DNA from: a virus
Reading direction: 5' to 3' (one strand)
Virus record (IMG/VR): IMGVR_UViG_3300045921_000146
Location: 33,515-97,514 of that record
DNA length: 64,000 nucleotides
Shown here: positions 1 to 64,000 of the stretch, piece after piece
Numbering within the stretch: the stretch's first letter is position 1
Layout of the letters: every line of letters begins with the position of its first letter
Notes under the pieces: generated by a model
Told to the model about the DNA's origin: nothing
The model's input: the letters and a program-made list of their open reading frames with translations, nothing else
The model's database searches: none
Translations under genes and position numbers: made by a program

Positions 1-554
1 TAAGTACCTAAAGTTTTAGTACTAGCAAGGTACATATCTTTATTTTCTTTGGTCCACTTACCGCCAGCGGCTAACACTTCGTTTTTTAATTCGTCTTGGG
101 CGTTATCTGCCCATTCGCCCAGCTCTCTAACCGCTATCTCTTTAAGGCCAAATGGCGGCTCCTCATCTACAGTATGTTTCATTAGAATAGTGTCAGCTTT
201 GATGTGTAAGTCGAGAACCGCTCCCCCATTTCTGCTGTAGACAATACAATCGTAAACAATATTGTGACCAATAACTCCACGAGAAATGAGAGTATTATCT
301 AACCATTTAATAATAGAAGATTCTTCGGAGGTTGACCAAAACTTAGATCCGTCTGGATTTCTAATGGGGATGTAGAAAGCTTTTTGATCGGTAAAGCAAA
401 TACCTATTCCGAACAAGTCTGCTTTTACTTCTTCAACGCTATTAGTTTCAACGTCAAATACTACAGGTAGTTGCGGATCTGTGGCAGCTTCATAAGACTT
501 TAGTCGCTCAAACAACGACCAGTTAGTAATTAAGTATGTTTGGAAACTGTGCAT
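1..554 (-). CDS. DNA polymerase family A, N-terminal 3'-5' exonuclease domain (runs off the window start)
   Basis: Not in ORF track; my translation from ATG at 554: MHSFQTYLITNW...VVFDVETNS (ExoI)...VIGHNIVYD (ExoII)...ADTILMKHTVDEEPPFGLKEIA, typical of Pol A proofreading domains. Confidence 0.85.
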   Translation of the reverse strand, partial: MHSFQTYLITNWSLFERLKSYEAATDPQLPVVFDVETNSVEEVKADLFGIGICFTDQKAFYIPIRNPDGSKFWSTSEESSIIKWLDNTLISRGVIGHNIVYDCIVYSRNGGAVLDLHIKADTILMKHTVDEEPPFGLKEIAVRELGEWADNAQDELKNEVLAAGGKWTKENKDMYLASTKTLGT

Positions 555-829
555 CTAGACCTCGGATAATAAATATACTTAAGTATAACCAAAATAAACA
601 ACGTGTTCAAGGTTAAATTAAAAAATATTACCGGATCTAGTCCGTGAGTAAAATAAATATAAGGCATAGTGAATATCTCACCAGCCAACCAAATCCACAT
701 AAAAGGTCTAGAAATGCCTTCTCCGTGGCCCTGCTTGTAACATAAGTACGCTTGTGGTAAACTGCATACAGCGAAGCATATGGCCCCTAACCAACCTATA
801 ACCTCAATCATTAGAAGTATCTCCAGCAT
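530..829 (-). CDS. PQ-loop / SemiSWEET-like small membrane transporter
   Basis: IGWLGAICFAVCSLPQAY...GEGIS motif, three hydrophobic helices. Confidence 0.8.
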   Translation of the reverse strand: MLEILLMIEVIGWLGAICFAVCSLPQAYLCYKQGHGEGISRPFMWIWLAGEIFTMPYIYFTHGLDPVIFFNLTLNTLFILVILKYIYYPRSRCTVSKHT

Positions 830-1607
830 TAGGGATGTCTAAAGGCTCAATAACTAATCTATCGTCTTCTGGCTCAGGCTTAATTTCTCTAATAACTATT
901 TCCATTTTCTTGGGTGCTGCGCCAATTCTTCCTAGAAGCTTGTCAGCAAGCCTCGTAAGTTTTTTCTGGTCCACTTGTTGAGTAAGGTGGTGTTGTCTAA
1001 TTTTCCTCAAAGTGCCTCGTTTTTTTGGGTGGACTATTCTGTCAGCCAGTCCCAACTGCACACATTCTTCAGCACTCAAAAACAAATCTCTCTTGCAGGC
1101 TTCGTGCCAAAAGTTTTTAGGCATACGAGAATTATCTTCAAATATTTGCTCCATCTTTTCTTGCTGGTAACCAGATTCTTCTATGTTAATTTTGGTATCT
1201 AACATTGTACCAGACATCTCAGTACTAACAGCATGAATCATAACTCTACTATTAGGGTAAAGATATCTTTCATCGCAGCCACACATAATAATTGTAGCTG
1301 CGCTCATAATAGCACCTTTACCATAAAACTTAATTTGACAACTACTATTTTGAATAACATCATACAAAGCCAGCATAGGGTAGATATCCCCTCCGTAAGA
1401 ATTCATGTGAATTTCTATAGGAGTTTTTGGTCTATCTTGAGACATTCTTTCTATGGCTCTTATAGCAAATTCAACAGAGTTTTGAGTTACGTCTCCGATA
1501 TCCTCACTGTCGGAAGATAAAAGATGAGTTCCAAAATGAATCTTCCTATTTAGTTCGTCTATTCCATAAACTAAATAATTTTCTAACTCTGTCTTAGCTC
1601 TAGACAT
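804..1607 (-). CDS. clpP: ClpP-family serine protease with C-terminal extension
   Basis: IEIHMNSYGGD, GAIMSAA (Ser), SRVMIH (His), RDLFLSAEECVQLGLADRI motifs. Confidence 0.85.
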   Translation of the reverse strand: MSRAKTELENYLVYGIDELNRKIHFGTHLLSSDSEDIGDVTQNSVEFAIRAIERMSQDRPKTPIEIHMNSYGGDIYPMLALYDVIQNSSCQIKFYGKGAIMSAATIIMCGCDERYLYPNSRVMIHAVSTEMSGTMLDTKINIEESGYQQEKMEQIFEDNSRMPKNFWHEACKRDLFLSAEECVQLGLADRIVHPKKRGTLRKIRQHHLTQQVDQKKLTRLADKLLGRIGAAPKKMEIVIREIKPEPEDDRLVIEPLDIPNAGDTSND

Positions 1608-1611
1608 ATAA

Positions 1612-2238
1612 CTACTCTGTTAGTTGTTTTAATTTCGCTTTCATTTTTAAATAAACTTCAGCACACAACTTAGCGTCTTCTGCGGCTGTGTGCAAATTTC
1701 TATTGGTAACATCAATGCCAAGACTCAAGGCTAGTTTTTGTAGTCCTGAACCTTTAACATTAATATTGTTGTTGGATAATAGACCAACATCAGCAAAAAA
1801 CAGACCTAAACTTGCAGTATCTAGTATCTTATAGCTAACTATGTCATGTAAGCCTGACAAGTTATTTCTACTCATAGCAGCTTCAATAAATTTTATATCG
1901 AAGGCTACGTTTTGTCCACAAAAATGTAAGGGTCCGTCTACTTTACTTCTCATATCCAACAACCAGTCACAAAATTCTTCGATAACAATTTTCTCTTCCT
2001 GTTGAATAAAGTCTCTTTCTACGGCGTCCATTCTAGGCTTTCTCAGAGAAAGTTTGTTTACCGCTAGAGCACCTAAACTTACAGTAAGTCCGGCAGCTTG
2101 TTGTTTTCTCATAGAAACGGCAGCATTATAATTACTTACTAACTCGTCGTCGCAATACAAGTAGGCGGCCAGCTCTACTATACCGTTACATTTACTATCA
2201 ATCCCAGTAGTTTCGGTATCAATAAAAATAATATTCAT
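1612..2238 (-). CDS. DEDDh 3'-5' exonuclease (DnaQ/RNase T-like)
   Basis: IDTETTG, GQNVAFD, LHTAAEDA motifs. Confidence 0.9.
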   Translation of the reverse strand: MNIIFIDTETTGIDSKCNGIVELAAYLYCDDELVSNYNAAVSMRKQQAAGLTVSLGALAVNKLSLRKPRMDAVERDFIQQEEKIVIEEFCDWLLDMRSKVDGPLHFCGQNVAFDIKFIEAAMSRNNLSGLHDIVSYKILDTASLGLFFADVGLLSNNNINVKGSGLQKLALSLGIDVTNRNLHTAAEDAKLCAEVYLKMKAKLKQLTE

Positions 2239-2559
2239 TTATTCCTCACTAGGCTTACTAAGTTCTTTATAAATTCTAAAAGATGGACGTTTAGAATTAG
2301 GTTCTTCCTTTTTATTTGGAAAAGCAATAAAACTAACGGTAACTTTACCTTCGTTGTCAAGACTAGAATCTTCAATTAACTTTAGTAATTCAGACTTTGG
2401 AATTTTAAATCTAATATTCATATACTTAGATTGACTCTTAGTAGTGTTCTCCCAAATTGCGCCAACTTCGGGTCTTTCTGACCGTTTCTTTTGGATGTCT
2501 TCATAACTGCCCTCTTGTTTGGGGCCCAGGCTCACTCCAAATGTAGGTTTATTTACCAT
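2239..2559 (-). CDS. hypothetical protein, DUF736-like beta protein
   Basis: EVGAIWENTTKS..KYMNI..AFPNK...RPSFRIY pattern. Confidence 0.4.
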   Translation of the reverse strand: MVNKPTFGVSLGPKQEGSYEDIQKKRSERPEVGAIWENTTKSQSKYMNIRFKIPKSELLKLIEDSSLDNEGKVTVSFIAFPNKKEEPNSKRPSFRIYKELSKPSEE

Positions 2560-3016
2560 TTAATACCTCCTTAATTACAGTATTAATATCATTAAATACA
2601 ACATCAGCCAAGGGCACTTGAAAAAACAACTCACCCTTATAAACGTATTTATTCGGTACTTCCACTAGAGGAGAAGCGAGTAAAGTTTTATCCTTAATAA
2701 CTAAATAATCCGTTTGATCTTCATTGAACATTACAAATAAAGTCGGAACTTCTAGTCCAGTAAATTTTTTCTTTCTTTCTGGAATTTGAACACTGTCGTA
2801 TTTAAAGTTTGACCCTTTCCAAACTTTCTTAATTTCAGTTTCTATGTTTAGAACGTGTTGTCCTTTATTATATACTAAAAGATCCACACCAGTCTTTTTA
2901 GAATTTTCCTCAATCTTAAACTTACGTTTATCAATAATTTTCCTGACGGTAGACTTGGCTAGTTCGTCATTTATTCTATAGAGTTCTGGGTCAAATCTTT
3001 TTCTTATACTTGACAT
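2549..3016 (-). CDS. putative PD-(D/E)XK-like endonuclease
   Basis: VDLL...IETEIKKVW motif. Confidence 0.5.
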   Translation of the reverse strand: MSSIRKRFDPELYRINDELAKSTVRKIIDKRKFKIEENSKKTGVDLLVYNKGQHVLNIETEIKKVWKGSNFKYDSVQIPERKKKFTGLEVPTLFVMFNEDQTDYLVIKDKTLLASPLVEVPNKYVYKGELFFQVPLADVVFNDINTVIKEVLNGK

Positions 3017-3035
3017 TTATCCTCACTTCCTTAAC

Positions 3036-4256
3036 TTAATCTTTTTCCGGTCGGAATCTGCAAAAGCTTGGATGCCTGAGCGAACCATCTGGAGTCTTTT
3101 CAAAATACCTGATCTCAACTGTCTTGCCGATAAAGTCATTTGGTGATTCGGCCATTTCTTTTCTAGTAATATCATCAAAGCCAGTACCAACACGAACGGA
3201 GACACCAGCATTATCAACAACCACACCGCCTGCCATACCTTTAAACTTACCTTCTCCCTCATATATATCAGTGATAACTAAATCCAGTGTAGTGTAAGGC
3301 TTTAGTTTAACCATCTCTCCTGTGGATAGCGTGACCCGTTTCCATTGATAGGAACCATTCACATTCTTTATCATAACTCCTTCATAACCTTCTTGCAAAT
3401 ACTTTTTATATATCTCCAACGCCTCGCCTGGAGTGTCACATTCATGGCTAGGAGTGTCTATAATCTTAGCATAATCACATATAGTATCATTTAATAGTTC
3501 TCTAGCTCTGTTTAATCTAGTTTTATAGCTAGGAGTTTTACTTTGTTTGAACCAAGAGTCCTCGCCTACACAATCATAAACGTAATACTTTAAATTATTA
3601 GGTAATTTAGCATCTTCTGCATTAAGAATCTTAGTTAAAGAGTTGAAGTTTATGCCGTGGACGTATAATTCTCCGTCAAGCACATAACCTTTAACTGATT
3701 CCAAGCTATTAAAGTAAGGTTGTAAATTTTTATTTCCGAATGGTTTACCTGCCCTACTAAACAACTTACCTTTGATGTAAAGGCATCTATAACCGTCTAA
3801 TTTAGGTTGAACTACACAAGGGTAATGTACCGAAGCCAGGTCTGGAATTTTGTTAGGGGCTAACATTAAGTCGAATTTTGGTACTAGGTTGGGCCAAACT
3901 TTATTTATAGTTTTAGCACCTACACCTATGGAGGATTTAGATATGACCTTAGCAAACAACTTGGCGTATTCTTCAGGTTGACTCTCAAGAAAATCTTTAA
4001 CTTCTTTCTTAGCTTCATTACCCACTAAGGTTTTTTTGCTTAATTTTTCGCATAATTGGAAAAATTTTTTAAAGCATACGACCCCGCTTTTATTAAGCTC
4101 AAAGTCGGGTAGCTTATTCATATGAAATAGGGTGTAAGGGTCTAGTGCTAGTTTTAGGACTAGCTTAAAATTTTCATTGTCTGAGTTTAATTTCAATATC
4201 TCAGCTTTTCGTACTACGGAGTTTGTGGCTTCGAGTTCTTGGAATATCTGATACAC
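3036..4256 (-). CDS. ATP-dependent DNA ligase
   Basis: QPKLDGYR (KxDG), LDGELY, EGVMIK, GSLRHPSF motifs; GTG start. Confidence 0.95.
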   Translation of the reverse strand: MYQIFQELEATNSVVRKAEILKLNSDNENFKLVLKLALDPYTLFHMNKLPDFELNKSGVVCFKKFFQLCEKLSKKTLVGNEAKKEVKDFLESQPEEYAKLFAKVISKSSIGVGAKTINKVWPNLVPKFDLMLAPNKIPDLASVHYPCVVQPKLDGYRCLYIKGKLFSRAGKPFGNKNLQPYFNSLESVKGYVLDGELYVHGINFNSLTKILNAEDAKLPNNLKYYVYDCVGEDSWFKQSKTPSYKTRLNRARELLNDTICDYAKIIDTPSHECDTPGEALEIYKKYLQEGYEGVMIKNVNGSYQWKRVTLSTGEMVKLKPYTTLDLVITDIYEGEGKFKGMAGGVVVDNAGVSVRVGTGFDDITRKEMAESPNDFIGKTVEIRYFEKTPDGSLRHPSFCRFRPEKD

Positions 4257-4257
4257 A

Positions 4258-7200
4258 TTAGCCTCCTGTCTTGGCTGCGTACTTAGACTTTAGATACTCC
4301 TTCTCCTCTTTTTGCCCTCTAGTCTCTTCATATAGAGCCAGCTCATCTTCATCCATGTCTCTAATAATACCTTTAGAACCATCCCAATGCAAAACTTGCT
4401 CTAATTGTTGCCCCATACGGTTTTTAGCTAGGTAAAGTCGCATAACATCGTCTCGTACAGGGTCGCCCTCAAAAGGCCGCCACACAGTAACCACATTCGT
4501 TGCAGACTCTTCCCAGTCTCCAGACTCCTTAGCGGCTCTCTTAGTTCTTAGAGGAGTACAACTGTCCCCTACTTGGCGAGATACTTGAGAGATATACAAC
4601 CAAGCAGCATTAGTGTCCACAGCTACTCCAGTAGAGCCTAGAGCGTTAGCTCTGGCCTGAGAGTAGGAATCCTTAAACTCCCCAGTAATACGAGAAGCAT
4701 AGTCTACTAGCACTAATTTTACATCTACACCATTCTTATCTTGAATGTCTAGTACCTTGTCTCGCATTTGTTGAAGGGTCAACGTACTATTAAAGTCAAA
4801 GAACGTCATTCCGTATTTTTCAGCAATAACGGCTCGAATTTCATCCATCTTGTCTTTCTGTCTAGTTTGAAAGATATGAAGAATCTGTTTTTGGCTATAG
4901 TTAGTCAACTTTTGAGCTAATTTTAGGTACACAAGATTTTGATGCATATCTAAACTAAAAAATACGGTATGTTGACCTAGAGCATTGGCTCTTTCCATTA
5001 TATTTAGCCCTAGAGTAGTCTTACCACTATTATGAGTTATAGTGAAATCTTCAAGTAGGTATAAATTATCTCCGTCAACGTGGAAACCAAAATACTCTTC
5101 TTGCTCTGCTACTTTGTGTACTTGGAATCCAGTCTTTAAGACATCTTTAGTATGCTGCCGTTTAGTAGCTTTTTTTCTATGCAGCTTAGTAGGTATCTCA
5201 CTAACGTCTCCGCTAATACTGACTTTATAATATAAACCAGATTTACCAGTTTGACTAGATTTCGTACACGGAGTCAAATAAGCGGCGAAACCTAAGCTTC
5301 TGCTCAGAAAAACTATATCTTCAGCTAAAGTTTTTCTTTTTTGAATTATATCAAAGCAATTAGTATTTAAATGTCCATCAGTATCCAATAGACCTGCCAG
5401 CAATTCTAGTCTTTGATGTCTACTAGCCGTCTTAAAATCGTGTGGAATGTGTTTATTATTAACTAGACCATAAAATCTCAAATTATTTAAAAATTTTGCG
5501 GTTTTGCTAGAGACTGAGTAGTTGGTAATTGTATTTTTAACGGGTTGTTCTGCAAACTGTAAACCTTGGGAATGACAGTACTGTTTTACATAGTCTATAA
5601 GTTCTCTGTCTAGGAAAGTAAATGTTGATCCCGAAGAGTGTCCATCTCCCAACCAGATACCTAACATATAAGGGTCTACCTTAAGTTCTTTTTCTGGAAA
5701 ATCTACACCAGTTCTAACTAGTTTTCTACCAGTATTTTTTGAAGTTTGTCTTCGTGCCAACAATTCATTAATAGTTAAATGTTGCCAATTATTGTGCGAG
5801 TTTAAATGACTCAACACATGATTACCATTTACGTAAAATGCGGAGCCTTTTACAGGAGTCACTTTATACATGGCATCTATTCCACGGCAAAGTTGTAATA
5901 CTGTCCTAGGTTTAGAATCTGGCCCCATAAGTTTGTCATTAATTTCAATGTCCTCTACTTTCTTAATTGTACCATCGTACATCAAAACTTTCTCACCTTT
6001 TCGATGGCAGCCCGATGCTCCCACAATAAGAGTAGTAGTGCCTACGGAAATATTCATATTCTTATCAATAAACTCAATACCTGTTCTAACACTATTGCGA
6101 TCAAAATTTTCTGCGAAGTTTCTGAAGTTATCAAAAACATCACTAATTTGAACAGGTTCGTCTCTTTTAGTAGACGACGTGTGTAGGGAGCATTTTTTTT
6201 CAGTAAATCGGTCACAGGCTAGGCAGTATTTCTTCAAAAGAGAGTTTTCGGCATCTGTGCCTGTAGCTCCAGGTACTTGTTTCCAAGTATCACTATAAAC
6301 GCTATTAATTACCGTATTCCATATTTCTTCTTTCGTGACTGGACCTGACTCAGGGTATAATCTAAAGTTTTCTCTAGCAACACCTTTAAGAGTGTTGTAG
6401 CAGACTTCTTTAGTCATACCTTGATTGCGATAGTAAGCCGCTAAACGAAAGAACAAGTGATTTCTTTCTCCTGGAGCCATAACTCCATGAGACAGCGCAT
6501 AAAGGCATCTAGGCATACCTTTGGGCATTTTAGAAAAGTCAATCTGATCTAGTCCTCTAATTCCATCGACATCTTCTACATCAACTTCTACTGGTTTAGC
6601 TAGGGGCGAAAAACTGCCTTCGTACTTCTTTAGGAAGTCTAAATTTTTTACTGGAGTAAGTTCATACTCTGGATATTCTACTGGAGTTTTAGCTTTATCT
6701 CTAATTTGTTCTACAGAGAGATTAAGAATGTCGTCTGGAGAAATTTCAATTTTATACAATCCAGACTCTTGGTGTTTAGTATTAACTAAACGGATAAGTC
6801 TGGTAGTATTATAGACTGAGGTATCAAAAGTTTTTAAATCTACAGCAAGATTAGCGCATATAGGTTTAAGTTCTTCTGGTTTGAAGTGTCGGTCTACTAA
6901 GACTTCTACATGAAAACCTTTATTGCCGGAAAAGAACACTCGGCAAGAATTAGCTACATCAACACCCTCATTAGCCAGCCTTTCAAGTAAAGTGCAAGCG
7001 TCATCTTTAGCTTGTTCAGGGTCTAATTTGCTATCGAAGTCAAAAAGAAGTCTGTTAGTGTAAGCAGACCCCTTATAACCTTTCATGGACTGATGCGTGT
7101 CCCAGTGAGTTTTTGCGTCAGATCCGTAGTAGTAGAGTGAAGAGTACCAATCTTTATTAGTGTTTCCGATCTTTTGTAATAGCTTATCTTTTTTCCTGAT

Positions 7201-7308
7201 TACGTCTACTTCTACCAGCTCACCTTTAGTTGAAACTGTTTCACATAGACGAACCCAAAAAGGACCATTCAAGGCTTCGTTTTGTTGACTGACTTGCATA
7301 CTCTTCAC
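4258..7308 (-). CDS. AEP-type primase fused to DnaB-like helicase, interrupted by an intein
   Basis: LLFDFD and FFSGNKGFH (AEP motifs); PriCT-like GERNHLFFRLA; split Walker A GASG/SGKTT; LVDY Walker B; LAKNRMG. Confidence 0.9.
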   Translation of the reverse strand: MKSMQVSQQNEALNGPFWVRLCETVSTKGELVEVDVIRKKDKLLQKIGNTNKDWYSSLYYYGSDAKTHWDTHQSMKGYKGSAYTNRLLFDFDSKLDPEQAKDDACTLLERLANEGVDVANSCRVFFSGNKGFHVEVLVDRHFKPEELKPICANLAVDLKTFDTSVYNTTRLIRLVNTKHQESGLYKIEISPDDILNLSVEQIRDKAKTPVEYPEYELTPVKNLDFLKKYEGSFSPLAKPVEVDVEDVDGIRGLDQIDFSKMPKGMPRCLYALSHGVMAPGERNHLFFRLAAYYRNQGMTKEVCYNTLKGVARENFRLYPESGPVTKEEIWNTVINSVYSDTWKQVPGATGTDAENSLLKKYCLACDRFTEKKCSLHTSSTKRDEPVQISDVFDNFRNFAENFDRNSVRTGIEFIDKNMNISVGTTTLIVGASGCHRKGEKVLMYDGTIKKVEDIEINDKLMGPDSKPRTVLQLCRGIDAMYKVTPVKGSAFYVNGNHVLSHLNSHNNWQHLTINELLARRQTSKNTGRKLVRTGVDFPEKELKVDPYMLGIWLGDGHSSGSTFTFLDRELIDYVKQYCHSQGLQFAEQPVKNTITNYSVSSKTAKFLNNLRFYGLVNNKHIPHDFKTASRHQRLELLAGLLDTDGHLNTNCFDIIQKRKTLAEDIVFLSRSLGFAAYLTPCTKSSQTGKSGLYYKVSISGDVSEIPTKLHRKKATKRQHTKDVLKTGFQVHKVAEQEEYFGFHVDGDNLYLLEDFTITHNSGKTTLGLNIMERANALGQHTVFFSLDMHQNLVYLKLAQKLTNYSQKQILHIFQTRQKDKMDEIRAVIAEKYGMTFFDFNSTLTLQQMRDKVLDIQDKNGVDVKLVLVDYASRITGEFKDSYSQARANALGSTGVAVDTNAAWLYISQVSRQVGDSCTPLRTKRAAKESGDWEESATNVVTVWRPFEGDPVRDDVMRLYLAKNRMGQQLEQVLHWDGSKGIIRDMDEDELALYEETRGQKEEKEYLKSKYAAKTGG
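5029..6009 (-). mobile_element. Intein (327 aa) with LAGLIDADG homing endonuclease, inserted in helicase P-loop
   Basis: Starts CHRKGEKVLMYDG, ends DFTITHN followed by Ser; internal LGIWLGDG and LAGLLDTDG blocks. Confidence 0.95.
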
Positions 7309-7343
7309 TCCCTATCAAAAAACCTGTTCAAAAGCAATTTAAA

Positions 7344-7583
7344 TTAGTCTTTAAGTGTTGCAGTAAAAGAAACTTGTGGAGCCTTTGGGTTCTCGCCTGG
7401 GGGAGAGAAAAAGACTGCAAAGTTCTCTACAACGTGCTGATTGCCAGCTTGGTCTTCGACCAATAACTTTACAGGGTTCTTACGGTCCCCTCCAGTTACA
7501 GCCGAAATGTATTCTTGAGTTTGACCTGTCTTTTTGTCAGTAAACTCTCGAAGCCAGCCTACAGCGAATTGTACTTTACTCAT
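7344..7583 (-). CDS. hypothetical protein (start revised to MSKVQF)
   Basis: AGGAGG upstream of ATG at 7583. Confidence 0.6.
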   Translation of the reverse strand: MSKVQFAVGWLREFTDKKTGQTQEYISAVTGGDRKNPVKLLVEDQAGNQHVVENFAVFFSPPGENPKAPQVSFTATLKD

Positions 7584-7980
7584 GCGCATCCTCCTTTTTG
7601 GATTGTTCTTCTTTGTGTTTTTTAATAATTTCTTCTGAAGTATGGTAAAACAATACAGTAAACATAGCACGAATTGTACTCTGCATCAAGCGAAAAGCCA
7701 TTTTTTCGTCGTCCCCTAGAAGTCGAACTGGTTCTCCGTCTTTAGGGAGGTCGATAGCCGCCAATACTGCCCTCTGCAACGCTTTTTTACCTAGTTTAGG
7801 CATAATATTCGCCAAGTGTTTTCGATTAGCAATAATAGCCATACTTGAGTTTGCTACCAATTCCTCTGGGCTAGGCATAGGAATAGATTTACCTGTTCGT
7901 TGCTCCTCTTGGGCAATAGAAGTGACCTCTGTTAGAATTTCTTTTTTCTCTTGACTTTCTTCTACTTTTAATTCTTCCAT
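7576..7980 (-). CDS. hypothetical protein
   Basis: Tightly packed in the operon, 134 aa. Confidence 0.6.
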   Translation of the reverse strand: MEELKVEESQEKKEILTEVTSIAQEEQRTGKSIPMPSPEELVANSSMAIIANRKHLANIMPKLGKKALQRAVLAAIDLPKDGEPVRLLGDDEKMAFRLMQSTIRAMFTVLFYHTSEEIIKKHKEEQSKKEDAHE

Positions 7981-8618
7981 TAGAAATTTGCCTCCGTTTT
8001 CACAAATTTACGTTGTCCAAAAGTCTTTCTCTCTACAGGAGCTGCCTCTTCTTTTTTAGCTTCTACCTTTGGAGCTTCTACTTTAGTTTCTACTTTTGTA
8101 GGTTCTACGTCAACTTTTTTAATCGGTTTTGAAAAACTTTTTGGTGCGGAAATTGCAGGAGCTGGCACTGTAGATTTAGAGCTATCGCCTCGAACATAAG
8201 AAGCATTTGCACTATCGTTTTCGGGGTCGTCGTTAGACTCCACTAGAAAATTCTTCCAAAGCATATATTTAGTGCTGCCAGTGATAGCCTTATAGATACC
8301 TTTATCTTGTTGGTCTGCGCCTTGTCCTGCGGAACGAACTTCATAACTTTCACCTGTCTCACTATCGACAAAAGTATGTTTAGTGATAACCGTAGTAATA
8401 AGATTCTCGTCGCCTTTTTTTGTAGTACTTTTGGTGACTTCTACTGTGTCTACAGAGCTAAATACAAAGATCCCATGCTTTACTAGCTGAGGTCTAATAA
8501 GTTCAAGCAAATCCGACTCTGTAGTGTACTGGTAGTTAGCAAATTTATTAACTCCAGACTTTTTTACTTTCTGAGCCTCGGACAAGATCAGAACTAATTT
8601 TTTGGCTAATGACTTCAT
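7980..8618 (-). CDS. erf: ERF-family single-strand annealing recombinase
   Basis: KSGVNKFANYQY...GQGADQQDKGIYKAITGSTKY...DDPEND; basic low-complexity tail. Confidence 0.85.
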   Translation of the reverse strand: MKSLAKKLVLILSEAQKVKKSGVNKFANYQYTTESDLLELIRPQLVKHGIFVFSSVDTVEVTKSTTKKGDENLITTVITKHTFVDSETGESYEVRSAGQGADQQDKGIYKAITGSTKYMLWKNFLVESNDDPENDSANASYVRGDSSKSTVPAPAISAPKSFSKPIKKVDVEPTKVETKVEAPKVEAKKEEAAPVERKTFGQRKFVKTEANF

Positions 8619-8627
8619 AATTTCCTC

Positions 8628-9743
8628 CTACTTTTTTACAAGTCCAGTTAAATCGTTTTTATGGCAAGCATTATAATACTGACATCTACTACCGTACCAA
8701 TTCTCGCATTTACTTGTATCTTTGTAAATGATTTTTTGTTTCATGGCAGAAATAATATTACCCATATCCATAAATACACTATTAATTTCTTCTTGACTTT
8801 TTTCTTGGACCATGACTTGTACCTCTGGCTTAGGGACAATCTTCTCGTCCCATTCTCCACCGCAGCGAATACCCTTAATATCAGCATCACAAGTTTTATG
8901 TCTACCATTACGAACATTACCACAAGATTTACAGGTAGCAACTTTTTCTTTGTTGATATTTTTACAAAGAACTACATACCCAACTAAATTAGTGTTGTAC
9001 TCTGGACCCTTCATACCAGCATAAAGAGTCAACTGTGCGCTATGGTCTATCTGGTCTTGGGTGTAGGGTCTGGCGGCAGTTTTTAAGTCAAAGATGATAG
9101 GTTTATCGTAACCTTCAATCTCTAATATCATATCTATAAAACCTTGAATACTGTCTCCAGTTGAGGGGTCTTTAATAAAAGCTTGAGTTTGAGTAGACAA
9201 GACTTTAGTAATCTTAGGGTAAAATTGTTCTTTAAAGGACTCGATCATATAATACCCTTTACGTTTAAGAGAAAGCCATGAAGCTCTATTAAAGAACATT
9301 TTTTGTGCCGAAGTCATTTTTTTGTACGGATTCTTCTTAATTTTAACAATACCTTCATACAAGCTTACCATATCTTGTCTAAGTTTGTATCCACTTTGAT
9401 TGGCGTTGGCGTAAAGTTTTAAATCTAATGCCCAAGTTTTTAATTGGTCTATGTCTGAATCAGTTAGTAACTCTTTGTCAAAATCTGAGTAGCTATACAC
9501 TACTGCTGGATTATCGAAGAATACTATTTGTTTTCCGAAGTGAAACTGCACATCCATAGCTTTTTCGTATTTTTGAATATAGTTTTGGTCGCCTTTGAGC
9601 ATATGTTCAATAGCTCCGTCTAACGCAGAACCAAAGTGTAAACTAGCACCTTGTTCTGGACCTTGTAACTTTTCGTTATATAACCAATTCCAATAAGTCG
9701 GGCAAGAAATATACGTCTGGCTTTGACTGTAAGAACATTTCAT
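8628..9743 (-). CDS. PD-(D/E)XK exonuclease (AddB/Cas4-like)
   Basis: N-terminal YISCP, GFIDMI...IFDLKT, C-terminal C..W...C.Y...C; next to ERF. Confidence 0.85.
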   Translation of the reverse strand: MKCSYSQSQTYISCPTYWNWLYNEKLQGPEQGASLHFGSALDGAIEHMLKGDQNYIQKYEKAMDVQFHFGKQIVFFDNPAVVYSYSDFDKELLTDSDIDQLKTWALDLKLYANANQSGYKLRQDMVSLYEGIVKIKKNPYKKMTSAQKMFFNRASWLSLKRKGYYMIESFKEQFYPKITKVLSTQTQAFIKDPSTGDSIQGFIDMILEIEGYDKPIIFDLKTAARPYTQDQIDHSAQLTLYAGMKGPEYNTNLVGYVVLCKNINKEKVATCKSCGNVRNGRHKTCDADIKGIRCGGEWDEKIVPKPEVQVMVQEKSQEEINSVFMDMGNIISAMKQKIIYKDTSKCENWYGSRCQYYNACHKNDLTGLVKK

Positions 9744-9997
9744 AAATTGTAGTCCTTTATATACCTATCATAAATATGCTGCACATGGAGCCTAAAGGCT
9801 TCTGAATGAGCGTGTTTAAGAAAGTATTTTGTTAGTGTTACTAATCTTACTGCTTCTGTAGCGTCCATATTCATAGAATACATCAACTTTGCTCTTAATA
9901 TATCAAATTCTTCTAATAAAGATATGTAATGTCCGTTTTTTTCTAATTTAGCTACTCTTTTACTGTCTATATGTGTCACTTTTTTATCTCTGTCCAT
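9740..9997 (-). CDS. hypothetical protein
   Basis: Overlapping start/stop in the operon. Confidence 0.55.
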   Translation of the reverse strand: MDRDKKVTHIDSKRVAKLEKNGHYISLLEEFDILRAKLMYSMNMDATEAVRLVTLTKYFLKHAHSEAFRLHVQHIYDRYIKDYNL

Positions 9998-10472
9998 ATG
10001 CTCTTTTTATTGCATTTTTAATGTCTAATTGAAAATTTTCATAGCTGTTAGCTACTCTACCTAAAAAAGAAGGGTGATAAGTAGGTACTACAAAGTAACC
10101 TTCCAAAGTGGGTCTTGCGACTCCTCTCTCTGTTGTTATTTTGATGTTTTGTCCTAGTAAAGCTTCAGTAGCGACTCTTCCTAGAGTAACTACTACTTCA
10201 GGTTTAATTAAAGCTAGTTCAGCTCTAAGTAGTGGTAGGAATTGTTGTACTTCTGAGTCTGTGGGAGTTCTGTTTTCTGGAGGTCTAAATTTAACTACAT
10301 TAGTAAGGTAGACTTGATCTCGAAATACTCCATAACTCATAAGAGTTTCTAGTAGAATACTACCGGATCTACCTACAAAAGGTTTGCCGCAAATTTCCTC
10401 CTGCTCTCCAGGGGCTTCGCCTACAAATACTATTTTAGACTTAAGATTGCCTTCGCCGTTAATTAGTTTCAT
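9984..10472 (-). CDS. uracil-DNA glycosylase, family 4-like
   Basis: VGEAPG..E...GKPFVGRSG, YLTNVVKFRPPENRTP, PTYHPS. Confidence 0.9.
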   Translation of the reverse strand: MKLINGEGNLKSKIVFVGEAPGEQEEICGKPFVGRSGSILLETLMSYGVFRDQVYLTNVVKFRPPENRTPTDSEVQQFLPLLRAELALIKPEVVVTLGRVATEALLGQNIKITTERGVARPTLEGYFVVPTYHPSFLGRVANSYENFQLDIKNAIKRAYGQR

Positions 10473-10698
10473 TTTTGTTTACCTGCTCCAATAAATCTTC
10501 TAAACACATTTTACACGCTTTATGAAATAGTAATTTATCTTTCAGTACAGCTAATTTACTTAATTCTTTTATATCTGGAGATTTGCCCGATGTCAAGTTT
10601 TTTTGTTTTCCGTCCATATTAGCTTGAACCAACATCAATTCTTTTTCGTGCTCGGCAATGTTATTCTTAATAATTTTAATTATTTTAGCCATTTCCAT
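10459..10698 (-). CDS. hypothetical protein
   Basis: GAGG RBS inside the upstream gene. Confidence 0.55.
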   Translation of the reverse strand: MEMAKIIKIIKNNIAEHEKELMLVQANMDGKQKNLTSGKSPDIKELSKLAVLKDKLLFHKACKMCLEDLLEQVNKNETN

Positions 10699-11197
10699 AT
10701 AATACCTCTAAAACTTGAGCTTTTTCAGGCCATTTATGTTTTGCTAAAGTTATACATACCTCTTTAAAAAAATTAGACTCTTCCATACTATCTTCGGTAG
10801 GAGCTATATTCAAGGAATAACTTAAAGTTCCTAGCATATAAAAACCGTCCTCGCCCTTGGCGGCGGAAATTATAGAGTGTACGCAAGATTGAAACAAATG
10901 GAAAAAACCCGTCTCCATTGCAGAAAATTTAGCTCCTAACTCTTCTAATATAGCTAAATCTTTAGTTTTTAGGTAGTTTTCACAGTAATGTGAAACTTCT
11001 TTCATAGCGTTTGAGTACGATCTAAATTGAGATTTCTTAAATATACTTAATAAGATAGTAAATCTTTGCTCTGGCGACAGGGACAATAATAATTTGTGGG
11101 CCGCCTCTTCGTAACGACCCTCCTTGTAAGTTTTCATTAAACTATCAAAATCTTCCCTTTTAGTTTTGTTTTTAAGAACTTGTAGTGCCTTATTCAT
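10685..11197 (-). CDS. hypothetical protein, C-terminal VLYG motif
   Basis: 170 aa, ends EVLYGNG. Confidence 0.6.
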   Translation of the reverse strand: MNKALQVLKNKTKREDFDSLMKTYKEGRYEEAAHKLLLSLSPEQRFTILLSIFKKSQFRSYSNAMKEVSHYCENYLKTKDLAILEELGAKFSAMETGFFHLFQSCVHSIISAAKGEDGFYMLGTLSYSLNIAPTEDSMEESNFFKEVCITLAKHKWPEKAQVLEVLYGNG

Positions 11198-12081
11198 TCA
11201 GACCTCAAAACTTCTGGTATAGAGTAAATAATCTCTGTTTTACCTGCAACTTTAACTTTTTTAACAAACTTATGCCAAGTAACGTTATGTTTTTTAAATA
11301 TAGTATTAACTTTTTCGGAAACAGTGCTGGGACTCAGGTTATATAATTTAGAAACTTCTGTCAAAGTTTTTTTATCTACATACATTTTGTTGAGTAAGTC
11401 TAGGTGTTTGGGTTTTAATTGATGACCTTTTTCAGTCAAAAATTTTCTAACTGCCGCAAATTGGCTCAATCTAGTGAGACTAGAGTAGAAAACATAGGTA
11501 GCATCTTTTTGATTATACAACCCTTCTTCTTTAGCTATAGTTGCGAAGTCTTTTTGCAGGTGTAATCTTTTTTTTACTATTCTTTGTTTTTCTTCTGTTA
11601 GTACGTCCCAAGGCACTTCTTGATCTGTTATGGTGGGTATAGTAAAAGAAGGGTTTTCATCTACATGGGGGTCTAAATTTTCTACTAAAACTACTTCTAC
11701 TTCAGGTTTTTTCCACCTATTTATAAAGTCATTAACTTGACTACAAGTTGCAGTACATTTTTTAACGATTGGGCAAGTATCGCAATTAGACAGGTATAAC
11801 TCGTTATCCTTTATTGTGTGCGTTTCTTTAAGCTTTTCTAAGTAGGGGGCGGCTGTTTCAGATTTCCAAGGTAAAGGGCGGCCCATACACTCTTTACCAA
11901 TGCACACAAACCTCTTAGGGCACTCGTCGTAACTTTCTCCGTAGTGAAAGTTAGCCTCTTCTCGAATCTTAGCTAGTACCTTATTCTGGTCGTCGCCAGT
12001 AATAAATTTAGCCCAAGGAGGCTTAGTACACGCCGCAGGTTTGAATTTAATTTTAAAGTCTTTCTCTTTCATTACAACCAA
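11194..12081 (-). CDS. Cys-rich protein with two sigma-region-4-like HTH repeats; putative transcription factor
   Basis: LTEEKQRIV...KDFATIAKEEG and LKPKHLDLL..MY.DKKTLTEVSKLYNLSPSTVSEKV; N-terminal Cys clusters. Confidence 0.55.
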   Translation of the reverse strand: MVVMKEKDFKIKFKPAACTKPPWAKFITGDDQNKVLAKIREEANFHYGESYDECPKRFVCIGKECMGRPLPWKSETAAPYLEKLKETHTIKDNELYLSNCDTCPIVKKCTATCSQVNDFINRWKKPEVEVVLVENLDPHVDENPSFTIPTITDQEVPWDVLTEEKQRIVKKRLHLQKDFATIAKEEGLYNQKDATYVFYSSLTRLSQFAAVRKFLTEKGHQLKPKHLDLLNKMYVDKKTLTEVSKLYNLSPSTVSEKVNTIFKKHNVTWHKFVKKVKVAGKTEIIYSIPEVLRSE

Positions 12082-12617
12082 CGCAATACGTCTTTACGGT
12101 ATTTTTCTGCATACTCCTGAGTGCTTGAGTGATATCTGGTCCACCAATATTTTTCTTTGCTACCATAAACTCTTTTGTAGGTTCTAAGTATTTTAATAGT
12201 CTGTTCCACGCTGTACTCTAAATCGTTAATTAATCTGTAAGGGTGTAAGTCATAAGCCACTATAGTCTTGTAATTAATTTGACCTATACCAAAATCTCTA
12301 CAAGTATTACCTTCAAAGTATATTAGTCGCTCTAAACCTTTGTTATCAGGTATGTTTACTTCTACTAGACCTTCAGTACAGTTCTTCGCTTTATGATTGT
12401 AAGTAGATTCTTGCATAAAAATAGCAGAAACTAGAAAAGGGTTTATTTCATAGTGAGCAGCTCTACGCCTAATAATAGAAGCTAATTCTTTAGCATAGTT
12501 TTTATTAATTTTGGGATTATTCTTTAAAATGTGGCAATATACTGGAAATTTTTGGCAATCTTCTGCTTGAAGTAGGCCTACTGTAAATAAGCTGAGTATT
12601 AGATTAAGCATAATCAC
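12072..12617 (-). CDS. lytic transglycosylase (SLT domain) with N-terminal signal/anchor
   Basis: LVSAIFMQESTY, DFGIGQIN, RYHS motifs; hydrophobic N-terminus. Confidence 0.85.
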   Translation of the reverse strand: MIMLNLILSLFTVGLLQAEDCQKFPVYCHILKNNPKINKNYAKELASIIRRRAAHYEINPFLVSAIFMQESTYNHKAKNCTEGLVEVNIPDNKGLERLIYFEGNTCRDFGIGQINYKTIVAYDLHPYRLINDLEYSVEQTIKILRTYKRVYGSKEKYWWTRYHSSTQEYAEKYRKDVLRWL

Positions 12618-13098
12618 TCCAATCGGGAGCCTTTCTCCCCGTCCATTGAGGGGGTCTAGCGTCAGTGGACCACCTTGCGTTTAAATACAGCTTATAAGCG
12701 TCTGTAACAGGCGAAATTAATTTGAAGTTAAACCCCTTTCCTTGGTGGGCGGCACAGTTAGCAAAGGTCGTCAGAGGGCCTTCTGGTAAGTTTAAGCGCA
12801 TTTCTAGTAGTTGTTTTAATATGTCGTCGCACTTATGCACCTTACCGTATCGAAAAGTATATTCTTCTGACAAAGCCTTGCCATGAAGCCATAGCCAAGT
12901 CCAATTAGCTCTAGTTTCTCGACACCAAACATTTGAAGGGTGGTTCTTATGAGTACTTTTATAGGGAGCTTTTCCGCCATTTTCGTTAATAGCCGTAGAA
13001 AGCATTTGGCAAGTCTCTAAGACCATCTTCACGACTCTTTTGTCGTCGAGACTTATAGCAGCTTTATGAGGGTCGGTGTCCGTAAAAAATATGTTCAT
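12604..13098 (-). CDS. pyrimidine dimer DNA glycosylase-like protein
   Basis: MNIFFTD.DP..AA..LDDKRVVKMVLETCQMLS, HKNHPSNVW, EYTFRYGKVH. Confidence 0.8.
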   Translation of the reverse strand: MNIFFTDTDPHKAAISLDDKRVVKMVLETCQMLSTAINENGGKAPYKSTHKNHPSNVWCRETRANWTWLWLHGKALSEEYTFRYGKVHKCDDILKQLLEMRLNLPEGPLTTFANCAAHQGKGFNFKLISPVTDAYKLYLNARWSTDARPPQWTGRKAPDWSDYA

Positions 13099-13421
13099 CC
13101 TTCTATTCCATACAGTATTTTAACTGTTGTCAAGTCTTTATCTTTTAAGCTTACAAAGTTAGTATGTTTCCATCCATTACTTTGATTTTGGTCGTCTTTT
13201 TTAATGGGCACTAAGTTCTGCCAAGCCAAGTCTAGGCCTGTTTTATTTTTTATTATTTTAGCTAACTCTTGTTTGCAACCGTTAAAATATTTTCCCCCTA
13301 CAACATAAGTTTTTCCTTTAGTAAAACTTCCCCCATTAAAGCTAATTTCATTACTCTCTGTTTCTAAGCACAAAACTAAATCGCCTCTTTTTAAGTCTAG
13401 TAAATCTTGTAAAGTCATCAT
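13095..13421 (-). CDS. small hypothetical protein, C-terminal ILYG motif
   Basis: LKRGDLVLC...FTKGKTY; ends KILYGIEG. Confidence 0.6.
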   Translation of the reverse strand: MMTLQDLLDLKRGDLVLCLETESNEISFNGGSFTKGKTYVVGGKYFNGCKQELAKIIKNKTGLDLAWQNLVPIKKDDQNQSNGWKHTNFVSLKDKDLTTVKILYGIEG

Positions 13422-13426
13422 CAGTA

Positions 13427-13993
13427 TTATACCTCGTCTGGTATAGTAATAATAGGTATTACTACTTTTTTAGCGTTTTTGCGCCACTTAGTTAAGTATT
13501 GGCCTTTATAGTACCATAAATCAACTTCTCCAAGTATTTCTTCTTCAGTTAAATTTCTACCTAATTGCCTTTCTATTCTCTTAGTAAAAAGAGGGTCGGG
13601 CAGCCTCGATTTATTAGAGGCTATGGGAGGGTATAGCCTGTTAGTGTAGCCACAATGGGTAAGCCCAGTGCCGCCACTTTCAATCGAAACTGCCCAACGC
13701 CAGTAAAGTTCTTGAAATTTATCTTTATCTGACAAAGTATTCATTATTTGATCTTTAGTTTGGTCGTCTGCTTCGTGGTACACTTTACAAAGATTCTCCC
13801 AAGTTTTAAGTAAAGATCCGTCACAATCTAATGCTCCTACTTCATCCACATACAAATTAGAGCCGCACTCTGGACATTTAGCAGTAGCTCGTTTCTTGTT
13901 AAAGTTCTTAGCCTTCTTATGAGGCTTTAGAACTTTAACGGTAACTTGCTGACCGTTAATTTCTTCTATGTATCGACTCAGTTTTTTTCCCAC
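13427..13993 (-). CDS. hypothetical protein with Zn-ribbon
   Basis: CPECG motif; GTG start. Confidence 0.55.
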   Translation of the reverse strand: MGKKLSRYIEEINGQQVTVKVLKPHKKAKNFNKKRATAKCPECGSNLYVDEVGALDCDGSLLKTWENLCKVYHEADDQTKDQIMNTLSDKDKFQELYWRWAVSIESGGTGLTHCGYTNRLYPPIASNKSRLPDPLFTKRIERQLGRNLTEEEILGEVDLWYYKGQYLTKWRKNAKKVVIPIITIPDEV

Positions 13994-13998
13994 AACTA

Positions 13999-15393
13999 CT
14001 ACCTACGGACTTTTTTAGTTACTTCAATCTCTGTTTTAGATCCCCAAGACCAATTAAAGTTTTTAGCATAACTTTTTAGCACAGCCCACATAACAGGATA
14101 ACGAGGCTTTTCAATATCTGAAGAAGACTCCCAACATCCGCCGTCAGTTAAATAGATTAAGCCATCGACGTCCATTTTGTTATTTTTAATGTGCTCGAAC
14201 ACTGGAGCAAATCGAGTGCCTCCTCTACCTTTAACTTGAATTTTCTTTCTTGGGTCAAAATCGTAAACAGCTTGGACTTCTGCGTCACACTCAATAACAG
14301 TAACTTTAACATTTAATTTATGGATTCTATCAATTTCAGCGATGAATTGAGCCAACTCTTCGTCATTTACTGAGCCTGAAGTGTCGATAGCGACTGCTAG
14401 GTGCATTACTGGTAATTTTTGTAGTCCTGGGTAAAGGATACCGTACCTACGATTTCTACGTTTTCTGGTAGACTCTACGAGTATTTCAATTTGTCTAGCT
14501 ACAAATCTTTGCAAGTCTTGTCTCCAGTCTTTGGGTACATGATTAAGAGCTTCTATAGCAGCTTGAACATCGGCAGGTAAATTTCCAATAGCTCTCTGGT
14601 CAGTTTGCTCTACAGCCTTATTAACTACTTCTTTTACTTTTGCTGTAATTTCTTCTTCGCTAGCGTTACCTTGGTGCCACATACTATGGTCGTCAAGTAA
14701 CATACCTTGACCTTGACCACTTTGAGGATTTTTTTCATTTTCTTGACACAAAATCTCATAATAGTACTCAGTGTTTTGTCTGTTCTTAACGCCCTTGATC
14801 TGTTTCTTAAGTTCATCAACTAAAAGGCAGCCAGTTTGAATAGCTTTTCCAGCATTAGGATTAGCTATTTTTTTTGTCGGGTCTTTGGGGTCTTGCATTT
14901 CTTTGTCGTGAACTATAGGATTGCCTTCTTTGTCGAAAATTTTAAAATTCTTAGGTAAATTTGGCAAGTACTCATTGATTGCATAATCTGCCGCTTTATT
15001 AAGCGTACTAGCGTTCATAGCATCTTCAATTTTACTACTGATAGATTTAGGATTTTTCTCATCATAAATTTGCGGCTCTAGGTCTCGAAAACGGACAAAA
15101 TGGTTCATAATTACATGGTGACATTCGTGTTTCAATACTTCTACTCTTTCTTTTAATGTCAATGAACAAAAGAAGTAGGGATTAACAATAAGCGCAATCT
15201 GGTCTCCAGACATTTCCGTACCTGGAGGCATAACTCCTAAAGTGGGAATATCAGTAGTGAACATTCTTTTCATATTAAGCATTAAGTTAGCATAAAAAGG
15301 CTCAGAAAATACCAACTCCATCATAGTCTCTTCAAGAACGTCTTGTGGGTCTTGCTTAATGTCTTGTTCTTCTACTTTCTTTTTCTTTGCCAC
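13999..15393 (-). CDS. HExxH metallopeptidase plus vWA domain protein (DUF2201-like)
   Basis: LKHECHH, NKAADYAIN, MIDAS AIDTSGS, GRGGTRF, YLTDG. Confidence 0.85.
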   Translation of the reverse strand: MAKKKKVEEQDIKQDPQDVLEETMMELVFSEPFYANLMLNMKRMFTTDIPTLGVMPPGTEMSGDQIALIVNPYFFCSLTLKERVEVLKHECHHVIMNHFVRFRDLEPQIYDEKNPKSISSKIEDAMNASTLNKAADYAINEYLPNLPKNFKIFDKEGNPIVHDKEMQDPKDPTKKIANPNAGKAIQTGCLLVDELKKQIKGVKNRQNTEYYYEILCQENEKNPQSGQGQGMLLDDHSMWHQGNASEEEITAKVKEVVNKAVEQTDQRAIGNLPADVQAAIEALNHVPKDWRQDLQRFVARQIEILVESTRKRRNRRYGILYPGLQKLPVMHLAVAIDTSGSVNDEELAQFIAEIDRIHKLNVKVTVIECDAEVQAVYDFDPRKKIQVKGRGGTRFAPVFEHIKNNKMDVDGLIYLTDGGCWESSSDIEKPRYPVMWAVLKSYAKNFNWSWGSKTEIEVTKKVRR

Positions 15394-15421
15394 AAATCCT
15401 CCCAGATTGGCATTTTATTTC

Positions 15422-15450
15422 AATATAAACCCTTTTCTAAAAATTGTCAA
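15422..15450 (-). promoter_or_regulatory. sigma70-type promoter for the vWA gene and downstream operon
   Basis: TTGACA-17 nt-TATATT on minus strand. Confidence 0.65.
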
Positions 15451-15477
15451 ATTAGGCGGCCACATTAGGCCGCCCTC
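15451..15477 (-). terminator. stem-loop after the AAA+ gene
   Basis: GGCGGCC-taatgt-GGCCGCC hairpin, short T run. Confidence 0.5.
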
Positions 15478-15482
15478 AATAA

Positions 15483-16571
15483 TTAATTAATACCTTCAAT
15501 TTCCAATTTACGAGCATCAGCAAACAATTTAAGAAGTTCTTTGCTTTCTTCAATAACTTTGCGTGCAGACTCTTCCATGTAAAGTTCACGGCACAAGGCG
15601 AAAGCTAAATCTTTGGGGATAGCCAACAAGAATTGTCCCAAATTATCTTTTTCTGAAGCTTCAAACTGTTTACCGTTTTGAGTGTACTGTTGAGCCAACT
15701 CAAGAATAGAGTCGCTAGTATATTTAAGCATATCAATACGACCTCCAGTTTTAGCGTTAGAATACTTTTTAATGCGAGCCTTCACATTTTCAAAATTTTC
15801 CACGACTTCTCTAGCCGTGATAGGTTTGTCTTCGCTTTCCAAAGATTTAAGGTATGCTGTGCCAGCCGTTGTGCCTACAAGTCCGCAAATAAGGTCTCTA
15901 CGCAAGTGGACAGGCAGTTTGGCCTTCATAAGCTTGTCTACAGCCTCCCAAGACCGACGAGAAGGGGTCACGCCAAGGTCGTAGGCTTCCAACTCTCCCT
16001 GAAGCATTGCAGGTTGTTCAGAAATGAACTGCACGATAGAAGGGTCAAAACCTTTCTTTTTTGCGTAAGAAAGCCACTCTGTTTTGGAGGGAGCCAATTT
16101 AATCTGACAAAAGCGATCCAAAAAAGCTCGGTCAGAAATATCTGTTACTACATAGTCTTGGGTAGAAGGGTTGGCCGCAGCAATAACTGACCAACCTTTA
16201 GGCAACTTATATTCGTGAAGGCGTTTATCCAATACCAGTTGAAATACAGCTTGCAATACGTCACGGCGGCCACGGTTGATTTCATCAAGAAAAATAACAC
16301 CTTGCGACTCTGGGTCTGTAGGAAACCAAGTAGGCTGCATGAATTTAGTAGCTACTTTTTCTCCTCGCTCATTGACTTTAAAGTCGGCAAGACCTAACAA
16401 GTCTCCAACGTCTTGAGTACCAAGGCGCAAGTCAACAAAGCCTAGTTGATTTTCGTCGCAATACTGCCGAACAGCTTGAGACTTACCCACTCCATGATGC
16501 CCCCATACCAGTACAGCTACTCCAGTTTCTCGGATGAAAGGCAAGCTTTCTTTAAATTGGTTGATATTCAT
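15483..16571 (-). CDS. MoxR-like AAA+ ATPase
   Basis: WGHHGVGKS, DLLGL, IFLDEINR, AAANP, AFLDRF, PSRRSW. Confidence 0.9.
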   Translation of the reverse strand: MNINQFKESLPFIRETGVAVLVWGHHGVGKSQAVRQYCDENQLGFVDLRLGTQDVGDLLGLADFKVNERGEKVATKFMQPTWFPTDPESQGVIFLDEINRGRRDVLQAVFQLVLDKRLHEYKLPKGWSVIAAANPSTQDYVVTDISDRAFLDRFCQIKLAPSKTEWLSYAKKKGFDPSIVQFISEQPAMLQGELEAYDLGVTPSRRSWEAVDKLMKAKLPVHLRRDLICGLVGTTAGTAYLKSLESEDKPITAREVVENFENVKARIKKYSNAKTGGRIDMLKYTSDSILELAQQYTQNGKQFEASEKDNLGQFLLAIPKDLAFALCRELYMEESARKVIEESKELLKLFADARKLEIEGIN

Positions 16572-16601
16572 TATTCCTCCCTATTAGTTAATTTTTAATT
16601 A

Positions 16602-17471
16602 TTACTTTACTTGTTCTTCTTTGTCAACTTGTTCAAGGTATCCCATTCTATACCATCTACTCAAATCAGTAGCAGGTTTTATGCCAAAACTTTCTAATTG
16701 TGATTTCAATACGTTAGGCTTAGGACTGCGAACTATTTCTGTCAACTTTTTAGCCGCTTGTGCGTCACAAATGCCGAATCTAAGGTTTTGTGCTGAAGCT
16801 AGAAACTTAGCAAACTGTTCATTAGTGGCATTTTTTGGTAACTTTTTTCCCCAGAAATATTCAATAAGGAAGGCTATAGAATGCTTATAGTTAGAAAATA
16901 TATTTCGTTTTAGGCTTCCTTCAGAAAAAGGAGACCCCCAAGAACCTCTATAGCCGCCCTTTACTGCATTAAGGACACCCTCATTAATTTTAGAGCCAAA
17001 TACTTTATTTAAAACTTCTTCTGGAGTACCCCCTAACAAATTATTAAAATACTCAGTTCTAGCTTGCTCATCTCTGGTACGAGTAATAGTCATAGTCATA
17101 TTAACTTGTTTAGGAAAAGAATTACTGTTACCTAAAAGTTTAAAAAGTATTTCATTAAAACTTATAGACTTAAATTCTGTTCCACTACCCTCCAGTAAAT
17201 ATTTCTCACCATTCATCAAAACTTCGGATTTAACAAACTCACATTTAGAGTCTATTAAGAAGTGCTCAGGTAGGTAGGAGGTTAACATTGGATTTTGATT
17301 TAGAAACGGAGCATTGGATGTGTAGCTAAATCCGCCCCAACTTAAACGTAATTCAAGGTCAGTAGAAATAGTGGTTGTGTTAGACAAATCCGCATCTAAC
17401 AGTTGTTCAGAATTGTAAGGCACTTGCAACAAATTCATCATGTCTATTTTATTTTTAAGTTCTTCAGTCAA
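16602..17471 (-). CDS. hypothetical protein
   Basis: 289 aa, TTG start with GGAGG RBS. Confidence 0.6.
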   Translation of the reverse strand: MTEELKNKIDMMNLLQVPYNSEQLLDADLSNTTTISTDLELRLSWGGFSYTSNAPFLNQNPMLTSYLPEHFLIDSKCEFVKSEVLMNGEKYLLEGSGTEFKSISFNEILFKLLGNSNSFPKQVNMTMTITRTRDEQARTEYFNNLLGGTPEEVLNKVFGSKINEGVLNAVKGGYRGSWGSPFSEGSLKRNIFSNYKHSIAFLIEYFWGKKLPKNATNEQFAKFLASAQNLRFGICDAQAAKKLTEIVRSPKPNVLKSQLESFGIKPATDLSRWYRMGYLEQVDKEEQVK

Positions 17472-17550
17472 GTGAGACCTCCCTAGTATTATTTTAATAT
17501 ATATAATAAATTTTATATTGTGTATACTAATATTAATTTATATTATATAT

Positions 17551-17589
17551 AATAAGTAATAAAAATTTATTTAATTTTTATTACTTATT
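17551..17589. repeat. perfect 17-bp inverted repeat in an AT-rich island
   Basis: AATAAGTAATAAAAATT-tattt-AATTTTTATTACTTATT. Confidence 0.9.
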
Positions 17590-17690
17590 TATACTATACT
17601 TATGTATTATTTAAAAGCAATTTATATACCATACATAAGTATTTAATAACACTGGTGTCGCCCAAAATATATAGATTAATATTTTTACAC

Positions 17691-17719
17691 TTGACATTAT
17701 TTTTTTGACAGAGTACAGT
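17691..17719 (+). promoter_or_regulatory. sigma70-type promoter
   Basis: TTGACA-17 nt-TACAGT upstream of the lone plus-strand gene. Confidence 0.55.
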
Positions 17720-17749
17720 TTAAGTAACCCAATCCGGATGGAGGTCGTT

Positions 17750-17974
17750 ATGAGTAAAAATAAGTTCGAGTTTGACGTTTTCTTTGACATCGCAGATCGC
17801 AATGGCACTAAGTTATTGGTGGATAACTACGGCTATATTTGCGGCGTTTATAGGTCTTTTAAAGAAGCTAAACAGGCAATGAAACCTATTCGTAGGAATA
17901 TTGTGGCAGAGTTTAAGAAACGAAAAAAATTGGGGAAGTCACTCCCCAATCCAATCAAACTGAGCCGCAGTTAA
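17750..17974 (+). CDS. small basic hypothetical protein (start revised to MSKNKF)
   Basis: GGAGG RBS before ATG 17750, own promoter. Confidence 0.65.
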   Translation: MSKNKFEFDVFFDIADRNGTKLLVDNYGYICGVYRSFKEAKQAMKPIRRNIVAEFKKRKKLGKSLPNPIKLSRS

Positions 17975-18181
17975 AGTTTTCTTTACTTGCGGCGTAAGAA
18001 CGTCTAAAGTAGTTTGAGAGGTACATTGCTTAACAATTCGTACCTCTTGAACTTCTTCAGTAATGCGCATACTCTTAACATATTTTCTGGCTTTAGACAG
18101 TTTATCGTAAGTAGTGTCTAAACTACCGTTAATAAGTACAGCGTACATAGTCTCTACAACTTTAGGAGCGTATTTTTTCAT
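17939..18181 (-). CDS. hypothetical protein
   Basis: Last gene of a minus-strand run. Confidence 0.55.
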   Translation of the reverse strand: MKKYAPKVVETMYAVLINGSLDTTYDKLSKARKYVKSMRITEEVQEVRIVKQCTSQTTLDVLTPQVKKTLTAAQFDWIGE

Positions 18182-18386
18182 TTACCACCAACCTATCGTG
18201 AGCAAACAAAGTAGGATAAGTAATCCTCTCTAAATTTTTAAGGTCAAACAATTCGTAACTATTACCATAAATAGGATGGTCAGGTACTTGTTGTAAGACC
18301 ATAAAACTTTCCGAGGAAAAGAACTTCTTAGCAGTTTGTTTGACAACTAAGAATTGATTAGGTTTAAAATTAAACACTCTTTCCAT
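18162..18386 (-). CDS. small hypothetical protein
   Basis: GGAGG RBS in the upstream gene. Confidence 0.55.
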   Translation of the reverse strand: MERVFNFKPNQFLVVKQTAKKFFSSESFMVLQQVPDHPIYGNSYELFDLKNLERITYPTLFAHDRLVVNEKIRS

Positions 18387-18612
18387 AAAGAACCTCCGCT
18401 ACATCCTTACGAGTAATTATAGCGCATTTGTCTTCAAGCTTACTTTCATAGTAACGCTTCCACTCGTCGTTAGAACCCTTATTGCTAGTAGGATTCATAA
18501 CCTTGAGAGTGTATAAATTTTGATTTTTAACAAAATCTACAGCGTCAACAAATAAAAATACTTTTTGTTCTTTGTGAAACAGAATGTCTGAAACTTTATA
18601 TTTACTCTTCAT
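18370..18612 (-). CDS. small beta-rich protein, C-terminal VLYG motif
   Basis: KYKVSDILF...EVLYGKSV. Confidence 0.6.
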   Translation of the reverse strand: MKSKYKVSDILFHKEQKVFLFVDAVDFVKNQNLYTLKVMNPTSNKGSNDEWKRYYESKLEDKCAIITRKDVAEVLYGKSV

Positions 18613-18769
18613 TATCGTTCTCCTCTGTAATTTCTTTAGTTAAAAAAATTTCATTTTCTAGTTCTTCTAATTTACGCTCAATGTCGTAATATTCCTCACC
18701 TTCAGCTTCAATAAGCATAAAACACAACATTTCTCTTTCTGAAATTAATTCTTGTAAATCTTTAATCAT
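18602..18769 (-). CDS. acidic 55-aa hypothetical protein
   Basis: Not in ORF track; AGGAG RBS; MIKDLQELISERE... Confidence 0.55.
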   Translation of the reverse strand: MIKDLQELISEREMLCFMLIEAEGEEYYDIERKLEELENEIFLTKEITEENDNEE

Positions 18770-18798
18770 ATTTTCTCCTAATAATTTTTTATATTGTT

Positions 18799-19158
18799 TT
18801 ATTGTTTATAGTAACAGTTTTCAGGTTCGTGCAAATAACTGAAAACGATAGTTTTTGGAAATTTTAAATTTAAAAAAGTATTCATACGACTCTTAGAGCA
18901 ATCTAAAGTATAGTGCGGCATTTTAACCAATTCAGCACGCTCAAAAGCCACTACCTTACAGTCAAACTTAGCCTGGTCTACTACATAGTTATGGTCTACA
19001 GTCTCCAATAGAACAGGAAATTCGCATATCAAGTTACTACCTATCTTCCAACTTAACTCACTAGGTTCGTTTTTAAGGGACTCTTGGTAGTTAAGGTAGT
19101 GCAGGTACAAGCCCACAGAAAAACTTGCGACTATAGCTAAATCCCACATAAATTTCAT
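18799..19158 (-). CDS. membrane-anchored hypothetical protein
   Basis: N-terminal TM helix, 4 Cys. Confidence 0.55.
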   Translation of the reverse strand: MKFMWDLAIVASFSVGLYLHYLNYQESLKNEPSELSWKIGSNLICEFPVLLETVDHNYVVDQAKFDCKVVAFERAELVKMPHYTLDCSKSRMNTFLNLKFPKTIVFSYLHEPENCYYKQ

Positions 19159-19159
19159 A

Positions 19160-19423
19160 TTAAAACTCCCAACGCCAATTTAGCCTTTTATTGACTATAA
19201 TCTCATGTATTGCAATACCTGTGCCCACATAAGGCTCAATATCTTTAGGTACATAGCGTTTCTGTAGTCGTTGAACTTTTTTATCTATGTTAAAATGTTT
19301 TACAAAAGCCTCCCCAGCCATAGGTAAAGCTTGGTTACTGCAATGCAGTTCTTGCTCCAGCTCAAAGGTGGGCGTTTTGGCGGCCACTGGAACCATTAAA
19401 ATAAGTGTCAAAATATTAATCAT
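19160..19423 (-). CDS. secreted hypothetical protein
   Basis: Signal peptide; ends WRWEF. Confidence 0.55.
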   Translation of the reverse strand: MINILTLILMVPVAAKTPTFELEQELHCSNQALPMAGEAFVKHFNIDKKVQRLQKRYVPKDIEPYVGTGIAIHEIIVNKRLNWRWEF

Positions 19424-19646
19424 TTTGTTCCTGCATTTTAGAGTAAAGAACTTTAGCTACTTGAGGGTCTACTTTCATATAAGCAATATTGACCATACGT
19501 TTAGGAATGGTTAGTAATTGGTCGTCGCTCTCTCTACGAAGAAATACTTTATGTAAGTCAGTCTTTATAACGAAATATAAGTCTTCGGGATTAGTCTTTT
19601 GGCAAATGTAATCATTTTTTTGTAGGTTTACTTTTAATTTACTCAT
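19416..19646 (-). CDS. small beta-rich protein, C-terminal VLYS motif
   Basis: LQKNDYIC...AKVLYSK. Confidence 0.6.
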   Translation of the reverse strand: MSKLKVNLQKNDYICQKTNPEDLYFVIKTDLHKVFLRRESDDQLLTIPKRMVNIAYMKVDPQVAKVLYSKMQEQND

Positions 19647-19658
19647 AACTTACTCCTG

Positions 19659-19946
19659 TTACAAAGGTCTCCAAGTTTGCTCTCTTAAACATTTAGCCCA
19701 AGGATTGTTACATATTAACCACTCATTTTTGTCTTGAAACATTATTTTAAATTTAATTTTTTTATTAATAATAAAACTTTCAACGTATCCTTGGTTAATA
19801 AATATACCCTTCACTTTATAATAACCTTTTTCGGAGTCTATAATTACTTTATTTACATATATTGCTACGTCCATAAATCTGTAGTGTTTAATTACGTCAG
19901 AGGACTTCATCTGGAGCCTCTTTAACACATTGGATGATATCTTCAT
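19659..19946 (-). CDS. hypothetical protein
   Basis: ORF in operon; start uncertain. Confidence 0.5.
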   Translation of the reverse strand: MKISSNVLKRLQMKSSDVIKHYRFMDVAIYVNKVIIDSEKGYYKVKGIFINQGYVESFIINKKIKFKIMFQDKNEWLICNNPWAKCLREQTWRPL

Positions 19947-20079
19947 CCGTAAAATCTGGTCCCTTGTCTACTATACAGTTGTTAAAATGGTCGATACACT
20001 GTAAGTCCCTGACCGTTAATTGGTCAGGGCCTACTGTAATACCACACAAAGAAATAATGGTGCTTACAATGATTTCCAT
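19897..20079 (-). CDS. small Cys-containing hypothetical protein
   Basis: Start overlaps the upstream stop. Confidence 0.5.
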   Translation of the reverse strand: MEIIVSTIISLCGITVGPDQLTVRDLQCIDHFNNCIVDKGPDFTDEDIIQCVKEAPDEVL

Positions 20080-20525
20080 TAGAAGTCCACTCCTACGTCA
20101 AAAGTAATAGTTTCGTTAGTATGAATAGTACCACCAATACTAAACTCTTCATTAAGTTTTCTGCTATAAGAAATACCCAGCAAAGCGTCACGACTCTGAG
20201 AGATTGTGTACGCACCGCTTAAATAACTATCTCGCATTTTATAGTACCCAGTACCAGCGTGCATAGTCACTCGGTTTTTCTTTTCTTCTTTTTTGACGAT
20301 TAACACAATTGGATTAGACTCTTCAGCGACCATACTTGGTTTAGAAGCTTCGGAGCCACGTTTTACTACTGCGTATTCGTCCGCAGAAAAGGTATAGCTT
20401 TTACCATCTTTAAGGGTCACGGTAATAGTACCGCCCTTAAGGTATTCTGGAGCTGGACCTACTGCTAGTGCTGGTACGGCAAACATCATTAAAATTACAG
20501 TTAAAGATTTCATAAGTATCTCCAT
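20079..20525 (-). CDS. secreted protein with outer-membrane-like C-terminal beta strands
   Basis: Signal peptide ..AVPALA; amphipathic strands ending FDVGVDF. Confidence 0.55.
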   Translation of the reverse strand: MEILMKSLTVILMMFAVPALAVGPAPEYLKGGTITVTLKDGKSYTFSADEYAVVKRGSEASKPSMVAEESNPIVLIVKKEEKKNRVTMHAGTGYYKMRDSYLSGAYTISQSRDALLGISYSRKLNEEFSIGGTIHTNETITFDVGVDF

Positions 20526-21799
20526 TAGTTATTACAAGCTTTAGTTTGTTGTGTTCCTACAGACTGTGGAGTTGCGATAACAGTGTTACGAGAGTCGAAT
20601 GTTACCAAAGTTTCTCGTCCAGCCTCTACCAACATAGTAATTTCATTAGAATTAGTCTGTTTAACTTTAACATTTTGCGTAACGCTAGTTCTAATTCGTA
20701 CTTTAGAAGCATTGAGTAACACAGACTCGTCAGCAATACAGGTAAGTTGAATACCATTGCTAGGCTCTGAGCCAGTTAGGGGGCGGCTATAAGCCCTAAC
20801 TCCAGATTTGTTAGTTGGAATGCCTCTTTCTACTACGTTACCGCTGATAACATCAAAATGGCAGCTTTGACTATCAGTAGTAGCATATTTACCGTCAAGC
20901 AATTCTACTAGACCCAAGTTAAGATACCAAGCTAACAAAGAGCCTTCGCTAGTTTGTAACAAAACTTCATCGGGATTGTTAGGAGATTGGTTACTCATAG
21001 GGCCACAAGGGTCGATAACCTTAGTAATAGTTTGACCAAGGTTGCTCAAGTCGTCTTTCAAGTCTTGAATATCTAAGTAGTTCTGATTTACAAGGCTAGT
21101 AAGCGAAGTAAGTTCCTCGCCCAAAGAACTTAAATCGTTGAAAATTTGAGTAATATCACCTTCTACATCACTCATTCGACTTTTTAAATTATTAATTTGA
21201 GTTTGAAAAGACAAATTAATAAAGAATTGCGCCAAACCCAGCGCATTTAGTTGCAATTGCAAGTTAGAGATAAGGTTAGAATTAAAATTTACTGCCGCTT
21301 CAACTAAAAACATCCTATCCTCTAAAGAACTAACTTCATGTTGTAGATCGGCAACTTGAGTTTGCAAGTCTTGGATATCGTTTTCAAGATTGTCTACTCG
21401 AACCTTTAAAGTAGAAATTCTACTAAGAGCCAAATTAGCTTTAGTATTAATACTTGCAATTTGAAACTGAACAAATGCGTTAATTGCTGATTGCAAAACA
21501 ATAGAACTAGCAAGACTGTCAGCTAGTGCCTCATCTCCAGCAATTCTGGCAGCCTGTTCTTCCTCAATAAGCTGCTTTAATTCCAATTCAAGTGCATTTA
21601 GTTGTTGTTGTAGCAGAGTAATACTGGCGGTATTAGCAGCAATAGCAATATCTCGCATAGAGTCTAATTGGTCGTTAAGGTCAGCTCTACGCTCCAGCTC
21701 TACAATTCTAGCAAGGTGGTCAGGCAGCACGATTGTCTTTTTTGAACAACCGATAGCTACTAGAGCTACTAGGGTTAAGAGTGTAAAAAGTTTTTGCAT
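20525..21799 (-). CDS. coiled-coil lipoprotein
   Basis: Lipobox VAIG-C; about 230-aa heptad coiled coil; C-terminal IDPCG...DEVLL...YATTD..C domain. Confidence 0.7.
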   Translation of the reverse strand: MQKLFTLLTLVALVAIGCSKKTIVLPDHLARIVELERRADLNDQLDSMRDIAIAANTASITLLQQQLNALELELKQLIEEEQAARIAGDEALADSLASSIVLQSAINAFVQFQIASINTKANLALSRISTLKVRVDNLENDIQDLQTQVADLQHEVSSLEDRMFLVEAAVNFNSNLISNLQLQLNALGLAQFFINLSFQTQINNLKSRMSDVEGDITQIFNDLSSLGEELTSLTSLVNQNYLDIQDLKDDLSNLGQTITKVIDPCGPMSNQSPNNPDEVLLQTSEGSLLAWYLNLGLVELLDGKYATTDSQSCHFDVISGNVVERGIPTNKSGVRAYSRPLTGSEPSNGIQLTCIADESVLLNASKVRIRTSVTQNVKVKQTNSNEITMLVEAGRETLVTFDSRNTVIATPQSVGTQQTKACNN

Positions 21800-21852
21800 A
21801 TTTCTTCTCCTCGGCGGTTTGGTTTATTCTCCGCTCGTTCAACTCTAATAGT

Positions 21853-21868
21853 AGCAATTACCGTACCA
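21853..21868 (-). promoter_or_regulatory. sigma54-type -24/-12 promoter
   Basis: TGGTAC-GGTAA-TTGCT. Confidence 0.65.
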
Positions 21869-21936
21869 CCCCTAAATGCAAATGGCGGCCAGCTAACCCC
21901 TTTAAACCGCCTACTAATTATAATAATGTATAAAAA

Positions 21937-22500
21937 TTAGTCGTCCCCGAACAGTATCTTCTGTACGTCACTGACAATTTGGCTCTTGGGTATCCAAATA
22001 GGGCCAATAATACCAGCAATTTTGGCCTCTTCTTCAATCTTAGCTATAATTTCTTGAGCCTTGTCTATAGTAGGCCGTTCAATCTTAAAGTATTTCTTAG
22101 CGCAAACAGGGCCAATACCTGTAGCTTTACTAATCTGGTTGTCTAATCCTCTACCGCAACAATGGCAAACAGAAGCTATCTTAGAGCTAAAAGAAACCTT
22201 AACTTGGATAGCTCTGTTACTTTCTGAAACGACCTCTTCAATAACTAAGTTACGAAAAAAGAAAGGTAGCTTTTGAGTTTTAGCAAGACTTTGAGCTAAC
22301 CACTTCCTAATAGTAATAGTTTGCCGTACTTTATAAGTAAACTCTTTGGTAGCCTCTTGCTTGGTAAAGAAATTAACAGCGCATTCTAATTGTTTAGGGG
22401 ATAGTTGGCCGTACTTCTTAGCTTGGTACTTTAAACTCAGGATAAAAGAATTAGAACCTGAGTAATTGCTAAGTTTTTCGAGAGTTTGTTGGTTGTCCAT
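21937..22500 (-). CDS. DUF6011-like Zn-binding protein, C-terminal ILFG motif
   Basis: CHCCGRGLDNQISKATGIGPVC. Confidence 0.65.
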   Translation of the reverse strand: MDNQQTLEKLSNYSGSNSFILSLKYQAKKYGQLSPKQLECAVNFFTKQEATKEFTYKVRQTITIRKWLAQSLAKTQKLPFFFRNLVIEEVVSESNRAIQVKVSFSSKIASVCHCCGRGLDNQISKATGIGPVCAKKYFKIERPTIDKAQEIIAKIEEEAKIAGIIGPIWIPKSQIVSDVQKILFGDD

Positions 22501-22525
22501 TTGGCCTCCGTTTACTATTTAAACT

Positions 22526-22541
22526 AGCAAACGCAGTGCCA
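22526..22541 (-). promoter_or_regulatory. sigma54-type -24/-12 promoter
   Basis: TGGCAC-TGCGT-TTGCT, exact consensus, directly ahead of RBS and ATG. Confidence 0.75.
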
Positions 22542-22544
22542 GGT

Positions 22545-23012
22545 CTAACGCCAATAGCTTCGATATGACTCCCAATATTTGTCTAAACAGTAGGGCACTG
22601 TCAACATTGAGAACATTAAATTCTGAGGGCAGCCGTCTGGCCGCAAGTCTTCGATATGATAAGGGATTTTAAACTCACAATGGATTAGTTCGTGGTAAAT
22701 TAAAGCCAAACGACTTTGAGTACTCATATAAATCCATTTATTTTCAAGCACTTCCACTTCTGTAAAAGTTTTAGTCGTTACAAAAGGCTGTATTCCTTTC
22801 TTAGCAGTCCAAACTCTACATTGCGCCAGCCTCCTATTCGGTAGGCTTTTAACGAAATTCACTGAGCTACTAACTGTTACGCCGTAATACGCTTCAAAAT
22901 CAGCTACGTAAGGTTTTAAGCTTGGGGCTATACCTACCTGGCCTCTAGGGTCAGGAAACGAACCGCAAGCCGTTAAAAGCGTTAAAAAGGCTAAAAGCGA
23001 CCACTTATTCAT
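22545..23012 (-). CDS. lipoprotein zinc metallopeptidase
   Basis: Lipobox LTAC; YHELIHC (HExxH), downstream H and LM Met-turn-like motif. Confidence 0.7.
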   Translation of the reverse strand: MNKWSLLAFLTLLTACGSFPDPRGQVGIAPSLKPYVADFEAYYGVTVSSSVNFVKSLPNRRLAQCRVWTAKKGIQPFVTTKTFTEVEVLENKWIYMSTQSRLALIYHELIHCEFKIPYHIEDLRPDGCPQNLMFSMLTVPYCLDKYWESYRSYWR

Positions 23013-23259
23013 TTTGGCCTTTCAAAAATAGTATTTTAACCGCTTTAGGTATTTCTGTGGCGGACTCTAAAGGGATAGAGTCATTTTCATAACTTCTCTG
23101 GTAAACTTGATTTTCTGCGCACCAATCTGTTTGACCCCTAAAGTTCTTACATTTAAAATTTTTGGAGCAAAAAACCCTCCTAGCAAGACCATCGTCTAAA
23201 ATTTCATCAATATGATAACCTTCGTCGTAAATCATGATTTTTAACTCATACTTAGACAT
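23005..23259 (-). CDS. hypothetical protein
   Basis: Ends AVKILFLK... Confidence 0.55.
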   Translation of the reverse strand: MSKYELKIMIYDEGYHIDEILDDGLARRVFCSKNFKCKNFRGQTDWCAENQVYQRSYENDSIPLESATEIPKAVKILFLKGQNE

Positions 23260-23396
23260 TATTGCTCCTGGAAAAATTCTTTATATTCAGTTAATTTTTG
23301 TAGAAGTACTAGAATATCTCCTTCTCTTAAAATTGCTACGTTATTAAGGTAAGCTACATAAAAATTATATTCTGCGTCTTTTCTAATCGTAATCAT
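23259..23396 (-). CDS. 45-aa hypothetical protein
   Basis: Not in track; GGAGG RBS; MITIRKDAEYNF... Confidence 0.5.
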   Translation of the reverse strand: MITIRKDAEYNFYVAYLNNVAILREGDILVLLQKLTEYKEFFQEQ

Positions 23397-23422
23397 AACC
23401 CCTCCAGTTTAGTTTTTACTAA

Positions 23423-23438
23423 TACAACTACTGTGCCG
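23423..23438 (-). promoter_or_regulatory. weak sigma54-like promoter
   Basis: CGGCAC-AGTAG-TTGTA. Confidence 0.4.
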
Positions 23439-23505
23439 ACTTGTACTAGCCGTAATTTAATTCTGGCAGTTATAAGTTGTATAAATTTTTGAAAACGTGT
23501 AAAAT

Positions 23506-23652
23506 TTAAACACTCAAAACGTAGTAATAAAGTGGAGAATAAAGCGTTAAACGGACTAAGTTGTTGAATACTTTGTCCCCTCTACGTTCTGAAAGGGCTA
23601 TAAATAGGCCAAAAAAGTGTAGGGCGATTAAAATACCTACGTAAGTTGCCAT
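23506..23652 (-). CDS. 48-aa membrane protein
   Basis: Not in track; GGAGG RBS; MATYVGILIALHFFGLFIAL... Confidence 0.5.
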   Translation of the reverse strand: MATYVGILIALHFFGLFIALSERRGDKVFNNLVRLTLYSPLYYYVLSV

Positions 23653-23793
23653 TAATTAGCCTCCAAGTTAATTTGCGTTAAGGGCCTACCAGCTACTTCG
23701 CTGTAAATAGTTTTAGGCTTAGTAGGTTTAGTCTTTGTTGTTTTGCTCATTTAAAACCTCTAAAGTTTGTAGCGTAGGTTAAGCTTACCTTAC

Positions 23794-23809
23794 TGCAATT
23801 TCTTTGCCG
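23794..23809 (-). promoter_or_regulatory. sigma54-type promoter
   Basis: CGGCAA-AGAAA-TTGCA, with the same upstream TGGCCGCCATTT box as the 21853 promoter. Confidence 0.55.
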
Positions 23810-24060
23810 CCCCCAGCTCTAAATGGCGGCCACCTTAACCTCAGTAAAGCGTATAACTTTTATAAATTGTATATTTTGTAAACACTTAATAGGCTTTTAT
23901 GATGATCTATATAGCATCGTATACCAATTGTCCAGCCTAGTAAAAAAACTTATGCTACCTAAATAAATTATAAACTTTAATATAGGGGTCAAAACGTATT
24001 TAACGAAAGCTAAAGTAATAACAAAATTAGCTAACAGTTGTTGGATTAAATTAAAGTTGC

Positions 24061-24273
24061 TCATTCAATGCCCCTACTTAATTTATTTTTTTTACCAAAT
24101 CTAGAGCTAGAATTAACTCCCGATTTAGAATTAAACATTGTAATACTCCCAAACAAAGACCTAGACGCACAAATAGACCAAGATTTATAGGTAGTTATGG
24201 ACCTTGGTTTAACTCCAGTTTTAGATTTATAATTTGAATACATATATTGTGGTAGTTTATTATAGTAGTTCAT
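24061..24273 (-). CDS. Ser-rich peptide, copy 3 (degenerate)
   Basis: Start revised to ATG 24273: MNYYNKLPQYMYS... Confidence 0.6.
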   Translation of the reverse strand: MNYYNKLPQYMYSNYKSKTGVKPRSITTYKSWSICASRSLFGSITMFNSKSGVNSSSRFGKKNKLSRGIE

Positions 24274-24274
24274 A

Positions 24275-24475
24275 CTACTTACTTTCCTTACCAGACCTAG
24301 ACCTAGAACCAAACCTAGAACCAGACCAATAATTAGACCAAGAACTAGACCAAGAACTAGACCGAGGCCTAGACCAAGAACTAGACCGAGGCCTAGACCC
24401 AGAACTAGACCCAGACTCAGACCTAGACCTAGAACCTTGATATAACCAATTTGGTAGCTTATTGTAGTAGCTCAT
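24275..24475 (-). CDS. (Ser-X)n repeat peptide, copy 2
   Basis: MSYYNKLPNWLYQGS + SRSESGSSSGSRPRSSSW... + SGKESK. Confidence 0.7.
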   Translation of the reverse strand: MSYYNKLPNWLYQGSRSRSESGSSSGSRPRSSSWSRPRSSSWSSSWSNYWSGSRFGSRSRSGKESK

Positions 24476-24476
24476 A

Positions 24477-24668
24477 CTATCTAGTTTCCTTACCAGACCT
24501 AGAAATAGACCAAGAACTAAACCGAGACCTAGACCCAGACTCAGACCAGCAAGACATAGGCCAAGAGCCAGACCCAGACCCAGACCAAAACCCAGACCAA
24601 GACCTAGACCTAAAACCAGACTTAGAACCTTGATATACCCAACTTGGTAGTTTATTATAGTAGTTCAC
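24477..24668 (-). CDS. (Ser-X)n repeat peptide, copy 1
   Basis: GTG start; MNYYNKLPSWVYQGS + SRSWSGFWSGSGSGSW... + SGKETR. Confidence 0.65.
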   Translation of the reverse strand: MNYYNKLPSWVYQGSKSGFRSRSWSGFWSGSGSGSWPMSCWSESGSRSRFSSWSISRSGKETR

Positions 24669-24679
24669 AGTTTAGTAGC

Positions 24680-24712
24680 CTTTTAAATAGGCCCTAGTTT
24701 AGGCTAGGGCCA
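24680..24712 (-). terminator. stem-loop between the DUF6948-like gene and the peptide array
   Basis: GGCCCTAG-6 nt-CTAGGGCC followed by TATTT. Confidence 0.45.
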
Positions 24713-24717
24713 GTTGT

Positions 24718-24996
24718 TTAAATAGTAGGCACCAAGCAAATGTCCATAATAAAGCCCGTGTTCTTAAATTCTTTAATGGTCTCAGGGTAAGCCTCGGCCT
24801 CTTTAACGAACTTTTGGGGGTTGGTGAAAAACTGGTGGAGGTCTCCAGTTTGCCCTACCCACTTTACTCCAGTTAAAACTATGTAGCTTTCTTGTACTTC
24901 TAGTAGCGTGCCTAGGTAGTAGTAAGTTGGAGTTCTAACGAAAACTTTAGCTCCTACCTCGAAAACCTGGGCGGCCATACCTACCTTTAAATTCAT
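24718..24996 (-). CDS. DUF6948-like small beta-barrel protein
   Basis: VGAKVFVRTPTYYYLGTL...IVL....WV..TG.L pattern; AGGAGG RBS. Confidence 0.6.
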   Translation of the reverse strand: MNLKVGMAAQVFEVGAKVFVRTPTYYYLGTLLEVQESYIVLTGVKWVGQTGDLHQFFTNPQKFVKEAEAYPETIKEFKNTGFIMDICLVPTI

Positions 24997-25119
24997 AAAT
25001 CCTCCTATAGTGTATAAGTTAGTTAGTATATAAGTTAGTTATAGTTAATTAAAGTTTTAAAACTCCTACCCCTTTTTATAATATATAAATAAAGGGAGTA
25101 GAAGAGGTTACCCTTTGAC

Positions 25120-25395
25120 TCAAGTACAGTAAAGGTACGACCTCCTTTTATAACCCCCCTTATAGAAAATAGGGGTACTTTTAGTAGTAGCAATAAAGAA
25201 GCCAAACCAATTTGAACCTAGTGCCCTTTCAGCTTCCGTAGTAGTGTAAATAGTGGACAAGTGAGAAGTAGTAGTACAGTTAGTAGGGGAGTTGGTTTTA
25301 GAAGTAGTAGAATTAGAGTAAGTAGTTGAAATTGTTGGAGTATTGATATGGGTATTAGTGGTAATAATAGCTAGTTTTTGAACCACAGGTCGCAT
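25120..25395 (-). CDS. possible Thr/Ser-rich low-complexity protein
   Basis: GGGAGG RBS before ATG 25395 (MRPVVQKL...). Confidence 0.3.
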   Translation of the reverse strand: MRPVVQKLAIITTNTHINTPTISTTYSNSTTSKTNSPTNCTTTSHLSTIYTTTEAERALGSNWFGFFIATTKSTPIFYKGGYKRRSYLYCT

Positions 25396-25432
25396 AACAG
25401 CCTCCCAAACCCCTAAAATCACTAATAAAACT

Positions 25433-25491
25433 ACCATTTTTACCACTTTTACCTCTATTTCCACTATTTCCACCACTTTTACCACTATTTC
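25433..25491. repeat. degenerate ~9-bp tandem repeat
   Basis: accattttt/accactttt/acctctatt/tccactatt... Confidence 0.6.
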
Positions 25492-25620
25492 TAATATTAA
25501 AAACCAAATTTAATTTGAACGTAGTCCCTTTTCGTATATTACTAACACTAATACGCCTCAAATTGATACGGCTCATATTGGTACGGCTCAAAACGATATA
25601 CGGCCTAAAAATTGCATAAT

Positions 25621-25636
25621 AGCAATAATTATACCA
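25621..25636 (-). promoter_or_regulatory. sigma54-type promoter
   Basis: TGGTAT-AATTA-TTGCT. Confidence 0.5.
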
Positions 25637-25683
25637 ACTCATATTGGTACGGCTCAAACTAATACAGCTCATAATGGTACGCT

Positions 25684-25699
25684 TGCAAGCCTTATGCCA
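25684..25699 (-). promoter_or_regulatory. sigma54-type promoter with upstream IHF-consensus site (25735-25747)
   Basis: TGGCAT-AAGGC-TTGCA; TATCAATAATTTA matches WATCAANNNNTTR. Confidence 0.65.
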
Positions 25700-25964
25700 A
25701 TGCCAATTAAGGTTAGCTTATCCGGACAATAACGTAAATTATTGATATTATTAATAATAAAACCAATTCTACCCATTGTACGCCTACCCATACTGTATTA
25801 AAAATAGACGACTCACTATAAAACACTATACAGTGCCAATATAAGGCCGACAATCCGGTTTTAAGCCCCTATTGACTCAATATAGTACGGCTAAGGTTTA
25901 TACGAATTAAAACTGTTATACGGCTCATAGTGGTACGTTATTAAGGAATACAAGGGGTTAGCGG

Positions 25965-25980
25965 CGGCCCGACCATTGCT
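25965..25980 (+). promoter_or_regulatory. sigma54-type promoter
   Basis: CGGCCC-GACCA-TTGCT, 40 nt before ATG 26021. Confidence 0.5.
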
Positions 25981-26020
25981 AGTAGGGTTAACAAGATTAA
26001 CTTAAAGAAGAGGAGACTGT

Positions 26021-26242
26021 ATGAGAACACCAAGCATTGAGATTAAGAAGCTTAACTTGCAAAAGGTTGAGATACAATTGGCCGTCTTAGAGCAAAGAAT
26101 TGATGATGCTAAGGCTAAGGTAGCGGACCTAGAGTCTAAACACGACGAAAGACTGGCCCTACTACAAAGCTTGCAAGCGGAACTGAACGGCTTAGTGGCC
26201 TCTAAGACTGAAGACATCCAATCCCCCTTTGGCAAGCAATAA
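26021..26242 (+). CDS. small coiled-coil protein
   Basis: AAGGAG RBS; heptad repeats. Confidence 0.65.
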   Translation: MRTPSIEIKKLNLQKVEIQLAVLEQRIDDAKAKVADLESKHDERLALLQSLQAELNGLVASKTEDIQSPFGKQ

Positions 26243-26250
26243 GCGTGCCA
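26235..26250 (-). promoter_or_regulatory. sigma54-type promoter, antisense to 26021-26242
   Basis: TGGCAC-GCTTA-TTGCT, exact consensus. Confidence 0.55.
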
Positions 26251-26251
26251 A

Positions 26252-26278
26252 GCAGCCCGAAAGGGCTGTTTTTTATTT
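26252..26278 (+). terminator. intrinsic terminator
   Basis: GCAGCCC-gaaa-GGGCTGT + T tract. Confidence 0.8.
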
Positions 26279-26460
26279 GCCTTGGTCCGGACCGATCTAG
26301 CGTAAAGTGTCACCGTCTCAATTTGAGCCGTAAATACGACTATAACTTATACAACTGCCAAACTACTGTAAACACGACTAATTTTCATATTAATACACTT
26401 ATTGACCAAATTATAGCCTATTCTTATATTGATACCTTAATGATTACAATAACTTACAAT

Positions 26461-26476
26461 TGGCAGCAATATTGCT
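26461..26476 (+). promoter_or_regulatory. sigma54-type promoter
   Basis: TGGCAG-CAATA-TTGCT, preceded by IHF-like TTACAATAACTTA. Confidence 0.65.
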
Positions 26477-26504
26477 ACTAATAATAAGCAAAGGAGACCG
26501 TACT

Positions 26505-26645
26505 ATGTATAAGATCATACTAAGTCAAGATAGAACCAGAGCAGTGATTCACTTTGAGACGCATTCAGTTCAGGTTACAGCTACCAATAGTAGCTTGAAT
26601 GTGCTTTATTTACTTGAAACGTTGGGTTTTATTAAACTGAAATAA
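26505..26645 (+). CDS. 46-aa hypothetical protein (start revised to MYKII)
   Basis: AAGGAG RBS. Confidence 0.55.
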   Translation: MYKIILSQDRTRAVIHFETHSVQVTATNSSLNVLYLLETLGFIKLK

Positions 26646-26658
26646 CCGAGGAGATGAT

Positions 26659-27327
26659 ATGCAATATCTAAGTCAAAATGAAAAAATGAAGCGTAGCTCT
26701 ACTGTTTTTGATCTATACAATTGGGGAATCCCGGCCTTCCTAAGCAAGGACGGACTGAAGACCTGTCCCAATGCGAAACACTGCGTCGCAGGTTGTTATG
26801 CAAAGAGCGGTGCTTATCTGTTCTCCAATGTTGCGGCTAAATACGAACAGCGGCTGGGCTTGGCCTTATCTCCGCATTTTGTGGACACTATCAGTCTTGA
26901 TATCGCTAAGGCTTGCAAGACTGCCTCAAAACGAAGCAAGAGTCCCCTCATAAGAGTACACGATAGCGGCGATTTTTTTAGCCTGGACTATACTCTTTCT
27001 TGGTTTAGGGTTATGAAAGCCTTCCCTCACGTTCCCTTTTATGCTTATACGAAGCAAGTCGAGCTTTTAAAGGACTTAAAGAATGCAAATACCATACCCG
27101 ATAACCTCACTCTTATTTACTCTTATGGCGGTAAACAGGATTATTTAATCGACCCGACTAAGGACCGACACTCTAGGGTTTTTGAGACATTAGAGCAAGC
27201 CTTAAAAGAAGGTTACGCCGATGCGTCTCACGATGATACAGTGGCGCTAGGGGAGAATCACCGTATCGGACTAGTATATCACGGAGTGAAGCGGTACGAC
27301 AATACTGCTTGGGATAAGGTGAAATAA
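26659..27327 (+). CDS. Gp88-like (radical-SAM-like CxxxxxCxxxC) phage protein
   Basis: TCPNAKHCVAGCYA, RVHDSGDFFS, FYAYTK. Confidence 0.75.
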   Translation: MQYLSQNEKMKRSSTVFDLYNWGIPAFLSKDGLKTCPNAKHCVAGCYAKSGAYLFSNVAAKYEQRLGLALSPHFVDTISLDIAKACKTASKRSKSPLIRVHDSGDFFSLDYTLSWFRVMKAFPHVPFYAYTKQVELLKDLKNANTIPDNLTLIYSYGGKQDYLIDPTKDRHSRVFETLEQALKEGYADASHDDTVALGENHRIGLVYHGVKRYDNTAWDKVK

Positions 27328-27342
27328 AAATTAAGGCGGCCC

Positions 27343-27369
27343 TTTAGGTTTTTTTGAGGCCGCCGATAA
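27343..27369 (+). promoter_or_regulatory. sigma28 (FliA)-type promoter
   Basis: TTTA-15 nt-GCCGATAA, overlapping a GGCGGCC/GGCCGCC hairpin. Confidence 0.6.
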
Positions 27370-27391
27370 GAAAATAACCAAGGGAGACAGT

Positions 27392-27652
27392 ATGCTTAAG
27401 CTTGACCATACCAAACTAAGTCACTATGACTTCACTGAAGACATGATTTTTACCGTGACTTTTACCAATTTTCAGCATAGATATATTGGTTTCGAGGTTG
27501 TATCATCTAACGCAATTGAAGCCTATTTAAATGCATTAGATAAGGCAAAAAATCATAATATGAATGAGTTTAAATGGGTTTTGGAATCTATTCATTTAAA
27601 AGATTCTGTAAAAAACTGCACTAATGAATTAAAAAAATACCAGACAGACTAA
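27392..27652 (+). CDS. hypothetical protein
   Basis: AAGGGAG RBS. Confidence 0.6.
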   Translation: MLKLDHTKLSHYDFTEDMIFTVTFTNFQHRYIGFEVVSSNAIEAYLNALDKAKNHNMNEFKWVLESIHLKDSVKNCTNELKKYQTD

Positions 27653-27676
27653 AGTAAACCACAATCAGACCGATAA
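27650..27676 (+). promoter_or_regulatory. sigma28 (FliA)-type promoter
   Basis: TAAA-15 nt-ACCGATAA. Confidence 0.65.
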
Positions 27677-27700
27677 GAACAAATAACCAAGGGAGAGAGC

Positions 27701-27889
27701 ATGATTGACTTAGATAAGTTACACAATATCGAATTGGACGGTGTATTTTTTTGGGACTACCCCGATTTTTGTGACGCATACATCGGGTATGCAGAGATTG
27801 ACGGCGTCCCATTGACTGAAGAGGAATTGAATGAGGTCAATGAAAACAGCCAATTCGTTTACGAACAAGTGATCAAAAAATTATACTAG
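27701..27889 (+). CDS. conserved small acidic phage protein
   Basis: DYPDFCDAYI..A..DG..LTEEEL motif. Confidence 0.7.
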   Translation: MIDLDKLHNIELDGVFFWDYPDFCDAYIGYAEIDGVPLTEEELNEVNENSQFVYEQVIKKLY

Positions 27890-27900
27890 GAGGAGGAATT

Positions 27901-28020
27901 ATGACTAGAATTGAGACTTTTATTATCGGTACTTTTATTATCTTTACTGCCTTTGTTATAAGTTATACAGCAAAGACCATACCAACTAAGGCTGAAATTA
28001 AAACCACTATAACTAAATAA
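27901..28020 (+). CDS. 39-aa membrane peptide
   Basis: Not in track; AGGAGGAGG RBS; MTRIETFIIGTFIIFTAFVISY... Confidence 0.5.
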   Translation: MTRIETFIIGTFIIFTAFVISYTAKTIPTKAEIKTTITK

Positions 28021-28030
28021 GGGAGACATT

Positions 28031-28276
28031 ATGCGCAAGATGAGAAACAAAGACGGCCACACCATTAATGTGATAGAGCATATCATTTTGAGAAATTTTT
28101 GGGAATATTATGTCACCGACCAGAATTATGGAGAAGGCCTTCAGTTTTGTCTAGTATTGGGCGACTATGAGGAGCTGGGAGACGTTTACTTGCCCGAGCT
28201 TAGTCCCTATATTGTGTCTAGGACCAAAAAACTGGCGTCCGTCATGCCAGCCCCTGGCTGGGAATGGGAGTCTTAA
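28031..28276 (+). CDS. DUF2958-like hypothetical protein
   Basis: WEYYVT...FCLVLGDYEELGDVYLPEL. Confidence 0.55.
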   Translation: MRKMRNKDGHTINVIEHIILRNFWEYYVTDQNYGEGLQFCLVLGDYEELGDVYLPELSPYIVSRTKKLASVMPAPGWEWES

Positions 28277-28355
28277 AATGAGACAAAGACTAGAATTGGC
28301 TCTATATATGGTATTGATTTTATTGATGATTTTAATTTTTTAATGGAGGATCATT

Positions 28356-28592
28356 ATGAGAATTATGACAATGACTGTAAAGTGCAGTGATATGTTTTAT
28401 TGCGACATAAAGGACGGAGATAAGTATCTTGTGGAAGGTTATGAGGGGTATGTCCCCGATTTTATGCCCGACGAACACTACGGGGATTATGTAGTCCTGG
28501 ACATTGACTTAGATTCAGGGCGAATCGTGAATTGGAGAACGGACTCCGCTTTTAAGTCAGACATTAAAAGATTCCTAGACAAGCACAAGTAA
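28356..28592 (+). CDS. conserved hypothetical phage protein
   Basis: GYVPDFMP...GDYVVLDID...G.IVNW. Confidence 0.65.
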   Translation: MRIMTMTVKCSDMFYCDIKDGDKYLVEGYEGYVPDFMPDEHYGDYVVLDIDLDSGRIVNWRTDSAFKSDIKRFLDKHK

Positions 28593-28599
28593 ACCTCTA

Positions 28600-28627
28600 A
28601 GGCCTCATAATTGAGGCCCTGTTTTTT
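28600..28627 (+). terminator. intrinsic terminator
   Basis: GGCCTCA-taat-TGAGGCC + T tract. Confidence 0.75.
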
Positions 28628-28820
28628 GTCGGCCAATCCGGTCTGAGTCTCAATATAAGCCACACTGTCAAATTAATATATTATGTATATAAGTTCTACA
28701 ATAGCCTAAGTAGCTGTATTTGTTGTGCTATTTTAAATAATTATCGTATTGGTACGAATAATGTAAATAAAATAAACACGTCTCAATCCGGTATAACTAG
28801 CAATTTCAGTCACTTATGAA

Positions 28821-28836
28821 TGGCATGGCTAATGCA
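28821..28836 (+). promoter_or_regulatory. sigma54-type promoter
   Basis: TGGCAT-GGCTA-ATGCA, preceded by IHF-like TTTCAGTCACTTA. Confidence 0.55.
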
Positions 28837-28867
28837 ATAGAGTATTGTGTAACAAGTGAGGGACAAG

Positions 28868-29017
28868 ATGAACAAGCAAGTAATCTACAGACCAAACAAA
28901 GGCGGACAAAACGGCTGGCTGGACGTATATGTAAACGGTAAACTGAAAATTAGTTTCACCGTTGACGCCGAGCAAGCTCAAGAAAAAATGGCCGCCATTA
29001 AAGAATTGTTGAAATAA
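28868..29017 (+). CDS. 49-aa hypothetical protein
   Basis: Not in track; GAGGG RBS; MNKQVIYRPNKGGQNGWLDV... Confidence 0.55.
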   Translation: MNKQVIYRPNKGGQNGWLDVYVNGKLKISFTVDAEQAQEKMAAIKELLK

Positions 29018-29021
29018 TTGC

Positions 29022-29048
29022 TTAAGTTATATTAAAAAAAACCGATAT
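29022..29048 (+). promoter_or_regulatory. sigma28 (FliA)-type promoter
   Basis: TTAA-15 nt-ACCGATAT. Confidence 0.55.
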
Positions 29049-29079
29049 AATAATAACAATAAAACAAAGGAGAGATGAG

Positions 29080-29298
29080 ATGAAAAAACAAGATGTATTT
29101 AAAAGACTAGAAGAAGAAGTGATTCGTTCCGGTAAAACTAAGGCTGAATTCATTGCAGAATTGGACAAATCAGCTAGACCAAAGGTCGGTTTGGCTTATG
29201 CTTTCGGCTTAGTTACAGCGGCTTATACAGGTACGTTTAATAATGAGACTGTTTGTCGGTATATCAGAGAATGGAAAAAATCAGGCCGAGTGTCTTAA
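29080..29298 (+). CDS. hypothetical protein
   Basis: AAGGAG RBS. Confidence 0.6.
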   Translation: MKKQDVFKRLEEEVIRSGKTKAEFIAELDKSARPKVGLAYAFGLVTAAYTGTFNNETVCRYIREWKKSGRVS

Positions 29299-29482
29299 TA
29301 CAAGACGCTTGGTTGGTCGGGTGCCCCTACTCCCCCCAAAGGGGGGACCCGTACCATTTCGATACGCCCACAATAACCAGAGGGACACAGACCTTAAAAT
29401 TAAAAATCAAAAAACTAACACCACTACCACTTATACCACTTCAATTACAACGAACACAATTAGCCGTAGTTCAATTTAAACC

Positions 29483-29812
29483 TCAAGGGGTATGGTCAGG
29501 TATAGGGTCGGGCTTAAAAACCAACCTGAGCCCTTTTAAAGGGGCGACTTTGTGTTGACTCCCGTACAGGATCATCTCAGTTTTAGTTATAGGCTTAACT
29601 AAACTAATAGGCCAACTATCGTAAGTATTTGTTTTTATTTGTATTATATCTCCGTAGTGAGTTAGTACTGTATATACGCCTTTAAATACGTCTAGTATTA
29701 TTTCTACTCCTACTATCTTTCCTTTTAAAGTTAAACCTAGTACTTGGCCTCGTACGAACTTAGGGGGGGAGTCGGAAGGGGGGTGCTTTAATTTTTCGTT
29801 TTTATTTTTCAT
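29483..29812 (-). CDS. small beta-rich protein with ILYG motif
   Basis: KFVRGQVL...EMILYGS. Confidence 0.55.
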   Translation of the reverse strand: MKNKNEKLKHPPSDSPPKFVRGQVLGLTLKGKIVGVEIILDVFKGVYTVLTHYGDIIQIKTNTYDSWPISLVKPITKTEMILYGSQHKVAPLKGLRLVFKPDPIPDHTP

Positions 29813-29835
29813 CTAGTTCTAAAATTTTAAAAAAA

Positions 29836-30063
29836 TTATTTTTCGGGGTTGCTGTATAGTATTTCAGCTACTGGGTCTACTATTTTAAATCTTTTACTAT
29901 GTATTCTACTAGTACCTACGGTGTAAGTTCTACCTGTGCCTAAGTTTTTTACGTGGTAGCCTATCAAGTATTTGTCTACGTAGTGGTGCCCTGTTATTTG
30001 GTATTCGTACATGGACGTCTTCAAAATCAAACCTACGGGGTATCGGCTAAAGTTTGGGGGCAT
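29836..30063 (-). CDS. small beta-rich protein, C-terminal ILYS motif
   Basis: RYPVGLIL...AEILYSNPEK. Confidence 0.6.
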   Translation of the reverse strand: MPPNFSRYPVGLILKTSMYEYQITGHHYVDKYLIGYHVKNLGTGRTYTVGTSRIHSKRFKIVDPVAEILYSNPEK

Positions 30064-30073
30064 CGTTAAGCCT

Positions 30074-30352
30074 TTAGTCCTCGTCAGGTTGACTTAATTG
30101 GTTTAAGTGTTCTTTTTTTACGTACAAGGTAATTTCTGCTTGAGTCAAGGGTCTAGTTTTAAGGGTAGTTTCTTTTATTGGGAATATTTTGTTCATGGTC
30201 ATTATACTTAGTATTGTAGTTACTGTTTCGTCGTCTACTACTACGAATTCTAATTTTAGTCCTTCTGGTAGTACTTCTACTACCTTACAATAGGTGAACC
30301 CCTTCTCCCCAGGATTTATGGCCGTACGTAGGTCTCCTACCTTAAAGCTCAC
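30074..30352 (-). CDS. small beta-rich protein, TLYV motif
   Basis: FKVGDL...PLTQAEITLYV. Confidence 0.6.
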   Translation of the reverse strand: MSFKVGDLRTAINPGEKGFTYCKVVEVLPEGLKLEFVVVDDETVTTILSIMTMNKIFPIKETTLKTRPLTQAEITLYVKKEHLNQLSQPDED

Positions 30353-30618
30353 TTAGCCTCCGGCCCGTACAGGATAAGTTCAGCGTCAGTAGCCTTTCTA
30401 AACATAGTGTGTACTAAGGCGGTAGCCAATTCTGTACCTACTCCTTGGTAAACCAAACCTGGGTAGGCTACGACGTACCTAGGGACTGGTAGGGTAAATT
30501 TGTCTGTAGGTTGAGGTACGTAGGTAGTCTTTAATACAGTTACCATGAACTCTACGTTTTCTACGTGTACTAGTACGTCTCCAGCTTTAAATAGGAAGTC
30601 AGGGTGCTTTACTTGCAC
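30349..30618 (-). CDS. small beta-rich protein, C-terminal ILYG motif
   Basis: FKAGDVL...ATDAELILYGPEAK. Confidence 0.6.
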   Translation of the reverse strand: MQVKHPDFLFKAGDVLVHVENVEFMVTVLKTTYVPQPTDKFTLPVPRYVVAYPGLVYQGVGTELATALVHTMFRKATDAELILYGPEAK

Positions 30619-30723
30619 GTTGTGGTGCCTCTAAGGGTTGTAGGCCCGGTAGGGAGCAAGGCTTTAACCCGGCGTCGGGGTAGCGCCAGCTCCCTGAAGT
30701 AATGGCCTGAGTACGTTTGAGTG

Positions 30724-31080
30724 TTATTGGCCATTGCGCCGTTCTCTCGATAAAGTAGGGGGAGGGCCGTAAAGGGTGGCAAACGCAGGAGGTACTTCGA
30801 CCAGTTGAAATTCGTAAATAAGACTTTCAAACGAAACTGTTTTAGTTTTTTTACTGCTACAGCTTTTAATTTTAAACCTTTGTTCTAAAGGTTCTCCGGA
30901 AAAGCTGTAGTACGAAAGGTTTTTAGCAAAATACACGTCTTTAATCTCCCAAACCACCCCAGAAGAGAGCCTCAACACTTTAAAATTTCCAGAGGGTCTA
31001 GTGTCAAAAACTCTTTGAAGGTATGCGGTGTAGGCTGCCAGATACGCTTTTAGTTCTTCTGAGTCAAAATAAGTAGGCAT
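30724..31080 (-). CDS. hypothetical protein, TLYG motif (start revised to MPTYF)
   Basis: ATG 31080 lies just after a -10 box; ...FATLYGPP. Confidence 0.55.
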   Translation of the reverse strand: MPTYFDSEELKAYLAAYTAYLQRVFDTRPSGNFKVLRLSSGVVWEIKDVYFAKNLSYYSFSGEPLEQRFKIKSCSSKKTKTVSFESLIYEFQLVEVPPAFATLYGPPPTLSRERRNGQ

Positions 31081-31086
31081 ACCTAA

Positions 31087-31131
31087 AGTATTACAAAACT
31101 TATTGACACCTGTCAACCCTTAAGTTATATT
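31087..31131. promoter_or_regulatory. overlapping divergent sigma70 promoters
   Basis: TTGACAccTGTCAA supplies both -35 boxes; plus -10 TATATT at 17 nt, minus -10 TAATAC/AATACT at 17-18 nt. Confidence 0.65.
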
Positions 31132-31137
31132 TTTTTT

Positions 31138-31332
31138 ATGACCCTAAAAATAGGCGCAGTTTACAGAAATGTGGAGGACTCAAGTTTGTGGGAACTCAAT
31201 AGGGTTCAAGGTAGTAGAGTTTATATTAATCTTTACAATACTTTACCTATGTATTCTATTAAAAGAGTCAGTTTAAAAACCTTTAAAGAAAAATACATAT
31301 TTGATAATATTTATAATATATTATATAAATAA
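31138..31332 (+). CDS. small protein, C-terminal ILYK
   Basis: LKIGAVYR...NILYK; probably leaderless. Confidence 0.55.
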   Translation: MTLKIGAVYRNVEDSSLWELNRVQGSRVYINLYNTLPMYSIKRVSLKTFKEKYIFDNIYNILYK

Positions 31333-31381
31333 TATAATTTATAATAAATATATTAATTATATATAAATAATATATTATATA

Positions 31382-31419
31382 AATAAGTAAAATATATTAT
31401 TAAATATATTTTACTTATT
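31382..31419. repeat. perfect 17-bp inverted repeat in an AT-rich island
   Basis: AATAAGTAAAATATATT-atta-AATATATTTTACTTATT. Confidence 0.9.
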
Positions 31420-31448
31420 ATATTAAATAAATATATACTTTATTAATA

Positions 31449-31476
31449 TTGACTTAATAAGTATATATTATATAAT
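31449..31476 (+). promoter_or_regulatory. sigma70-type promoter
   Basis: TTGACT-16 nt-TATAAT. Confidence 0.6.
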
Positions 31477-31482
31477 AGGCAA

Positions 31483-31743
31483 GTGATGAAAGTTAGAAAA
31501 TTACTAGATGAAGAGATAGAAAAACACGGTAAAGCCTTAATATTAATAAGGAATACCGTATTTTTAGTAGAAATTTATAGACCTTCAGTGCCCATATTAA
31601 ACATCCCAGTTGAGTATTTGATTAGCTATTTTGAGGAGGACGGAACTACTACCCCTAGTATGTATATTGAGGACTTGAGTTTATTTAGTGTGGAATTACA
31701 AGTACTTAGGTTAGACGTTATAAAAAAATTAATAAAAAAATAG
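31483..31743 (+). CDS. hypothetical protein
   Basis: Starts right after the -10 box. Confidence 0.55.
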   Translation: MMKVRKLLDEEIEKHGKALILIRNTVFLVEIYRPSVPILNIPVEYLISYFEEDGTTTPSMYIEDLSLFSVELQVLRLDVIKKLIKK

Positions 31744-31809
31744 GCTAAAAACCCGAAAAGAGTGCCTCCAATATATATAAGTGAGGGGCAAAAATTTCGG
31801 AGGCCAAGC

Positions 31810-32040
31810 ATGAAGCTGCGGTTTATAGAGTACCAGGGAGGTACTTACTTGATTATTGGCTATTCTTATTGTACTTTGTATAGTGACCCTGAATGTTATG
31901 TAGGCTTAGACATTAAGGACATTCAAAGTGTAAAAAGTTTATCCAGTGAAATATTAGGTAAAAATATACCGTTGGCGGCAGCAAAGGAAATTAAAGACCC
32001 TAAAAAACTACGAGTTCTAAGGATACTTTATGGAAAATAG
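31810..32040 (+). CDS. small protein, C-terminal ILYG motif (start revised to MKLRF)
   Basis: GGAGG RBS before ATG 31810; ends RILYGK. Confidence 0.6.
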   Translation: MKLRFIEYQGGTYLIIGYSYCTLYSDPECYVGLDIKDIQSVKSLSSEILGKNIPLAAAKEIKDPKKLRVLRILYGK

Positions 32041-32269
32041 CGCAGAAGCTAAAATTTACAGTTTAGACGAAGTAGTGCTATTTAGAGGCGAAGTGTATAT
32101 AGTAGCTGAAGTCCATATGTTAAATTGGTTCAGTAAAGACCCCTTTGTTTACGGACTTATAAACTATAAGCAACGAAAACAAAAAGAAGTACCCGACGTT
32201 TACGTACGATCTGAGTTTATTAAAAAAGCCTCAGAAGAAGACTTAGTAATGGTGCTATATGGGAAATAG
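32030..32269 (+). CDS. small beta-rich protein, C-terminal VLYG motif
   Basis: YSLDEVVLFRGEVYIV...MVLYGK. Confidence 0.6.
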   Translation: MENSAEAKIYSLDEVVLFRGEVYIVAEVHMLNWFSKDPFVYGLINYKQRKQKEVPDVYVRSEFIKKASEEDLVMVLYGK

Positions 32270-32576
32270 CCCTTTTATTAACACCTTTATAAACGCAGTT
32301 TTAGAGCGTTTGGTAGAAACTGACCAAGAATCTAAAAAGAAATTTGAAACGGGAGCTAGGTTATTTGATTTTGTGCCTGGGGATTACGTGCAATGCTCCT
32401 ACCGAAAAGGACTTTTTAAAGTTTACGGTATAAACAAAGATAAGCTTTTAGTGGTAGAGGTTACAGAACAGAAATTAAAAAATACTACTCAAGAAGTTTT
32501 AGAACTTAGCCCCAAGTTTGTTAAACTTAGCAATCTAGACTCAAATTGGGTTAAGGCTTTATACGATACAAAATAA
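32259..32576 (+). CDS. small protein, C-terminal ALYD motif
   Basis: FVPGDYVQ...WVKALYDTK. Confidence 0.6.
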   Translation: MGNSPFINTFINAVLERLVETDQESKKKFETGARLFDFVPGDYVQCSYRKGLFKVYGINKDKLLVVEVTEQKLKNTTQEVLELSPKFVKLSNLDSNWVKALYDTK

Positions 32577-32590
32577 TTAGAGGTACGAGT

Positions 32591-32893
32591 ATGTCGAAAA
32601 AAACTAAAGACATCTCGCTTTCTCAAGAGGAATTTGAAAAGCTCATGGTAGAGTTGTCAGAGTTTGACGAACAGTCGTTCGTAGCTTTGGCCGGAACAGA
32701 TCAATACGAGATCGTACCTACTGTTACTGAAGATGGGAAGGTGCTGAATAGTCAAGAGCTAAGTGTGATTAAACTTGAATGTGAAAAATTAGGTTTGACT
32801 TTGCTCTACAGAATTGACAAAAAAGACGGAGAAACTATTTTAGTTAATAGCGAGTCTGGAAAAACTATGGTATTAAAGGACGGGTTGCAGTAA
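32591..32893 (+). CDS. acidic hypothetical protein
   Basis: GAGG RBS. Confidence 0.6.
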   Translation: MSKKTKDISLSQEEFEKLMVELSEFDEQSFVALAGTDQYEIVPTVTEDGKVLNSQELSVIKLECEKLGLTLLYRIDKKDGETILVNSESGKTMVLKDGLQ

Positions 32894-32894
32894 T

Positions 32895-33100
32895 GATTAG
32901 TACGCCAAGTTTGGCAACACACTAAATTACCTCCCCTTCTCTAACCCTTAAGTGTTTCTCTGGTTCGTCCTGAACCCTTTAAGGGCTGAAACCCTGGATA
33001 GTTAAATACCAAGGGCATTAGGGCCTTTCTAGAGCCCTTTTACACCACTCTGTTCAAGTTGCGTGGTTGGCGAGCGGCATAAGCCGCTTTCGCCTTTTTT
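32895..33100 (+). ncRNA. candidate structured RNA or leader, ending in an intrinsic terminator
   Basis: Series of hairpins, the last GGCGAGCGGC-ataa-GCCGCTTTCGCC + T6. Confidence 0.35.
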
Positions 33101-33117
33101 ATTTTAGAGGAGAGAAT

Positions 33118-33378
33118 ATGGAAAGAATTAAATATACTTGCGCTAATTGTGGTTGGGAAACTTCAGTTATCGCTCAATGGAAAGACCTTAAACCTAAACG
33201 GTGCATGAACAAAAAGTGTAATGCTAGTTTTCTTAAAAACCCTGAAGCACTTTTATGCAAAGATCCAACAATTAAATCAGAAGTTGTTAAAAAACCTCAA
33301 AAAGAGGAAAAACATGAAAAAGCAGTCCACAAGCACAAAAAATTCAGCAAAGCTGACGAACAACAAACTGAAGAGTAA
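33118..33378 (+). CDS. Zn-ribbon protein (start revised to MERIK)
   Basis: CANC...C....C; GAGGAG RBS. Confidence 0.6.
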   Translation: MERIKYTCANCGWETSVIAQWKDLKPKRCMNKKCNASFLKNPEALLCKDPTIKSEVVKKPQKEEKHEKAVHKHKKFSKADEQQTEE

Positions 33379-33410
33379 AATTGTAACTGATATCGAAACA
33401 AAGGTGAGCC

Positions 33411-33977
33411 ATGTCGGACGAAAAGGAAAAAAAATACGAACATCTCGACCCAGCTCAAGCAGTAAAGGCAGAAAAAGCTGCAATTAAACTGGAAGCTATA
33501 CGAGCAGTAAAACAACTCCAAAACGGAGATTCTAAGTGGACCCTTACTCAAGAGTTACTTCAGGAAATACAAGCTGCTCATATCGTAGTTAATCCTGACA
33601 GTATGCCTTCTGCAGCTCAGTTGACAGAAGAACTTAAAAAAGAAATTGAAAATAGATATAAAGACGAAGAGGAAACTAAAGAATTACTTCTCAGCAGCGT
33701 ACCCTCAGCTAAGTCGGTTAGACAATGGTTAAAAAAAGACGGATGGGACGACGCTATTTGGAGTAAGATTAGAAGTGACCAATTATTTTCACCTGCAAAA
33801 CGGTCAGAGGTAATTAGAGCTTTACACGTACGAGCTGTAACTAAATCAGACGTGGCAGCTAAGATATACCTAACTCTTTCTGGAGATTACGTAGAAAAAT
33901 CTGAAGTTAACGATAGTACTGTAGATACTTTTAGAGAAATTCAGAAAATTTTGCATAAAAAAGATAAAAATGAGTAA
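33411..33977 (+). CDS. putative terminase small subunit
   Basis: Helical/HTH-like protein immediately upstream of TerL. Confidence 0.55.
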   Translation: MSDEKEKKYEHLDPAQAVKAEKAAIKLEAIRAVKQLQNGDSKWTLTQELLQEIQAAHIVVNPDSMPSAAQLTEELKKEIENRYKDEEETKELLLSSVPSAKSVRQWLKKDGWDDAIWSKIRSDQLFSPAKRSEVIRALHVRAVTKSDVAAKIYLTLSGDYVEKSEVNDSTVDTFREIQKILHKKDKNE

Positions 33978-33980
33978 ACT

Positions 33981-35591
33981 ATGAGCGTTCAGTACAATAC
34001 CGAAGGTAGCCCCTTAAAAATACACGAATTAGATATTCAGCAATTAGCTTTATGGCTAAATGAAAAAGGAGTTAGAACTACTCAAGGTAAATTAGTTATG
34101 CCTCTACACACTGGGCATTTAGAAGTACTAGAAGACCAAGCTCGGTATAAAGTTTTAGCCTGCGGAAGACGTTGGGGAAAAACTCTATTAACTTCATTAG
34201 TAGCTCTTGCTGTATTAATGCAAATAAATAGGCGAGTGTGGGTGGTAGGCCCAGACTACACTTTAGCGGAAAAAGTTTTCAGAGAGCTGTATAACATTTT
34301 AGTGACTCAACTAAAAATAATTCAGCCAGGTAAGCCAGGTAAAGGTAGAGCCCGTTTTCAAAAAGGGGATTACTATTTACAGACCCCCTGGGGTAGCGTA
34401 CTTGAAGCTAAATCTATGGAACGACCAGACGGATTAGCTGGGGAAGCTAATGACCTAGTTATCGTAGACGAGGCCGCTTTACAAGTTAACTTAGACGATA
34501 TTTGGACTCAAATGCTGAGACCTACTTTAATGGATAAAGAAGGTTCAGCTATTTTTATTAGCACCCCCCGAGGAAAAAACGGATTTTATAAATTGTTCTT
34601 AAACGGGCAAGTAGGAAATAAACAGAGGTCGGGAGAACTTAAAGTAGTAAAAGACCCAAATAAAAATATCGACAACGATATGACTGAATGGAGTTCTTTT
34701 CAAAAAAGTAGTTATACCAACCCTATGATTTCTTCTACTCCCGAAAAGAGCAAAGAAGAAATTGACCAAGCCTACAGAGAAGCCGTATTATCGGGAAAAC
34801 TATTAAAATTTAAGCAAGAATACCTTGCAGATTTTGAAGCAGTTTCTGATAGTTGTTTTCCAGGATTTATTACTGAAATTTCTGAGTCGGACAAGCCTCC
34901 ACACGTAACCCCGTATAATTGGCACCCAGACGAAGGGCCAGTATACGCAGCTTGCGACCACAACTTCGCTAAACCTGCCAGCACTATTTTTGCGCAGGTA
35001 AATAAATTTGGCGACGTTATAATTTTCGACGAACTCTTTACTCCTCATACTACGACCTATATGCAGGCCACTATGATTAAGGAGAAAGAACTTAAATTAA
35101 CAGAAATAGCTTTTCAGATGTGGGAAAAACAAAACCTACCAATGATACACAGAAAACGCATAAGATTTGAAGAAGTCGTAGCGGACGTATCAGGAAACCA
35201 AGTTCAGTTAAACGGTCGTTCAGCTTGGGACGATTTTCAAGAAGTATTAGGAAAAAGACCTGTAGGACTTAAACAGGATCGAGAAATTGGTTGCAACATG
35301 GTTCGATTATGGATGAATTTTCCTAAATTTGGACCAAAAGGCGAACCTTTGATGACCGAGACCGGAGAGCAAATAACTTACCCCAAGTTATTTATTACTC
35401 CCAACTGCGTAAACCTTATATATGCAATTAGTACGGCCAAATTTAAGGCTGGTAAAAACGGCATACTTAGAGAAGACTACGAAGAAACTCCAGAAGGTTA
35501 CGAAGGTTTATTAGACGCTTTACGATACCTATTAGTTTATCTGTTCCACGACACAGGACAAACTTTGACTATTATTAAAGGAGTGCAGTAA
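33981..35591 (+). CDS. terL: terminase large subunit
   Basis: CGRRWGKT Walker A, VIVDEAA Walker B, ISTPRGKN, FKQEYLADF, nuclease D..N / DALRY. Confidence 0.95.
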   Translation: MSVQYNTEGSPLKIHELDIQQLALWLNEKGVRTTQGKLVMPLHTGHLEVLEDQARYKVLACGRRWGKTLLTSLVALAVLMQINRRVWVVGPDYTLAEKVFRELYNILVTQLKIIQPGKPGKGRARFQKGDYYLQTPWGSVLEAKSMERPDGLAGEANDLVIVDEAALQVNLDDIWTQMLRPTLMDKEGSAIFISTPRGKNGFYKLFLNGQVGNKQRSGELKVVKDPNKNIDNDMTEWSSFQKSSYTNPMISSTPEKSKEEIDQAYREAVLSGKLLKFKQEYLADFEAVSDSCFPGFITEISESDKPPHVTPYNWHPDEGPVYAACDHNFAKPASTIFAQVNKFGDVIIFDELFTPHTTTYMQATMIKEKELKLTEIAFQMWEKQNLPMIHRKRIRFEEVVADVSGNQVQLNGRSAWDDFQEVLGKRPVGLKQDREIGCNMVRLWMNFPKFGPKGEPLMTETGEQITYPKLFITPNCVNLIYAISTAKFKAGKNGILREDYEETPEGYEGLLDALRYLLVYLFHDTGQTLTIIKGVQ

Positions 35592-35908
35592 TGGCAACTC
35601 AAGGATACAAGAAAAAAGACTTAAACCGAGTCTTACAAAGAGGGAATGGAGTTTCTGTTTCTACAGTCCTTATGGACGCTAATACAACGGAAGACACTGT
35701 AGAAATTGGATTTCCTGCAGAAAAAGTAACTTTAGTTACTACTGGCAATTTAGTAGTTACCGCTACACCTAAAATTGGATCGGCAAACGCTCACGCTGGT
35801 ATTATAGCAAACAACACTGTAAGTACTACTACTACTTCAAATATGTTTACAGGAATTGTTGTTACTAGAACTTCAGGGGCAGGCAAACTTTTGATCTTGG
35901 CTCGGTAA
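35591..35908 (+). CDS. hypothetical (possible virion) protein
   Basis: Thr-rich beta protein in the late operon. Confidence 0.5.
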   Translation: MATQGYKKKDLNRVLQRGNGVSVSTVLMDANTTEDTVEIGFPAEKVTLVTTGNLVVTATPKIGSANAHAGIIANNTVSTTTTSNMFTGIVVTRTSGAGKLLILAR

Positions 35909-35910
35909 TT

Positions 35911-36138
35911 ATGGTTTCTGTAATTTATAGAAAAAATAAATTATTTATTATAGATAAATCAAAAATTAAAGCCGATTCTAAAGTCGATGAAATTTGCAAT
36001 AGTTTATACGCTGAAATTTATTCCGAGTTTGTCGGAGCAAGCAGTAACGCCAAATATAAACATTTAGCTTCTAAAGATATGTTAGAAGAAATAAACAAAT
36101 TTGCTTATGTTTGGCTTAAAAAAAGAGGATTAATATAA
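35911..36138 (+). CDS. hypothetical protein
   Basis: In operon. Confidence 0.5.
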   Translation: MVSVIYRKNKLFIIDKSKIKADSKVDEICNSLYAEIYSEFVGASSNAKYKHLASKDMLEEINKFAYVWLKKRGLI

Positions 36139-36416
36139 TGGCTAACAAAAAGTTATCTAGCTCTATTTCAACTAAAACTCAAGGGAATAAGTTGGAAAAA
36201 GAGACTGCACCAGAAAAACCAGCCGCCGCCCAAGCTCCAGTAAACGGGCTTACGGGCCGAGGGGCTGGAGATTTGTACGCTTATGGAGTCAGAGGGCTAA
36301 TGGAGCAGGCTAAAACCATGCAAGGTAGTAGAACTGGCTTTTTAGGTAAAGAAAAAGTTACTATCGACCTCGGCGCACATTGCGACGGCGAAATGTTATA
36401 CAAAAAGAAAAAATAA
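36138..36416 (+). CDS. basic hypothetical protein
   Basis: GAGG RBS; Lys-rich. Confidence 0.55.
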   Translation: MANKKLSSSISTKTQGNKLEKETAPEKPAAAQAPVNGLTGRGAGDLYAYGVRGLMEQAKTMQGSRTGFLGKEKVTIDLGAHCDGEMLYKKKK

Positions 36417-36428
36417 GGAGAATTAAAC

Positions 36429-36734
36429 ATGGCAAAAAAGACTATGGCTTACGCTCATAAAGGAGCAAAAGTTCAGCCTGATACTAAATCGTCCCATAGC
36501 CCCAAAGAGTTTGACTCTAAAGCTTCTATGGCACCTATGCACAAACCTAAAATGGTTCACGCTGAACCTGCAGGCCCCTTTCAGTACCCAAAAAACGACG
36601 AACAGAGCATGAAACTTGAACATAAAAAGAAAGCTCTGCCTCTTAAAGACGCTCCTAAAGGAGTAGCTGGACCTAACGGCGGCAAATCTATGCCTATGCC
36701 AAAAAGCGGCGGCCTTGGCGAAGGTGAAGTGTAA
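36429..36734 (+). CDS. basic low-complexity protein (possible internal head protein)
   Basis: K/P/M-rich; AAGGAG RBS. Confidence 0.55.
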   Translation: MAKKTMAYAHKGAKVQPDTKSSHSPKEFDSKASMAPMHKPKMVHAEPAGPFQYPKNDEQSMKLEHKKKALPLKDAPKGVAGPNGGKSMPMPKSGGLGEGEV

Positions 36735-36803
36735 TAACTATCTAGACTTTAGATAGCTTGAGGAATAGAGTTCCTCACCCTACCTTTAGAGAAGGAGGCA
36801 TAA

Positions 36804-38747
36804 GTGTCTTTTAATTTAGGAATAGCGAGCCATCCTACCAGTAGAATTGGAGCCTTAAGCTCTGTTGGAGTCTACTTGTATGAGGACGTTTATTATCGAC
36901 AATGGATTAGTGAAATTGCCTTAGCATTCTATGAAGGAAGACAGGATGAATTTGTTTACTTAGACTTAGTAAGGCAATTTAGAAATCCAGAAAAACAACA
37001 AATTATCCCTATAAATTTAACTAGGGAAATTATTGACGAAATCAGTATTTTATATCAAGAAGAACCTGTTTACCAAGTTGTAGACGAAAAAGGTAATGTG
37101 GTAGAAAAAGACCAAAAACTTTGGGACGAAATTCGCCAAAAGGCAAGATACAATCAAATAATGGACAAAGTTGACCGATGGTGCAACTTATTAGGTACAG
37201 TTTTGATTAAAGTGTCTTTTATTGACCCTAATACTGGATTGTTAGTTGGAGAAAATTCTCCAGGTCAGATTCAGTTGGACGTTATGCATGGAGGCGTGTA
37301 CGACGTTAAGTCTGGAGCTAGTCCTTATTATATTACAGAACTTCTTATTGGTTTTAGTAAAAATTTTGCTGGTTTTGCTCACGAAAGGGGCGCAACCAGT
37401 GCTGCGGGACCTTTAGGACTCAATATTGCAGGGGCTATACCTGACCCAGGTAGTATGGGCGTCTCGGACGCTCGCTATACTAAACGAGGTAGCGTAGCAT
37501 ATAAAGCAGCAAAAGATATTAAACAATTAGGTAAAATTAATAGAATTTATTGGTCTCCTACTTCACATTTACAAGTAGATGCTGACGATAATGGGTATGA
37601 AAGTGATAATCCGTACGGAATTGTTCCGGCGGTTCCATTTTTTAATTCTGACCCAGCGCACTATTATTTTTTACCTATCAATGAACCTCTCATTTACGCT
37701 AACCATGCAACAAATATGAGGCTTACTGATTTAAACCATATTGCAAAATTTCAATCTTTTGGAGTACCAGTACTTAAAGGAGTCGAGAGAATGACTTCTA
37801 CTAGGCATGGTAGACCTGTAGATGACCTTAATCAACTTAAAGGTGGTGGAGCCACTTCTAGGTTTGGCGGTATAGGAAATTTTGGAGCTTTTGGTGCAGG
37901 AGGCCAATTTAGAACTTTTGATGCCGGATTAGGAGGCTTTCAAGACGGAAATGCTGAAGCTAATAAATTAGGTCTGAGTTTAGGACCTGACACGGCGGTT
38001 GCGGTAGGAGAAAAGGGAGATTTCAAGTTTGCTCATCCAAGCGCAGACATTACGGGACTAGTCCGTACTATTCACTCCATGACCGATATGGTCAGAATTA
38101 ATCACGGATTAAGACCTAAATACGAGCAGCAATTACCGAGTTCAGGTTTTGCTATATTAATGGAAAAAATTGGAGTTATAGGTAATAACGTTCGTAGATC
38201 TAGATTATTTAAAGAAAGAGAACAGCAACTTTTTGAAACTATTAAAAAACTTTGGAACACTCACCATCAAGAGTCTGGACAAAGACGATTTTCAGAAAGT
38301 TCAAGATTAGAAATTACATATAAAATACCAGAATTTCCAGTAGATCCAAAAACTAAAGTTGAACAAATTATGATGGAAACTAAGTTAATGGAGTCTGGAG
38401 ATACTGCAGCTATTAAAAAAATACTGCCTCATCTTACTGATGCAGAAGTGAAAGCTAAATTGAAAGAATGGAAAAACGACTACCAAAAACAACAATTGTT
38501 CAAAGCAAAAGTGGAAGTTGAGAAAGCAAAATTGTTTCAAGAAGCCGGAATTGAGAGTTCTAGTTTTGTTAATAGTGTAGGCTCAGGAGGAGTCAAATCT
38601 ACTACAACTGGAAGTACCAAGGTTGGTTCTGATAGTGCAGCTAAAGCAGTTGGAGTTGCTGAACCTAAGATGGATAACAAAGTTAAACATTCTGAGGAAA
38701 GCAGCAAACAACCTGCTCGAAATGGCGACCAAAGAGCCAAGGAGTAA
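36804..38747 (+). CDS. portal protein
   Basis: Position between TerL and scaffold; AFYEGRQ, NLTREIID, NPYGIVP, SSGFAI motifs typical of SPP1-like portals. Confidence 0.85.
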   Translation: MSFNLGIASHPTSRIGALSSVGVYLYEDVYYRQWISEIALAFYEGRQDEFVYLDLVRQFRNPEKQQIIPINLTREIIDEISILYQEEPVYQVVDEKGNVVEKDQKLWDEIRQKARYNQIMDKVDRWCNLLGTVLIKVSFIDPNTGLLVGENSPGQIQLDVMHGGVYDVKSGASPYYITELLIGFSKNFAGFAHERGATSAAGPLGLNIAGAIPDPGSMGVSDARYTKRGSVAYKAAKDIKQLGKINRIYWSPTSHLQVDADDNGYESDNPYGIVPAVPFFNSDPAHYYFLPINEPLIYANHATNMRLTDLNHIAKFQSFGVPVLKGVERMTSTRHGRPVDDLNQLKGGGATSRFGGIGNFGAFGAGGQFRTFDAGLGGFQDGNAEANKLGLSLGPDTAVAVGEKGDFKFAHPSADITGLVRTIHSMTDMVRINHGLRPKYEQQLPSSGFAILMEKIGVIGNNVRRSRLFKEREQQLFETIKKLWNTHHQESGQRRFSESSRLEITYKIPEFPVDPKTKVEQIMMETKLMESGDTAAIKKILPHLTDAEVKAKLKEWKNDYQKQQLFKAKVEVEKAKLFQEAGIESSSFVNSVGSGGVKSTTTGSTKVGSDSAAKAVGVAEPKMDNKVKHSEESSKQPARNGDQRAKE

Positions 38748-38749
38748 GA

Positions 38750-39100
38750 ATGAGTAAAGTAGAGGAGAAAGTAGAAACTGTATATGAGGTAATGCTCGTA
38801 CGAACTGATAGGGAATTTCCTATAATAGTACATCAGTCTACTAATTATGACGAATGCTATGTAAAGTGGCAAGAATTACACCAAAAGTGGCAAGAGAGTA
38901 GCGACAATAATAAAGTTTTTATTATGGACGAACCTTTTGTCACCGCATTTAACCCTTTATTAATTAGGGAAATTACACTAAGACCTATTGTAGAGCAATC
39001 GGTCGGAAAACATAAAAACCCGTACCAACAAAAAATGATTGATAAGGGTTTATCTAATATGTTGGGCGGCTCCGATATTCTAGACGGAGGATATAGGTAA
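38750..39100 (+). CDS. hypothetical protein
   Basis: In head operon. Confidence 0.55.
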   Translation: MSKVEEKVETVYEVMLVRTDREFPIIVHQSTNYDECYVKWQELHQKWQESSDNNKVFIMDEPFVTAFNPLLIREITLRPIVEQSVGKHKNPYQQKMIDKGLSNMLGGSDILDGGYR

Positions 39101-39129
39101 TTTCAAACTAGTAGAGCTAGGAGAAAAAA

Positions 39130-40077
39130 ATGGATATGAAAAGAGGCGATGACTTGTTTAAAAAGGTAGGTCAAAAAGACCAATCTACTGCAGCAGAAGG
39201 GTCGGCATTAGCCGAACCAACACAGAACAGTGCTTCTGCTGGGAAAGAAGTTAACAATGCTGTGAGTGCTAAATCTGACGACCTTACTGCGCAAGCAGCC
39301 GGGACGGGGCAGATGAGTGCTGAGGTAGATTCCTCAAAAAGAGCAGATTCTGGTAAGCAAGAGGCTGAAGGAAGTAGTCCTATCAAAGACCCAAGTTCTT
39401 GGGACGAAGATAGCAAGTTTAAAGAAATTAAAAAACTTCGTGAAGAAAATAAAATTTCTCGTCTAAAGTACGAGCAGAGTTTAGCAGAACTTAAAAAAGA
39501 AGCTGACGCTCGACTCGAAGCAGAAAGACAGAAAATTAAGGAATACGAAGACGCTAAAAAAGAACTTGACAAACTAAAAGCTCAAGAAGAGGACAAAAAA
39601 AGAGACCTTAACGAAAAACTCTCTCATCGGGAAAAGAAAATTGCCGAGCTGGAAAGTTACCTTGAATCAAAAGACCGAGAGTACCAACGTCAGTTGGAAG
39701 ATTACAAGGTAAAATTGACGGAGCTAGAAGCAGACCGACAAGTGAGAATGGAAGGTTATCGCAAAAGAGTGCAAGAGGAACTAGACCAAGTTCCTGAAAA
39801 ATTTAGAGATTATGCTAACCTAATTGTTAAAGGTGCAGAAGACCCACAAGATGCTTTGATTGCAATTCAAGAAGCCAAAATGAAAGGCTTGTTTGAAGAT
39901 AAAAAAGTTATCGTTAACCATAGCGTACCAACTGCTGCTGACGGAGCCCGAGCTTCTAAGGAACAGATGGAATTGGCTGCTAAGGCTAGAGATAAAATGA
40001 CGCCACAACAAAAAATTAAAGCTGGCTTAGATGCAATCAGATCAGGGCAACCAAATTCTGCCTTTAAAACAAGATAA
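39130..40077 (+). CDS. capsid scaffolding protein
   Basis: Charged coiled coil (IKKLREEN..R) directly before the capsid gene. Confidence 0.75.
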   Translation: MDMKRGDDLFKKVGQKDQSTAAEGSALAEPTQNSASAGKEVNNAVSAKSDDLTAQAAGTGQMSAEVDSSKRADSGKQEAEGSSPIKDPSSWDEDSKFKEIKKLREENKISRLKYEQSLAELKKEADARLEAERQKIKEYEDAKKELDKLKAQEEDKKRDLNEKLSHREKKIAELESYLESKDREYQRQLEDYKVKLTELEADRQVRMEGYRKRVQEELDQVPEKFRDYANLIVKGAEDPQDALIAIQEAKMKGLFEDKKVIVNHSVPTAADGARASKEQMELAAKARDKMTPQQKIKAGLDAIRSGQPNSAFKTR

Positions 40078-40095
40078 TTTAAGGAGATTTAATAA

Positions 40096-41433
40096 ATGTC
40101 TCAAGTTATTTCTTTAACCGATGCCGCAGCGTTGTCTAACAACATCCTGATCGAAGGCATTGTTTCAGATATTATTACTGTTGACCGTTGGTTTAAAAGC
40201 CTTCCCTTCGTAGTTTTTGAAGGTCTCGCTTATACCTTTACTCGTGAAAAGCGACTAGCTAAAGCTGCTTTCGCTCGCCCCACGACTAACCTTAACCAAG
40301 CTAAGTATCAAGCTGGCGCTACTTTCGAGAGCGTAAACGTCAACCTTTCTGCTATTATTGCTGAGATCATTATTGATGGTCAAATTGAAGACCAATTTTC
40401 TGAAACCAACAGCCAACTGCAGGTTCAGATTTCTTCCAAAGCCAAAGCTATTGCTCGTATCTATATGTCTTCCGTTATCAACGGTCGTCGTGGCGAGACT
40501 TTGGTTCAATCTAACAACGGCCCTATCGGTATCGCTGGTGGATTTGATGGTATGAAGCGCATTCTTGACGCTGAGCAAGGCAACGTTGACGATGTCAACC
40601 ACCCTTTCTTTAATAATGGTCAAGCAACTCAGACTTTGACTCTTGTCGAAGATGATCCTGCTTCTCCTCGTGCTGGTTTAGAGGGTCGAGTTTACACCCT
40701 TGAAGATTTGGATGATTTGATTGACCGTGTTACTGCAGCCCCTGTAGAATTCCTTATGATGAATTCTCGTGAAATTCGTACACTTCGTACACTGCTTCGT
40801 AACACTGGTGGCGGTACTGATGCTTACATGATTCAACAAGCTGGTCTCGGTAGCGAGAAGCCCGTACTCATGTATCAAGATGTCGCTGTGTATCGAAATG
40901 ATTTTATTTCTAAAGCTGAGCCTGTAAACTCTGTTGAGCTTGTAATCTCTTCTGTAACTGATGCCGACACTCTGGTTCTCGCTGCAGACCCTGCTTTGAC
41001 TGTTGGTGCTGGAAATGTTAAGCACCTTCTTGTTCGTGGAGCTGACGACGGCGTACTGTATCGCTATGAGGTAGATTCTGCTTCTGGCGCTACTCTGAAT
41101 ATGGCAGACGTAGCAGGAAGCTTCTTTGACCCAGAGTCTAACGAAACTCTTACTCGCCGAGCATTGAATTCTGCTGGACTTATCATTGGCGGAAGCACTG
41201 CTGTTGTTGCAGAGCGTGTTGATGGTTCTAGCATTTATTGCGGATGCTTTGGTGAACTTAAAGGTGTTGTAGGATTTACTTCTTCCAACAATGCTGGACT
41301 TAAAATGGAGTATGTAGGTCCTCGTGAAAACGAGAATGCTTATCAGTACCGATTGAAGTGGTATTGTGGATTTGACCTGTATAACCGTTTGGCTCTGGCT
41401 CGTATGGATAAAGTACTCGCCCTTGGCGCCTAA
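40096..41433 (+). CDS. major capsid protein
   Basis: SLTDAAAL...LPF..FEG.AY...RE, GFDGM, YRLKWYCG; strong codon bias; followed by a terminator. Confidence 0.9.
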   Translation: MSQVISLTDAAALSNNILIEGIVSDIITVDRWFKSLPFVVFEGLAYTFTREKRLAKAAFARPTTNLNQAKYQAGATFESVNVNLSAIIAEIIIDGQIEDQFSETNSQLQVQISSKAKAIARIYMSSVINGRRGETLVQSNNGPIGIAGGFDGMKRILDAEQGNVDDVNHPFFNNGQATQTLTLVEDDPASPRAGLEGRVYTLEDLDDLIDRVTAAPVEFLMMNSREIRTLRTLLRNTGGGTDAYMIQQAGLGSEKPVLMYQDVAVYRNDFISKAEPVNSVELVISSVTDADTLVLAADPALTVGAGNVKHLLVRGADDGVLYRYEVDSASGATLNMADVAGSFFDPESNETLTRRALNSAGLIIGGSTAVVAERVDGSSIYCGCFGELKGVVGFTSSNNAGLKMEYVGPRENENAYQYRLKWYCGFDLYNRLALARMDKVLALGA

Positions 41434-41442
41434 TTAATTTTT

Positions 41443-41469
41443 TAAGGGGGCTTCGGCCCCCTTATTTTT
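41443..41469 (+). terminator. intrinsic terminator
   Basis: TAAGGGGGC-TTCG-GCCCCCTTA + T tract. Confidence 0.85.
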
Positions 41470-41500
41470 CACCTATCGGTAGAGCCGAGGAGGTTTTAGT

Positions 41501-42181
41501 ATGTCTGTTTGGACTACAAAAACATTAAATAAAAATGCAAATTATATCGTTATTAGACATTCTTTGAGAGGGGTTAATGGTAACGTATATGGAATTAAAT
41601 TTAGAGACAGTTATGGGGTTGTAGAAAAAGACAGCAAACTGTACGCAAAATTAAAAAAAATGCCAATGTTTAAAGGTAATTGTGAATTTCCGCTACTATT
41701 TTTGGCTAAGTTGCCATTTATTACTAGACCTTTAGATATAAAACAAGTTTACGGACAAGAAGTTTACACGAAGTACTTACAAGCTGTCGAAGATGAGCAG
41801 AGACGAGCTGAGTTAGCAAAAATTGAAGAAAAAAAACAAATTCAAGAACAAAGAGTTCAAGAACTTGAAAAAGTACAAGAAATTCAAGAAAAGCTAAAAG
41901 AGGCTCAAGAGTCAGAAGACCTTGAAAAAATTGAACAGCTAAAAGCTGAAATGCCTCAAGTTACTAAGTGTTCCTATATTACTGTGCATGACACTTTATG
42001 TGCCCATGATGCCTGGGAGTGCAGCCCAAGTGGTTATTGTAAACTACACGTAGTAGACGACCCTCGTTTAGAGGAGTTTGATATCAAAAAACCAATGGCT
42101 ATGACTAAATCGGAAAAGAAAAAATTTAGAGCTAAGGTTTATGAAAAACTAGAAAAACTTAAAAAACAAGGTAAATTCTAA
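41501..42181 (+). CDS. hypothetical protein with coiled coil and C/H motif
   Basis: C...C...YCKLH. Confidence 0.55.
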   Translation: MSVWTTKTLNKNANYIVIRHSLRGVNGNVYGIKFRDSYGVVEKDSKLYAKLKKMPMFKGNCEFPLLFLAKLPFITRPLDIKQVYGQEVYTKYLQAVEDEQRRAELAKIEEKKQIQEQRVQELEKVQEIQEKLKEAQESEDLEKIEQLKAEMPQVTKCSYITVHDTLCAHDAWECSPSGYCKLHVVDDPRLEEFDIKKPMAMTKSEKKKFRAKVYEKLEKLKKQGKF

Positions 42182-42315
42182 TGGGGCGATTAAAAATTAC
42201 TCCAAATAATAGCAAAATTAAAGCTGTTAATAAAGACCTGTTGACTAAGTTACTTCTAGTAACCATATTAAGTTTGAATGTTTTAATAGCTTTAAAACTG
42301 TTTGAGGTCATTTAA
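42181..42315 (+). CDS. 44-aa membrane peptide
   Basis: Not in track; MGRLKITP...LLLVTILSLNVLIALKLFEVI. Confidence 0.45.
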   Translation: MGRLKITPNNSKIKAVNKDLLTKLLLVTILSLNVLIALKLFEVI

Positions 42316-43497
42316 ATGAGCGCAAGACTTACTAAATTTCCAAAAAATTCTAATAGAAGCGTACATGGAGGCACTACCATTATTGGTAAAAACGGCTTAC
42401 CTGTAGACGCTTTAGCAACTTTGGAGCCAGGTTTACAGCTACTAGCTGGACCTAATTTAGTAAGCTTTAGCTCCCCTACAGTTACCGTACAAGGGTCAGT
42501 AGACCTGAGCGTAGTCAGTAACCACACTGTTTTCCTACATACAGGAATTATAATTTTTACTGACAGCAATAAACAGTCATATTTTATAGATAAAAATAGT
42601 ATTGATAATACTGCCAAAACTTTTGATATATATTTAGACGAAGAATTAACTCAACCCGTATTAAATTTACCTACAACTGCCTGGATTATTTCCGAGGCGG
42701 AGCTAGTTAACAGACTGCAAACTACTAGTACAGCAGTTATAGATACAGTTGAGTTTAGAGGTATAGACGCAAAATTATCTCTTAGCGGAGCAGACGGAGA
42801 TTCCTTTAAGTTAGTAGACTCTCAAGGCGACGAATTACTAGTCGAAGCTGACGGAAGTATTAACGTAAACGTTCAAAATATTAGTATAGACGCAGCGGAC
42901 GGCGACAGCGTACTTATCACTGGCACGCAAGACGGAACTCCTACAGGAACTCAAAATACAGCTAAAATCACCGCAGATAAAAAATTGTGGGTAAAAGCCG
43001 AAGATTTAGAGTTATTACTGGCCGACATTTACTCTGAGTTGCAATTAAAAGCAAATACTACAGACGCCCAAAATATACGAAATTTAAATAGTTTGCAAGA
43101 CTCGGTATCTGTGCCAGGTGTAGCAACTCAGGCTGAACAAGTACTCAGTAACACCTTTTTAGCGAGTATAGAAACTGAATTACAAAACTTAAATTCTAAG
43201 AAAATTTCCGGGTTTCCAACTTTAGACCCAGATTCTATTCAGTTAGTAGGTTCTATTGACGGAACAGAAACTGGAACTAAATTTGGACTAGTTTATAACT
43301 TAAGGCAGCAGATTTTAGCAGCTCACGACAGAGAACAAGAAATAACTTACGCAGATTTTGGAACCAAAAACCAAAGAGTTACTCAAATAGATTATACGAG
43401 TCCCACATTTCCAGGCGTTATTGCAAGAAAAGAGTTGGCATATACGCTTGTAGGGAACCGATATCGAAGAGACGAAATAACATGGAGCATAGTATGA
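42316..43497 (+). CDS. putative virion structural/decoration protein
   Basis: Repeated A.DGDS and DGSINV motifs; late operon. Confidence 0.55.
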   Translation: MSARLTKFPKNSNRSVHGGTTIIGKNGLPVDALATLEPGLQLLAGPNLVSFSSPTVTVQGSVDLSVVSNHTVFLHTGIIIFTDSNKQSYFIDKNSIDNTAKTFDIYLDEELTQPVLNLPTTAWIISEAELVNRLQTTSTAVIDTVEFRGIDAKLSLSGADGDSFKLVDSQGDELLVEADGSINVNVQNISIDAADGDSVLITGTQDGTPTGTQNTAKITADKKLWVKAEDLELLLADIYSELQLKANTTDAQNIRNLNSLQDSVSVPGVATQAEQVLSNTFLASIETELQNLNSKKISGFPTLDPDSIQLVGSIDGTETGTKFGLVYNLRQQILAAHDREQEITYADFGTKNQRVTQIDYTSPTFPGVIARKELAYTLVGNRYRRDEITWSIV

Positions 43498-45323
43498 GTA
43501 ATATAAAAGTAAAGAAGATTGACCTGTTTAACAATACGTCAGTTACTTACGACCAAACTAAAACTTCTTTAATCGGAAAAATTACCAATAAAACTATTGC
43601 AGGTCGTCAAGTAGTTGGTGCTCCTATAGTTAAGTATCGGAATACTGTACTTTCCAGTGAAGCATTAACTCCAGCCGAAATTGTAATTACCGATAATAAT
43701 CGACTTTTTGCAATTCAATTAGAAGTTGGAGGATTATGTCTAGTTGCCGCATATGACTTAAACACGGCTAATGGCGATTTAAACTACATTGGCAGAATTA
43801 ACATTCAACTCCCAGAACCTCCAGCAACAACCTATACTTACCGTGGATTTAGAGTAGTAGATGACGGAACCACTAACTGGAAGATATTTATATTAACTAC
43901 AGCTAACGTCGCAGCTCATGCTGGTCTTTACATGGCTAACGATTTGGCTTTGTCAGATTTTGTTTCGGTTCCTCCAACAATTCCTACCGCTACTGCTCCA
44001 GGTCAAAAAGCGGTCTATAGATTAGACCCATCAAGTAACATAGTTGATGGAACTGGTCTTTCCGTAGACAAAGTAGGTCAAAAAGTTTATGCACATAGAG
44101 GAGTTTCTGCTACACATACTTTTATTGCATTTAATTATAATGGAACTATTCCTAGTGTAGGTTCGTTGGGTCAAACTACAGCTTTGCTTGATTTTCAAAC
44201 CGGAAACTTGCCTGCTCTAACTGGTACTCTTCTTTTAACCAACTCCGAAGAAGTAGTTACCCCTAGTTCAGGGCCAAATTCAGGTCAACCTTGTATTGCC
44301 TTTTATACTAGCTCAACAATGTATCGAGGTAGAATTTCTGATTTAGGTAACGCTGTCACAACTTGGCCTAGTCTAGAAATAGCCAATAATCAAGCCCCTT
44401 TAAATGAAGATGCTGGTTCAGTAACAACTCAAAGAGCAACTTTTTCTTCATCTTTAGATCGAGTAATTTTGCTTAACAGCTCTGCGACTTTTCCATCTAG
44501 TATTATTGTCAAACAATTTACTGACTCGCAAAGAGATATTATCTGTGGAATTCAAAGCGGAGATAATAACGAAAACTTAACTAAAGAGATGTATAAGTTT
44601 AAGACCCCTGCGGCACCAATAGCCTTTGACTCAAGGTTAGGATACGCCGCTATTGTCTCTAACACAACTGGAGCTAGAGGTATATACACTTGTGCTGTAG
44701 ATATTGATGATTTGTATGATTCCACCCACATCATTTCTCCGGTAATTGACTGCGCTGGACAAATTTTTCAAGCATTTATTGCAAGAAGAGTGCGACCAGA
44801 CCTATCTAATCAAGTAAAAGTTTATTATAGAACTTCTGGGTTTGCTTCTCCTACTGGTGGATGGGTAGCGGTATCGGATGATTTAGATTTTAACAATCTA
44901 GTTTCTCCTACTGGACAAATTCAGATTAAGATTGCTTTTAAAACTCTTTTAAATGATCGAACTAACGCCTCTCAACTTTATGCGGCAGAACTTTCTTACA
45001 TCGATTTAAACGCTATTTCAGAAAATTGGGAATATAGTCACGATGATTCAACTCCTGGAAACCCTAGCAGAGTTGCATTTAGGCTTAAAAGAGCGTACAA
45101 CACTTCAGTACCTCAACTGTTCTTTAGAGCTAGAGATTTGTCTGATAACTTGTATGTTCAAAGCAACACGCTTAACGACTCAGGGCTTTTTGAGTACAGT
45201 ACCGATGGTGGAGTTAACTGGCTTCCTTTAGGAACTGTTCCAAATACTGTAGGTACTTTGTTGAGATATACTTTTGCCGTACCCCCAGGTATTGATGTAC
45301 GTCCTAGTATTGGAGAGTCTTAA
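43494..45323 (+). CDS. putative virion structural protein (beta-rich)
   Basis: About 610 aa Thr/Ser-rich; FEYSTDGGVNW Asp-box-like motif. Confidence 0.55.
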   Translation: MSNIKVKKIDLFNNTSVTYDQTKTSLIGKITNKTIAGRQVVGAPIVKYRNTVLSSEALTPAEIVITDNNRLFAIQLEVGGLCLVAAYDLNTANGDLNYIGRINIQLPEPPATTYTYRGFRVVDDGTTNWKIFILTTANVAAHAGLYMANDLALSDFVSVPPTIPTATAPGQKAVYRLDPSSNIVDGTGLSVDKVGQKVYAHRGVSATHTFIAFNYNGTIPSVGSLGQTTALLDFQTGNLPALTGTLLLTNSEEVVTPSSGPNSGQPCIAFYTSSTMYRGRISDLGNAVTTWPSLEIANNQAPLNEDAGSVTTQRATFSSSLDRVILLNSSATFPSSIIVKQFTDSQRDIICGIQSGDNNENLTKEMYKFKTPAAPIAFDSRLGYAAIVSNTTGARGIYTCAVDIDDLYDSTHIISPVIDCAGQIFQAFIARRVRPDLSNQVKVYYRTSGFASPTGGWVAVSDDLDFNNLVSPTGQIQIKIAFKTLLNDRTNASQLYAAELSYIDLNAISENWEYSHDDSTPGNPSRVAFRLKRAYNTSVPQLFFRARDLSDNLYVQSNTLNDSGLFEYSTDGGVNWLPLGTVPNTVGTLLRYTFAVPPGIDVRPSIGES

Positions 45324-45706
45324 TGGCTAACTTTTTGATAAACAATAATTTTTATATTCCTACGGCTAACCCAGGGACTCCTATTATTGCTGATCCAATA
45401 TATGAGTCAAGAGCTGTTTTTTCTATTAACGCATCCAATCAGTTGCAAGGAACTTTTTGGGTGGTTAAAAACGGAGTTCATCTTACTCAAAATTTAGGGA
45501 CAGCAAGCTTTACTGTAAGAGACCAAGATGGTGTTGCTATAGGAATAACCGAGTCAAACATTGTAGCAGACTCTAACGGGTTTTATCATATAACTCCGGT
45601 ATTAGCAAACGTTATACAAGACCTTACGCATTATGTGGTTGAGCTAAGCATATCAGCAGAAAGTCAAATTCGTAAAGGTGCGGTAGGTATTACTTTAGGT
45701 GAATAA
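45323..45706 (+). CDS. putative virion protein
   Basis: Ig-like beta pattern. Confidence 0.5.
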   Translation: MANFLINNNFYIPTANPGTPIIADPIYESRAVFSINASNQLQGTFWVVKNGVHLTQNLGTASFTVRDQDGVAIGITESNIVADSNGFYHITPVLANVIQDLTHYVVELSISAESQIRKGAVGITLGE

Positions 45707-46254
45707 TGGCAACTAGAAGAATTAAAAGCACACTAAATAATCATTATGTTCAGCCACTTAAATTTTGTACTAAAACTCCGTTGATTATTACACCTTCGTC
45801 TTCTTATAACAGTATTTTATTAACTAAGAAACATAAAAGCTGCATATTGTCTACAGCTAATAAAGAGATGATTTTATGGGCCAAGTTTAAGACCTTGGAT
45901 TTTGATGGTATAAATCTTATAGCTTTTATAAATAAAGAAAATAAGAAAAAGACCATAGGTTCTTGTAATTTTAAACTATTCTCAGTGAGTACTGACGACA
46001 ACTGGGATGAAGTTCTTATACACGAGGAGCTAGTTACTAATCCAGGAAAATCAGCAAAGCTTCACATACCCCAAGCAATCTTAGGAAGCTTTGAACTTGA
46101 TGGCGAATTTACTGTTAGTGTTGAAGCAGAAATAAAAATTAGAGATAAAACTTACAAAAAGAAAATATATGTAAATCATCTAGGAGTCTACGACAGCATC
46201 TTTAGGTTACAACAAGATGTAGAGTTTTTAGATATTACAAAGGTGGATGAATAA
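45706..46254 (+). CDS. hypothetical protein
   Basis: Coupled in operon. Confidence 0.5.
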   Translation: MATRRIKSTLNNHYVQPLKFCTKTPLIITPSSSYNSILLTKKHKSCILSTANKEMILWAKFKTLDFDGINLIAFINKENKKKTIGSCNFKLFSVSTDDNWDEVLIHEELVTNPGKSAKLHIPQAILGSFELDGEFTVSVEAEIKIRDKTYKKKIYVNHLGVYDSIFRLQQDVEFLDITKVDE

Positions 46255-46745
46255 TGTTACACGTGTGCATTTATGAAAACCGAGTAGTAGAAGTTGTAGA
46301 CGTTGAAAATGAAGAACACTACCATAAATTAACTGCCAAGTACCCAGTAGTTATCTCTATTGAAGGTTTAGCGCCTGAACCTCAAGTTGGTTGGGTTTTA
46401 AATGGTTTGGTTTTGGAACCAGCTAGTATTGAAAACCTATCTCCTGCGGCACTAGACAATTTTCAACAAACAGCTCAAAGACAGTTTGGACAAAAACTGC
46501 TACCAGATTTAATTGATCGAATGGGCGCTAGAAACTTGCAGTTAACTAGAGACCTAGGAAATATAGACGTAGCTTCCATAGCGGGTCAGATGGCCAGTAT
46601 TAAATTGCTTCTAGAGACTGGGGCGTTGAAAACAGCAAGGTCGATTTGCGTTGCTATTTTGCCTTTATTTCCTCAACACGAAGATATTTTAGAGTACGGA
46701 GCGAATAAAATAACGGAGTTCCTACAACTAAACGGATTTGATTAA
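46254..46745 (+). CDS. hypothetical protein (fiber-assembly-like N-terminus)
   Basis: PEPQVGWVLNG motif. Confidence 0.45.
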   Translation: MLHVCIYENRVVEVVDVENEEHYHKLTAKYPVVISIEGLAPEPQVGWVLNGLVLEPASIENLSPAALDNFQQTAQRQFGQKLLPDLIDRMGARNLQLTRDLGNIDVASIAGQMASIKLLLETGALKTARSICVAILPLFPQHEDILEYGANKITEFLQLNGFD

Positions 46746-47259
46746 TATGAAACTGTACTACACGTTCTCTAAAAACAATAAAATAGGCTCTAAACTTATT
46801 AGGTGGTTTAGTGGCCTACTATTAAAAGAGCTAGATAACATACCTTCACACGTAGCACTGGTAGTAGAGTGTGAAAATTTAGTTATGGTTTTTGAATCTG
46901 CTGTATTTGTAGGAGTTCGAGTAGTGCCCTTAGAATCCTGGCTAAGTTTTAATGAAATTTGCTACGTTTTTCCAGAAGAAAATGTTCAAAACGACGTTTC
47001 TGAAATTATTGCTCAATCTTGGAATAAAGGTTACGATTATTTAGGAGTCTTGTATTTTATTGCAGCTTTTATAAATAAAAAGTTATTTAACAAACCTTTT
47101 CCAAAAAGTAACAAATGGTCTTCAGAAAATAGATACTTTTGTACGGAAATAGCAGCTAAATTAACGGGATACGATAAACATGAAATGGCTACTCCGGCTA
47201 AAATGTGTTATGATCTTTTAAAAATAAGAGAGGCTAAAAAATGTCAACAAGTAAAATAG
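46738..47259 (+). CDS. permuted papain-like (YiiX/NlpC-P60) amidase
   Basis: PSHVAL, FESA..GVR, KGYD, YFCTE (His before Cys). Confidence 0.75.
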   Translation: MINMKLYYTFSKNNKIGSKLIRWFSGLLLKELDNIPSHVALVVECENLVMVFESAVFVGVRVVPLESWLSFNEICYVFPEENVQNDVSEIIAQSWNKGYDYLGVLYFIAAFINKKLFNKPFPKSNKWSSENRYFCTEIAAKLTGYDKHEMATPAKMCYDLLKIREAKKCQQVK

Positions 47260-47612
47260 CTAAAAGTTTCAACCCTAAAAAAGCAGTAAATCCAGAATTT
47301 GGAAAAAAGTCTGCTGTAGTTGAAGCTATAGAAAAACGAGATTTTGACAAATTAGATTTAGCTGTAAAGATTATAACTGAAGAAATTGAAGTAGTAGCGG
47401 AATTGGTAAAGCAGCAAAACGAAACCATTAAATTTTTGTTTAAGAAACTAGACCAATTAGAATTAGCTATTCAAAAAAATACTAATTATCAAAAACAAGC
47501 TATTAACTCTACAGAACAAACTATCGTAAAAAAACTTGAAGATTTAAAAGTTGAACCTGTAGAAAAAGTTGAAGTAAAAGTGGAAGAGTCGAAGAAAGGT
47601 TGGTTTAGGTAA
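47241..47612 (+). CDS. coiled-coil hypothetical protein
   Basis: GAGG RBS; ends KKGWFR. Confidence 0.55.
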   Translation: MSTSKIAKSFNPKKAVNPEFGKKSAVVEAIEKRDFDKLDLAVKIITEEIEVVAELVKQQNETIKFLFKKLDQLELAIQKNTNYQKQAINSTEQTIVKKLEDLKVEPVEKVEVKVEESKKGWFR

Positions 47613-47615
47613 TTT

Positions 47616-47792
47616 ATGAAAAAACAGACAACAAAAAAAGAAAAACCTTTAAAACTAACTAAAAGTAAATATCGACAAAATATAGAAGAAGTTTTGACGG
47701 AGGTTGAACTCCTTAGCAAGGAAGCAGAAAACTTTTTTAACACCCTAGAGAAGAAATATTGCGATAAGGGTAAGGAAGATGGCGATAAATGA
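47616..47792 (+). CDS. 58-aa hypothetical protein
   Basis: Not in track; MKKQTTKKEKPLKL... Confidence 0.45.
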   Translation: MKKQTTKKEKPLKLTKSKYRQNIEEVLTEVELLSKEAENFFNTLEKKYCDKGKEDGDK

Positions 47793-48036
47793 AGAAGAAG
47801 TTAAAATACGAGAAAGGTTAACTAGCCTTGAAACTAAGTTAACTTTTATACAATCTCTGTTACAAGAGATCAGGGACGAACTCAAGGACCAACCAACAAA
47901 AGAAGAATTTCAAGCTTTAGAACTTAGGGTATCTTTTTTAGAAAAGACCCAAACATCTTTAGCTATTAAAGTTGGCGTTGGTTCAGGTCTAGTTGGAGTA
48001 ATTGCAGGACTACTAATTAAATTCTTCATGGGGTAA
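47779..48036 (+). CDS. holin/XhlA-like membrane protein
   Basis: ERLTSLETK coiled coil plus a C-terminal TM helix. Confidence 0.5.
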   Translation: MAINEEEVKIRERLTSLETKLTFIQSLLQEIRDELKDQPTKEEFQALELRVSFLEKTQTSLAIKVGVGSGLVGVIAGLLIKFFMG

Positions 48037-48039
48037 ATA

Positions 48040-48789
48040 ATGGCACGAGTCATATCATCCGTGGCAGGGACCAGAACAGAACCTACCGATGGTTATAGTT
48101 TTGTTAAGGGTACAGTAGCCACATTTAAGATTATATTTGAAAATGACGGGCAGCCAGTAAAGGTGGACGCAGGCTCCGCCAGAGCGAGAATACTTTCTCC
48201 GTTTGACGAAGTAAACAACCTGACTCCACAAGTACTGGCTACTTTAGTTGGGGATTTCGTACCAGGCCAAGAGTTTGAGTACAAGTTTGAATGGAATATT
48301 CCAGTAAGTGTGGTTCCAATTGATAACTATATCATTAGTTATGGGGCATTACTGAATGGACAAGAAATTCACTTCGGAGATGAATACTTTACTGTTAAAG
48401 GTTTTGCCGGAAGCGTAGGAATTAAGACTCCGGCCTACGCTACAGTAGACGACGTAAGAAAACATAAATTTAATATTGACTCCTTCCTACCTGAAGAACT
48501 TGCAAAAAGTCTAACAGACCGAAATCAATTAATTCAGGAACACTTAAGAAACGCTACTAGCAGGTTAAGAGAAGAATTAAACCTCAGCAAAGCTAGAGGT
48601 ATGAGCGAAAATTACAGATTGTTTGCTATTTATTATACTATTTGGAGTATTATGCTCGCAGCCAGGGGAGAAGACGGCAGTTCAGTCAGCCAGGAAAACC
48701 TCCAAACTTGGAGAGCTGAATGGGAAAGAATCCTGGCTCAAGAAAAACGAGAAGGAGTATTTCAAGGTATTCCTGTTGGTCGAGGTTAA
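48040..48789 (+). CDS. putative head-tail adaptor with N-terminal Ig-like domain
   Basis: YATVDDVR motif typical of gp6/gp15-like adaptors. Confidence 0.55.
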   Translation: MARVISSVAGTRTEPTDGYSFVKGTVATFKIIFENDGQPVKVDAGSARARILSPFDEVNNLTPQVLATLVGDFVPGQEFEYKFEWNIPVSVVPIDNYIISYGALLNGQEIHFGDEYFTVKGFAGSVGIKTPAYATVDDVRKHKFNIDSFLPEELAKSLTDRNQLIQEHLRNATSRLREELNLSKARGMSENYRLFAIYYTIWSIMLAARGEDGSSVSQENLQTWRAEWERILAQEKREGVFQGIPVGRG

Positions 48790-48805
48790 TTTTTTAGGAG
48801 AAGTT

Positions 48806-49831
48806 ATGGAAGTTAAAATGAAACATAACTTCTTCAGCGAAGCCGAATTAATAAAGACCTTAAAAAAAGACGTTAAAGAGGCTGCTTTTTCTGGAGTAGA
48901 TAAAGCGGCCATGGCGTCCTTATTAGAATTAAGAAGTTCTTTGTTAGAGCAAGTCAAACAAATGCAGGATAGGTCTTCGCAAACAGGAAAACAAGTTAAT
49001 CCAAATAATAAAAAACCTGATATGCCTAAATATAGAGTTGATATTATTTCACACTTATTTGGTAAAGATTATGCAGATTTGGAAATATTTAAATCTAGCA
49101 CTAGAAATAATTTTCCTACTCAATTTGGCAAAGGTTTTTATATAATTAATGAAGGTAGATTTGAGACTGCAATGTCTATCCAGGCAGGCTGGAAACCCGA
49201 AGACTACAAAAGACAATTTAAAAACAGCTTAGAAAATTCATTGTTCGTAGACCCCTCTTCTGGTCAGATACTTTTAATGGACCTCAGCGCATTTGACGGC
49301 GTAAAGTTCAAGTGTGAATATAAAGGTAGAGATGAGGACCAAAGGTTAAATAACGCCGTTAAAAATGGCGAAACTCATATAATCGTCAGTGCCTATAAAG
49401 CTAATTTTGAAAGAGCTATGACTAAAGCTGTACCAATAGGAACAGTTGCAGATATGATACTAGAAGGTAAATTTAGCCAAGCTAAGGACGTTTTATCAAA
49501 ACTATCACATATACCTACTGCCAAGTCAGCTTTAGAAAAAATAGACGATATTAAAAATGGAACCTTAACAGACGCATCTGAAGATTTTGTGGCTCTTACA
49601 AACACCATTAAATTAATAAAAAATATAAGAATAGAAAAAAAAGTTAGAAATAATACCATAGATTATTTATTAGTTAGTACTTTTAATGAGCAAGGAGCCA
49701 GTTTTGAGGCTCTATTTCAACAACTACAATCTCAAATAAGTTTATGGTTAATTAACACACAAGAAAAGTTAGTTCAGGAAATTATAAAATCAATTACTGC
49801 AGCTATTGAAAAATACGGGAGTGCTAAATGA
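48806..49831 (+). CDS. hypothetical neck-region protein (start revised)
   Basis: AGGAG RBS before ATG 48806. Confidence 0.5.
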   Translation: MEVKMKHNFFSEAELIKTLKKDVKEAAFSGVDKAAMASLLELRSSLLEQVKQMQDRSSQTGKQVNPNNKKPDMPKYRVDIISHLFGKDYADLEIFKSSTRNNFPTQFGKGFYIINEGRFETAMSIQAGWKPEDYKRQFKNSLENSLFVDPSSGQILLMDLSAFDGVKFKCEYKGRDEDQRLNNAVKNGETHIIVSAYKANFERAMTKAVPIGTVADMILEGKFSQAKDVLSKLSHIPTAKSALEKIDDIKNGTLTDASEDFVALTNTIKLIKNIRIEKKVRNNTIDYLLVSTFNEQGASFEALFQQLQSQISLWLINTQEKLVQEIIKSITAAIEKYGSAK

Positions 49832-51309
49832 GTAGGACTATTTTTCTTGATATAGAAGAAGCTATTGCTAGAGAGGTAAGAAGAATAACCTCTCAAGATT
49901 TTAGAACAATTGATAAAATAGCCTTCAAAACAACTTACGACCCTTTTACTGGGGAAGAAGTACAACGCCCAATCGAACCTAGTTTCTACGATTCTAGCGC
50001 CGATGCTGCGGCCATCCACTACCCACATTTTTTCATTAAGCTGCTAAGGTCTAGAGAAGACCGTTTCAGCGGCAGAGAGATACCACTCTACGGTAGATAT
50101 TGGATTACAAATAAAATATACGGACCCAAAACCTACGAAGTAATTACACAAGCTTCTGATGGATTTATTAACGCCGTAGGCAACACACTTACTACTGGAA
50201 TTTTAAAAATTGCACTGGTATTGCCAGGACAATTAATCAGAATTTTAAACGGAAATAACAAAGGAACCTACATTGTAGATTCTGTAGTTAAAGACGCATT
50301 AGGAAACCATCAAATAAATGTATCGGATGTGCTGGTTAACACTCTCCCAGCATTTCAATTCGACCCAACTACACGAGTGGCATTTTTTGCTCAAGCGGTA
50401 GACCTCAGTACAATAAAAGTCGGAGACCAATTTATAGATGCAGACTCCACCGTTTTCTCAATACTCTCGGTCGAGCCAGATAATGGCAAAATTGAGTTAG
50501 ACGGAATAGACCTACCTAATGTGTCAGAAGGGGCTAGTATAACTAGATTAGGAGACATATTTACGCAAGTTGATACTACTGCACTATCTTTTCTTATTAT
50601 GGACCCAAATAAACCTGTGTCTAAGTTAGGACAAGATTGCGGCATTGGTAGTGCGGCAAATGTGGCGGCTAACCCCGAAGTGCCGCTAGACGCTTATTAT
50701 CTAATAAGAATCGACTCCAAAACTAAACAAAACCACACTATGATTCTTAATCGTATGTGGGAAGAATTTAACCCACCTAGGACGGCTCTGCCTGTTATTA
50801 GAAGGTCTGCTATTAGCGCAAGATCTGATGTAATGGCTGACTTGTCCATAGGAGATTCGGTTGTCTCAGTAAAGAACGAAGACTGGGCCAACTTTAATTT
50901 GGGAGATAAAATCTATATCTATGACGATCTGAGTCCCAGCAAAAGATCAGATGGAGACGGGTTTGAAAGGCCCTTTGAGGCCAAAATTATAAGTAAACCA
51001 GCTTTAGGTCAGTTAGAGTTAGACACTCCTCTAGACAAAGAATTTCTTCTTACTAGATGCCCTAAGTTAGTTAGTAATGCTGATTTCTTTATGTATATGT
51101 TTCACTTTGTGGACCACGTTACTAAAGACGTTGATGGAGCCCAATACTGGGTGCATGAATTTACCTTTTGGGTACAATTTTGGATTGAGCGTCAAGGTAC
51201 TGGTAAAGAAATTACTACTGTTACTGATGTTGGATTTACTTTAGAAGATAACGACCCAGATGTTGACGTAGACGATCAATATGTTTACGACGACATCGAA
51301 TCTTTTTAA
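49828..51309 (+). CDS. putative tail completion/terminator protein with inserted beta domains
   Basis: Directly upstream of the sheath gene. Confidence 0.45.
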   Translation: MSRTIFLDIEEAIAREVRRITSQDFRTIDKIAFKTTYDPFTGEEVQRPIEPSFYDSSADAAAIHYPHFFIKLLRSREDRFSGREIPLYGRYWITNKIYGPKTYEVITQASDGFINAVGNTLTTGILKIALVLPGQLIRILNGNNKGTYIVDSVVKDALGNHQINVSDVLVNTLPAFQFDPTTRVAFFAQAVDLSTIKVGDQFIDADSTVFSILSVEPDNGKIELDGIDLPNVSEGASITRLGDIFTQVDTTALSFLIMDPNKPVSKLGQDCGIGSAANVAANPEVPLDAYYLIRIDSKTKQNHTMILNRMWEEFNPPRTALPVIRRSAISARSDVMADLSIGDSVVSVKNEDWANFNLGDKIYIYDDLSPSKRSDGDGFERPFEAKIISKPALGQLELDTPLDKEFLLTRCPKLVSNADFFMYMFHFVDHVTKDVDGAQYWVHEFTFWVQFWIERQGTGKEITTVTDVGFTLEDNDPDVDVDDQYVYDDIESF

Positions 51310-51320
51310 CGGAGATATAA

Positions 51321-52796
51321 ATGGCATTAAATACTAATATTGGACCAGAAAGAGTCCAAGTAATTGATGTACCTCTAGGCACAGTTCAGTTGCCTGGTGC
51401 GGCTACATCGGTTACTGCTTTTCTTATTAGTACCTCACAAGTTGGAGCGCCTGTAAACACGCCAACACGAGTTACTGACCTGGAAAGTATGCAAGCCATC
51501 TTCGGAGGTCCCGACGAAATTGCCAATGATGCGTATTACGCTATTCAGGGCTATTACGATAATGCAGGTACTGGAGCAGTAGCTATTATCGTCAACGTCG
51601 GAGCCTCTCCTACTGCTAATAATTGGATTGGTAGTGCTGCAGATTCAAGCGGACTAAGAGCTTTAGACGCACAAGACGACCTTCGTTTGGTGTGCATTCC
51701 AGGTTTGCCCCTGGCTACAGCTTTTTTGGTACACCCAGCACTTATTGACTATTCCGAAACTATTCGAGCAGAGTTTGGCTCTACTTTGTCCACTTGTTTT
51801 TCTTTGGCTACTATGCCAAAAGAAATTAGTAAGGCTAACCAGGACGTAACCGTACACACTACTAAATTTATTAGTGCTACAGGAGGCGGCCCCTACGTAA
51901 TTAGCGTAGAAGACGTAATCTCTGGAGGAACAGCAGACCTTTCTGACGTGACTCCAGGTATGATCGTTACAAACGCTTCAGGTTCTTACGTTTCAGTAAT
52001 TACTGCGGTTAATGACACGGCTGATACTATTACAGTACTAGTAAACCCTTCAGGGTTTTCGGCTGGAGACGACGTACTTATTAAAGTACCTTCAGCAGTT
52101 CGGTACAAAGAAACAGTTATTAACAATCCTTCTAGAACTATGGCTTGGTATTTTAACAATGTCGTAGTTACTGATAGAGGTTCTTTGGCACAACCAGGCG
52201 ACGTTTTGGCAGTAGACCCTGTAGGACATGTAGCAGGCGTAATGGCTAGAATTGATTCCAACGTCTCAATTGGTGGAGTTTCTCATGCTCCTGCAGGTAT
52301 TCAATTTGCAGGTTTGGCAGGAATTCTAGGTTTGAGTTTGGCTCTCTCTGAGAGAGTAGACGCTGAACCTTTGCGATTGAATTTCATCAATCGTTTGACT
52401 TCTTTCCCCGGCGCAGGTAACGTAATTTTTGGCGCTTACACCGCAGATTCTGGAACAAGTCCTACTCTTACTGCAGACGAACAACTAGTACAAGTTATGC
52501 GTTCTTTGCAGTTTATTAAAGCTTCTTTGGAGCCAGGACTTCGACTGTTTATTTGGGAAAACTTCTCTCCCGTAACTCAGGAGCAAGTAGAGCGTTCAAT
52601 CCTCTCTTTCCTAAGAAACAACTCTTACCTGTTTCCTGCAGGCTTGCCAGAAGCACAACAGTTCAGAGTATTGCGAGTAGAGGCCACTCAAGACGACCTT
52701 GACCGAGGTTTGTTGAAAGTTCGAGTACAAGTTAAACCTAATAAGGCTGTACGATTTATCGAAGTTGCTTTGGAATTCCCACTGCCAACTGCTTAA
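51321..52796 (+). CDS. contractile tail sheath protein
   Basis: GHVAGVMARID...HAPAG, VIFGAYT, FIWEN, GLLKVRVQVKPNKAVRFI. Confidence 0.92.
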   Translation: MALNTNIGPERVQVIDVPLGTVQLPGAATSVTAFLISTSQVGAPVNTPTRVTDLESMQAIFGGPDEIANDAYYAIQGYYDNAGTGAVAIIVNVGASPTANNWIGSAADSSGLRALDAQDDLRLVCIPGLPLATAFLVHPALIDYSETIRAEFGSTLSTCFSLATMPKEISKANQDVTVHTTKFISATGGGPYVISVEDVISGGTADLSDVTPGMIVTNASGSYVSVITAVNDTADTITVLVNPSGFSAGDDVLIKVPSAVRYKETVINNPSRTMAWYFNNVVVTDRGSLAQPGDVLAVDPVGHVAGVMARIDSNVSIGGVSHAPAGIQFAGLAGILGLSLALSERVDAEPLRLNFINRLTSFPGAGNVIFGAYTADSGTSPTLTADEQLVQVMRSLQFIKASLEPGLRLFIWENFSPVTQEQVERSILSFLRNNSYLFPAGLPEAQQFRVLRVEATQDDLDRGLLKVRVQVKPNKAVRFIEVALEFPLPTA

Positions 52797-52811
52797 TAAA
52801 GGAGATATAAT

Positions 52812-53375
52812 ATGGCAAGAAGTGCAAATGCTGACGCACTGGAAAAATTTAGGTTCTTGGTAACTTGGACAAATAACGGAGAAGACAACGCTACTCCACT
52901 TGTTCGCCTCGGCTTCCACGACGCCCAGCTCCCCAAAAGAGCTACGAACGTAATCACCTATAGAGAAGGAGTTGATCCAGATATCAACCTTAAATCTCCA
53001 GGATTGAGCACATTTGAAGACGTAGTGTTGGGCCGTGGTTTGTTAGCCTACTCTCAAACAGTAGCAGGCAGAGAATTTTACGAGTGGATGAAATCTGTTC
53101 ATAATCCAACTTCTGGTTTGAAAAAACGAGACGCTGCTGATTTGGCTCGTGCCTCTGACGCCGCTTCTAATAACTTCCGTAAGGACGTTACTATTAAGAT
53201 GTTGGACCGTGAAGGGGTAATAGTTCGTCAATGGACTCTCTACCAAGCTTGGCCTACAAATTTTGTTCCTGGATCAGATCTCGACGCTGGCGAAGACGGC
53301 GAAAAATCTATCGAACAGCTAACTTTAGCTTACGAAGATTTCAAAGAAGAAAATCCTTCAGGCGCAGCAAGTTAA
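52812..53375 (+). CDS. tail tube protein (T4 gp19/Afp1-like), main copy
   Basis: FRFLV, YREG, PG...FEDVVLGRG, FYEW, FRKDVTI, AWP, IEQLTLAYE; followed by a terminator. Confidence 0.9.
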   Translation: MARSANADALEKFRFLVTWTNNGEDNATPLVRLGFHDAQLPKRATNVITYREGVDPDINLKSPGLSTFEDVVLGRGLLAYSQTVAGREFYEWMKSVHNPTSGLKKRDAADLARASDAASNNFRKDVTIKMLDREGVIVRQWTLYQAWPTNFVPGSDLDAGEDGEKSIEQLTLAYEDFKEENPSGAAS

Positions 53376-53383
53376 TTTATTTT

Positions 53384-53408
53384 GGGGGGCTTCGGCCCCC
53401 TTATTTTT
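53384..53408 (+). terminator. intrinsic terminator
   Basis: GGGGGC-TTCG-GCCCCC + T tract. Confidence 0.8.
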
Positions 53409-53418
53409 AGGAGTTATT

Positions 53419-54117
53419 ATGGCGAGAAGTTCTAATTTTGACCCCGTAGATAAGTTTAGATTTAGAGTAACAGTTATTTCCCTTGACTTAAGTGTTGATG
53501 CTGCTGTAGCTACTATTGCTGGACTATCTGGCGGAGGTACTTTTTTTAAAGAAAAATTGGCCATAGTAAGTCGGGCAGGTTTTAGTAAAATAGCACCTAT
53601 GCCCAAAGCTAATGTTAAGGTAATGACTTACCGAGAAAATATAGACAACCAACGTTCAGCTAAAATTCCAGGTTTAGTTTCCTATGATGACGTTACTCTC
53701 AGTAGAGGAGTAGTAAAAGGAGACAGAGACCTTTACGATTGGTTTAGATTAGTGAACGAAGAAATAGCTTTGCTAAATGTAGCTAACGAGCTTACTAGGG
53801 ATAGTAACTTTATACCTAGACAAAGTAGTACATTCAGAAAAGATGTAATTATAGAAGTATTAGATCGGCAAGGAGCCCCTATTAAGGCTTGGTATTTGTT
53901 TAATGCTTGGCCAAGTAGTTACACTCCAGGCAACAGTTTGGACGCAGAAGAAGAAGCCAAACTAGTCGAAGAACTCACTTTGACTTACGAGTTCTTTCTT
54001 GAAATTAAAGGCGGCCCAAACGGACTTTTAGAGGAGCTGGCAAAAGGCTTAGCCATTCTAGGAGCCGGAGCTTTATTGGATAATATCCCAGGATTACCTG
54101 GAGGATTTCTAAGCTAA
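53419..54117 (+). CDS. tail tube protein paralog 2
   Basis: Same gp19-like motifs. Confidence 0.85.
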   Translation: MARSSNFDPVDKFRFRVTVISLDLSVDAAVATIAGLSGGGTFFKEKLAIVSRAGFSKIAPMPKANVKVMTYRENIDNQRSAKIPGLVSYDDVTLSRGVVKGDRDLYDWFRLVNEEIALLNVANELTRDSNFIPRQSSTFRKDVIIEVLDRQGAPIKAWYLFNAWPSSYTPGNSLDAEEEAKLVEELTLTYEFFLEIKGGPNGLLEELAKGLAILGAGALLDNIPGLPGGFLS

Positions 54118-54126
54118 GGAATTTTA

Positions 54127-54666
54127 ATGGCACGACCATCAGAAAAAGACCCACTTGATAAATTTAGATTTACTGTAAAAGTAGAAGGTTTTCAAAGAGT
54201 AGGATTTACTCAGTGCGACACACCTTCTATTTCGTATTCTACTAAAAGTTACGCTGAAGGCGGCGCCCATTTTTTCCCTAAAAAAATAATAGATTCCGCA
54301 GACTACAAACCTATTTCCCTTAGTAGAGGAGTTTCTACGGATTTGGACTTCAATAATTGGGCCAGACAAGTAATTGAATTAGTTAGAGGTAAAACTCAAT
54401 CGCAAGAAAATCCACTAGATTACCGCAGAGACGTGGTTATTGAACACAGAAATAGAGCTGGTCAAATAGTTAAAAAATATATTTTATATAACGCTGTGCC
54501 TGTAGAATTTAAACCAGCGTCAGATTTTCAATCAGACGGAGACGATGTTTTGAGTATGGAGACTCTTACATTAGCCTATGAAGGTTTTGAAATTCAATCT
54601 ATTAGCACAGATAGTAATCCTAAAGATATTACGGATATCGTTAAACGTACTATTAGAAGACTTTAA
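54127..54666 (+). CDS. tail tube protein paralog 3
   Basis: Same gp19-like motifs. Confidence 0.85.
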   Translation: MARPSEKDPLDKFRFTVKVEGFQRVGFTQCDTPSISYSTKSYAEGGAHFFPKKIIDSADYKPISLSRGVSTDLDFNNWARQVIELVRGKTQSQENPLDYRRDVVIEHRNRAGQIVKKYILYNAVPVEFKPASDFQSDGDDVLSMETLTLAYEGFEIQSISTDSNPKDITDIVKRTIRRL

Positions 54667-54683
54667 AACGAGGAGACGAGGAG

Positions 54684-55451
54684 ATGCAATTTAAATTACC
54701 TAATGGGTTAGTGGACGGAGTTGACCACTTTAGCCTTATCACTATTACTGAGCTTACTGGTAAGCAGCAAGACTACTTAGTAGACAGAAAACTCATTGTA
54801 AATAATATTGGGCACATTGAAAAAATTTTGGAAGACATGATCGTTTCTTTAGAAAACGAACAAGGCGTAAAGTGGCAAGGTTCTAATAAAGACCTTATTT
54901 GGAAATTACCAGCTTCGGATTTAGTTACTATCTTAGTTAAAATTAGAGAAAATACTTTTGGACCTAGATATTATTTTAATGCTAAGTGTGAGCACTGCGG
55001 CCACGAACATAAAAATTTACGACTAGATTTAGATACTCTTGAAGTAACCCCTTTAGACGTAAAATTAATGCAACAGTTGGAAAGACGAACTTTACTACTA
55101 CCTAAGAGTGGTAAAACTGTAGTTTTAAAACCTCTCTACCTAAAAGACTTATACTCAGCATTAAAAATTGCAATTAACGAAGAGAGCAAACTAATTAGCT
55201 CCTCTATTGCTTTGGCAGTAGAAAGTATTGACGGCGACACTAAAATTGACGCTGAAAAAATTAGAGCCCTCCCGGTAATGGACCTCAAAGAACTACAAGA
55301 AAAATTAGACTCTACAAAGTTAGAAGGCGAAATCGACACGGAAATAGAACACACTTGCACTAACTGCAAACAAGATTTTAAACAGCAGTTGAATGTATAT
55401 GACCCTGATTTTTTCTCCCTTTCCAGGGGATTCAAGGATACCAATACGTAA
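54684..55451 (+). CDS. tail/baseplate assembly chaperone with Zn motifs
   Basis: IRENTFG..Y.F..KCEHCG, CTNCK; sits between tube and tape measure. Confidence 0.75.
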   Translation: MQFKLPNGLVDGVDHFSLITITELTGKQQDYLVDRKLIVNNIGHIEKILEDMIVSLENEQGVKWQGSNKDLIWKLPASDLVTILVKIRENTFGPRYYFNAKCEHCGHEHKNLRLDLDTLEVTPLDVKLMQQLERRTLLLPKSGKTVVLKPLYLKDLYSALKIAINEESKLISSSIALAVESIDGDTKIDAEKIRALPVMDLKELQEKLDSTKLEGEIDTEIEHTCTNCKQDFKQQLNVYDPDFFSLSRGFKDTNT

Positions 55452-55597
55452 GTCACGAAGACGACCTCCTGGATGATTACGCTTTCTTCGGACAAGCTTT
55501 TAGATGGCCTCCTAGCGAGGTTAAAGACCTAAAATGGTCCTATCGTAAAAAAATTAGACAAGCTTACGTAGACGCTACTGCTAACGTAAAGAAGTAA
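55409..55597 (+). CDS. -1 frameshift extension of the tail assembly chaperone
   Basis: Slippery T TTT TTC at 55409-55415; -1 frame open to TAA 55597, encoding ...DYAFFGQAFRWPPSEVKDLKWSYRKK. Confidence 0.7.
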   Translation, partial: FFLPFQGIQGYQYVSHEDDLLDDYAFFGQAFRWPPSEVKDLKWSYRKKIRQAYVDATANVKK

Positions 55598-55606
55598 GGA
55601 AATGAA

Positions 55607-57859
55607 ATGGCTACCAGACAAATAAAAGTAGTTATTACTATCAACGACGGACAAACTAAAAAATTAGACGAGTTTGAACGTAAAGTTCGCAGGTCAGGAA
55701 AGGCTGTAGAACAAGTAAACGATAAACTACTAAAATTTAACAGAACGCTATTCTCTACAACCGCCCTGGTAGGAACTTTGGGCGGAGCTTTCATGGGCAT
55801 TAGCAACTTGATTAATCGAGGAGCTGATTTTTCTAGAGCTGAAGAGTCTTTTCGTAGAGTGTTCGGTCCGAAGTCTGACGTTTCTAAAATGATTGGAAAT
55901 TTTACTGACGTAGCTGTAGACGAAGTAGCTGCAATGACTCAAGCTATTCGTTTGAGTAAGAATGACATAGGCTTAGATAGCGCACAAATTTCTCAAATAC
56001 TTGCTGCAGGCGCAGTAGCGGCTAAAAAGGCTAACGTTGATACCGCAGAAGGAGTAAGGTTAGTTACTGAAGCAGTAAGAACTGGCAATATTGAAGCCTT
56101 AGATAATTTAAATATAATTAATAAAGGCGGTACAGCTTTTCAAGCGTACGAATCTGCCATTCGAGCTGCAGCAGGGACTATGGGACCGGCAGCTTTAGCT
56201 ATTAAACGTAAGTCTGAAGCTGTTAAACTTTTAATGGCAGAGACCAAAGATTATATGTTTGGTACTGCAGATTTAAAAGATCAATTGGTAGGGCTTAGAA
56301 ACAGCGTCACTCGGGCCACAGCAAGGTTAGGGGAGTTTTTAGGTAAAGCTTTAGCTCCACTTACAGAGACCATGAAAAAAGCTGCGGATAGCGCAGCAGA
56401 ATTTTTCTCTAAAATGAAAGAAAATAAAACCTTTTTAGAGATGACTAAACGAGTGCTAGGTGCTGCGGCAGCAGTAGGAACGTTACTTGTCACTCTAGCT
56501 AGTTTAAAACTTATAGTTTTCGGCCTAACATTGGCCACAGCCGGAATACCTGGACTAATTGCAGCAGTAGCTGCAGGTAGTATTTTCTTTATGGGATTTG
56601 AAAAAACCATAAGTAAAGTGGGTTCGGCACTTAAGACAGTAGGCTCTGCTATTGCAGGCGTATTTCAATTAGTATCCAGTTTCGACGAAAAAACTGGCCT
56701 AGGCACTATGGACAAGAAAATAGCAGATTTAATGGTGTCTATAGGATTAATGACTAAAAAAACTGATGAGTTTGGAAACGTTGTTTACGACGGATTTCTA
56801 GTCAACTTAAGCAGAGGATTAATCTTAACGAAAAAACTTGTTGTAGGATTTAAAGATGGCGTAGTATCTGCAGTTAATGCAATACTAAGCCCATTTAAAA
56901 AGTTAATAGACACGGTTAAAAATTTACTTAATATGGATACTGGGCCTTGGGCTCACGGACTCCTAGATTCAGCAGAAAGTATAGGAAAGGCTTTAGGTAT
57001 TTTTGGTGCCATAATAGGAGGATTAAAACTACTTAAAATGGGCGGCAGTTTTATCAGCTCTTTGAATCCTTTTTCGGGAGGTTCTAGAGATGGTAGTATG
57101 TCGAAGCCTTTTTATGTAGTTCCTCTAGGTAGTATGGCGAGTGCTGGCAAAGGTTTACTAGATAAAATTTCCTCTTATAATCCCCTTAGTAAAGGTAATC
57201 TAGCTGTAATTTTGGCTAAATTCGGAAAATTGGGGGAAGTCGTAGGCGCAGTAATTAGACCTTTTATGTCTTTAGTTGGAGTTTTGGGTAGAGTTGTCAT
57301 TGGATTAACCACGCTACCTGGAATATTAGCCGGAGCAGTAGCTGCTATGGCTGGAATACTAGTAGGCAAAGGTATTAATAGCTTATTAGAAAAATACACT
57401 CAAGGAACTAATGCTGATGGATTTCAAGGAAATGCCGTTGAACGAGCTATGTTCTGGTTGGATAAAAAAACTGGAATGCTCGGAGGACAAGCAGATAAAT
57501 TTGCTCAATATCAAGCAACTATAGCGCAAGCCGATAAAGTAAAAGCGGATATGTCTCCTCAAGGTATGACAAGTCAAGTCACTACTCCTAGAGTATTTGG
57601 GGAAGAAGTTGACAAAATAGATATGCTCACCGAGCAAATGATGCAACTCAAAGGTAGCCAACAAGCCGAGATGCAAAAACAAATCGAACAAGCTTTGAGT
57701 GCAAGTTCTGAGGGCGGCGCTAAAATTACTCAAGATGAGATGGCTAAGTTAAGAGCTTTTGTAGAGGCTCTAAATAGTTCTGACGTAGCTAAGTACACTA
57801 GACAAATGGCAGAAAAATTAGACCAAAACGGTATGACCTTTAGTAGAAGGATGAACTAA
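55607..57859 (+). CDS. tape measure protein
   Basis: 750 aa Ala/Gly-rich helical protein with hydrophobic segments, canonical position. Confidence 0.85.
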   Translation: MATRQIKVVITINDGQTKKLDEFERKVRRSGKAVEQVNDKLLKFNRTLFSTTALVGTLGGAFMGISNLINRGADFSRAEESFRRVFGPKSDVSKMIGNFTDVAVDEVAAMTQAIRLSKNDIGLDSAQISQILAAGAVAAKKANVDTAEGVRLVTEAVRTGNIEALDNLNIINKGGTAFQAYESAIRAAAGTMGPAALAIKRKSEAVKLLMAETKDYMFGTADLKDQLVGLRNSVTRATARLGEFLGKALAPLTETMKKAADSAAEFFSKMKENKTFLEMTKRVLGAAAAVGTLLVTLASLKLIVFGLTLATAGIPGLIAAVAAGSIFFMGFEKTISKVGSALKTVGSAIAGVFQLVSSFDEKTGLGTMDKKIADLMVSIGLMTKKTDEFGNVVYDGFLVNLSRGLILTKKLVVGFKDGVVSAVNAILSPFKKLIDTVKNLLNMDTGPWAHGLLDSAESIGKALGIFGAIIGGLKLLKMGGSFISSLNPFSGGSRDGSMSKPFYVVPLGSMASAGKGLLDKISSYNPLSKGNLAVILAKFGKLGEVVGAVIRPFMSLVGVLGRVVIGLTTLPGILAGAVAAMAGILVGKGINSLLEKYTQGTNADGFQGNAVERAMFWLDKKTGMLGGQADKFAQYQATIAQADKVKADMSPQGMTSQVTTPRVFGEEVDKIDMLTEQMMQLKGSQQAEMQKQIEQALSASSEGGAKITQDEMAKLRAFVEALNSSDVAKYTRQMAEKLDQNGMTFSRRMN

Positions 57860-58614
57860 TGATTAAGCCTTTTCCAAAAAGACAGGATGATTTAGGCGAC
57901 GTTACAGATTTACAACAGGACAATTTGAGCGTCGCAGCTCTTTTTACTGTCAACGAAGACGGTACAATTAATCAAGACCCTAGAGGAAAGTTTTTACTTA
58001 ATCCTAGTAGCGTAGAAGATGCTAAAACTTCTAACTGGAACCCTCAACCTACTCCAGGTCAAAGCGACGCACCTTTACAATGGATGGGAGGTAGTCCTAG
58101 AACAGTTAGTTTTACTGCTTTAGTTACTGCAGAAACTTCTGACCTAGTTATTAAAGGTTTGGATAAACCTAATTCCCCCAGTCTAAATTCCGGCTTTTTG
58201 GGCAAAGTATTCAATGGTTCTATAGCTTCAGCATTTGCTAAAGTTATTGACCCTCCTCCGCCCAGAGCGTTAGACTCAAACGGAGAATTTAAAGCTTTAG
58301 ATATTTCAGGAGTGTTGAATTATTATAGGTCTTTGCTGTACCCAGTTTACGATAATCCTAAGAATCCTCAAAGACTGGAGAGCAGTCCACCACTGCTAGT
58401 TTTTCTTAACGGTAGCAGCGTAGCTAAATTTGCTTACGGGGTAGCTGGAGAAAACCTTAGAATACACGACAACCATGACTTGTGGGTATTGACAAGTTTA
58501 AAAATTAAGATCACTAAACAGTCACCTAATTTAGCTCCTATAGAAGCTGAAGTAGATTTCCAACTTATGCAGTATAATATTAAGTCTTTTGACCGACGTA
58601 GATTCTTGGAGTAA
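57859..58614 (+). CDS. tube initiator / CIS-tube-like baseplate protein
   Basis: LNPSSV, LQWMGGSPRTVSF, SPPLLVF, PIEAEVDF. Confidence 0.7.
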   Translation: MIKPFPKRQDDLGDVTDLQQDNLSVAALFTVNEDGTINQDPRGKFLLNPSSVEDAKTSNWNPQPTPGQSDAPLQWMGGSPRTVSFTALVTAETSDLVIKGLDKPNSPSLNSGFLGKVFNGSIASAFAKVIDPPPPRALDSNGEFKALDISGVLNYYRSLLYPVYDNPKNPQRLESSPPLLVFLNGSSVAKFAYGVAGENLRIHDNHDLWVLTSLKIKITKQSPNLAPIEAEVDFQLMQYNIKSFDRRRFLE

Positions 58615-58616
58615 TT

Positions 58617-58937
58617 ATGGCCAATTTTAAAACGTTATCAAGATACACTGGCGGCATATTAGAAAAAAATAGGTCGGGCCAAGATTTTTTAACTCTACGA
58701 TTACCTTTAAATTTAGAGCCTTCAGACGGAGACGTTTTCGTAAAAATTACTCAAGACTTACTCAACAGGCCAGACTTAATTTCTTATAAAGCTTACGGTA
58801 CTCCAGATTTACACTGGGCCATATATGAGTTTAATGGAATACGAGACCCTTTATTTGAACTACAAATTGGACAAATACTAAGAATACCAGAAATAAATAG
58901 AGTATTATTAGCTATACAAAAACTAGAGGATCAATAA
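58617..58937 (+). CDS. LysM-like baseplate protein (gp53/gpX-like)
   Basis: RPDLISYKAYGTPDLHWAIYEFNGI.DP..L..GQILRIP. Confidence 0.85.
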   Translation: MANFKTLSRYTGGILEKNRSGQDFLTLRLPLNLEPSDGDVFVKITQDLLNRPDLISYKAYGTPDLHWAIYEFNGIRDPLFELQIGQILRIPEINRVLLAIQKLEDQ

Positions 58938-58938
58938 T

Positions 58939-60567
58939 ATGTCTTTAGACTACAGAAAATTTAAAACTCCATATTTTGAAATATCTGTAGGCGATTCAAA
59001 AGGTACTAGAATGGTGAACCTTCCTCACCACATAATTCGCCTGATTAAGAGGGTAGAGATTATAGAAACTTGGGAAGAAAACGCTTTTAATACAATACAC
59101 ATTACTTTCGTAGAAGGTTCTAGAGAACCTGCAAGTGCTGACGCAAGCCGAGGCACAGACGGACTGTATAAAATAGCTTCGTATGATACTGGTAAAACGG
59201 ACATGAATTTGTCAGGGTCTCTCACTAACAGAACAGGTATTATAACTGATCTAAGATTTAGTGGCAGTTCTGGAATTACTTTTATTACCGGCGACGAAAA
59301 AAGAAATAAAGCTATAGACACTTCTCTACAAAAAAACGTAATAAATGAGCAAACTACTAGAAGCTACCAACGAGAAGAGAGTAGACCTAGATTCTTGTTT
59401 CAGGAAAGAAATCAAGTTAAAGTTACTTGGGGGTATAAAGAAGACCCTCAGTCCAGACGTAGCATTAGAACCTACATTATGGTAGTTTCAGTTAGATACC
59501 CAGAGTCGGGACAAGTAGAAACAACTATAACCTGTCAAGATACAGGCGCCGCTTTAGACCAAATTACTACGTCTAAAGGCGTACCTTTCGGGACTAGAAT
59601 TACAACCCCTAAAGGTTCTTCTATAACAGAATTTAAAGATAGCACTACTGAAGAACTCATTAGGAACATAGCGACTAGATTAAAAATTCCTGCAGTAGTT
59701 AGCAAGAATTTACCTGTCCCAACTTTAGATGAAAATCATCAAAAAGTTTGGTTAGCTGAAGAATCTTTTCAGCAGTTTATGACTAGATTAGCTAAGTATA
59801 ATAATTGTTATTTTAAAGTTGTGCCTGATAAAGAGTCAGGAATAGATACTCTTTATTTTGTTAAAAAATCAGATTTTGAAAAGCGAATATTAGTTAATAG
59901 ACAGTTGTTAACTTATAAAGCTCCTAATTCTATTATTAAGAATGCTAGTATAAGAGTGGATTTTGGCGTAGACCAAGGAACTACAGTTAACGGTATTAAT
60001 TCTAACGGTAAAAACGAAGCTTCAAAAGTAGAGGACATTTTGGAGGTTGTGCACCTTACTGACGGAAAAGAACCAGGGTTTACTGATAGAGACCCGACGA
60101 GCCCGACAAACGCAATTTCAGCAGCTCAAGGAGCGGCAGAATTGACTGGAGGAGCTGCAACTGGAAAATTCGTAATTACCCCAGACTCCAACCCAAAAAA
60201 CAAAGAATCTTTCGCTGAATGGATTGAGGAAGGCGCAGCAAGGGTTATACAGCTTGATTTGACTACTATAGGGTTCACTAGGCTTACCCCAGGCACAATC
60301 GACGTAGCAGGGCTTGGAGTGCGTTATAGCGGAAAATACAGGGTTATGACGGCTACTCACATTATTAGCGCAGACAGTTACGAAACTCGGTGCCAAGCTA
60401 CTAGTATGACAGTTGGGGCTGGAGGGCTAGTTTCTCCTGCAGCCTTAGTAGAACAAGACAGCACAAACGATAACGAAACAGTTACTGTTAGAGCTTTTAC
60501 TAGGCCAGACGAGGACCAAGGCCAGACCTCTGAGATACAAAAACAGCTAAGAAAACTTAGGGAATAA
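58939..60567 (+). CDS. baseplate hub protein (gpD/gp27-like)
   Basis: VTWGY, ES..QFMTRLA, GLGVRYSGKYRV..ATH. Confidence 0.75.
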   Translation: MSLDYRKFKTPYFEISVGDSKGTRMVNLPHHIIRLIKRVEIIETWEENAFNTIHITFVEGSREPASADASRGTDGLYKIASYDTGKTDMNLSGSLTNRTGIITDLRFSGSSGITFITGDEKRNKAIDTSLQKNVINEQTTRSYQREESRPRFLFQERNQVKVTWGYKEDPQSRRSIRTYIMVVSVRYPESGQVETTITCQDTGAALDQITTSKGVPFGTRITTPKGSSITEFKDSTTEELIRNIATRLKIPAVVSKNLPVPTLDENHQKVWLAEESFQQFMTRLAKYNNCYFKVVPDKESGIDTLYFVKKSDFEKRILVNRQLLTYKAPNSIIKNASIRVDFGVDQGTTVNGINSNGKNEASKVEDILEVVHLTDGKEPGFTDRDPTSPTNAISAAQGAAELTGGAATGKFVITPDSNPKNKESFAEWIEEGAARVIQLDLTTIGFTRLTPGTIDVAGLGVRYSGKYRVMTATHIISADSYETRCQATSMTVGAGGLVSPAALVEQDSTNDNETVTVRAFTRPDEDQGQTSEIQKQLRKLRE

Positions 60568-60568
60568 T

Positions 60569-61435
60569 ATGTATAAAGTGAAAAGTACTAGCGGTTTGCA
60601 TAAATATGCAGGCCGTTCAAAAGCTGTAGTTTTGGATAATAGAGACCCTTTTAATCGAGGGTATATTATAGTAGACCACCCTGTTACAGGGCCTACAGCT
60701 TGGATACCCTACCTAAAAAACCCTACAATATTTGACGTACCTAGTATAGGGGACGTTGTTTACGTAGAGGCAGATTGCGGAGACGGGCAGTACCCTGTTG
60801 CTTGGGGTAATATTACTAAAGGCGCCAAAGACGATAATAATACCCCTTCAGAATTTAAAAGAGATATTCCTACTAATAGAGGTATTAAAACCCCTGGCGG
60901 CCATAAGTTAGAAATGGACGACGGAATAGCGACTGTAACTGCTAACCCTAATGACAAGCAGTTTACTACTGAAAGTAGAGGAATTAGAGTTACTAGTACT
61001 GCAGGTAATAAAATTCATATTGTAGAAGATTCTTCTGCTGGACAACAATACATATTATTACAAACAGCAAACGGTAATTTTATTAAGTTAGACTACAAAG
61101 AAGATAAACTTACTGTAAACGTTTTAAAAGATAAACAAGAGACTGTAGGACAGAACTCTTTAGAAGAAGTGTCAGGAAATAAGTCAGAGAACATAGGTGG
61201 AAATTTAACTATAGAGGTAGTTGGTAATTGCGACATTACTTGCGCAGAGGCTAACGTAACCGCTTCAGGTAACACTAATGTAACAGCCGGAGGCAACATA
61301 GTTATGACCGGCTCTCAAATTCAGCTTAACGGCGCAGCTTCTGGAATTACTACTGAAAATTCACACTTAGGCGTTATTGATTTAATTACCGGAGTACCAG
61401 TAACAGCAAGTACTACCGTTAAAGCAGATGTATAA
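60569..61435 (+). CDS. baseplate central spike (gp5/gpV-like)
   Basis: DNRDP..RG, VPSIGDVVYV, KTPGGHKLEMDD, beta-helix repeats. Confidence 0.85.
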   Translation: MYKVKSTSGLHKYAGRSKAVVLDNRDPFNRGYIIVDHPVTGPTAWIPYLKNPTIFDVPSIGDVVYVEADCGDGQYPVAWGNITKGAKDDNNTPSEFKRDIPTNRGIKTPGGHKLEMDDGIATVTANPNDKQFTTESRGIRVTSTAGNKIHIVEDSSAGQQYILLQTANGNFIKLDYKEDKLTVNVLKDKQETVGQNSLEEVSGNKSENIGGNLTIEVVGNCDITCAEANVTASGNTNVTAGGNIVMTGSQIQLNGAASGITTENSHLGVIDLITGVPVTASTTVKADV

Positions 61436-61443
61436 GAGGTTTT

Positions 61444-62004
61444 ATGGCTTTGTCAGTATCAGGTTATAACGCATTGTTATTAACTAAACTTCAAAGTCAA
61501 AGTTTTAACGGACACTTCTTTAACGGACCTAAGCTTCCAGAATTCACTTTAGCAGTAGCTACAGGAGTAGTTAATACTGCTTTAACAGTTACGGGCCAAG
61601 TAACGTCTCCCTCTAATATTGGAATGAGTTCTGGCTCAGGTATTACCGTTAGCGATTCAGCTATAGCAGCTCAGATAAAGTCTGAATGCATTGCAGCTTT
61701 CGGACAAGAGGGGCCAGTACTACAACAATTTTGCCAAGCTATAGGGGAAGCTACTGCTGAACACTTCGCAACGGCTACACTTTCTTCAGATACCAACGGC
61801 CCGGCCACTTTCGCTCTTTTTGCTACTGTTAATAACGCAATGGCTAGTGCTATTCAAAGTGCTGCCAGTTTTAACGGTACTTTTTGGCCAGCTTTTTGTA
61901 CTGCTATAGCTAACGGGATATGTGATAATTCAGCAAATGGAACAGGAACTTTGTCTGGCGCAAGCGGAGACGGAGTAGGCCCTGGAATAGTGATTATAAG
62001 CTAA
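61444..62004 (+). CDS. hypothetical baseplate-region protein
   Basis: Ala-rich, internal F..AI repeats. Confidence 0.5.
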   Translation: MALSVSGYNALLLTKLQSQSFNGHFFNGPKLPEFTLAVATGVVNTALTVTGQVTSPSNIGMSSGSGITVSDSAIAAQIKSECIAAFGQEGPVLQQFCQAIGEATAEHFATATLSSDTNGPATFALFATVNNAMASAIQSAASFNGTFWPAFCTAIANGICDNSANGTGTLSGASGDGVGPGIVIIS

Positions 62005-62024
62005 TTAATAATTGAGGAGCAACA

Positions 62025-62438
62025 ATGTCTAAAATTAGTTCTGCTAAAGAAGCCTTAGAAATTAGGTTAGGAGCAGATGCAGCGTTCCCCATTCAAGGGA
62101 ACTTCAAACCTGTAAAAGGTATTGAATTATTGCTACAAGATATACAAAGACTATTATTGACTATTCCCGGCGAACGACCAAACAGACCTCAGTTCGGATG
62201 TACTCTGAGAAACCAGATTTGGGAAAACTTAGATACGGCGGCACACAACGGAAAAGCTTCTATTAGAGAAGCTATAGAGAGGTTTGAACCTAGAATTAAC
62301 CTTACAGGTATTTCTAGTATTGTTAATCAAAATACTGGACTTATTACTTTTAATATTCAGTTTTTAATTATTCAAGACGACACTCCTGTAAACCTAATTT
62401 TCCCTTTTAGAGCTGGAACCAGCTTATCATTTTCGTAG
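62025..62438 (+). CDS. baseplate wedge gp25/GpW-like protein
   Basis: LLLTIPGERPNRPQFGC, AIERFEPRI. Confidence 0.92.
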   Translation: MSKISSAKEALEIRLGADAAFPIQGNFKPVKGIELLLQDIQRLLLTIPGERPNRPQFGCTLRNQIWENLDTAAHNGKASIREAIERFEPRINLTGISSIVNQNTGLITFNIQFLIIQDDTPVNLIFPFRAGTSLSFS

Positions 62439-62447
62439 AGGTAATTT

Positions 62448-64000
62448 ATGGCAAATATTAGTACAAATAAAGACATTGATTACGTAACGAAAGATTATAA
62501 CTCAGTAGTGGACGCTCTTATATCGTTTGCTAACGTTAATTACGGACCCGGCACTTCTGCCAATAGACTTTGGACTAGTTTCAACGCAGATTCTTTTTCT
62601 AGAAACTGGTTGGAAATCGTAGCTTTCGTTGCCGACGCTTTATTTTTCTACTTAGATAACCAAGCAACTCAAAGTTACTTACAGACTGCAACAGTTCGTA
62701 GCGCAATTAGAAATATAGCTAAGCAGTTCGGATTTACTCCTGCTTCGGCTACTAGCGCATCTGGAGTCGTTCAGTTTACCACAAATGCCGGAGGAGTAAT
62801 TCCTAGAGGCACAAGACTTCAATCTAGTACTGGAGTTAATTTTTACTTAACTAATGACGTAGTAGCTCCTGTAGCAGGTACTTATAACGGCACAGTTATT
62901 CAAGGGGAATTAGTATCTGAAACTTTTGTAAGCACAGGAATTCAGAATGAAGAGTTTACTCTCCGAGGTCCAAACGTTATTACAGATTTAACAAATTTAA
63001 ACCCTTTGGATATTACACCTAGACTTACTGTAGGTGGTAATAGTTACTCTTTAGTCGATAGTTTTATTAGACATAACGGAGAAGATACTCCAGCAGTCAA
63101 AGACTCTCTGGGGAACATTATTGGAGGCGGAGGTAGAGTATTTACTCTAGATGAACGCCCTAATGGAAAACCTTTTGTAGAATTCGGAGACGGAGTATTT
63201 GGAAGAAAATTAGCTTCTGGAGAAACCGTAGCAATAACTTACAGAACTGGCGGAGGCTCGTCAGGTAATATATCTGCACAAAGTTTGAACACTATGTTAG
63301 ACTCTAACGTTATTGTAACGTCGGTAACTAACCCAGCAGATTTTAGCGGAGGCGCAGACGAACAGTCTATTGAACAACTTAGACAGTTAATTCCAGCAAG
63401 CTTACGAACTCTTGACAGAGCAGTTACAGGACCAGACCACTCAGACATACTAGTTTCTAATTTTAGCGAAGTATTTGCAGCTTCTACTGAGTTAAATACT
63501 ACTGACCCTGGCGTAGATATTAATATTTACGTGGTACCTCAAGGTTTAGGAATTCAAAAAATTTCTGACAATATTATTTTAAGAAACCGCCTAGCTAGTT
63601 TTCTCGACAGAAGAAAAATGGTTACAGTTCAATTCCAAATCTTAGACGCATTTGGAGTAGAAGCTTTAGTATCCTTTGAAGTGTTTATTACTGATACAAC
63701 CAGTAAGAATACAGTTAGGCAAGCTATAGTGACTGCCCTTACTCAGTTTTTTAATTTAAGTTCTGGAGGCCCTCAAGGAGCAGGAATAGGATTTGCCGAA
63801 CCTATACTACTTAAGGACGTGGGCAACCTTATAGAAAATATCGACGGAGTAGAAAGATTTGAAATTAAAAGACTAACCTACTCTCCACGAGTACAAAAAA
63901 ATACTGTAGGTTTAATTACAGATTACAATACTAGTAAAGTTACAGTATTCCCTAACGTACAAGAAAGAGAGTGGTTATTTGCTGCTTCAGGACAAGAAAC
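62448..64000 (+). CDS. baseplate wedge protein gp6/J-like (truncated at the window end)
   Basis: Not in track; MANISTNKDIDYVTKDY...YLQTATVRS, FGDGVFG, YRTGGG..GN, GGADEQS, RAVT. Confidence 0.88.
   Translation, partial: MANISTNKDIDYVTKDYNSVVDALISFANVNYGPGTSANRLWTSFNADSFSRNWLEIVAFVADALFFYLDNQATQSYLQTATVRSAIRNIAKQFGFTPASATSASGVVQFTTNAGGVIPRGTRLQSSTGVNFYLTNDVVAPVAGTYNGTVIQGELVSETFVSTGIQNEEFTLRGPNVITDLTNLNPLDITPRLTVGGNSYSLVDSFIRHNGEDTPAVKDSLGNIIGGGGRVFTLDERPNGKPFVEFGDGVFGRKLASGETVAITYRTGGGSSGNISAQSLNTMLDSNVIVTSVTNPADFSGGADEQSIEQLRQLIPASLRTLDRAVTGPDHSDILVSNFSEVFAASTELNTTDPGVDINIYVVPQGLGIQKISDNIILRNRLASFLDRRKMVTVQFQILDAFGVEALVSFEVFITDTTSKNTVRQAIVTALTQFFNLSSGGPQGAGIGFAEPILLKDVGNLIENIDGVERFEIKRLTYSPRVQKNTVGLITDYNTSKVTVFPNVQEREWLFAASGQE

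Follow-up and report, generated by a model that had tools for sequence, protein, structure and literature searches.

Leu-Tyr motif carriers in the window

The window analysed here comprises 64,000 nucleotides from the 97.5-kb record of an uncultivated phage, a record estimated to be 85% complete. It encodes a number of proteins, hereafter called carriers, that share almost nothing beyond a short C-terminal Leu-Tyr(-Gly) helix. A sequence-only reading of this DNA had listed 15 such motifs, all of which were found in ORFs, as follows.

10685..11197, minus strand: 170-aa carrier ending in ...AQVLEVLYGNG; alpha-helical body, no barrel
13095..13421, minus strand: 108-aa carrier, first strand LKRGDLV, ending in ...TTVKILYGIEG
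18370..18612, minus strand: 80-aa carrier, first strand YKVSDIL, ending in ...VAEVLYGKSV
19416..19646, minus strand: 76-aa carrier ending in ...VAKVLYSKMQEQND; Tyr codon TAC
21937..22500, minus strand: 187-aa carrier ending in ...VQKILFGDD; residues 111-137 form a DUF6011 zinc-ribbon-like domain
23005..23259, minus strand: 84-aa carrier ending in ...AVKILFLKGQNE
29483..29812, minus strand: 109-aa ORF with TKTEMILYG followed by 26 residues; motif not terminal
29836..30063, minus strand: 75-aa carrier ending in ...VAEILYSNPEK; Tyr codon TAC
30074..30352, minus strand: 92-aa ORF, first strand FKVGDL, with QAEITLYV followed by 15 residues
30349..30618, minus strand: 89-aa carrier, first strand FKAGDVLV, ending in ...DAELILYGPEAK; Tyr codon TAC
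30724..31116, minus strand: 130-aa ORF with PPAFATLYG followed by 14 residues
31138..31332, plus strand: 64-aa carrier, first strand LKIGAVY, ending in NILYK
31762..32040, plus strand: 92-aa carrier of ortholog family F1, ending in ...LRVLRILYGK (earlier label '31810')
32030..32269, plus strand: 79-aa carrier of family F2, the modelled protein, ending in ...DLVMVLYGK
32259..32576, plus strand: 105-aa carrier of family F3, with an N-terminal helix followed by a FVPGDYV barrel, ending in ...NWVKALYDTK

The C-terminal location claimed for the motif holds for 12 of the 15 ORFs, in which 1-7 residues separate it from the stop, and does not hold for 29483, 30074 and 30724, where it sits further in with 26, 15 and 14 residues after the Tyr, respectively. 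A comparison with shuffled sequences, as had been proposed, gave clear enrichment: counted over the whole 97.5-kb record, the pattern [IVLTAM]L[YF][GS] lies no more than 12 residues from the C-terminus in 12 genes, as against 0.79 expected and a maximum of 6 in 2000 per-protein shuffles. As this pattern was set after the data had been seen, the independent controls, related versus outgroup loci, weigh more. The record has additional carriers upstream of the window (genome coordinates 13905-14201, 14296-14574, 14555-14899 and 16712-16954), and small beta-barrel proteins with a Leu-Tyr(-Gly) C-terminal helix account for roughly one gene in eight of this ~100-kb phage.

The residues that follow the Tyr are polar. 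One carrier of 18 in this genome has a single residue after the Tyr/Phe and the remaining ones have 2-6, whereas clade-wide about a fifth of the carriers have a tail of one residue. The motif had been likened to HbYX of proteasome activators and to the C-terminal LYG of p97, which also place a hydrophobic residue and then Tyr near the C-terminus; proteasome docking through HbYX, however, demands a penultimate Tyr, so that this analogy fails on position in 17 of the 18 carriers.

Clade distribution and genome-specific flavours

The motif is the mark of one whole phage clade, that of uncultivated ~100-kb phages. Searching related phages, another of the suggested checks, showed that 143 of 806 ORFs from 25 related loci (TerL 66-73% identical) have the motif at a distance of 1-7 residues from their end, compared with 7 of 502 in 25 outgroup loci (TerL 22-27%). 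The relatives contain hundreds of carrier genes, which stand in tandem, as many as 17 in one array. In family F1 the motif is kept in all 11 genomes having a member, and the G001 ortholog of the 18370 carrier ends in NLYL.

None of the 63 genes with recognisable functions common to G000 and G001 has the motif; the carriers are accessory genes. The motif is absent from the polymerase-like 759-aa protein and from the primase-helicase, ligase, exonuclease, UDG, ERF and RecA-like proteins. The protein at the scaffold position (39130-40077) ends in ...GQPNSAFKTR, without the motif, its orthologs in G001 and G002 being essentially alike, and the MLYKKKK end of a 92-aa head-module protein is lost in its orthologs; a capsid-docking tail of the scaffold type, which the scaffolding protein would have to share, is thus contradicted.

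Within a genome the motif keeps to one flavour, and flavours differ between genomes. In one relative 17 of 17 genes have LLY, for whose first Leu all six codons occur; a different lineage shows A-[L/I/M]-Y-[E/L], the Ala being present in 15 of 19 carriers there versus 4 of 70 elsewhere; and in L012 a Trp stands at -3/-2 in five out of five. Members of old ortholog families adopt the flavour of the genome in which they reside, and the flavours look maintained by selection. Part of the flavour, namely loss of the Gly at +3 and shorter tails, goes with lower G+C. MAG bins holding contigs of this clade conflict with one another (Ignavibacteriaceae, Pseudobdellovibrionaceae and Saccharibacteria); a peptide deformylase and a peptidoglycan lytic transglycosylase encoded by the phage point to a bacterial host.

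Fold of the carriers

Most carriers are beta-rich proteins of 65-115 aa. The (F/Y)-K-x-G-D-like start noticed earlier is found as a first strand in 62 of 137 carriers versus 67 of 463 non-carriers (45% vs 14%), at a near-constant distance from the motif (median 70 residues), and a crude propensity count gives strand-rich bodies for 107 of 134 carriers. By this count one beta-rich fold class holds at least 80% of the carriers, and the earlier description of small SH3/KOW-like barrels whose bodies cannot be aligned with each other is supported.

Structure modelling covered one family, F2, for which AlphaFold2 with a 61-sequence alignment yielded a model with a mean pLDDT of 88.6 (model m86f0d172f4c5). 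DSSP assigns strands to residues 15-18, 21-30, 39-45 and 57-60 and the motif helix to residues 69-77, within a block of pLDDT 84 that reached 49 with only 5 sequences. The best solved matches (VIA-align) were the chromo-barrels of MRG701 (5IN1) and MRG15 (2F5K) with a Z-score of 7.7, middling like all scores of this model (<8), and 64-68 residues aligned; as the alignment spans model residues 5/9-79, it includes the motif helix. Tudor, PWWP and SPbeta YorP (Z 5.9) followed, and a DUF1653 phage protein was among the BFVD matches. The prior proposal of variable domains joined to a separate modular tag is, in that form, not supported, given one fold class for at least 80% of the carriers and a helix that is confidently placed, as in chromo-barrels.

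Searched with a profile, 1.84 billion representatives yielded ~75 small full-length homologs, and 60 of the 60 fetched end in the motif. G13, Y41 and L76 are near-invariant in their family, so that conservation extends to the barrel core as well as the helix; beyond Y41, no conserved aromatic cluster that might form a cage for methyl-lysine or methyl-arginine stands out. Iterative profiles join several ortholog groups into one family, but a body-only profile of F2 recovers just 18-22 of 134 carriers, which weakens the case for one origin of all of them. Besides Met1, only Leu and Tyr/Phe are invariant in an ortholog alignment, and over 129 aligned carriers Leu is the sole invariant column. Non-barrel carriers comprise the alpha-helical 170-aa protein at 10685..11197, its syntenic G001 counterpart (185 aa, non-similar in sequence, ending in EMLESLYL) and the DUF6011 protein; a Cys-rich 114-aa protein likewise ends in the motif. 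The 170-aa protein reaches a motif score of 13.0, the outgroup maximum being 9.9, and its ESM Atlas neighbours, based on a low-confidence model, are TPR/HEAT-like.

Scanning the 129 carriers against Pfam gave one DUF6011 hit and two marginal matches, and a PHROGs scan of ten window carriers gave DUF6011-type hits only. A CBM_5_12 carbohydrate-binding module, in full a unit of ~40 residues with conserved aromatic residues, was considered and rejected: the match to repeats of large CBM_5_12 proteins is confined to profile positions ~7-30, a G-D-Y-V...Y hairpin, and the carriers have no Pfam CBM hit.

We favour, with a probability of roughly 55%, the reading in which the motif forms the capping helix of a single miniprotein superfamily that diverges fast, has expanded hugely and has spread by tandem duplication. 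The C-terminal amphipathic helix, with the consensus (T/S/D)-(E/P)-(A/T)-(A/L)-(K/E)-(V/I/L)-L-(Y/F)-(G/polar), an N-cap, a hydrophobic face and a frequent Gly C-cap, would belong to chromo-barrel/Tudor/SH3-like miniproteins of 65-115 aa and, judging from the F2 model, would pack on the barrel like the C-terminal helix of chromo-barrel domains, with Leu and Tyr probably buried against it. Leu and Tyr/Phe would be retained as fold-critical, while the remainder of each protein would diverge beyond recognition, presumably because each paralog has a different target, and the family would have grown by tandem duplication. As a guess, the miniproteins might be host takeover or anti-defence binders.

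Small beta-barrels with a C-terminal alpha-helix as cap are found among the chromo-barrel/Tudor ('Royal family') domains, MRG15 and MRG701 being the examples that the F2 model resembles. This structural class is characterised by a five-stranded SH3-like barrel with a following C-terminal helix packed against it, and the F2 model agrees with it, albeit at a middling Z-score. These known domains, however, are eukaryotic chromatin readers, whereas the carriers are phage miniproteins that stand alone and are encoded in tandem arrays, and no sequence similarity was detected between the two. Stand-alone phage beta-barrel proteins of 60-90 aa with unassigned function are represented by YorP of B. subtilis SPbeta (2HEQ) and by DUF1653. 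To our knowledge, families of this type neither take up 10-20% of a genome nor have an invariant Leu-Tyr helix in common at their C-termini, and unlike them the 129 carriers lack a Pfam family match except for the DUF6011 hit. Oomycete RXLR WY-domain effectors and MAX effectors are families divergent in sequence and conserved in structure, in which few hydrophobic core residues are kept and surfaces diversify; they differ from the carriers in fold and organism, and the residues conserved here lie in a terminal helix with genome-specific flavours.

That the motif is simply a buried structural element of one fold had been named among the outcomes that would refute a shared tag. The confident placement of the helix in the model agrees with this outcome, for which Leu and Tyr would have to be buried; the flavours and the non-barrel carriers, in contrast, favour a common partner. 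Uniform flavour within a genome also counts against the capping-helix reading, as a purely intramolecular role does not predict it. For the most part the helix resembles an integral element of a single rapidly evolving fold, and could also be a common handle for a putative partner.

Alternative readings of the motif

It is possible, though we hold it only tentatively, that the helix is a docking or address tag by which one common phage or host partner grips all carriers, be it for protease delivery or clearance, for recruiting bound host targets to a protease or for loading at one site. Such a tag would fit with Leu and Tyr/Phe as sole invariants, with a motif always about 7 or fewer residues from the C-terminus in which Tyr is almost never the last residue, and with its presence on alpha-helical and DUF6011 bodies. 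The genome-specific flavours, which even members of old ortholog families follow, would also suit it. However, given a deep alignment, the model places the helix with confidence and does not leave it floppy, and most carriers fall in one fold class, so that shared ancestry and lineage-specific expansion can explain much of the flavour uniformity. Moreover, part of the flavour tracks G+C, and no core protein has the motif.

Precedents by analogy are the LarA degron discussed below and phage T4, in which a clamp-binding C-terminal epitope is interchangeable among gp43, gp55 and gp33 (PMC2988020), a short hydrophobic C-terminal peptide thus being common to unrelated proteins and recognised by a single partner. 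Unlike here, only three T4 proteins have the epitope, and the replication proteins of the present phage are without the motif. A gp45-type clamp (PF09116) gave no match at E<=1 in the 97.5-kb record, itself estimated as 85% complete; a host clamp could serve.

Slightly less likely is the idea of a clade-wide address label through which variable small binders plug into one putative reader, perhaps a protease or remodelling machine. Candidate readers might be host Lon or the products of the following phage genes:

804-1607 of the window: cytoplasmic ClpP
13999-15393 of the window: DUF2201 protein with a vWA domain and an HExxH motif
15483-16571 of the window: MoxR-type AAA+

A reader co-evolving with the label would explain why each genome has one flavour (LLY, [VI]LYG, A[LIM]Y[E/L] or Trp at -3). 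If this were true, between 10% and 20% of the genes in these phages would encode variable small binders sharing one C-terminal handle, and the system would be the bacterial-virus equivalent of the ankyrin/F-box-like adaptor families of poxviruses.

A narrower form of the tag reading, which we consider unlikely, takes the helix as a degron or as an allosteric handle on an AAA+ protease, i.e. host Lon/ClpXP, the phage ClpP or the MoxR/DUF2201 peptidase pair; the helix would then shorten the life of accessory proteins or let these modulate or saturate the protease. The phage genes listed above are in line with this proposal, and two Lon degrons offer analogies: Sul20, the C-terminus of SulA, closes with ...NLYH, Y19 and H20 being the decisive residues (PMC8087443), and in LarA, a Lon activator of 89 aa, the C-terminal helix with its 5-residue tail forms a transferable degron (PMC10665427). 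The carriers would resemble the former in a Leu-Tyr adjoining the C-terminus and the latter in being small proteins with a C-terminal helix and short tail. The likeness, however, covers two or three residues only. Degrons of this type have an exposed hydrophobic or aromatic C-terminal tail, with a terminal His in both examples, which on transfer subjects a protein to Lon-dependent turnover. Both degrons need a terminal His or a hydrophobic tail and each is known on a single protein, whereas dozens of carriers per genome are seen here, with polar tails after the Tyr.

Codon use and gene overlap

A codon check confirmed two further observations of the sequence-only reading, namely that Tyr is encoded by TAC in 19416, 29483, 29836, 30074, 30349, 30724 and 32259, and that TAT-GG provides the ATG of the next gene at 10685, 18370, 31762 and 32030; at 18370 a GGAGG lies in the A-E-V codons upstream of this ATG. 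The next ORF begins in the Y/F codon, with an ATG or TTG completed by the next base, in 66 of 143 carriers, and SD-like 4-mers occur upstream in 35 of these 66 versus 22 of the other 77. That the motif originated as a by-product of the next gene's RBS and ATG (GAGGT-N5-6-ATG-G), read upstream as E-V-L-Y-G, is nevertheless highly improbable and largely refuted by the codon data: its score is the same with and without an overlapping start (13.4 vs 13.7), the invariant Leu falls in the unconstrained spacer and is encoded by all six codons, TAC in 29 of 143 carriers is incapable of yielding ATG, and the motif persists when the next gene begins 10 to >100 nt downstream.

From the six Leu codons and the equal motif strength we conclude that the protein is what selection acts on, as had been supposed, rather than the DNA sequence or the overlap between genes, and orthologs keep the motif whether their genes overlap or not. 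If the motif is the capping helix of a miniprotein fold, the start codon of the next gene inside the Tyr-Gly codons would be a secondary use of the motif rather than its cause.

Occurrence and coding of the C-terminal Leu-Tyr motif

All 15 C-terminal motifs of the (I/V/T/A)-L-(Y/F)-(G/S) type that the sequence-only reading had listed were recovered where it had placed them, and its statements on their codons proved correct as well. Across the whole record, [IVLTAM]L[YF][GS] was found at most 12 residues from the C-terminus in 12 genes, compared to 0.79 expected and a maximum of 6 in 2000 per-protein shuffles, and four additional proteins having the motif (carriers) are encoded upstream of the window. 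As the pattern had been picked after seeing the data, we relied on independent loci instead, obtained by TerL-anchored searches that yielded 25 loci of one clade (TerL 66–73 % identical) and 25 outgroup loci (22–27 %). The motif is located 1–7 residues from the C-terminus in 143 of 806 clade ORFs versus 7 of 502 outgroup ORFs. Scoring with a position matrix built from carriers, with the 99th percentile of the outgroup as cut-off, retained 166 of 994 clade ORFs versus 5 of 490 in the outgroup. Two MAG contigs of the clade bear out this enrichment, one of them with 17 carriers in a row.

L071:3601-8830 (+), MAG contig CAZFPB010000004.1: 17-gene carrier array upstream of the terminase, 65–125 aa each

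All proteins of this array end in ...(T/N/D)-E-x-x-x-L-L-Y-x(0-3). No other array observed in the clade is as uniform. The motif observation is confirmed and extends to one whole phage clade.

The consensus reads (T/S/D)-(E/P/D)-(A/T/L)-(A/L/I)-(K/E/R)-(V/I/L/T)-L-(Y/F)-(G, else K/S/D/E) with a tail of 1–6 residues, the Tyr or Phe being essentially never the last one. Judged from these residue preferences, the motif is likely to form a complete short helix that starts with an N-cap, has a broad hydrophobic face and in many cases closes with a Gly C-cap.

In 66 of the 143 carriers, the next ORF starts with an ATG or TTG formed by the Y/F codon and the base after it, often with an SD-like stretch ahead in the E/K-V codons. 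Such an overlapping start codon was rejected as the main driver, since the motif is equally strong with and without it (mean score 13.4 vs. 13.7); dual coding therefore biases positions −1, 0 and +3 somewhat but does not create the motif, and is essentially excluded as its explanation. A DNA-level element or gene conversion was rejected because the codons vary freely, with six of six Leu codons used at the invariant Leu and 84 TAT next to 29 TAC codons for the Tyr. Orthologs collected with body-only profiles of five families, with members in up to 11 genomes, retained the motif in every member with one doubtful case; a loss in orthologs whose genes do not overlap, named in the sequence-only reading as an outcome that would refute its interpretation, was not seen.

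Fold and diversity of the carriers

The best-supported reading, to which we assign a probability of roughly 55 %, is that the motif represents the capping helix of one chromo-barrel-like miniprotein superfamily, which would be hugely expanded and fast-diverging and would have spread through tandem duplication. Structure prediction was carried out for one family, represented by a 79-aa carrier (window 32030..32269, +). With 5 sequences, AlphaFold2 returned a barrel with the tail at low confidence (pLDDT 49), while 61 sequences raised the mean pLDDT to 88.6 and placed the helix at residues 69–77 (block pLDDT 84). In an exhaustive structural comparison of this model, the MRG701 and MRG15 chromo-barrels ranked first with Z 7.7 and an alignment extending to residue 79, followed by Tudor, PWWP, HspQ and YorP. 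Foldseek on the shallow model gave weak Tudor/chromo matches only, and the profile of the family found no significant match among PDB sequences. Positions G13, Y41 and L76 are near-invariant in the family; together with the confident helix placement and the chromo-barrel matches, this would be the pattern expected if the helix belongs to the fold in this one family. A homodimer prediction for the same carrier (alignment A6, two copies) scored 0.01, which has no bearing on binding either way.

A first strand of the phi-K-x-G-D type was found in 45 % of carriers versus 14 % of other ORFs, at a median of 70 residues ahead of the motif, and a crude propensity count rated 107 of 134 bodies, meaning the carriers apart from the motif, as strand-rich. 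Sequence divergence is large: BLAST clustering of 104 carriers gave 90 clusters, a Pfam scan of 129 carriers gave no family match except one DUF6011 and two marginal matches, and a word-indexed homolog search with one carrier recovered the query alone. Iterated profiles joined several ortholog groups, and a profile search against 1.84 billion representatives yielded about 75 small full-length homologs, with the motif present at the end of all 60 that were fetched. The large proteins matched by the profile are CBM_5_12 repeat proteins, in which the match is limited to the first hairpin; a related-loci search with P0068 for the context of distant homologs found none. Public data hold at least 75 clusters of the miniprotein family at 50 % identity. 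If the capping-helix reading is true, the carriers would constitute an undescribed, very large phage miniprotein family without Pfam or PHROG model, in which a two-residue signature alone survives divergence and serves to recognise otherwise orphan genes, and which would provide a clean case of birth-and-death evolution of small phage binders.

Genome-specific flavours and candidate partners

The structural reading leaves two observations unexplained, namely genome-specific variants (flavours) of the motif and its occurrence on helical, DUF6011 and Cys-rich proteins. The motif terminates a 170-aa helical protein (10685-11197) and is also carried by a DUF6011 and a Cys-rich protein; in the related phage genome G001, the 185-aa protein syntenic with the helical one is dissimilar in sequence, yet likewise ends in EMLESLYL. 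Within each genome the flavour is uniform, and it differs from one genome to another. This genome and the related loci L005 and L007 use [VI]LYG plus 2–6 residues, while L034–L038 feature Ala at position 0, L/I/M before the Tyr and a tail of 1–2 residues (15/19 vs. 4/70, p = 3e-10). Trp occurs at −3/−2 in 5 of 5 carriers of L012, and ...E-x-x-x-LLY in 17 of 17 carriers of L071, where the first Leu uses six of six codons. This codon spread excludes recent gene conversion and points to selection on the first Leu in L071. In old ortholog families, members adopt the flavour of the genome in which they reside.

Flavours and non-barrel carriers keep alive the proposal of the sequence-only reading that the motif is a shared tag for one common partner (reader), which we consider a live alternative, though less likely than the capping helix of one superfamily. 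Several points caution against over-interpreting the flavours: the L034–L038 carriers are largely one detectable paralog family, Gly loss and shorter tails track lower G+C, and an apparent co-evolution with a reader could also arise from lineage-specific expansion of one founder together with intramolecular epistasis. If the tag reading is true, a single machine would handle an entire class of phage proteins defined by a short, portable peptide, and dozens of orphan genes would become functionally approachable at once. Conceivable readers would be the phage's ClpP, the MoxR/DUF2201 pair or a host AAA+ protease.

window 804-1607 (-): ClpP-family paralog with a C-terminal extension of ~70 residues, basic then acidic
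genome 26068-26907 = L016:12269-13108 (-): upstream ClpP-family paralog, starting with a signal-peptide-like segment MIKFILSAVLTFTASVCLG...
window 13999-16571 (-): MoxR-type AAA+ (AAA_5; 15483-16571) adjoining a DUF2201 protein (13999-15393) with HExxH peptidase-like and vWA-like domain

Both ClpP paralogs sit outside the head module, in which no protease gene was recognised, and the MoxR/DUF2201 pair is kept in G001 with a DUF2201 protein of 798 aa. Published precedents for such tags are the Sul20 degron, which ends in ...NLYH, the LarA degron, consisting of a helix plus tail (PMC8087443, PMC10665427), and the clamp-binding epitopes of T4, which are interchangeable (PMC2988020). A degron, as a special form of the tag, appears improbable here. 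A gp45-type clamp found no match in the 97.5-kb record (85 % complete). Literature on HbYX in phages, and on C-terminal motifs shared among early proteins, was searched with no relevant result. The motif is absent from the replisome proteins and the scaffold-position protein, and the core proteins lack it at their C-termini and contain no conserved internal copy. One look-alike lies in the head module.

window 36138-36416 (+): 92-aa low-complexity protein between terminase and portal, ending in MLYKKKK

Its orthologs have GFLG and a basic tail in common with Leu-Tyr mostly missing, and because the MLYK ending is not conserved it was dropped as a chance look-alike. With the motif also missing from the scaffold-position protein, a scaffold-tail reading was rejected.

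Gene content of the phage

The record (97.5 kb, estimated 85 % complete, window at bases 33515–97514) belongs to a tailed phage without cultured close relative, its TerL being at most 27 % identical to those of INPHARED phages. It encodes terminase, portal and major capsid protein, an intein-bearing primase-helicase, ATP-dependent ligase, ERF, a PD-(D/E)XK nuclease and UDG, as well as ThyX and ribonucleotide reductase (each with an intein), dUTPase, a RecA-like protein, resolvases and a GP88 protein (window 26659-27327).

window 4258-7308 (-); L016:3616-4884 (-); L016:8247-11054 (-): inteins (Hint + LAGLIDADG homing endonuclease) in primase-helicase, ThyX and class II ribonucleotide reductase

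Clade contigs L070–L073, two of them 113–119 kb long, were found in MAG bins with conflicting labels (Ignavibacteriaceae, Pseudobdellovibrionaceae and Saccharibacteria), probably binning artefacts, so the MAG contigs gave no host assignment. The C-terminal part of a 295-aa protein (window 11194-12081, -) weakly matches families of sigma factors and HTH regulators (PHROGs E ~3e-4); this protein, whose G001 ortholog has 179 aa, may be a phage transcription factor. Three small tandem Ser/Arg/Trp-rich ORFs, each beginning with M-x-YYNKLP, lie at window 24061-24668 (-) and are preceded by a 92-aa barrel-like ORF at 24718-24996. The strand-switch intergenic regions at window 31330-31490 and 17472-17704 are both extremely AT-rich and have in common a palindromic element, AATAAGTAAAATATA and TATATTTTACTTAT separated by a few bases (5 in one of the copies), which was also recovered as a self-inverted repeat and could serve as a bidirectional promoter/operator or origin.

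Follow-up and report, generated by a model that had tools for sequence, protein, structure and literature searches.

What does a phage gain from a small barrel gene followed by a string of short reading frames in which serine alternates with a few other residues? A preliminary description of the window (the whole 64-kb stretch of viral DNA analyzed here) proposed a two-component module at one such locus, and we investigated what its genes encode, how widely they occur together, and which functions would account for their arrangement. The locus very probably comprises four co-oriented, co-transcribed phage genes that encode a Sm/LSm-fold protein and three small, strongly basic, probably disordered peptides, each with a conserved N-terminal leader of 12–14 residues and a low-complexity Ser-X tail. 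With the same high confidence, we place it as a divergent lineage within a cassette that is unnamed and widespread among uncultured phages, in which a Sm-like protein is accompanied by one to ten leader-(Ser-Arg/Gly/Trp)n peptides.

Genes of the Window Module

The whole module lies on the minus strand, with the barrel gene first and three tandem peptide reading frames after it (Table 1). The barrel gene heads a leftward operon and is preceded by a noncoding region of about 1 kb. Small membrane-type reading frames and a lipoprotein metallopeptidase are found downstream of the module.

Table 1. Features of the module in the window
Feature	Position	Strand	Basis
Shine-Dalgarno sequence GGAGGA, 3 nt ahead of the barrel ATG	25000..25005	−	read directly from the sequence
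Barrel gene P0001, 92 aa, acidic/neutral, predicted Sm/LSm fold	24718..24996	−	reading frame and translation, AF2 model, profile relatives
GC-rich 8-bp hairpin GGCCCUAG-N6-CUAGGGCC, then UAUUUAAAA, between barrel stop and copy 1 start	24690..24711	−	folding
Peptide copy 1, GTG start, 63 aa, leader MNYYNKLPSWVYQG, Ser-X tail, net charge +7	24477..24668	−	reading frame, codon count
AAGGAA, supplied by the Lys-Glu codons ending copy 1, as ribosome-binding site of copy 2	24486..24491	−	sequence
Peptide copy 2, ATG start, 66 aa, leader MSYYNKLPNWLYQG, Ser-X tail, net charge +10, pI 11.5	24275..24475	−	reading frame, TRF
AAGGAA ribosome-binding site for copy 3, within the final codons of copy 2	24284..24289	−	sequence
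Peptide copy 3, 70 aa, leader MNYYNKLPQYMY, nonperiodic core, net charge +12	24061..24273	−	reading frame, comparison

The barrel stop codon and the start of copy 1 are separated by a 49-nt spacer that holds the hairpin (minimum free energy −17.8 kcal/mol, z −3.1 relative to shuffled sequences), and there is no ATGA stop/start overlap. The coupling of the barrel to copy 1 is thus unlike the family norm, because a spacer with a hairpin replaces the overlap and a GTG start is used instead. The hairpin may be an attenuator or an RNA-stability element. It was also scored as terminator-like on the opposite strand.

All three peptides begin with the leader M(N/S)YYNKLPx(W/Y)xY, as the preliminary description had stated, and residues 1–8 are identical except at position 2, which is N or S. 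Between copies 1 and 2, the codons for YYNKLP show only two differences, both synonymous (TAT/TAC and AAA/AAG), and across the three copies the leader is kept while the cores fall to 39%–60% identity. The shared C-terminal end of copies 1 and 2, SRSGKE(T/S)(R/K), is also as reported, as is the AAGGA ribosome-binding site within its codons; both peptide-peptide junctions read TAG-T-ATG, and the AAGGAA stands about 10 nt ahead of the next ATG. Copy 3 had correctly been singled out for a diverged core behind a preserved leader: it has 2 in-frame TCTNGG units, compared with 11 in copy 1 and 12 in copy 2. This core is still basic and Ser-rich, with Lys, Tyr, and Phe in place of Arg and Trp, and a 70-residue protein from an independent assembly (P0010) is 97% identical to copy 3.

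The Ser-X alternation of the other two tails had been described as strict and built from TCTNGG-like hexamers. The hexamers largely account for it (copy 1 has 18 TCT Ser codons), but the alternation is not strict: Ser occupies 21 of 26 alternate positions in copy 2, and the tail of copy 1 contains one 3-nt register shift, after Cys40. Similarly, Arg, Gly, Trp, and Ser do occur at X, but so do Glu, Asn, Lys, Phe, Pro, Met, Cys, and Ile. TRF detected period-12/24 arrays at 24293–24433 and 24492–24621, that of copy 2 having a period of 24 and 5.9 copies. Of the 69 TCTNGG hexamers on the minus strand of the window, 25 fall within the 608 bp of the three peptide genes, and a measure of Ser alternation found no further scoring reading frame on either strand. 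The Ser-X peptide array is far beyond chance. It is degenerate relative to the arrays of the wider family: NGG makes up 14 of 49 core codons in copy 1 and 15 of 52 in copy 2, compared with 85%–100% NGG at X in typical family arrays.

Reading frames on the opposite strand or in shifted frames across the arrays were rejected as genes; they differ among array types, lack conserved starts, and are open only because the hexamer repeats contain no stop codons. A blastn match of the array to Synechococcus phage S-SCSM1 was low-complexity, fell inside a 2600-residue virion protein, and was set aside as irrelevant.

Fold and Relatives of the Barrel Protein

An AF2 model of the barrel protein (pLDDT 89, from a 53-sequence alignment) consists of an N-terminal helix and a strongly bent five-stranded sheet. 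When the model was compared with known structures by VIA, the top 45 rows were all Sm, LSm, or Hfq proteins (Z 9.6–6.5), the best being 5vsu_F (Z 9.6, rmsd 1.9 Å over 73 residues), and the leading rows of a Foldseek search were likewise Sm/LSm (E 2e-3). We are confident, on the strength of the model, that the barrel has a Sm/LSm fold. At the level of sequence, the barrel did not match the LSM HMM (PF01423) or any other Pfam family at E ≤ 1, and the family profile had no match among PDB sequences at E ≤ 1. Neither the barrel nor the peptides nor the region as a whole had a match in Pfam, PHROGs, PADLOC, or Rfam; in the ESM Atlas, the barrel matched viral clusters without names and no others, and the peptide gave no usable result.

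A profile of P0001 and its close relatives retrieved 141 proteins at E ≤ 1e-3 among 1.8 billion, the best distant one at 4e-10, and tblastn with P0001 confirmed 80 viral loci, with E values down to 7e-13. A locus search of viral contigs and metagenome contigs with P0001 or its alignment A1 found no relatives, and in viral contigs a degenerate DNA search for the MxYYNKLP leader matched only twice, both times by chance. Neighborhood conservation within the window's own lineage was judged from one peptide relative (P0015) and one barrel relative (P0013), both on 9651-bp contigs. P0015 begins MSYYNKLPQYLY and continues with a differing Ser-X core, so in this relative the leader is conserved at the amino-acid level, as would be expected from the preliminary description. 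Across the family the barrels have a median pI of 5.4, and 80% are net negative; such an acidic barrel may not itself touch RNA. The existence of tandem double-barrel relatives (P0016, P0049, P0052, P0057, and P0079) suggests at least that barrels contact one another.

The barrel had been called DUF6948-like, a label that stands only as possible distant kinship. By HMM it is not a DUF6948 protein: PF22253 has no match at E ≤ 1 in the whole 97.5-kb record (phage G001 matches at 4.4e-14), and none of 53 barrel family members matches it at E ≤ 0.01. Similarity is detectable at the profile level, where hhalign of A4 with one DUF6948 protein gave a weak match (E 0.003, probability 10.6%), and DUF6948 rows appeared in BFVD at E 0.04–0.15 and with an Atlas feature score of 0.82. 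The accompanying statement that DUF6948-like genes often neighbor Gly-X or Ser-X repeat genes proved accurate for Gly-X: among 26 loci centered on a single DUF6948 protein, about 15 have a Gly-(Tyr/Ser/Asp/Asn) repeat reading frame directly after it. That cassette resembles the Ser-X cassette in that a small barrel gene is followed by an often overlapping (ATGA) reading frame that joins a dipeptide repeat to a short leader (M-S-N-I/V-I-D-G); it differs in that the repeat is not basic and uses mixed codons. In phage L114, the two cassettes lie side by side.

The Cassette across Phages

We examined 110 loci reached through barrel relatives, comprising 81 loci (80 viral loci plus the window) and 29 independent MAG loci. 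Among those with sufficient downstream DNA, about 90% carry a leader-(Ser-Arg/Gly/Trp)n gene. A strong Ser-X reading frame is present on the barrel strand at 68 of the 81 loci, and at 10 of the remaining 13 the contig stops less than 500 nt downstream of the barrel match; of the 29 MAG loci, 22 contain a strong Ser-X reading frame and a further 3 a weaker one. Some of the MAG matches are prophage-like and lie in long contigs of Acidimicrobiia, Chlorobiota, and Solirubrobacterales. At 63 of 71 loci, no more than 30 nt separate the peptide start from the barrel stop, and the ATGA overlap is common but not universal (38 of 71 relatives). We also ran the test in reverse: 84 (TCGNGG)6 loci were collected by DNA pattern alone, and the barrel was found no more than 900 nt upstream in 61 of them and elsewhere in the locus in 7 (about 80%). 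The very strong co-occurrence in both search directions indicates that the two-component module proposed for the window is real.

Of the 68 loci with a peptide gene, 17 have more than one (the window and 16 of the 67 that were fetched), with up to ten per locus. One array type alone has at least 120 matches in viral contigs, and the inferred hosts of cassette-bearing contigs belong to many phyla. The family leader consensus is M-N-Q/A-A-I/L-L-R-x-G-F/Y-D/E-x, from which the YYNKLP leader of the window differs as a lineage variant. Asp or Glu is often found near the end of the canonical leader. In relatives, the module lies in early recombination/replication regions, among genes for RecT, ERF, RecA, SSB, exonucleases, and SbcC-like ATPases; this adjacency is loose, with each family found at only 1–3 of about 90 loci, and no enzyme is a constant neighbor. 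An early operon opens with the module both in the window and in MW202573. Among GenBank phages, a barrel relative was found in one record only, the metagenomic MW202573.1, and in no cultured phage, and a full-text search of the literature found no description of the cassette. The cassette is thus without a cultured representative and without a Pfam, PHROG, PADLOC, or literature description that we could find.

The codons of the arrays bear on whether the peptides are made. Across 87 arrays, Ser is encoded by TCG in 41, AGC in 17, TCA in 13, TCT in 12, and AGT in 3, and Ser-X is the only frame common to all of them. About 85% of X codons within arrays are NGG; within any one array, Gly, Arg, and Ser codons hardly vary at the third position (Gly is GGG in 553 of 583 cases), and the first base of X is near-random. 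Outside the arrays, in 31 canonical leaders, codon usage is ordinarily mixed, both at Arg7 (among others, AGA 15, CGC 6, CGG 4) and at Gly9 (GGC 13, GGT 8, GGA 7, GGG 3). Because Ser spans both of its codon families and the Arg and Gly codons of the leader vary normally, the peptides look translated. The frozen synonymous positions of the arrays (GGG, CGG, AGG, and one Ser codon each) could instead reflect selection at the nucleotide level.

The cores of the family have a median net charge of +9 and consist mainly of Ser (48%), Arg (17.5%), Gly (14%), and Trp (13%); among 116 arrays, Arg is present in all and Trp in 113. Slippage-type variability, which had been suggested for the window cores, is seen between two near-identical phages (L019 and L020), in which a 3.3-kb flank is identical and the array alone differs, by unit indels, with the proviso that repeat arrays from metagenome assemblies are unreliable. 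Two further candidates were rejected. Two-tetrad G-quadruplexes from the GG-N4 repeats were absent from a G4-aware minimum-free-energy fold of the window arrays, and DGR-type A-mutagenesis of AGG codons found no counterpart in the 97.5-kb record (85% complete), which has no PF00078 reverse transcriptase at E ≤ 0.01.

Possible Functions of the Cassette

The explanation that we favor, at somewhat less than an even chance for the whole, is that the Sm-fold protein serves as a hub for leader-docked cationic arms. There is perhaps an even chance that the usually acidic Sm-fold protein oligomerizes and docks the conserved leader, in a manner comparable to the binding of short linear motifs by the LSm domains of Edc3 and LSm14. 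The ATGA overlap of 4 nt found in most relatives would couple the amounts of barrel and peptide. More tentatively, the resulting hub would carry several cationic arms, in which Arg and Trp would act as stickers and Ser and Gly as spacers, and the arms may bind RNA or single-stranded DNA nonspecifically, or condense it, early in infection. In such a tail composition would matter and sequence would not, leaving the hexamer array free to expand, contract, and shuffle by slippage; X would be Arg, Gly, or Trp because no hexamer other than one Ser codon followed by NGG can switch among Trp, Arg, and Gly through a single-base change. Copy 3 supports the emphasis on composition, being nonperiodic yet basic, Ser-rich, aromatic, and 97% conserved in P0010, and so do the unit indels that set L019 and L020 apart. 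The docking step is consistent with the presence of peptide-binding LSm domains (6f9w, 6am0, 2vc8, and 2rm4) among the best fold matches and with the charge complementarity between acidic barrels and basic cores. That the barrel recognizes the leader, as the preliminary description inferred, is plausible, although two genes that lie side by side need not encode interacting products.

Several known systems share parts of this arrangement. The eukaryotic proteins SmD1, SmD3, SmB, and LSm4 are Sm/LSm proteins with Arg-Gly dipeptide-repeat tails, and thus combine a Sm fold with a basic low-complexity dipeptide repeat; Sm/LSm chains are also the best structural matches of the barrel (Z up to 9.6). 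In the phage cassette, however, the repeat forms a polypeptide of its own, headed by a leader, and is Ser-(Arg/Gly/Trp) and not Gly-Arg, while the barrel is acidic and fails the LSM HMM, and RNA binding and ring formation are only putative. The LSm domains of Edc3 and LSm14/Scd6, to which the four structures named above belong, are small domains that dock peptides and provide a model for barrel-leader binding; they have no sequence relationship to the phage barrel (12%–15% identity), and docking in the phage pair is proposed by analogy. In C9orf72, a hexamer DNA repeat encodes the Arg-rich dipeptide repeats poly-GR and poly-PR, which bind RNA and ribosomes and drive phase separation. These are pathological, non-AUG products of a human repeat expansion, whereas the phage peptide comes from a regular gene that begins with a start codon, encodes a leader, and has a conserved partner. 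Among phages, T4 has GoF, MotB.1, and Frd.2, small early proteins with a predicted LSm-like fold and a suspected role at the RNA level (PMC12152347). They are likened to the barrel by fold, and no partner repeat peptide has been reported for them (PMC12152347).

Other readings share some of this evidence; the RS-like nucleic-acid binders, amyloid polymers, and decoys listed in the preliminary description are speculative. An unlikely one, although the strongest of the alternatives, is that the peptides are toxic polycations for host takeover that attack ribosomes or rRNA, the nucleoid, or the membrane, and that, until they are released, the acidic Sm-fold protein holds or neutralizes them by way of the leader. 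Ribosomes are bound by poly-GR/PR peptides, and Arg/Trp antimicrobial peptides are membrane-active; the charge complementarity, the Arg/Trp-rich composition, the early-operon position, the tight translational coupling, the several peptide genes at 17 of 68 loci, and the membrane-type reading frames and metallopeptidase downstream of the window module would all fit. However, Ser makes up half of the residues, which weakens membrane activity, the peptides have neither a signal peptide nor a transmembrane segment, and no target emerges from the data. This reading also overlaps heavily with the hub and its docked arms, with the same barrel-leader docking and a different target only.

The variability of the arrays raises a rather improbable reading, that the cassette generates diversity without a retroelement. 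The free base of each hexamer, together with slippage, would equip the constant Sm-fold adaptor with a shifting cloud of polycationic arms, and an arms race with the host would select it, for instance as a counterdefense decoy or self-diversifying peptide library whose variants in each population titrate or evade a defense sensor. Arrays do differ between phages that are otherwise identical over kilobases, a single variable base per hexamer toggles Trp, Arg, and Gly, many contigs break at the array (perhaps through population heterogeneity), and the module comes first in the early operon of the window and of MW202573. Neutral slippage, or drift, in a tail of which only the composition counts explains the variation equally well, however; no PADLOC or anti-defense family was matched, the record is without a reverse transcriptase, and metagenome assemblies of repeats are unreliable.

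Less probable again is the possibility that the peptides are internal polycations, packaged with or injected alongside the genome, in which the leader resembles the N-terminal capsid-targeting sequence of T4 internal proteins and the basic tails neutralize capsid DNA or enter the cell with it. The cassette matches the layout of T4 IPI–III, several paralogs per genome in which a conserved leader some 10 residues long precedes a basic body that varies, and the strong positive charge and the frequent Asp/Glu close to the end of the canonical leader are in keeping with it. The cassette lies among early recombination/replication genes and not head genes, however (in the window, about 9 kb from the terminase gene and on the other strand), and its constant Sm-fold partner would be left unexplained.

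At a marginally lower probability still, the array might act as RNA or DNA, its GG dinucleotides at 6-nt intervals forming, for instance, a multivalent binding platform or sponge for the Sm-like protein, as CsrB does for CsrA, and translation incidental or secondary. The preponderance of NGG at X, the near-invariant synonymous third positions beside a near-random first X base, and the frequency of RNA binding among Sm-fold proteins speak for such a role. Against it, Ser is maintained through the unrelated TCN and AGY codon families, so that Ser-X is the only shared reading; the start codon, leader, and ATGA coupling are conserved, with normal synonymous variation in the leader; and the peptide layout persists in copy 3 and in the Gly-X cassettes of DUF6948, which do without this hexamer. 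In addition, the barrel is acidic, the fold of the window arrays contains no G-quadruplex, and there is no Rfam match.

The RiPP-like precursor array suggested in the preliminary description, in which the leader would direct an enzyme to dehydrate, cyclize, phosphorylate, or glycosylate Ser in the core, is highly improbable: the tandem genes, conserved leader, and hypervariable Ser-rich core fit it, as does the environmental glycofibril TLP-2 of unknown source, whose dipeptide-repeat core has a modified Ser in every repeat, but the non-Ser residue of TLP-2 was modeled as Ala and not as Arg or Trp (bioRxiv 10.1101/2025.09.30.679562), the leader is very short, a Sm-fold protein of about 90 residues, in which no catalytic function was recognized (not residue by residue), is the sole constant partner, and no modifying enzyme, RRE domain, leader protease, or exporter was recognized adjoining the window module or in 93 upstream and 72 downstream neighbor reading frames of relatives.

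The cassette occurs in very many uncultured phages and joins the Sm/LSm fold, an ancient fold of the RNA world, to an extreme and fast-evolving dipeptide-repeat microprotein; the sister cassette of DUF6948 and Gly-X follows the same logic. It also carries a warning, in that such repeat reading frames are real genes that tend to be lost by gene callers and assemblers. If the cassette does form a hub with cationic arms, it would be a phage counterpart of eukaryotic RNP-granule scaffolds and a test bed for sticker-spacer rules; if it is instead the product of an arms race, it would represent a new route to protein diversity. In either case, the cassette offers a tangible way into a large portion of phage "dark matter."

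The barrel gene and the peptide genes downstream

The window lies in a 97.5-kb IMG/VR phage record; among its phage genes are those for a terminase and a DnaB-type primase-helicase. On the minus strand, the gene for the barrel protein (P0001) is the first past an ORF-poor divergence region of about 1 kb, and three repeat-peptide genes (copies 1–3) lie downstream. The preliminary description's three tandem ORFs with a shared leader, M(N/S)YYNKLPx(W/Y)xY, TCTNGG-built tails, and TAG-T-ATG junctions were all seen on this strand. The Ser-X tails of copies 1 and 2 consist mostly of in-frame TCTNGG units (11 and 12, respectively) and end in SRSGKE(T/S)(R/K), and AAGGAA in the last codons of both genes precedes the next ATG. 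Copy 3, as described, keeps the leader and has a diverged core, with only two such units. The alternation is less strict than was claimed: Ser occupies 21 of 26 alternate positions in copy 2, and the tail of copy 1 contains a 3-nt register shift. The repeat feature is far beyond chance: the minus strand of the window has 69 TCTNGG hexamers, 25 of them within the 608 bp of the peptide genes, and no further ORF in the 64 kb registers on a Ser-alternation score. TRF placed period-12/24 arrays at the peptide genes.

Features of the window and of the sister cassette in other phage loci
Feature	Position	Strand	Remark
Barrel gene P0001, 92 aa	24718-24996	minus	GGAGGA ribosome-binding site
GC-rich stable hairpin, then UAUUUAAAA	24690-24711	minus-strand transcript	between barrel stop and copy 1 GTG
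Peptide copy 1, 63 aa	24477-24668	minus	GTG start
Peptide copy 2, 66 aa	24275-24475	minus	
Peptide copy 3, 70 aa	24061-24273	minus	
Genes downstream of peptides	22545-23012, 23506-23652, 23897-24064	minus	same operon; stretch 22545-24064
Primase-helicase, 1016 aa	4258-7308	minus	PriCT_1 + DnaB_C
DUF2201 and AAA_5 genes	13999-16571	minus	adjoining
DUF6948/Gly-X sister cassette	L114:1483-2015 (= L240)		also L236-L239, L244, L245, L249, L250, L253, L257

Of the three ORFs downstream of the peptides, two are small, hydrophobic, and of membrane type; the other encodes a predicted lipoprotein of 155 aa, which has an LTAC lipobox and matches a phage metallopeptidase domain (PF18894, E 3e-5). Elsewhere in the window, an intein that carries a LAGLIDADG homing endonuclease (Hom_end_hint, Hom_end) splits the primase-helicase at about residues 434–702, and a DUF2201 VWA-like/metallopeptidase gene adjoins that of a MoxR-like ATPase, a pairing typical of cellular MoxR-VWA systems that is found here in a phage.

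Family and predicted fold of the barrel protein

P0001 had no match in Pfam or PHROG at E ≤ 1. It had been described as DUF6948-like, but the DUF6948 model (PF22253) found nothing in the whole 97.5-kb record; it does match a gene of a different phage. Close relatives of P0001 share 72%–85% identity, and their profile retrieved 141 more distant proteins (E ≤ 1e-3, among 1.8 billion); none of the 53 distant relatives tested had a Pfam family assignment. An AlphaFold model of P0001 built with a deeper alignment (pLDDT 89) shows an Sm fold. The top 45 rows of an all-against-all structural search were Sm/LSm/Hfq chains, led by 5vsu_F (Z 9.6, rmsd 1.9 Å over 73 residues), and the LSm domains of Edc3 and LSm14, which bind peptides, ranked among the top rows. 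On the strength of this model the barrel is an Sm-like protein, and its relationship to DUF6948 is distant at best (hhalign E 0.003, probability 10.6%; Atlas feature score 0.82).

Some relatives are tandem double barrels. Most family members (e.g., P0085, P0065, and P0066) have 20–40 additional N-terminal residues, in which a D-L-T-I-G-E-L-K-E-I-like helix recurs. This extension resembles a helix-extension-helix/Rho_N-type motif and is missing from the window barrel.

Pairing, leaders, and array turnover across phages

The association between barrel and peptide genes is strongly reciprocal. Among 81 loci (80 viral loci fetched via the family alignment, plus the window), 68 have a strong Ser-X ORF on the barrel strand, and in 10 of the other 13 the contig runs out no more than 500 nt past the barrel match on its downstream side. 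In an independent set of MAG contigs, 22 of 29 also have a strong Ser-X ORF and another 3 a weaker one; many of these contigs are of phage size (35–47 kb), and a few cases are prophage-like, embedded in long contigs from several phyla. In the reverse direction, a DNA-only search for (TCGNGG)6 found at least 120 viral loci. Upstream sequence was long enough in 84 of the matches listed; a barrel lies no more than 900 nt upstream in 61 of these and elsewhere in the locus in another 7. The co-occurrence with the upstream gene on which the preliminary description had staked its proposal thus holds both ways.

The coupling is tight: in 63 of 71 loci, the peptide gene starts no more than 30 nt from the barrel stop, and in 38 of those the two overlap as ATGA. 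The overlap accounts for the identity of leader residue 2, which is almost invariably N, T, K, or S, whose codons all start with A. Of the 68 loci with peptides, 17 (the window and 16 of the 67 fetched) have two or more peptide genes, with a maximum of ten. Many metagenomic contigs end in or at the array (L005, L013, L032-L034, L040, L051, L052, L066, L080, and many of L115-L234), owing to either the repeats or population heterogeneity; counts of the module are therefore probably too low, and assembled array lengths are unreliable.

DUF6948 genes do neighbor Gly-X ORFs, as the preliminary description had stated. Around one DUF6948 protein, a Gly-(Tyr/Ser/Asp/Asn) repeat ORF follows the DUF6948 gene in about 15 of 26 loci; its leader is M-S-N-I/V-I-D-G, and its gene often overlaps DUF6948 as ATGA. 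These tails use mixed codons, in contrast to the Ser-NGG arrays of the Sm-like cassette. One locus (L114) carries both, the Gly-X cassette following a canonical Sm-like and Ser-X pair at a distance of 300 nt.

Leaders are conserved at the amino acid level, as had been predicted: a relative, P0015, starts MSYYNKLPQYLY before a different Ser-X core, and the contig that encodes it is as long as the one encoding the barrel relative P0013. In most phages the leader is a 12-residue M-N-Q/A-A-I/L-L-R-x-G-F/Y-D/E-x, with an ordinary synonymous spread of codons (Arg7: AGA 15, CGC 6, CGG 4, CGT 3, CGA 2, AGG 1; Gly9: GGC 13, GGT 8, GGA 7, GGG 3). A distinct basic class of 9–10 residues, M-R-S-x-K-Q-K-Y/F-R, substitutes for it in a subset of cassettes (L116, L139, L162, L177, L193, L197, and L228). 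Leaders are uniform in each genome and differ between lineages.

We surveyed codons in 87 non-identical arrays. Each uses essentially one Ser codon (by array, TCG 41, AGC 17, TCA 13, TCT 12, AGT 3), so Ser is kept through two unrelated codon families, and Ser-X is the sole reading frame common to the arrays. About 85% of X codons are NGG with a near-random first base (Gly, GGG 553 versus 30 others; Arg, CGG 365 and AGG 357 versus 57 others; Trp, TGG 530); "X = R, G, W" is thus the plain translation of NGG. No hexamer other than a Ser codon plus NGG can yield Trp, Arg, and Gly through one base change, and Trp occurs in 113 of 116 arrays and Arg in all 116. We read this as slippage-driven unit turnover much faster than point mutation, which homogenizes the whole unit save one base under selection for a mixture. 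Fast turnover of this kind, in line with the slippage proposed earlier for the window cores, is directly visible in two loci (L019 and L020) whose flanks match exactly over 3.3 kb; they differ in the array alone, by unit indels and two first-base changes.

Possible functions and the window lineage

The cores are strongly basic (median net charge +9; S 48%, R 17.5%, G 14%, W 13%; +7, +10, and +12 for the window peptides), and the barrels are complementary in charge (median pI 5.4, 80% net negative; P0001 pI 5.7). Neighbors of the relatives are a loosely assorted set of genes for early recombination and replication (RecT, ERF, RecA, SSB, gp32, exonucleases, SbcC-like ATPases, VRR-NUC, NinG, YopX, and methylases); in MW202573.1, the barrel relative is the second ORF of an operon diverging from a repressor gene.

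The barrel and peptide ORFs are genuine genes that share one orientation. We see about an even chance that the Sm-fold protein would oligomerize and dock the leader. More tentatively, the resulting hub, with cationic arms of Arg/Trp stickers and Ser/Gly spacers, may bind or condense RNA or ssDNA early in infection. That the basic peptide is instead a toxic polycation chaperoned by the barrel is unlikely, and we give still less credence to the rapidly changing arrays being an arms-race decoy or diversifying library. Packaged internal proteins, for which the T4 internal proteins with a targeting leader offer an analogy, are improbable. An element acting at the RNA or DNA level is rated less likely: a G4-aware fold gave no G-quadruplex, Rfam gave no match, and the record has no reverse transcriptase. 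RiPP-like precursors are the least probable, and no recurrent modifying enzyme was found among neighbor genes of the relatives.

No paper, entry, or phage with the cassette was found in the literature, Pfam, PHROG, PADLOC, or cultured phages. The closest known systems resemble the cassette by analogy and not as members of its family: RG-tailed Sm/LSm proteins, LSm domains with short motifs as ligands, C9orf72 dipeptide repeats, and the T4 LSm-like early proteins (PMC12152347).

The window cassette is a divergent, partly decayed lineage, with a variant of the family leader and degenerate arrays. It lacks the usual ATGA overlap and instead has a 49-nt spacer between the barrel and copy 1, the hairpin of which may control the ratio of barrel to peptide here. 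Copy 3 is non-periodic, with Lys, Tyr, and Phe in place of Arg and Trp, and an independent assembly contains a counterpart with 97% identity to it, which suggests that composition counts for more than periodicity in the peptide cores.
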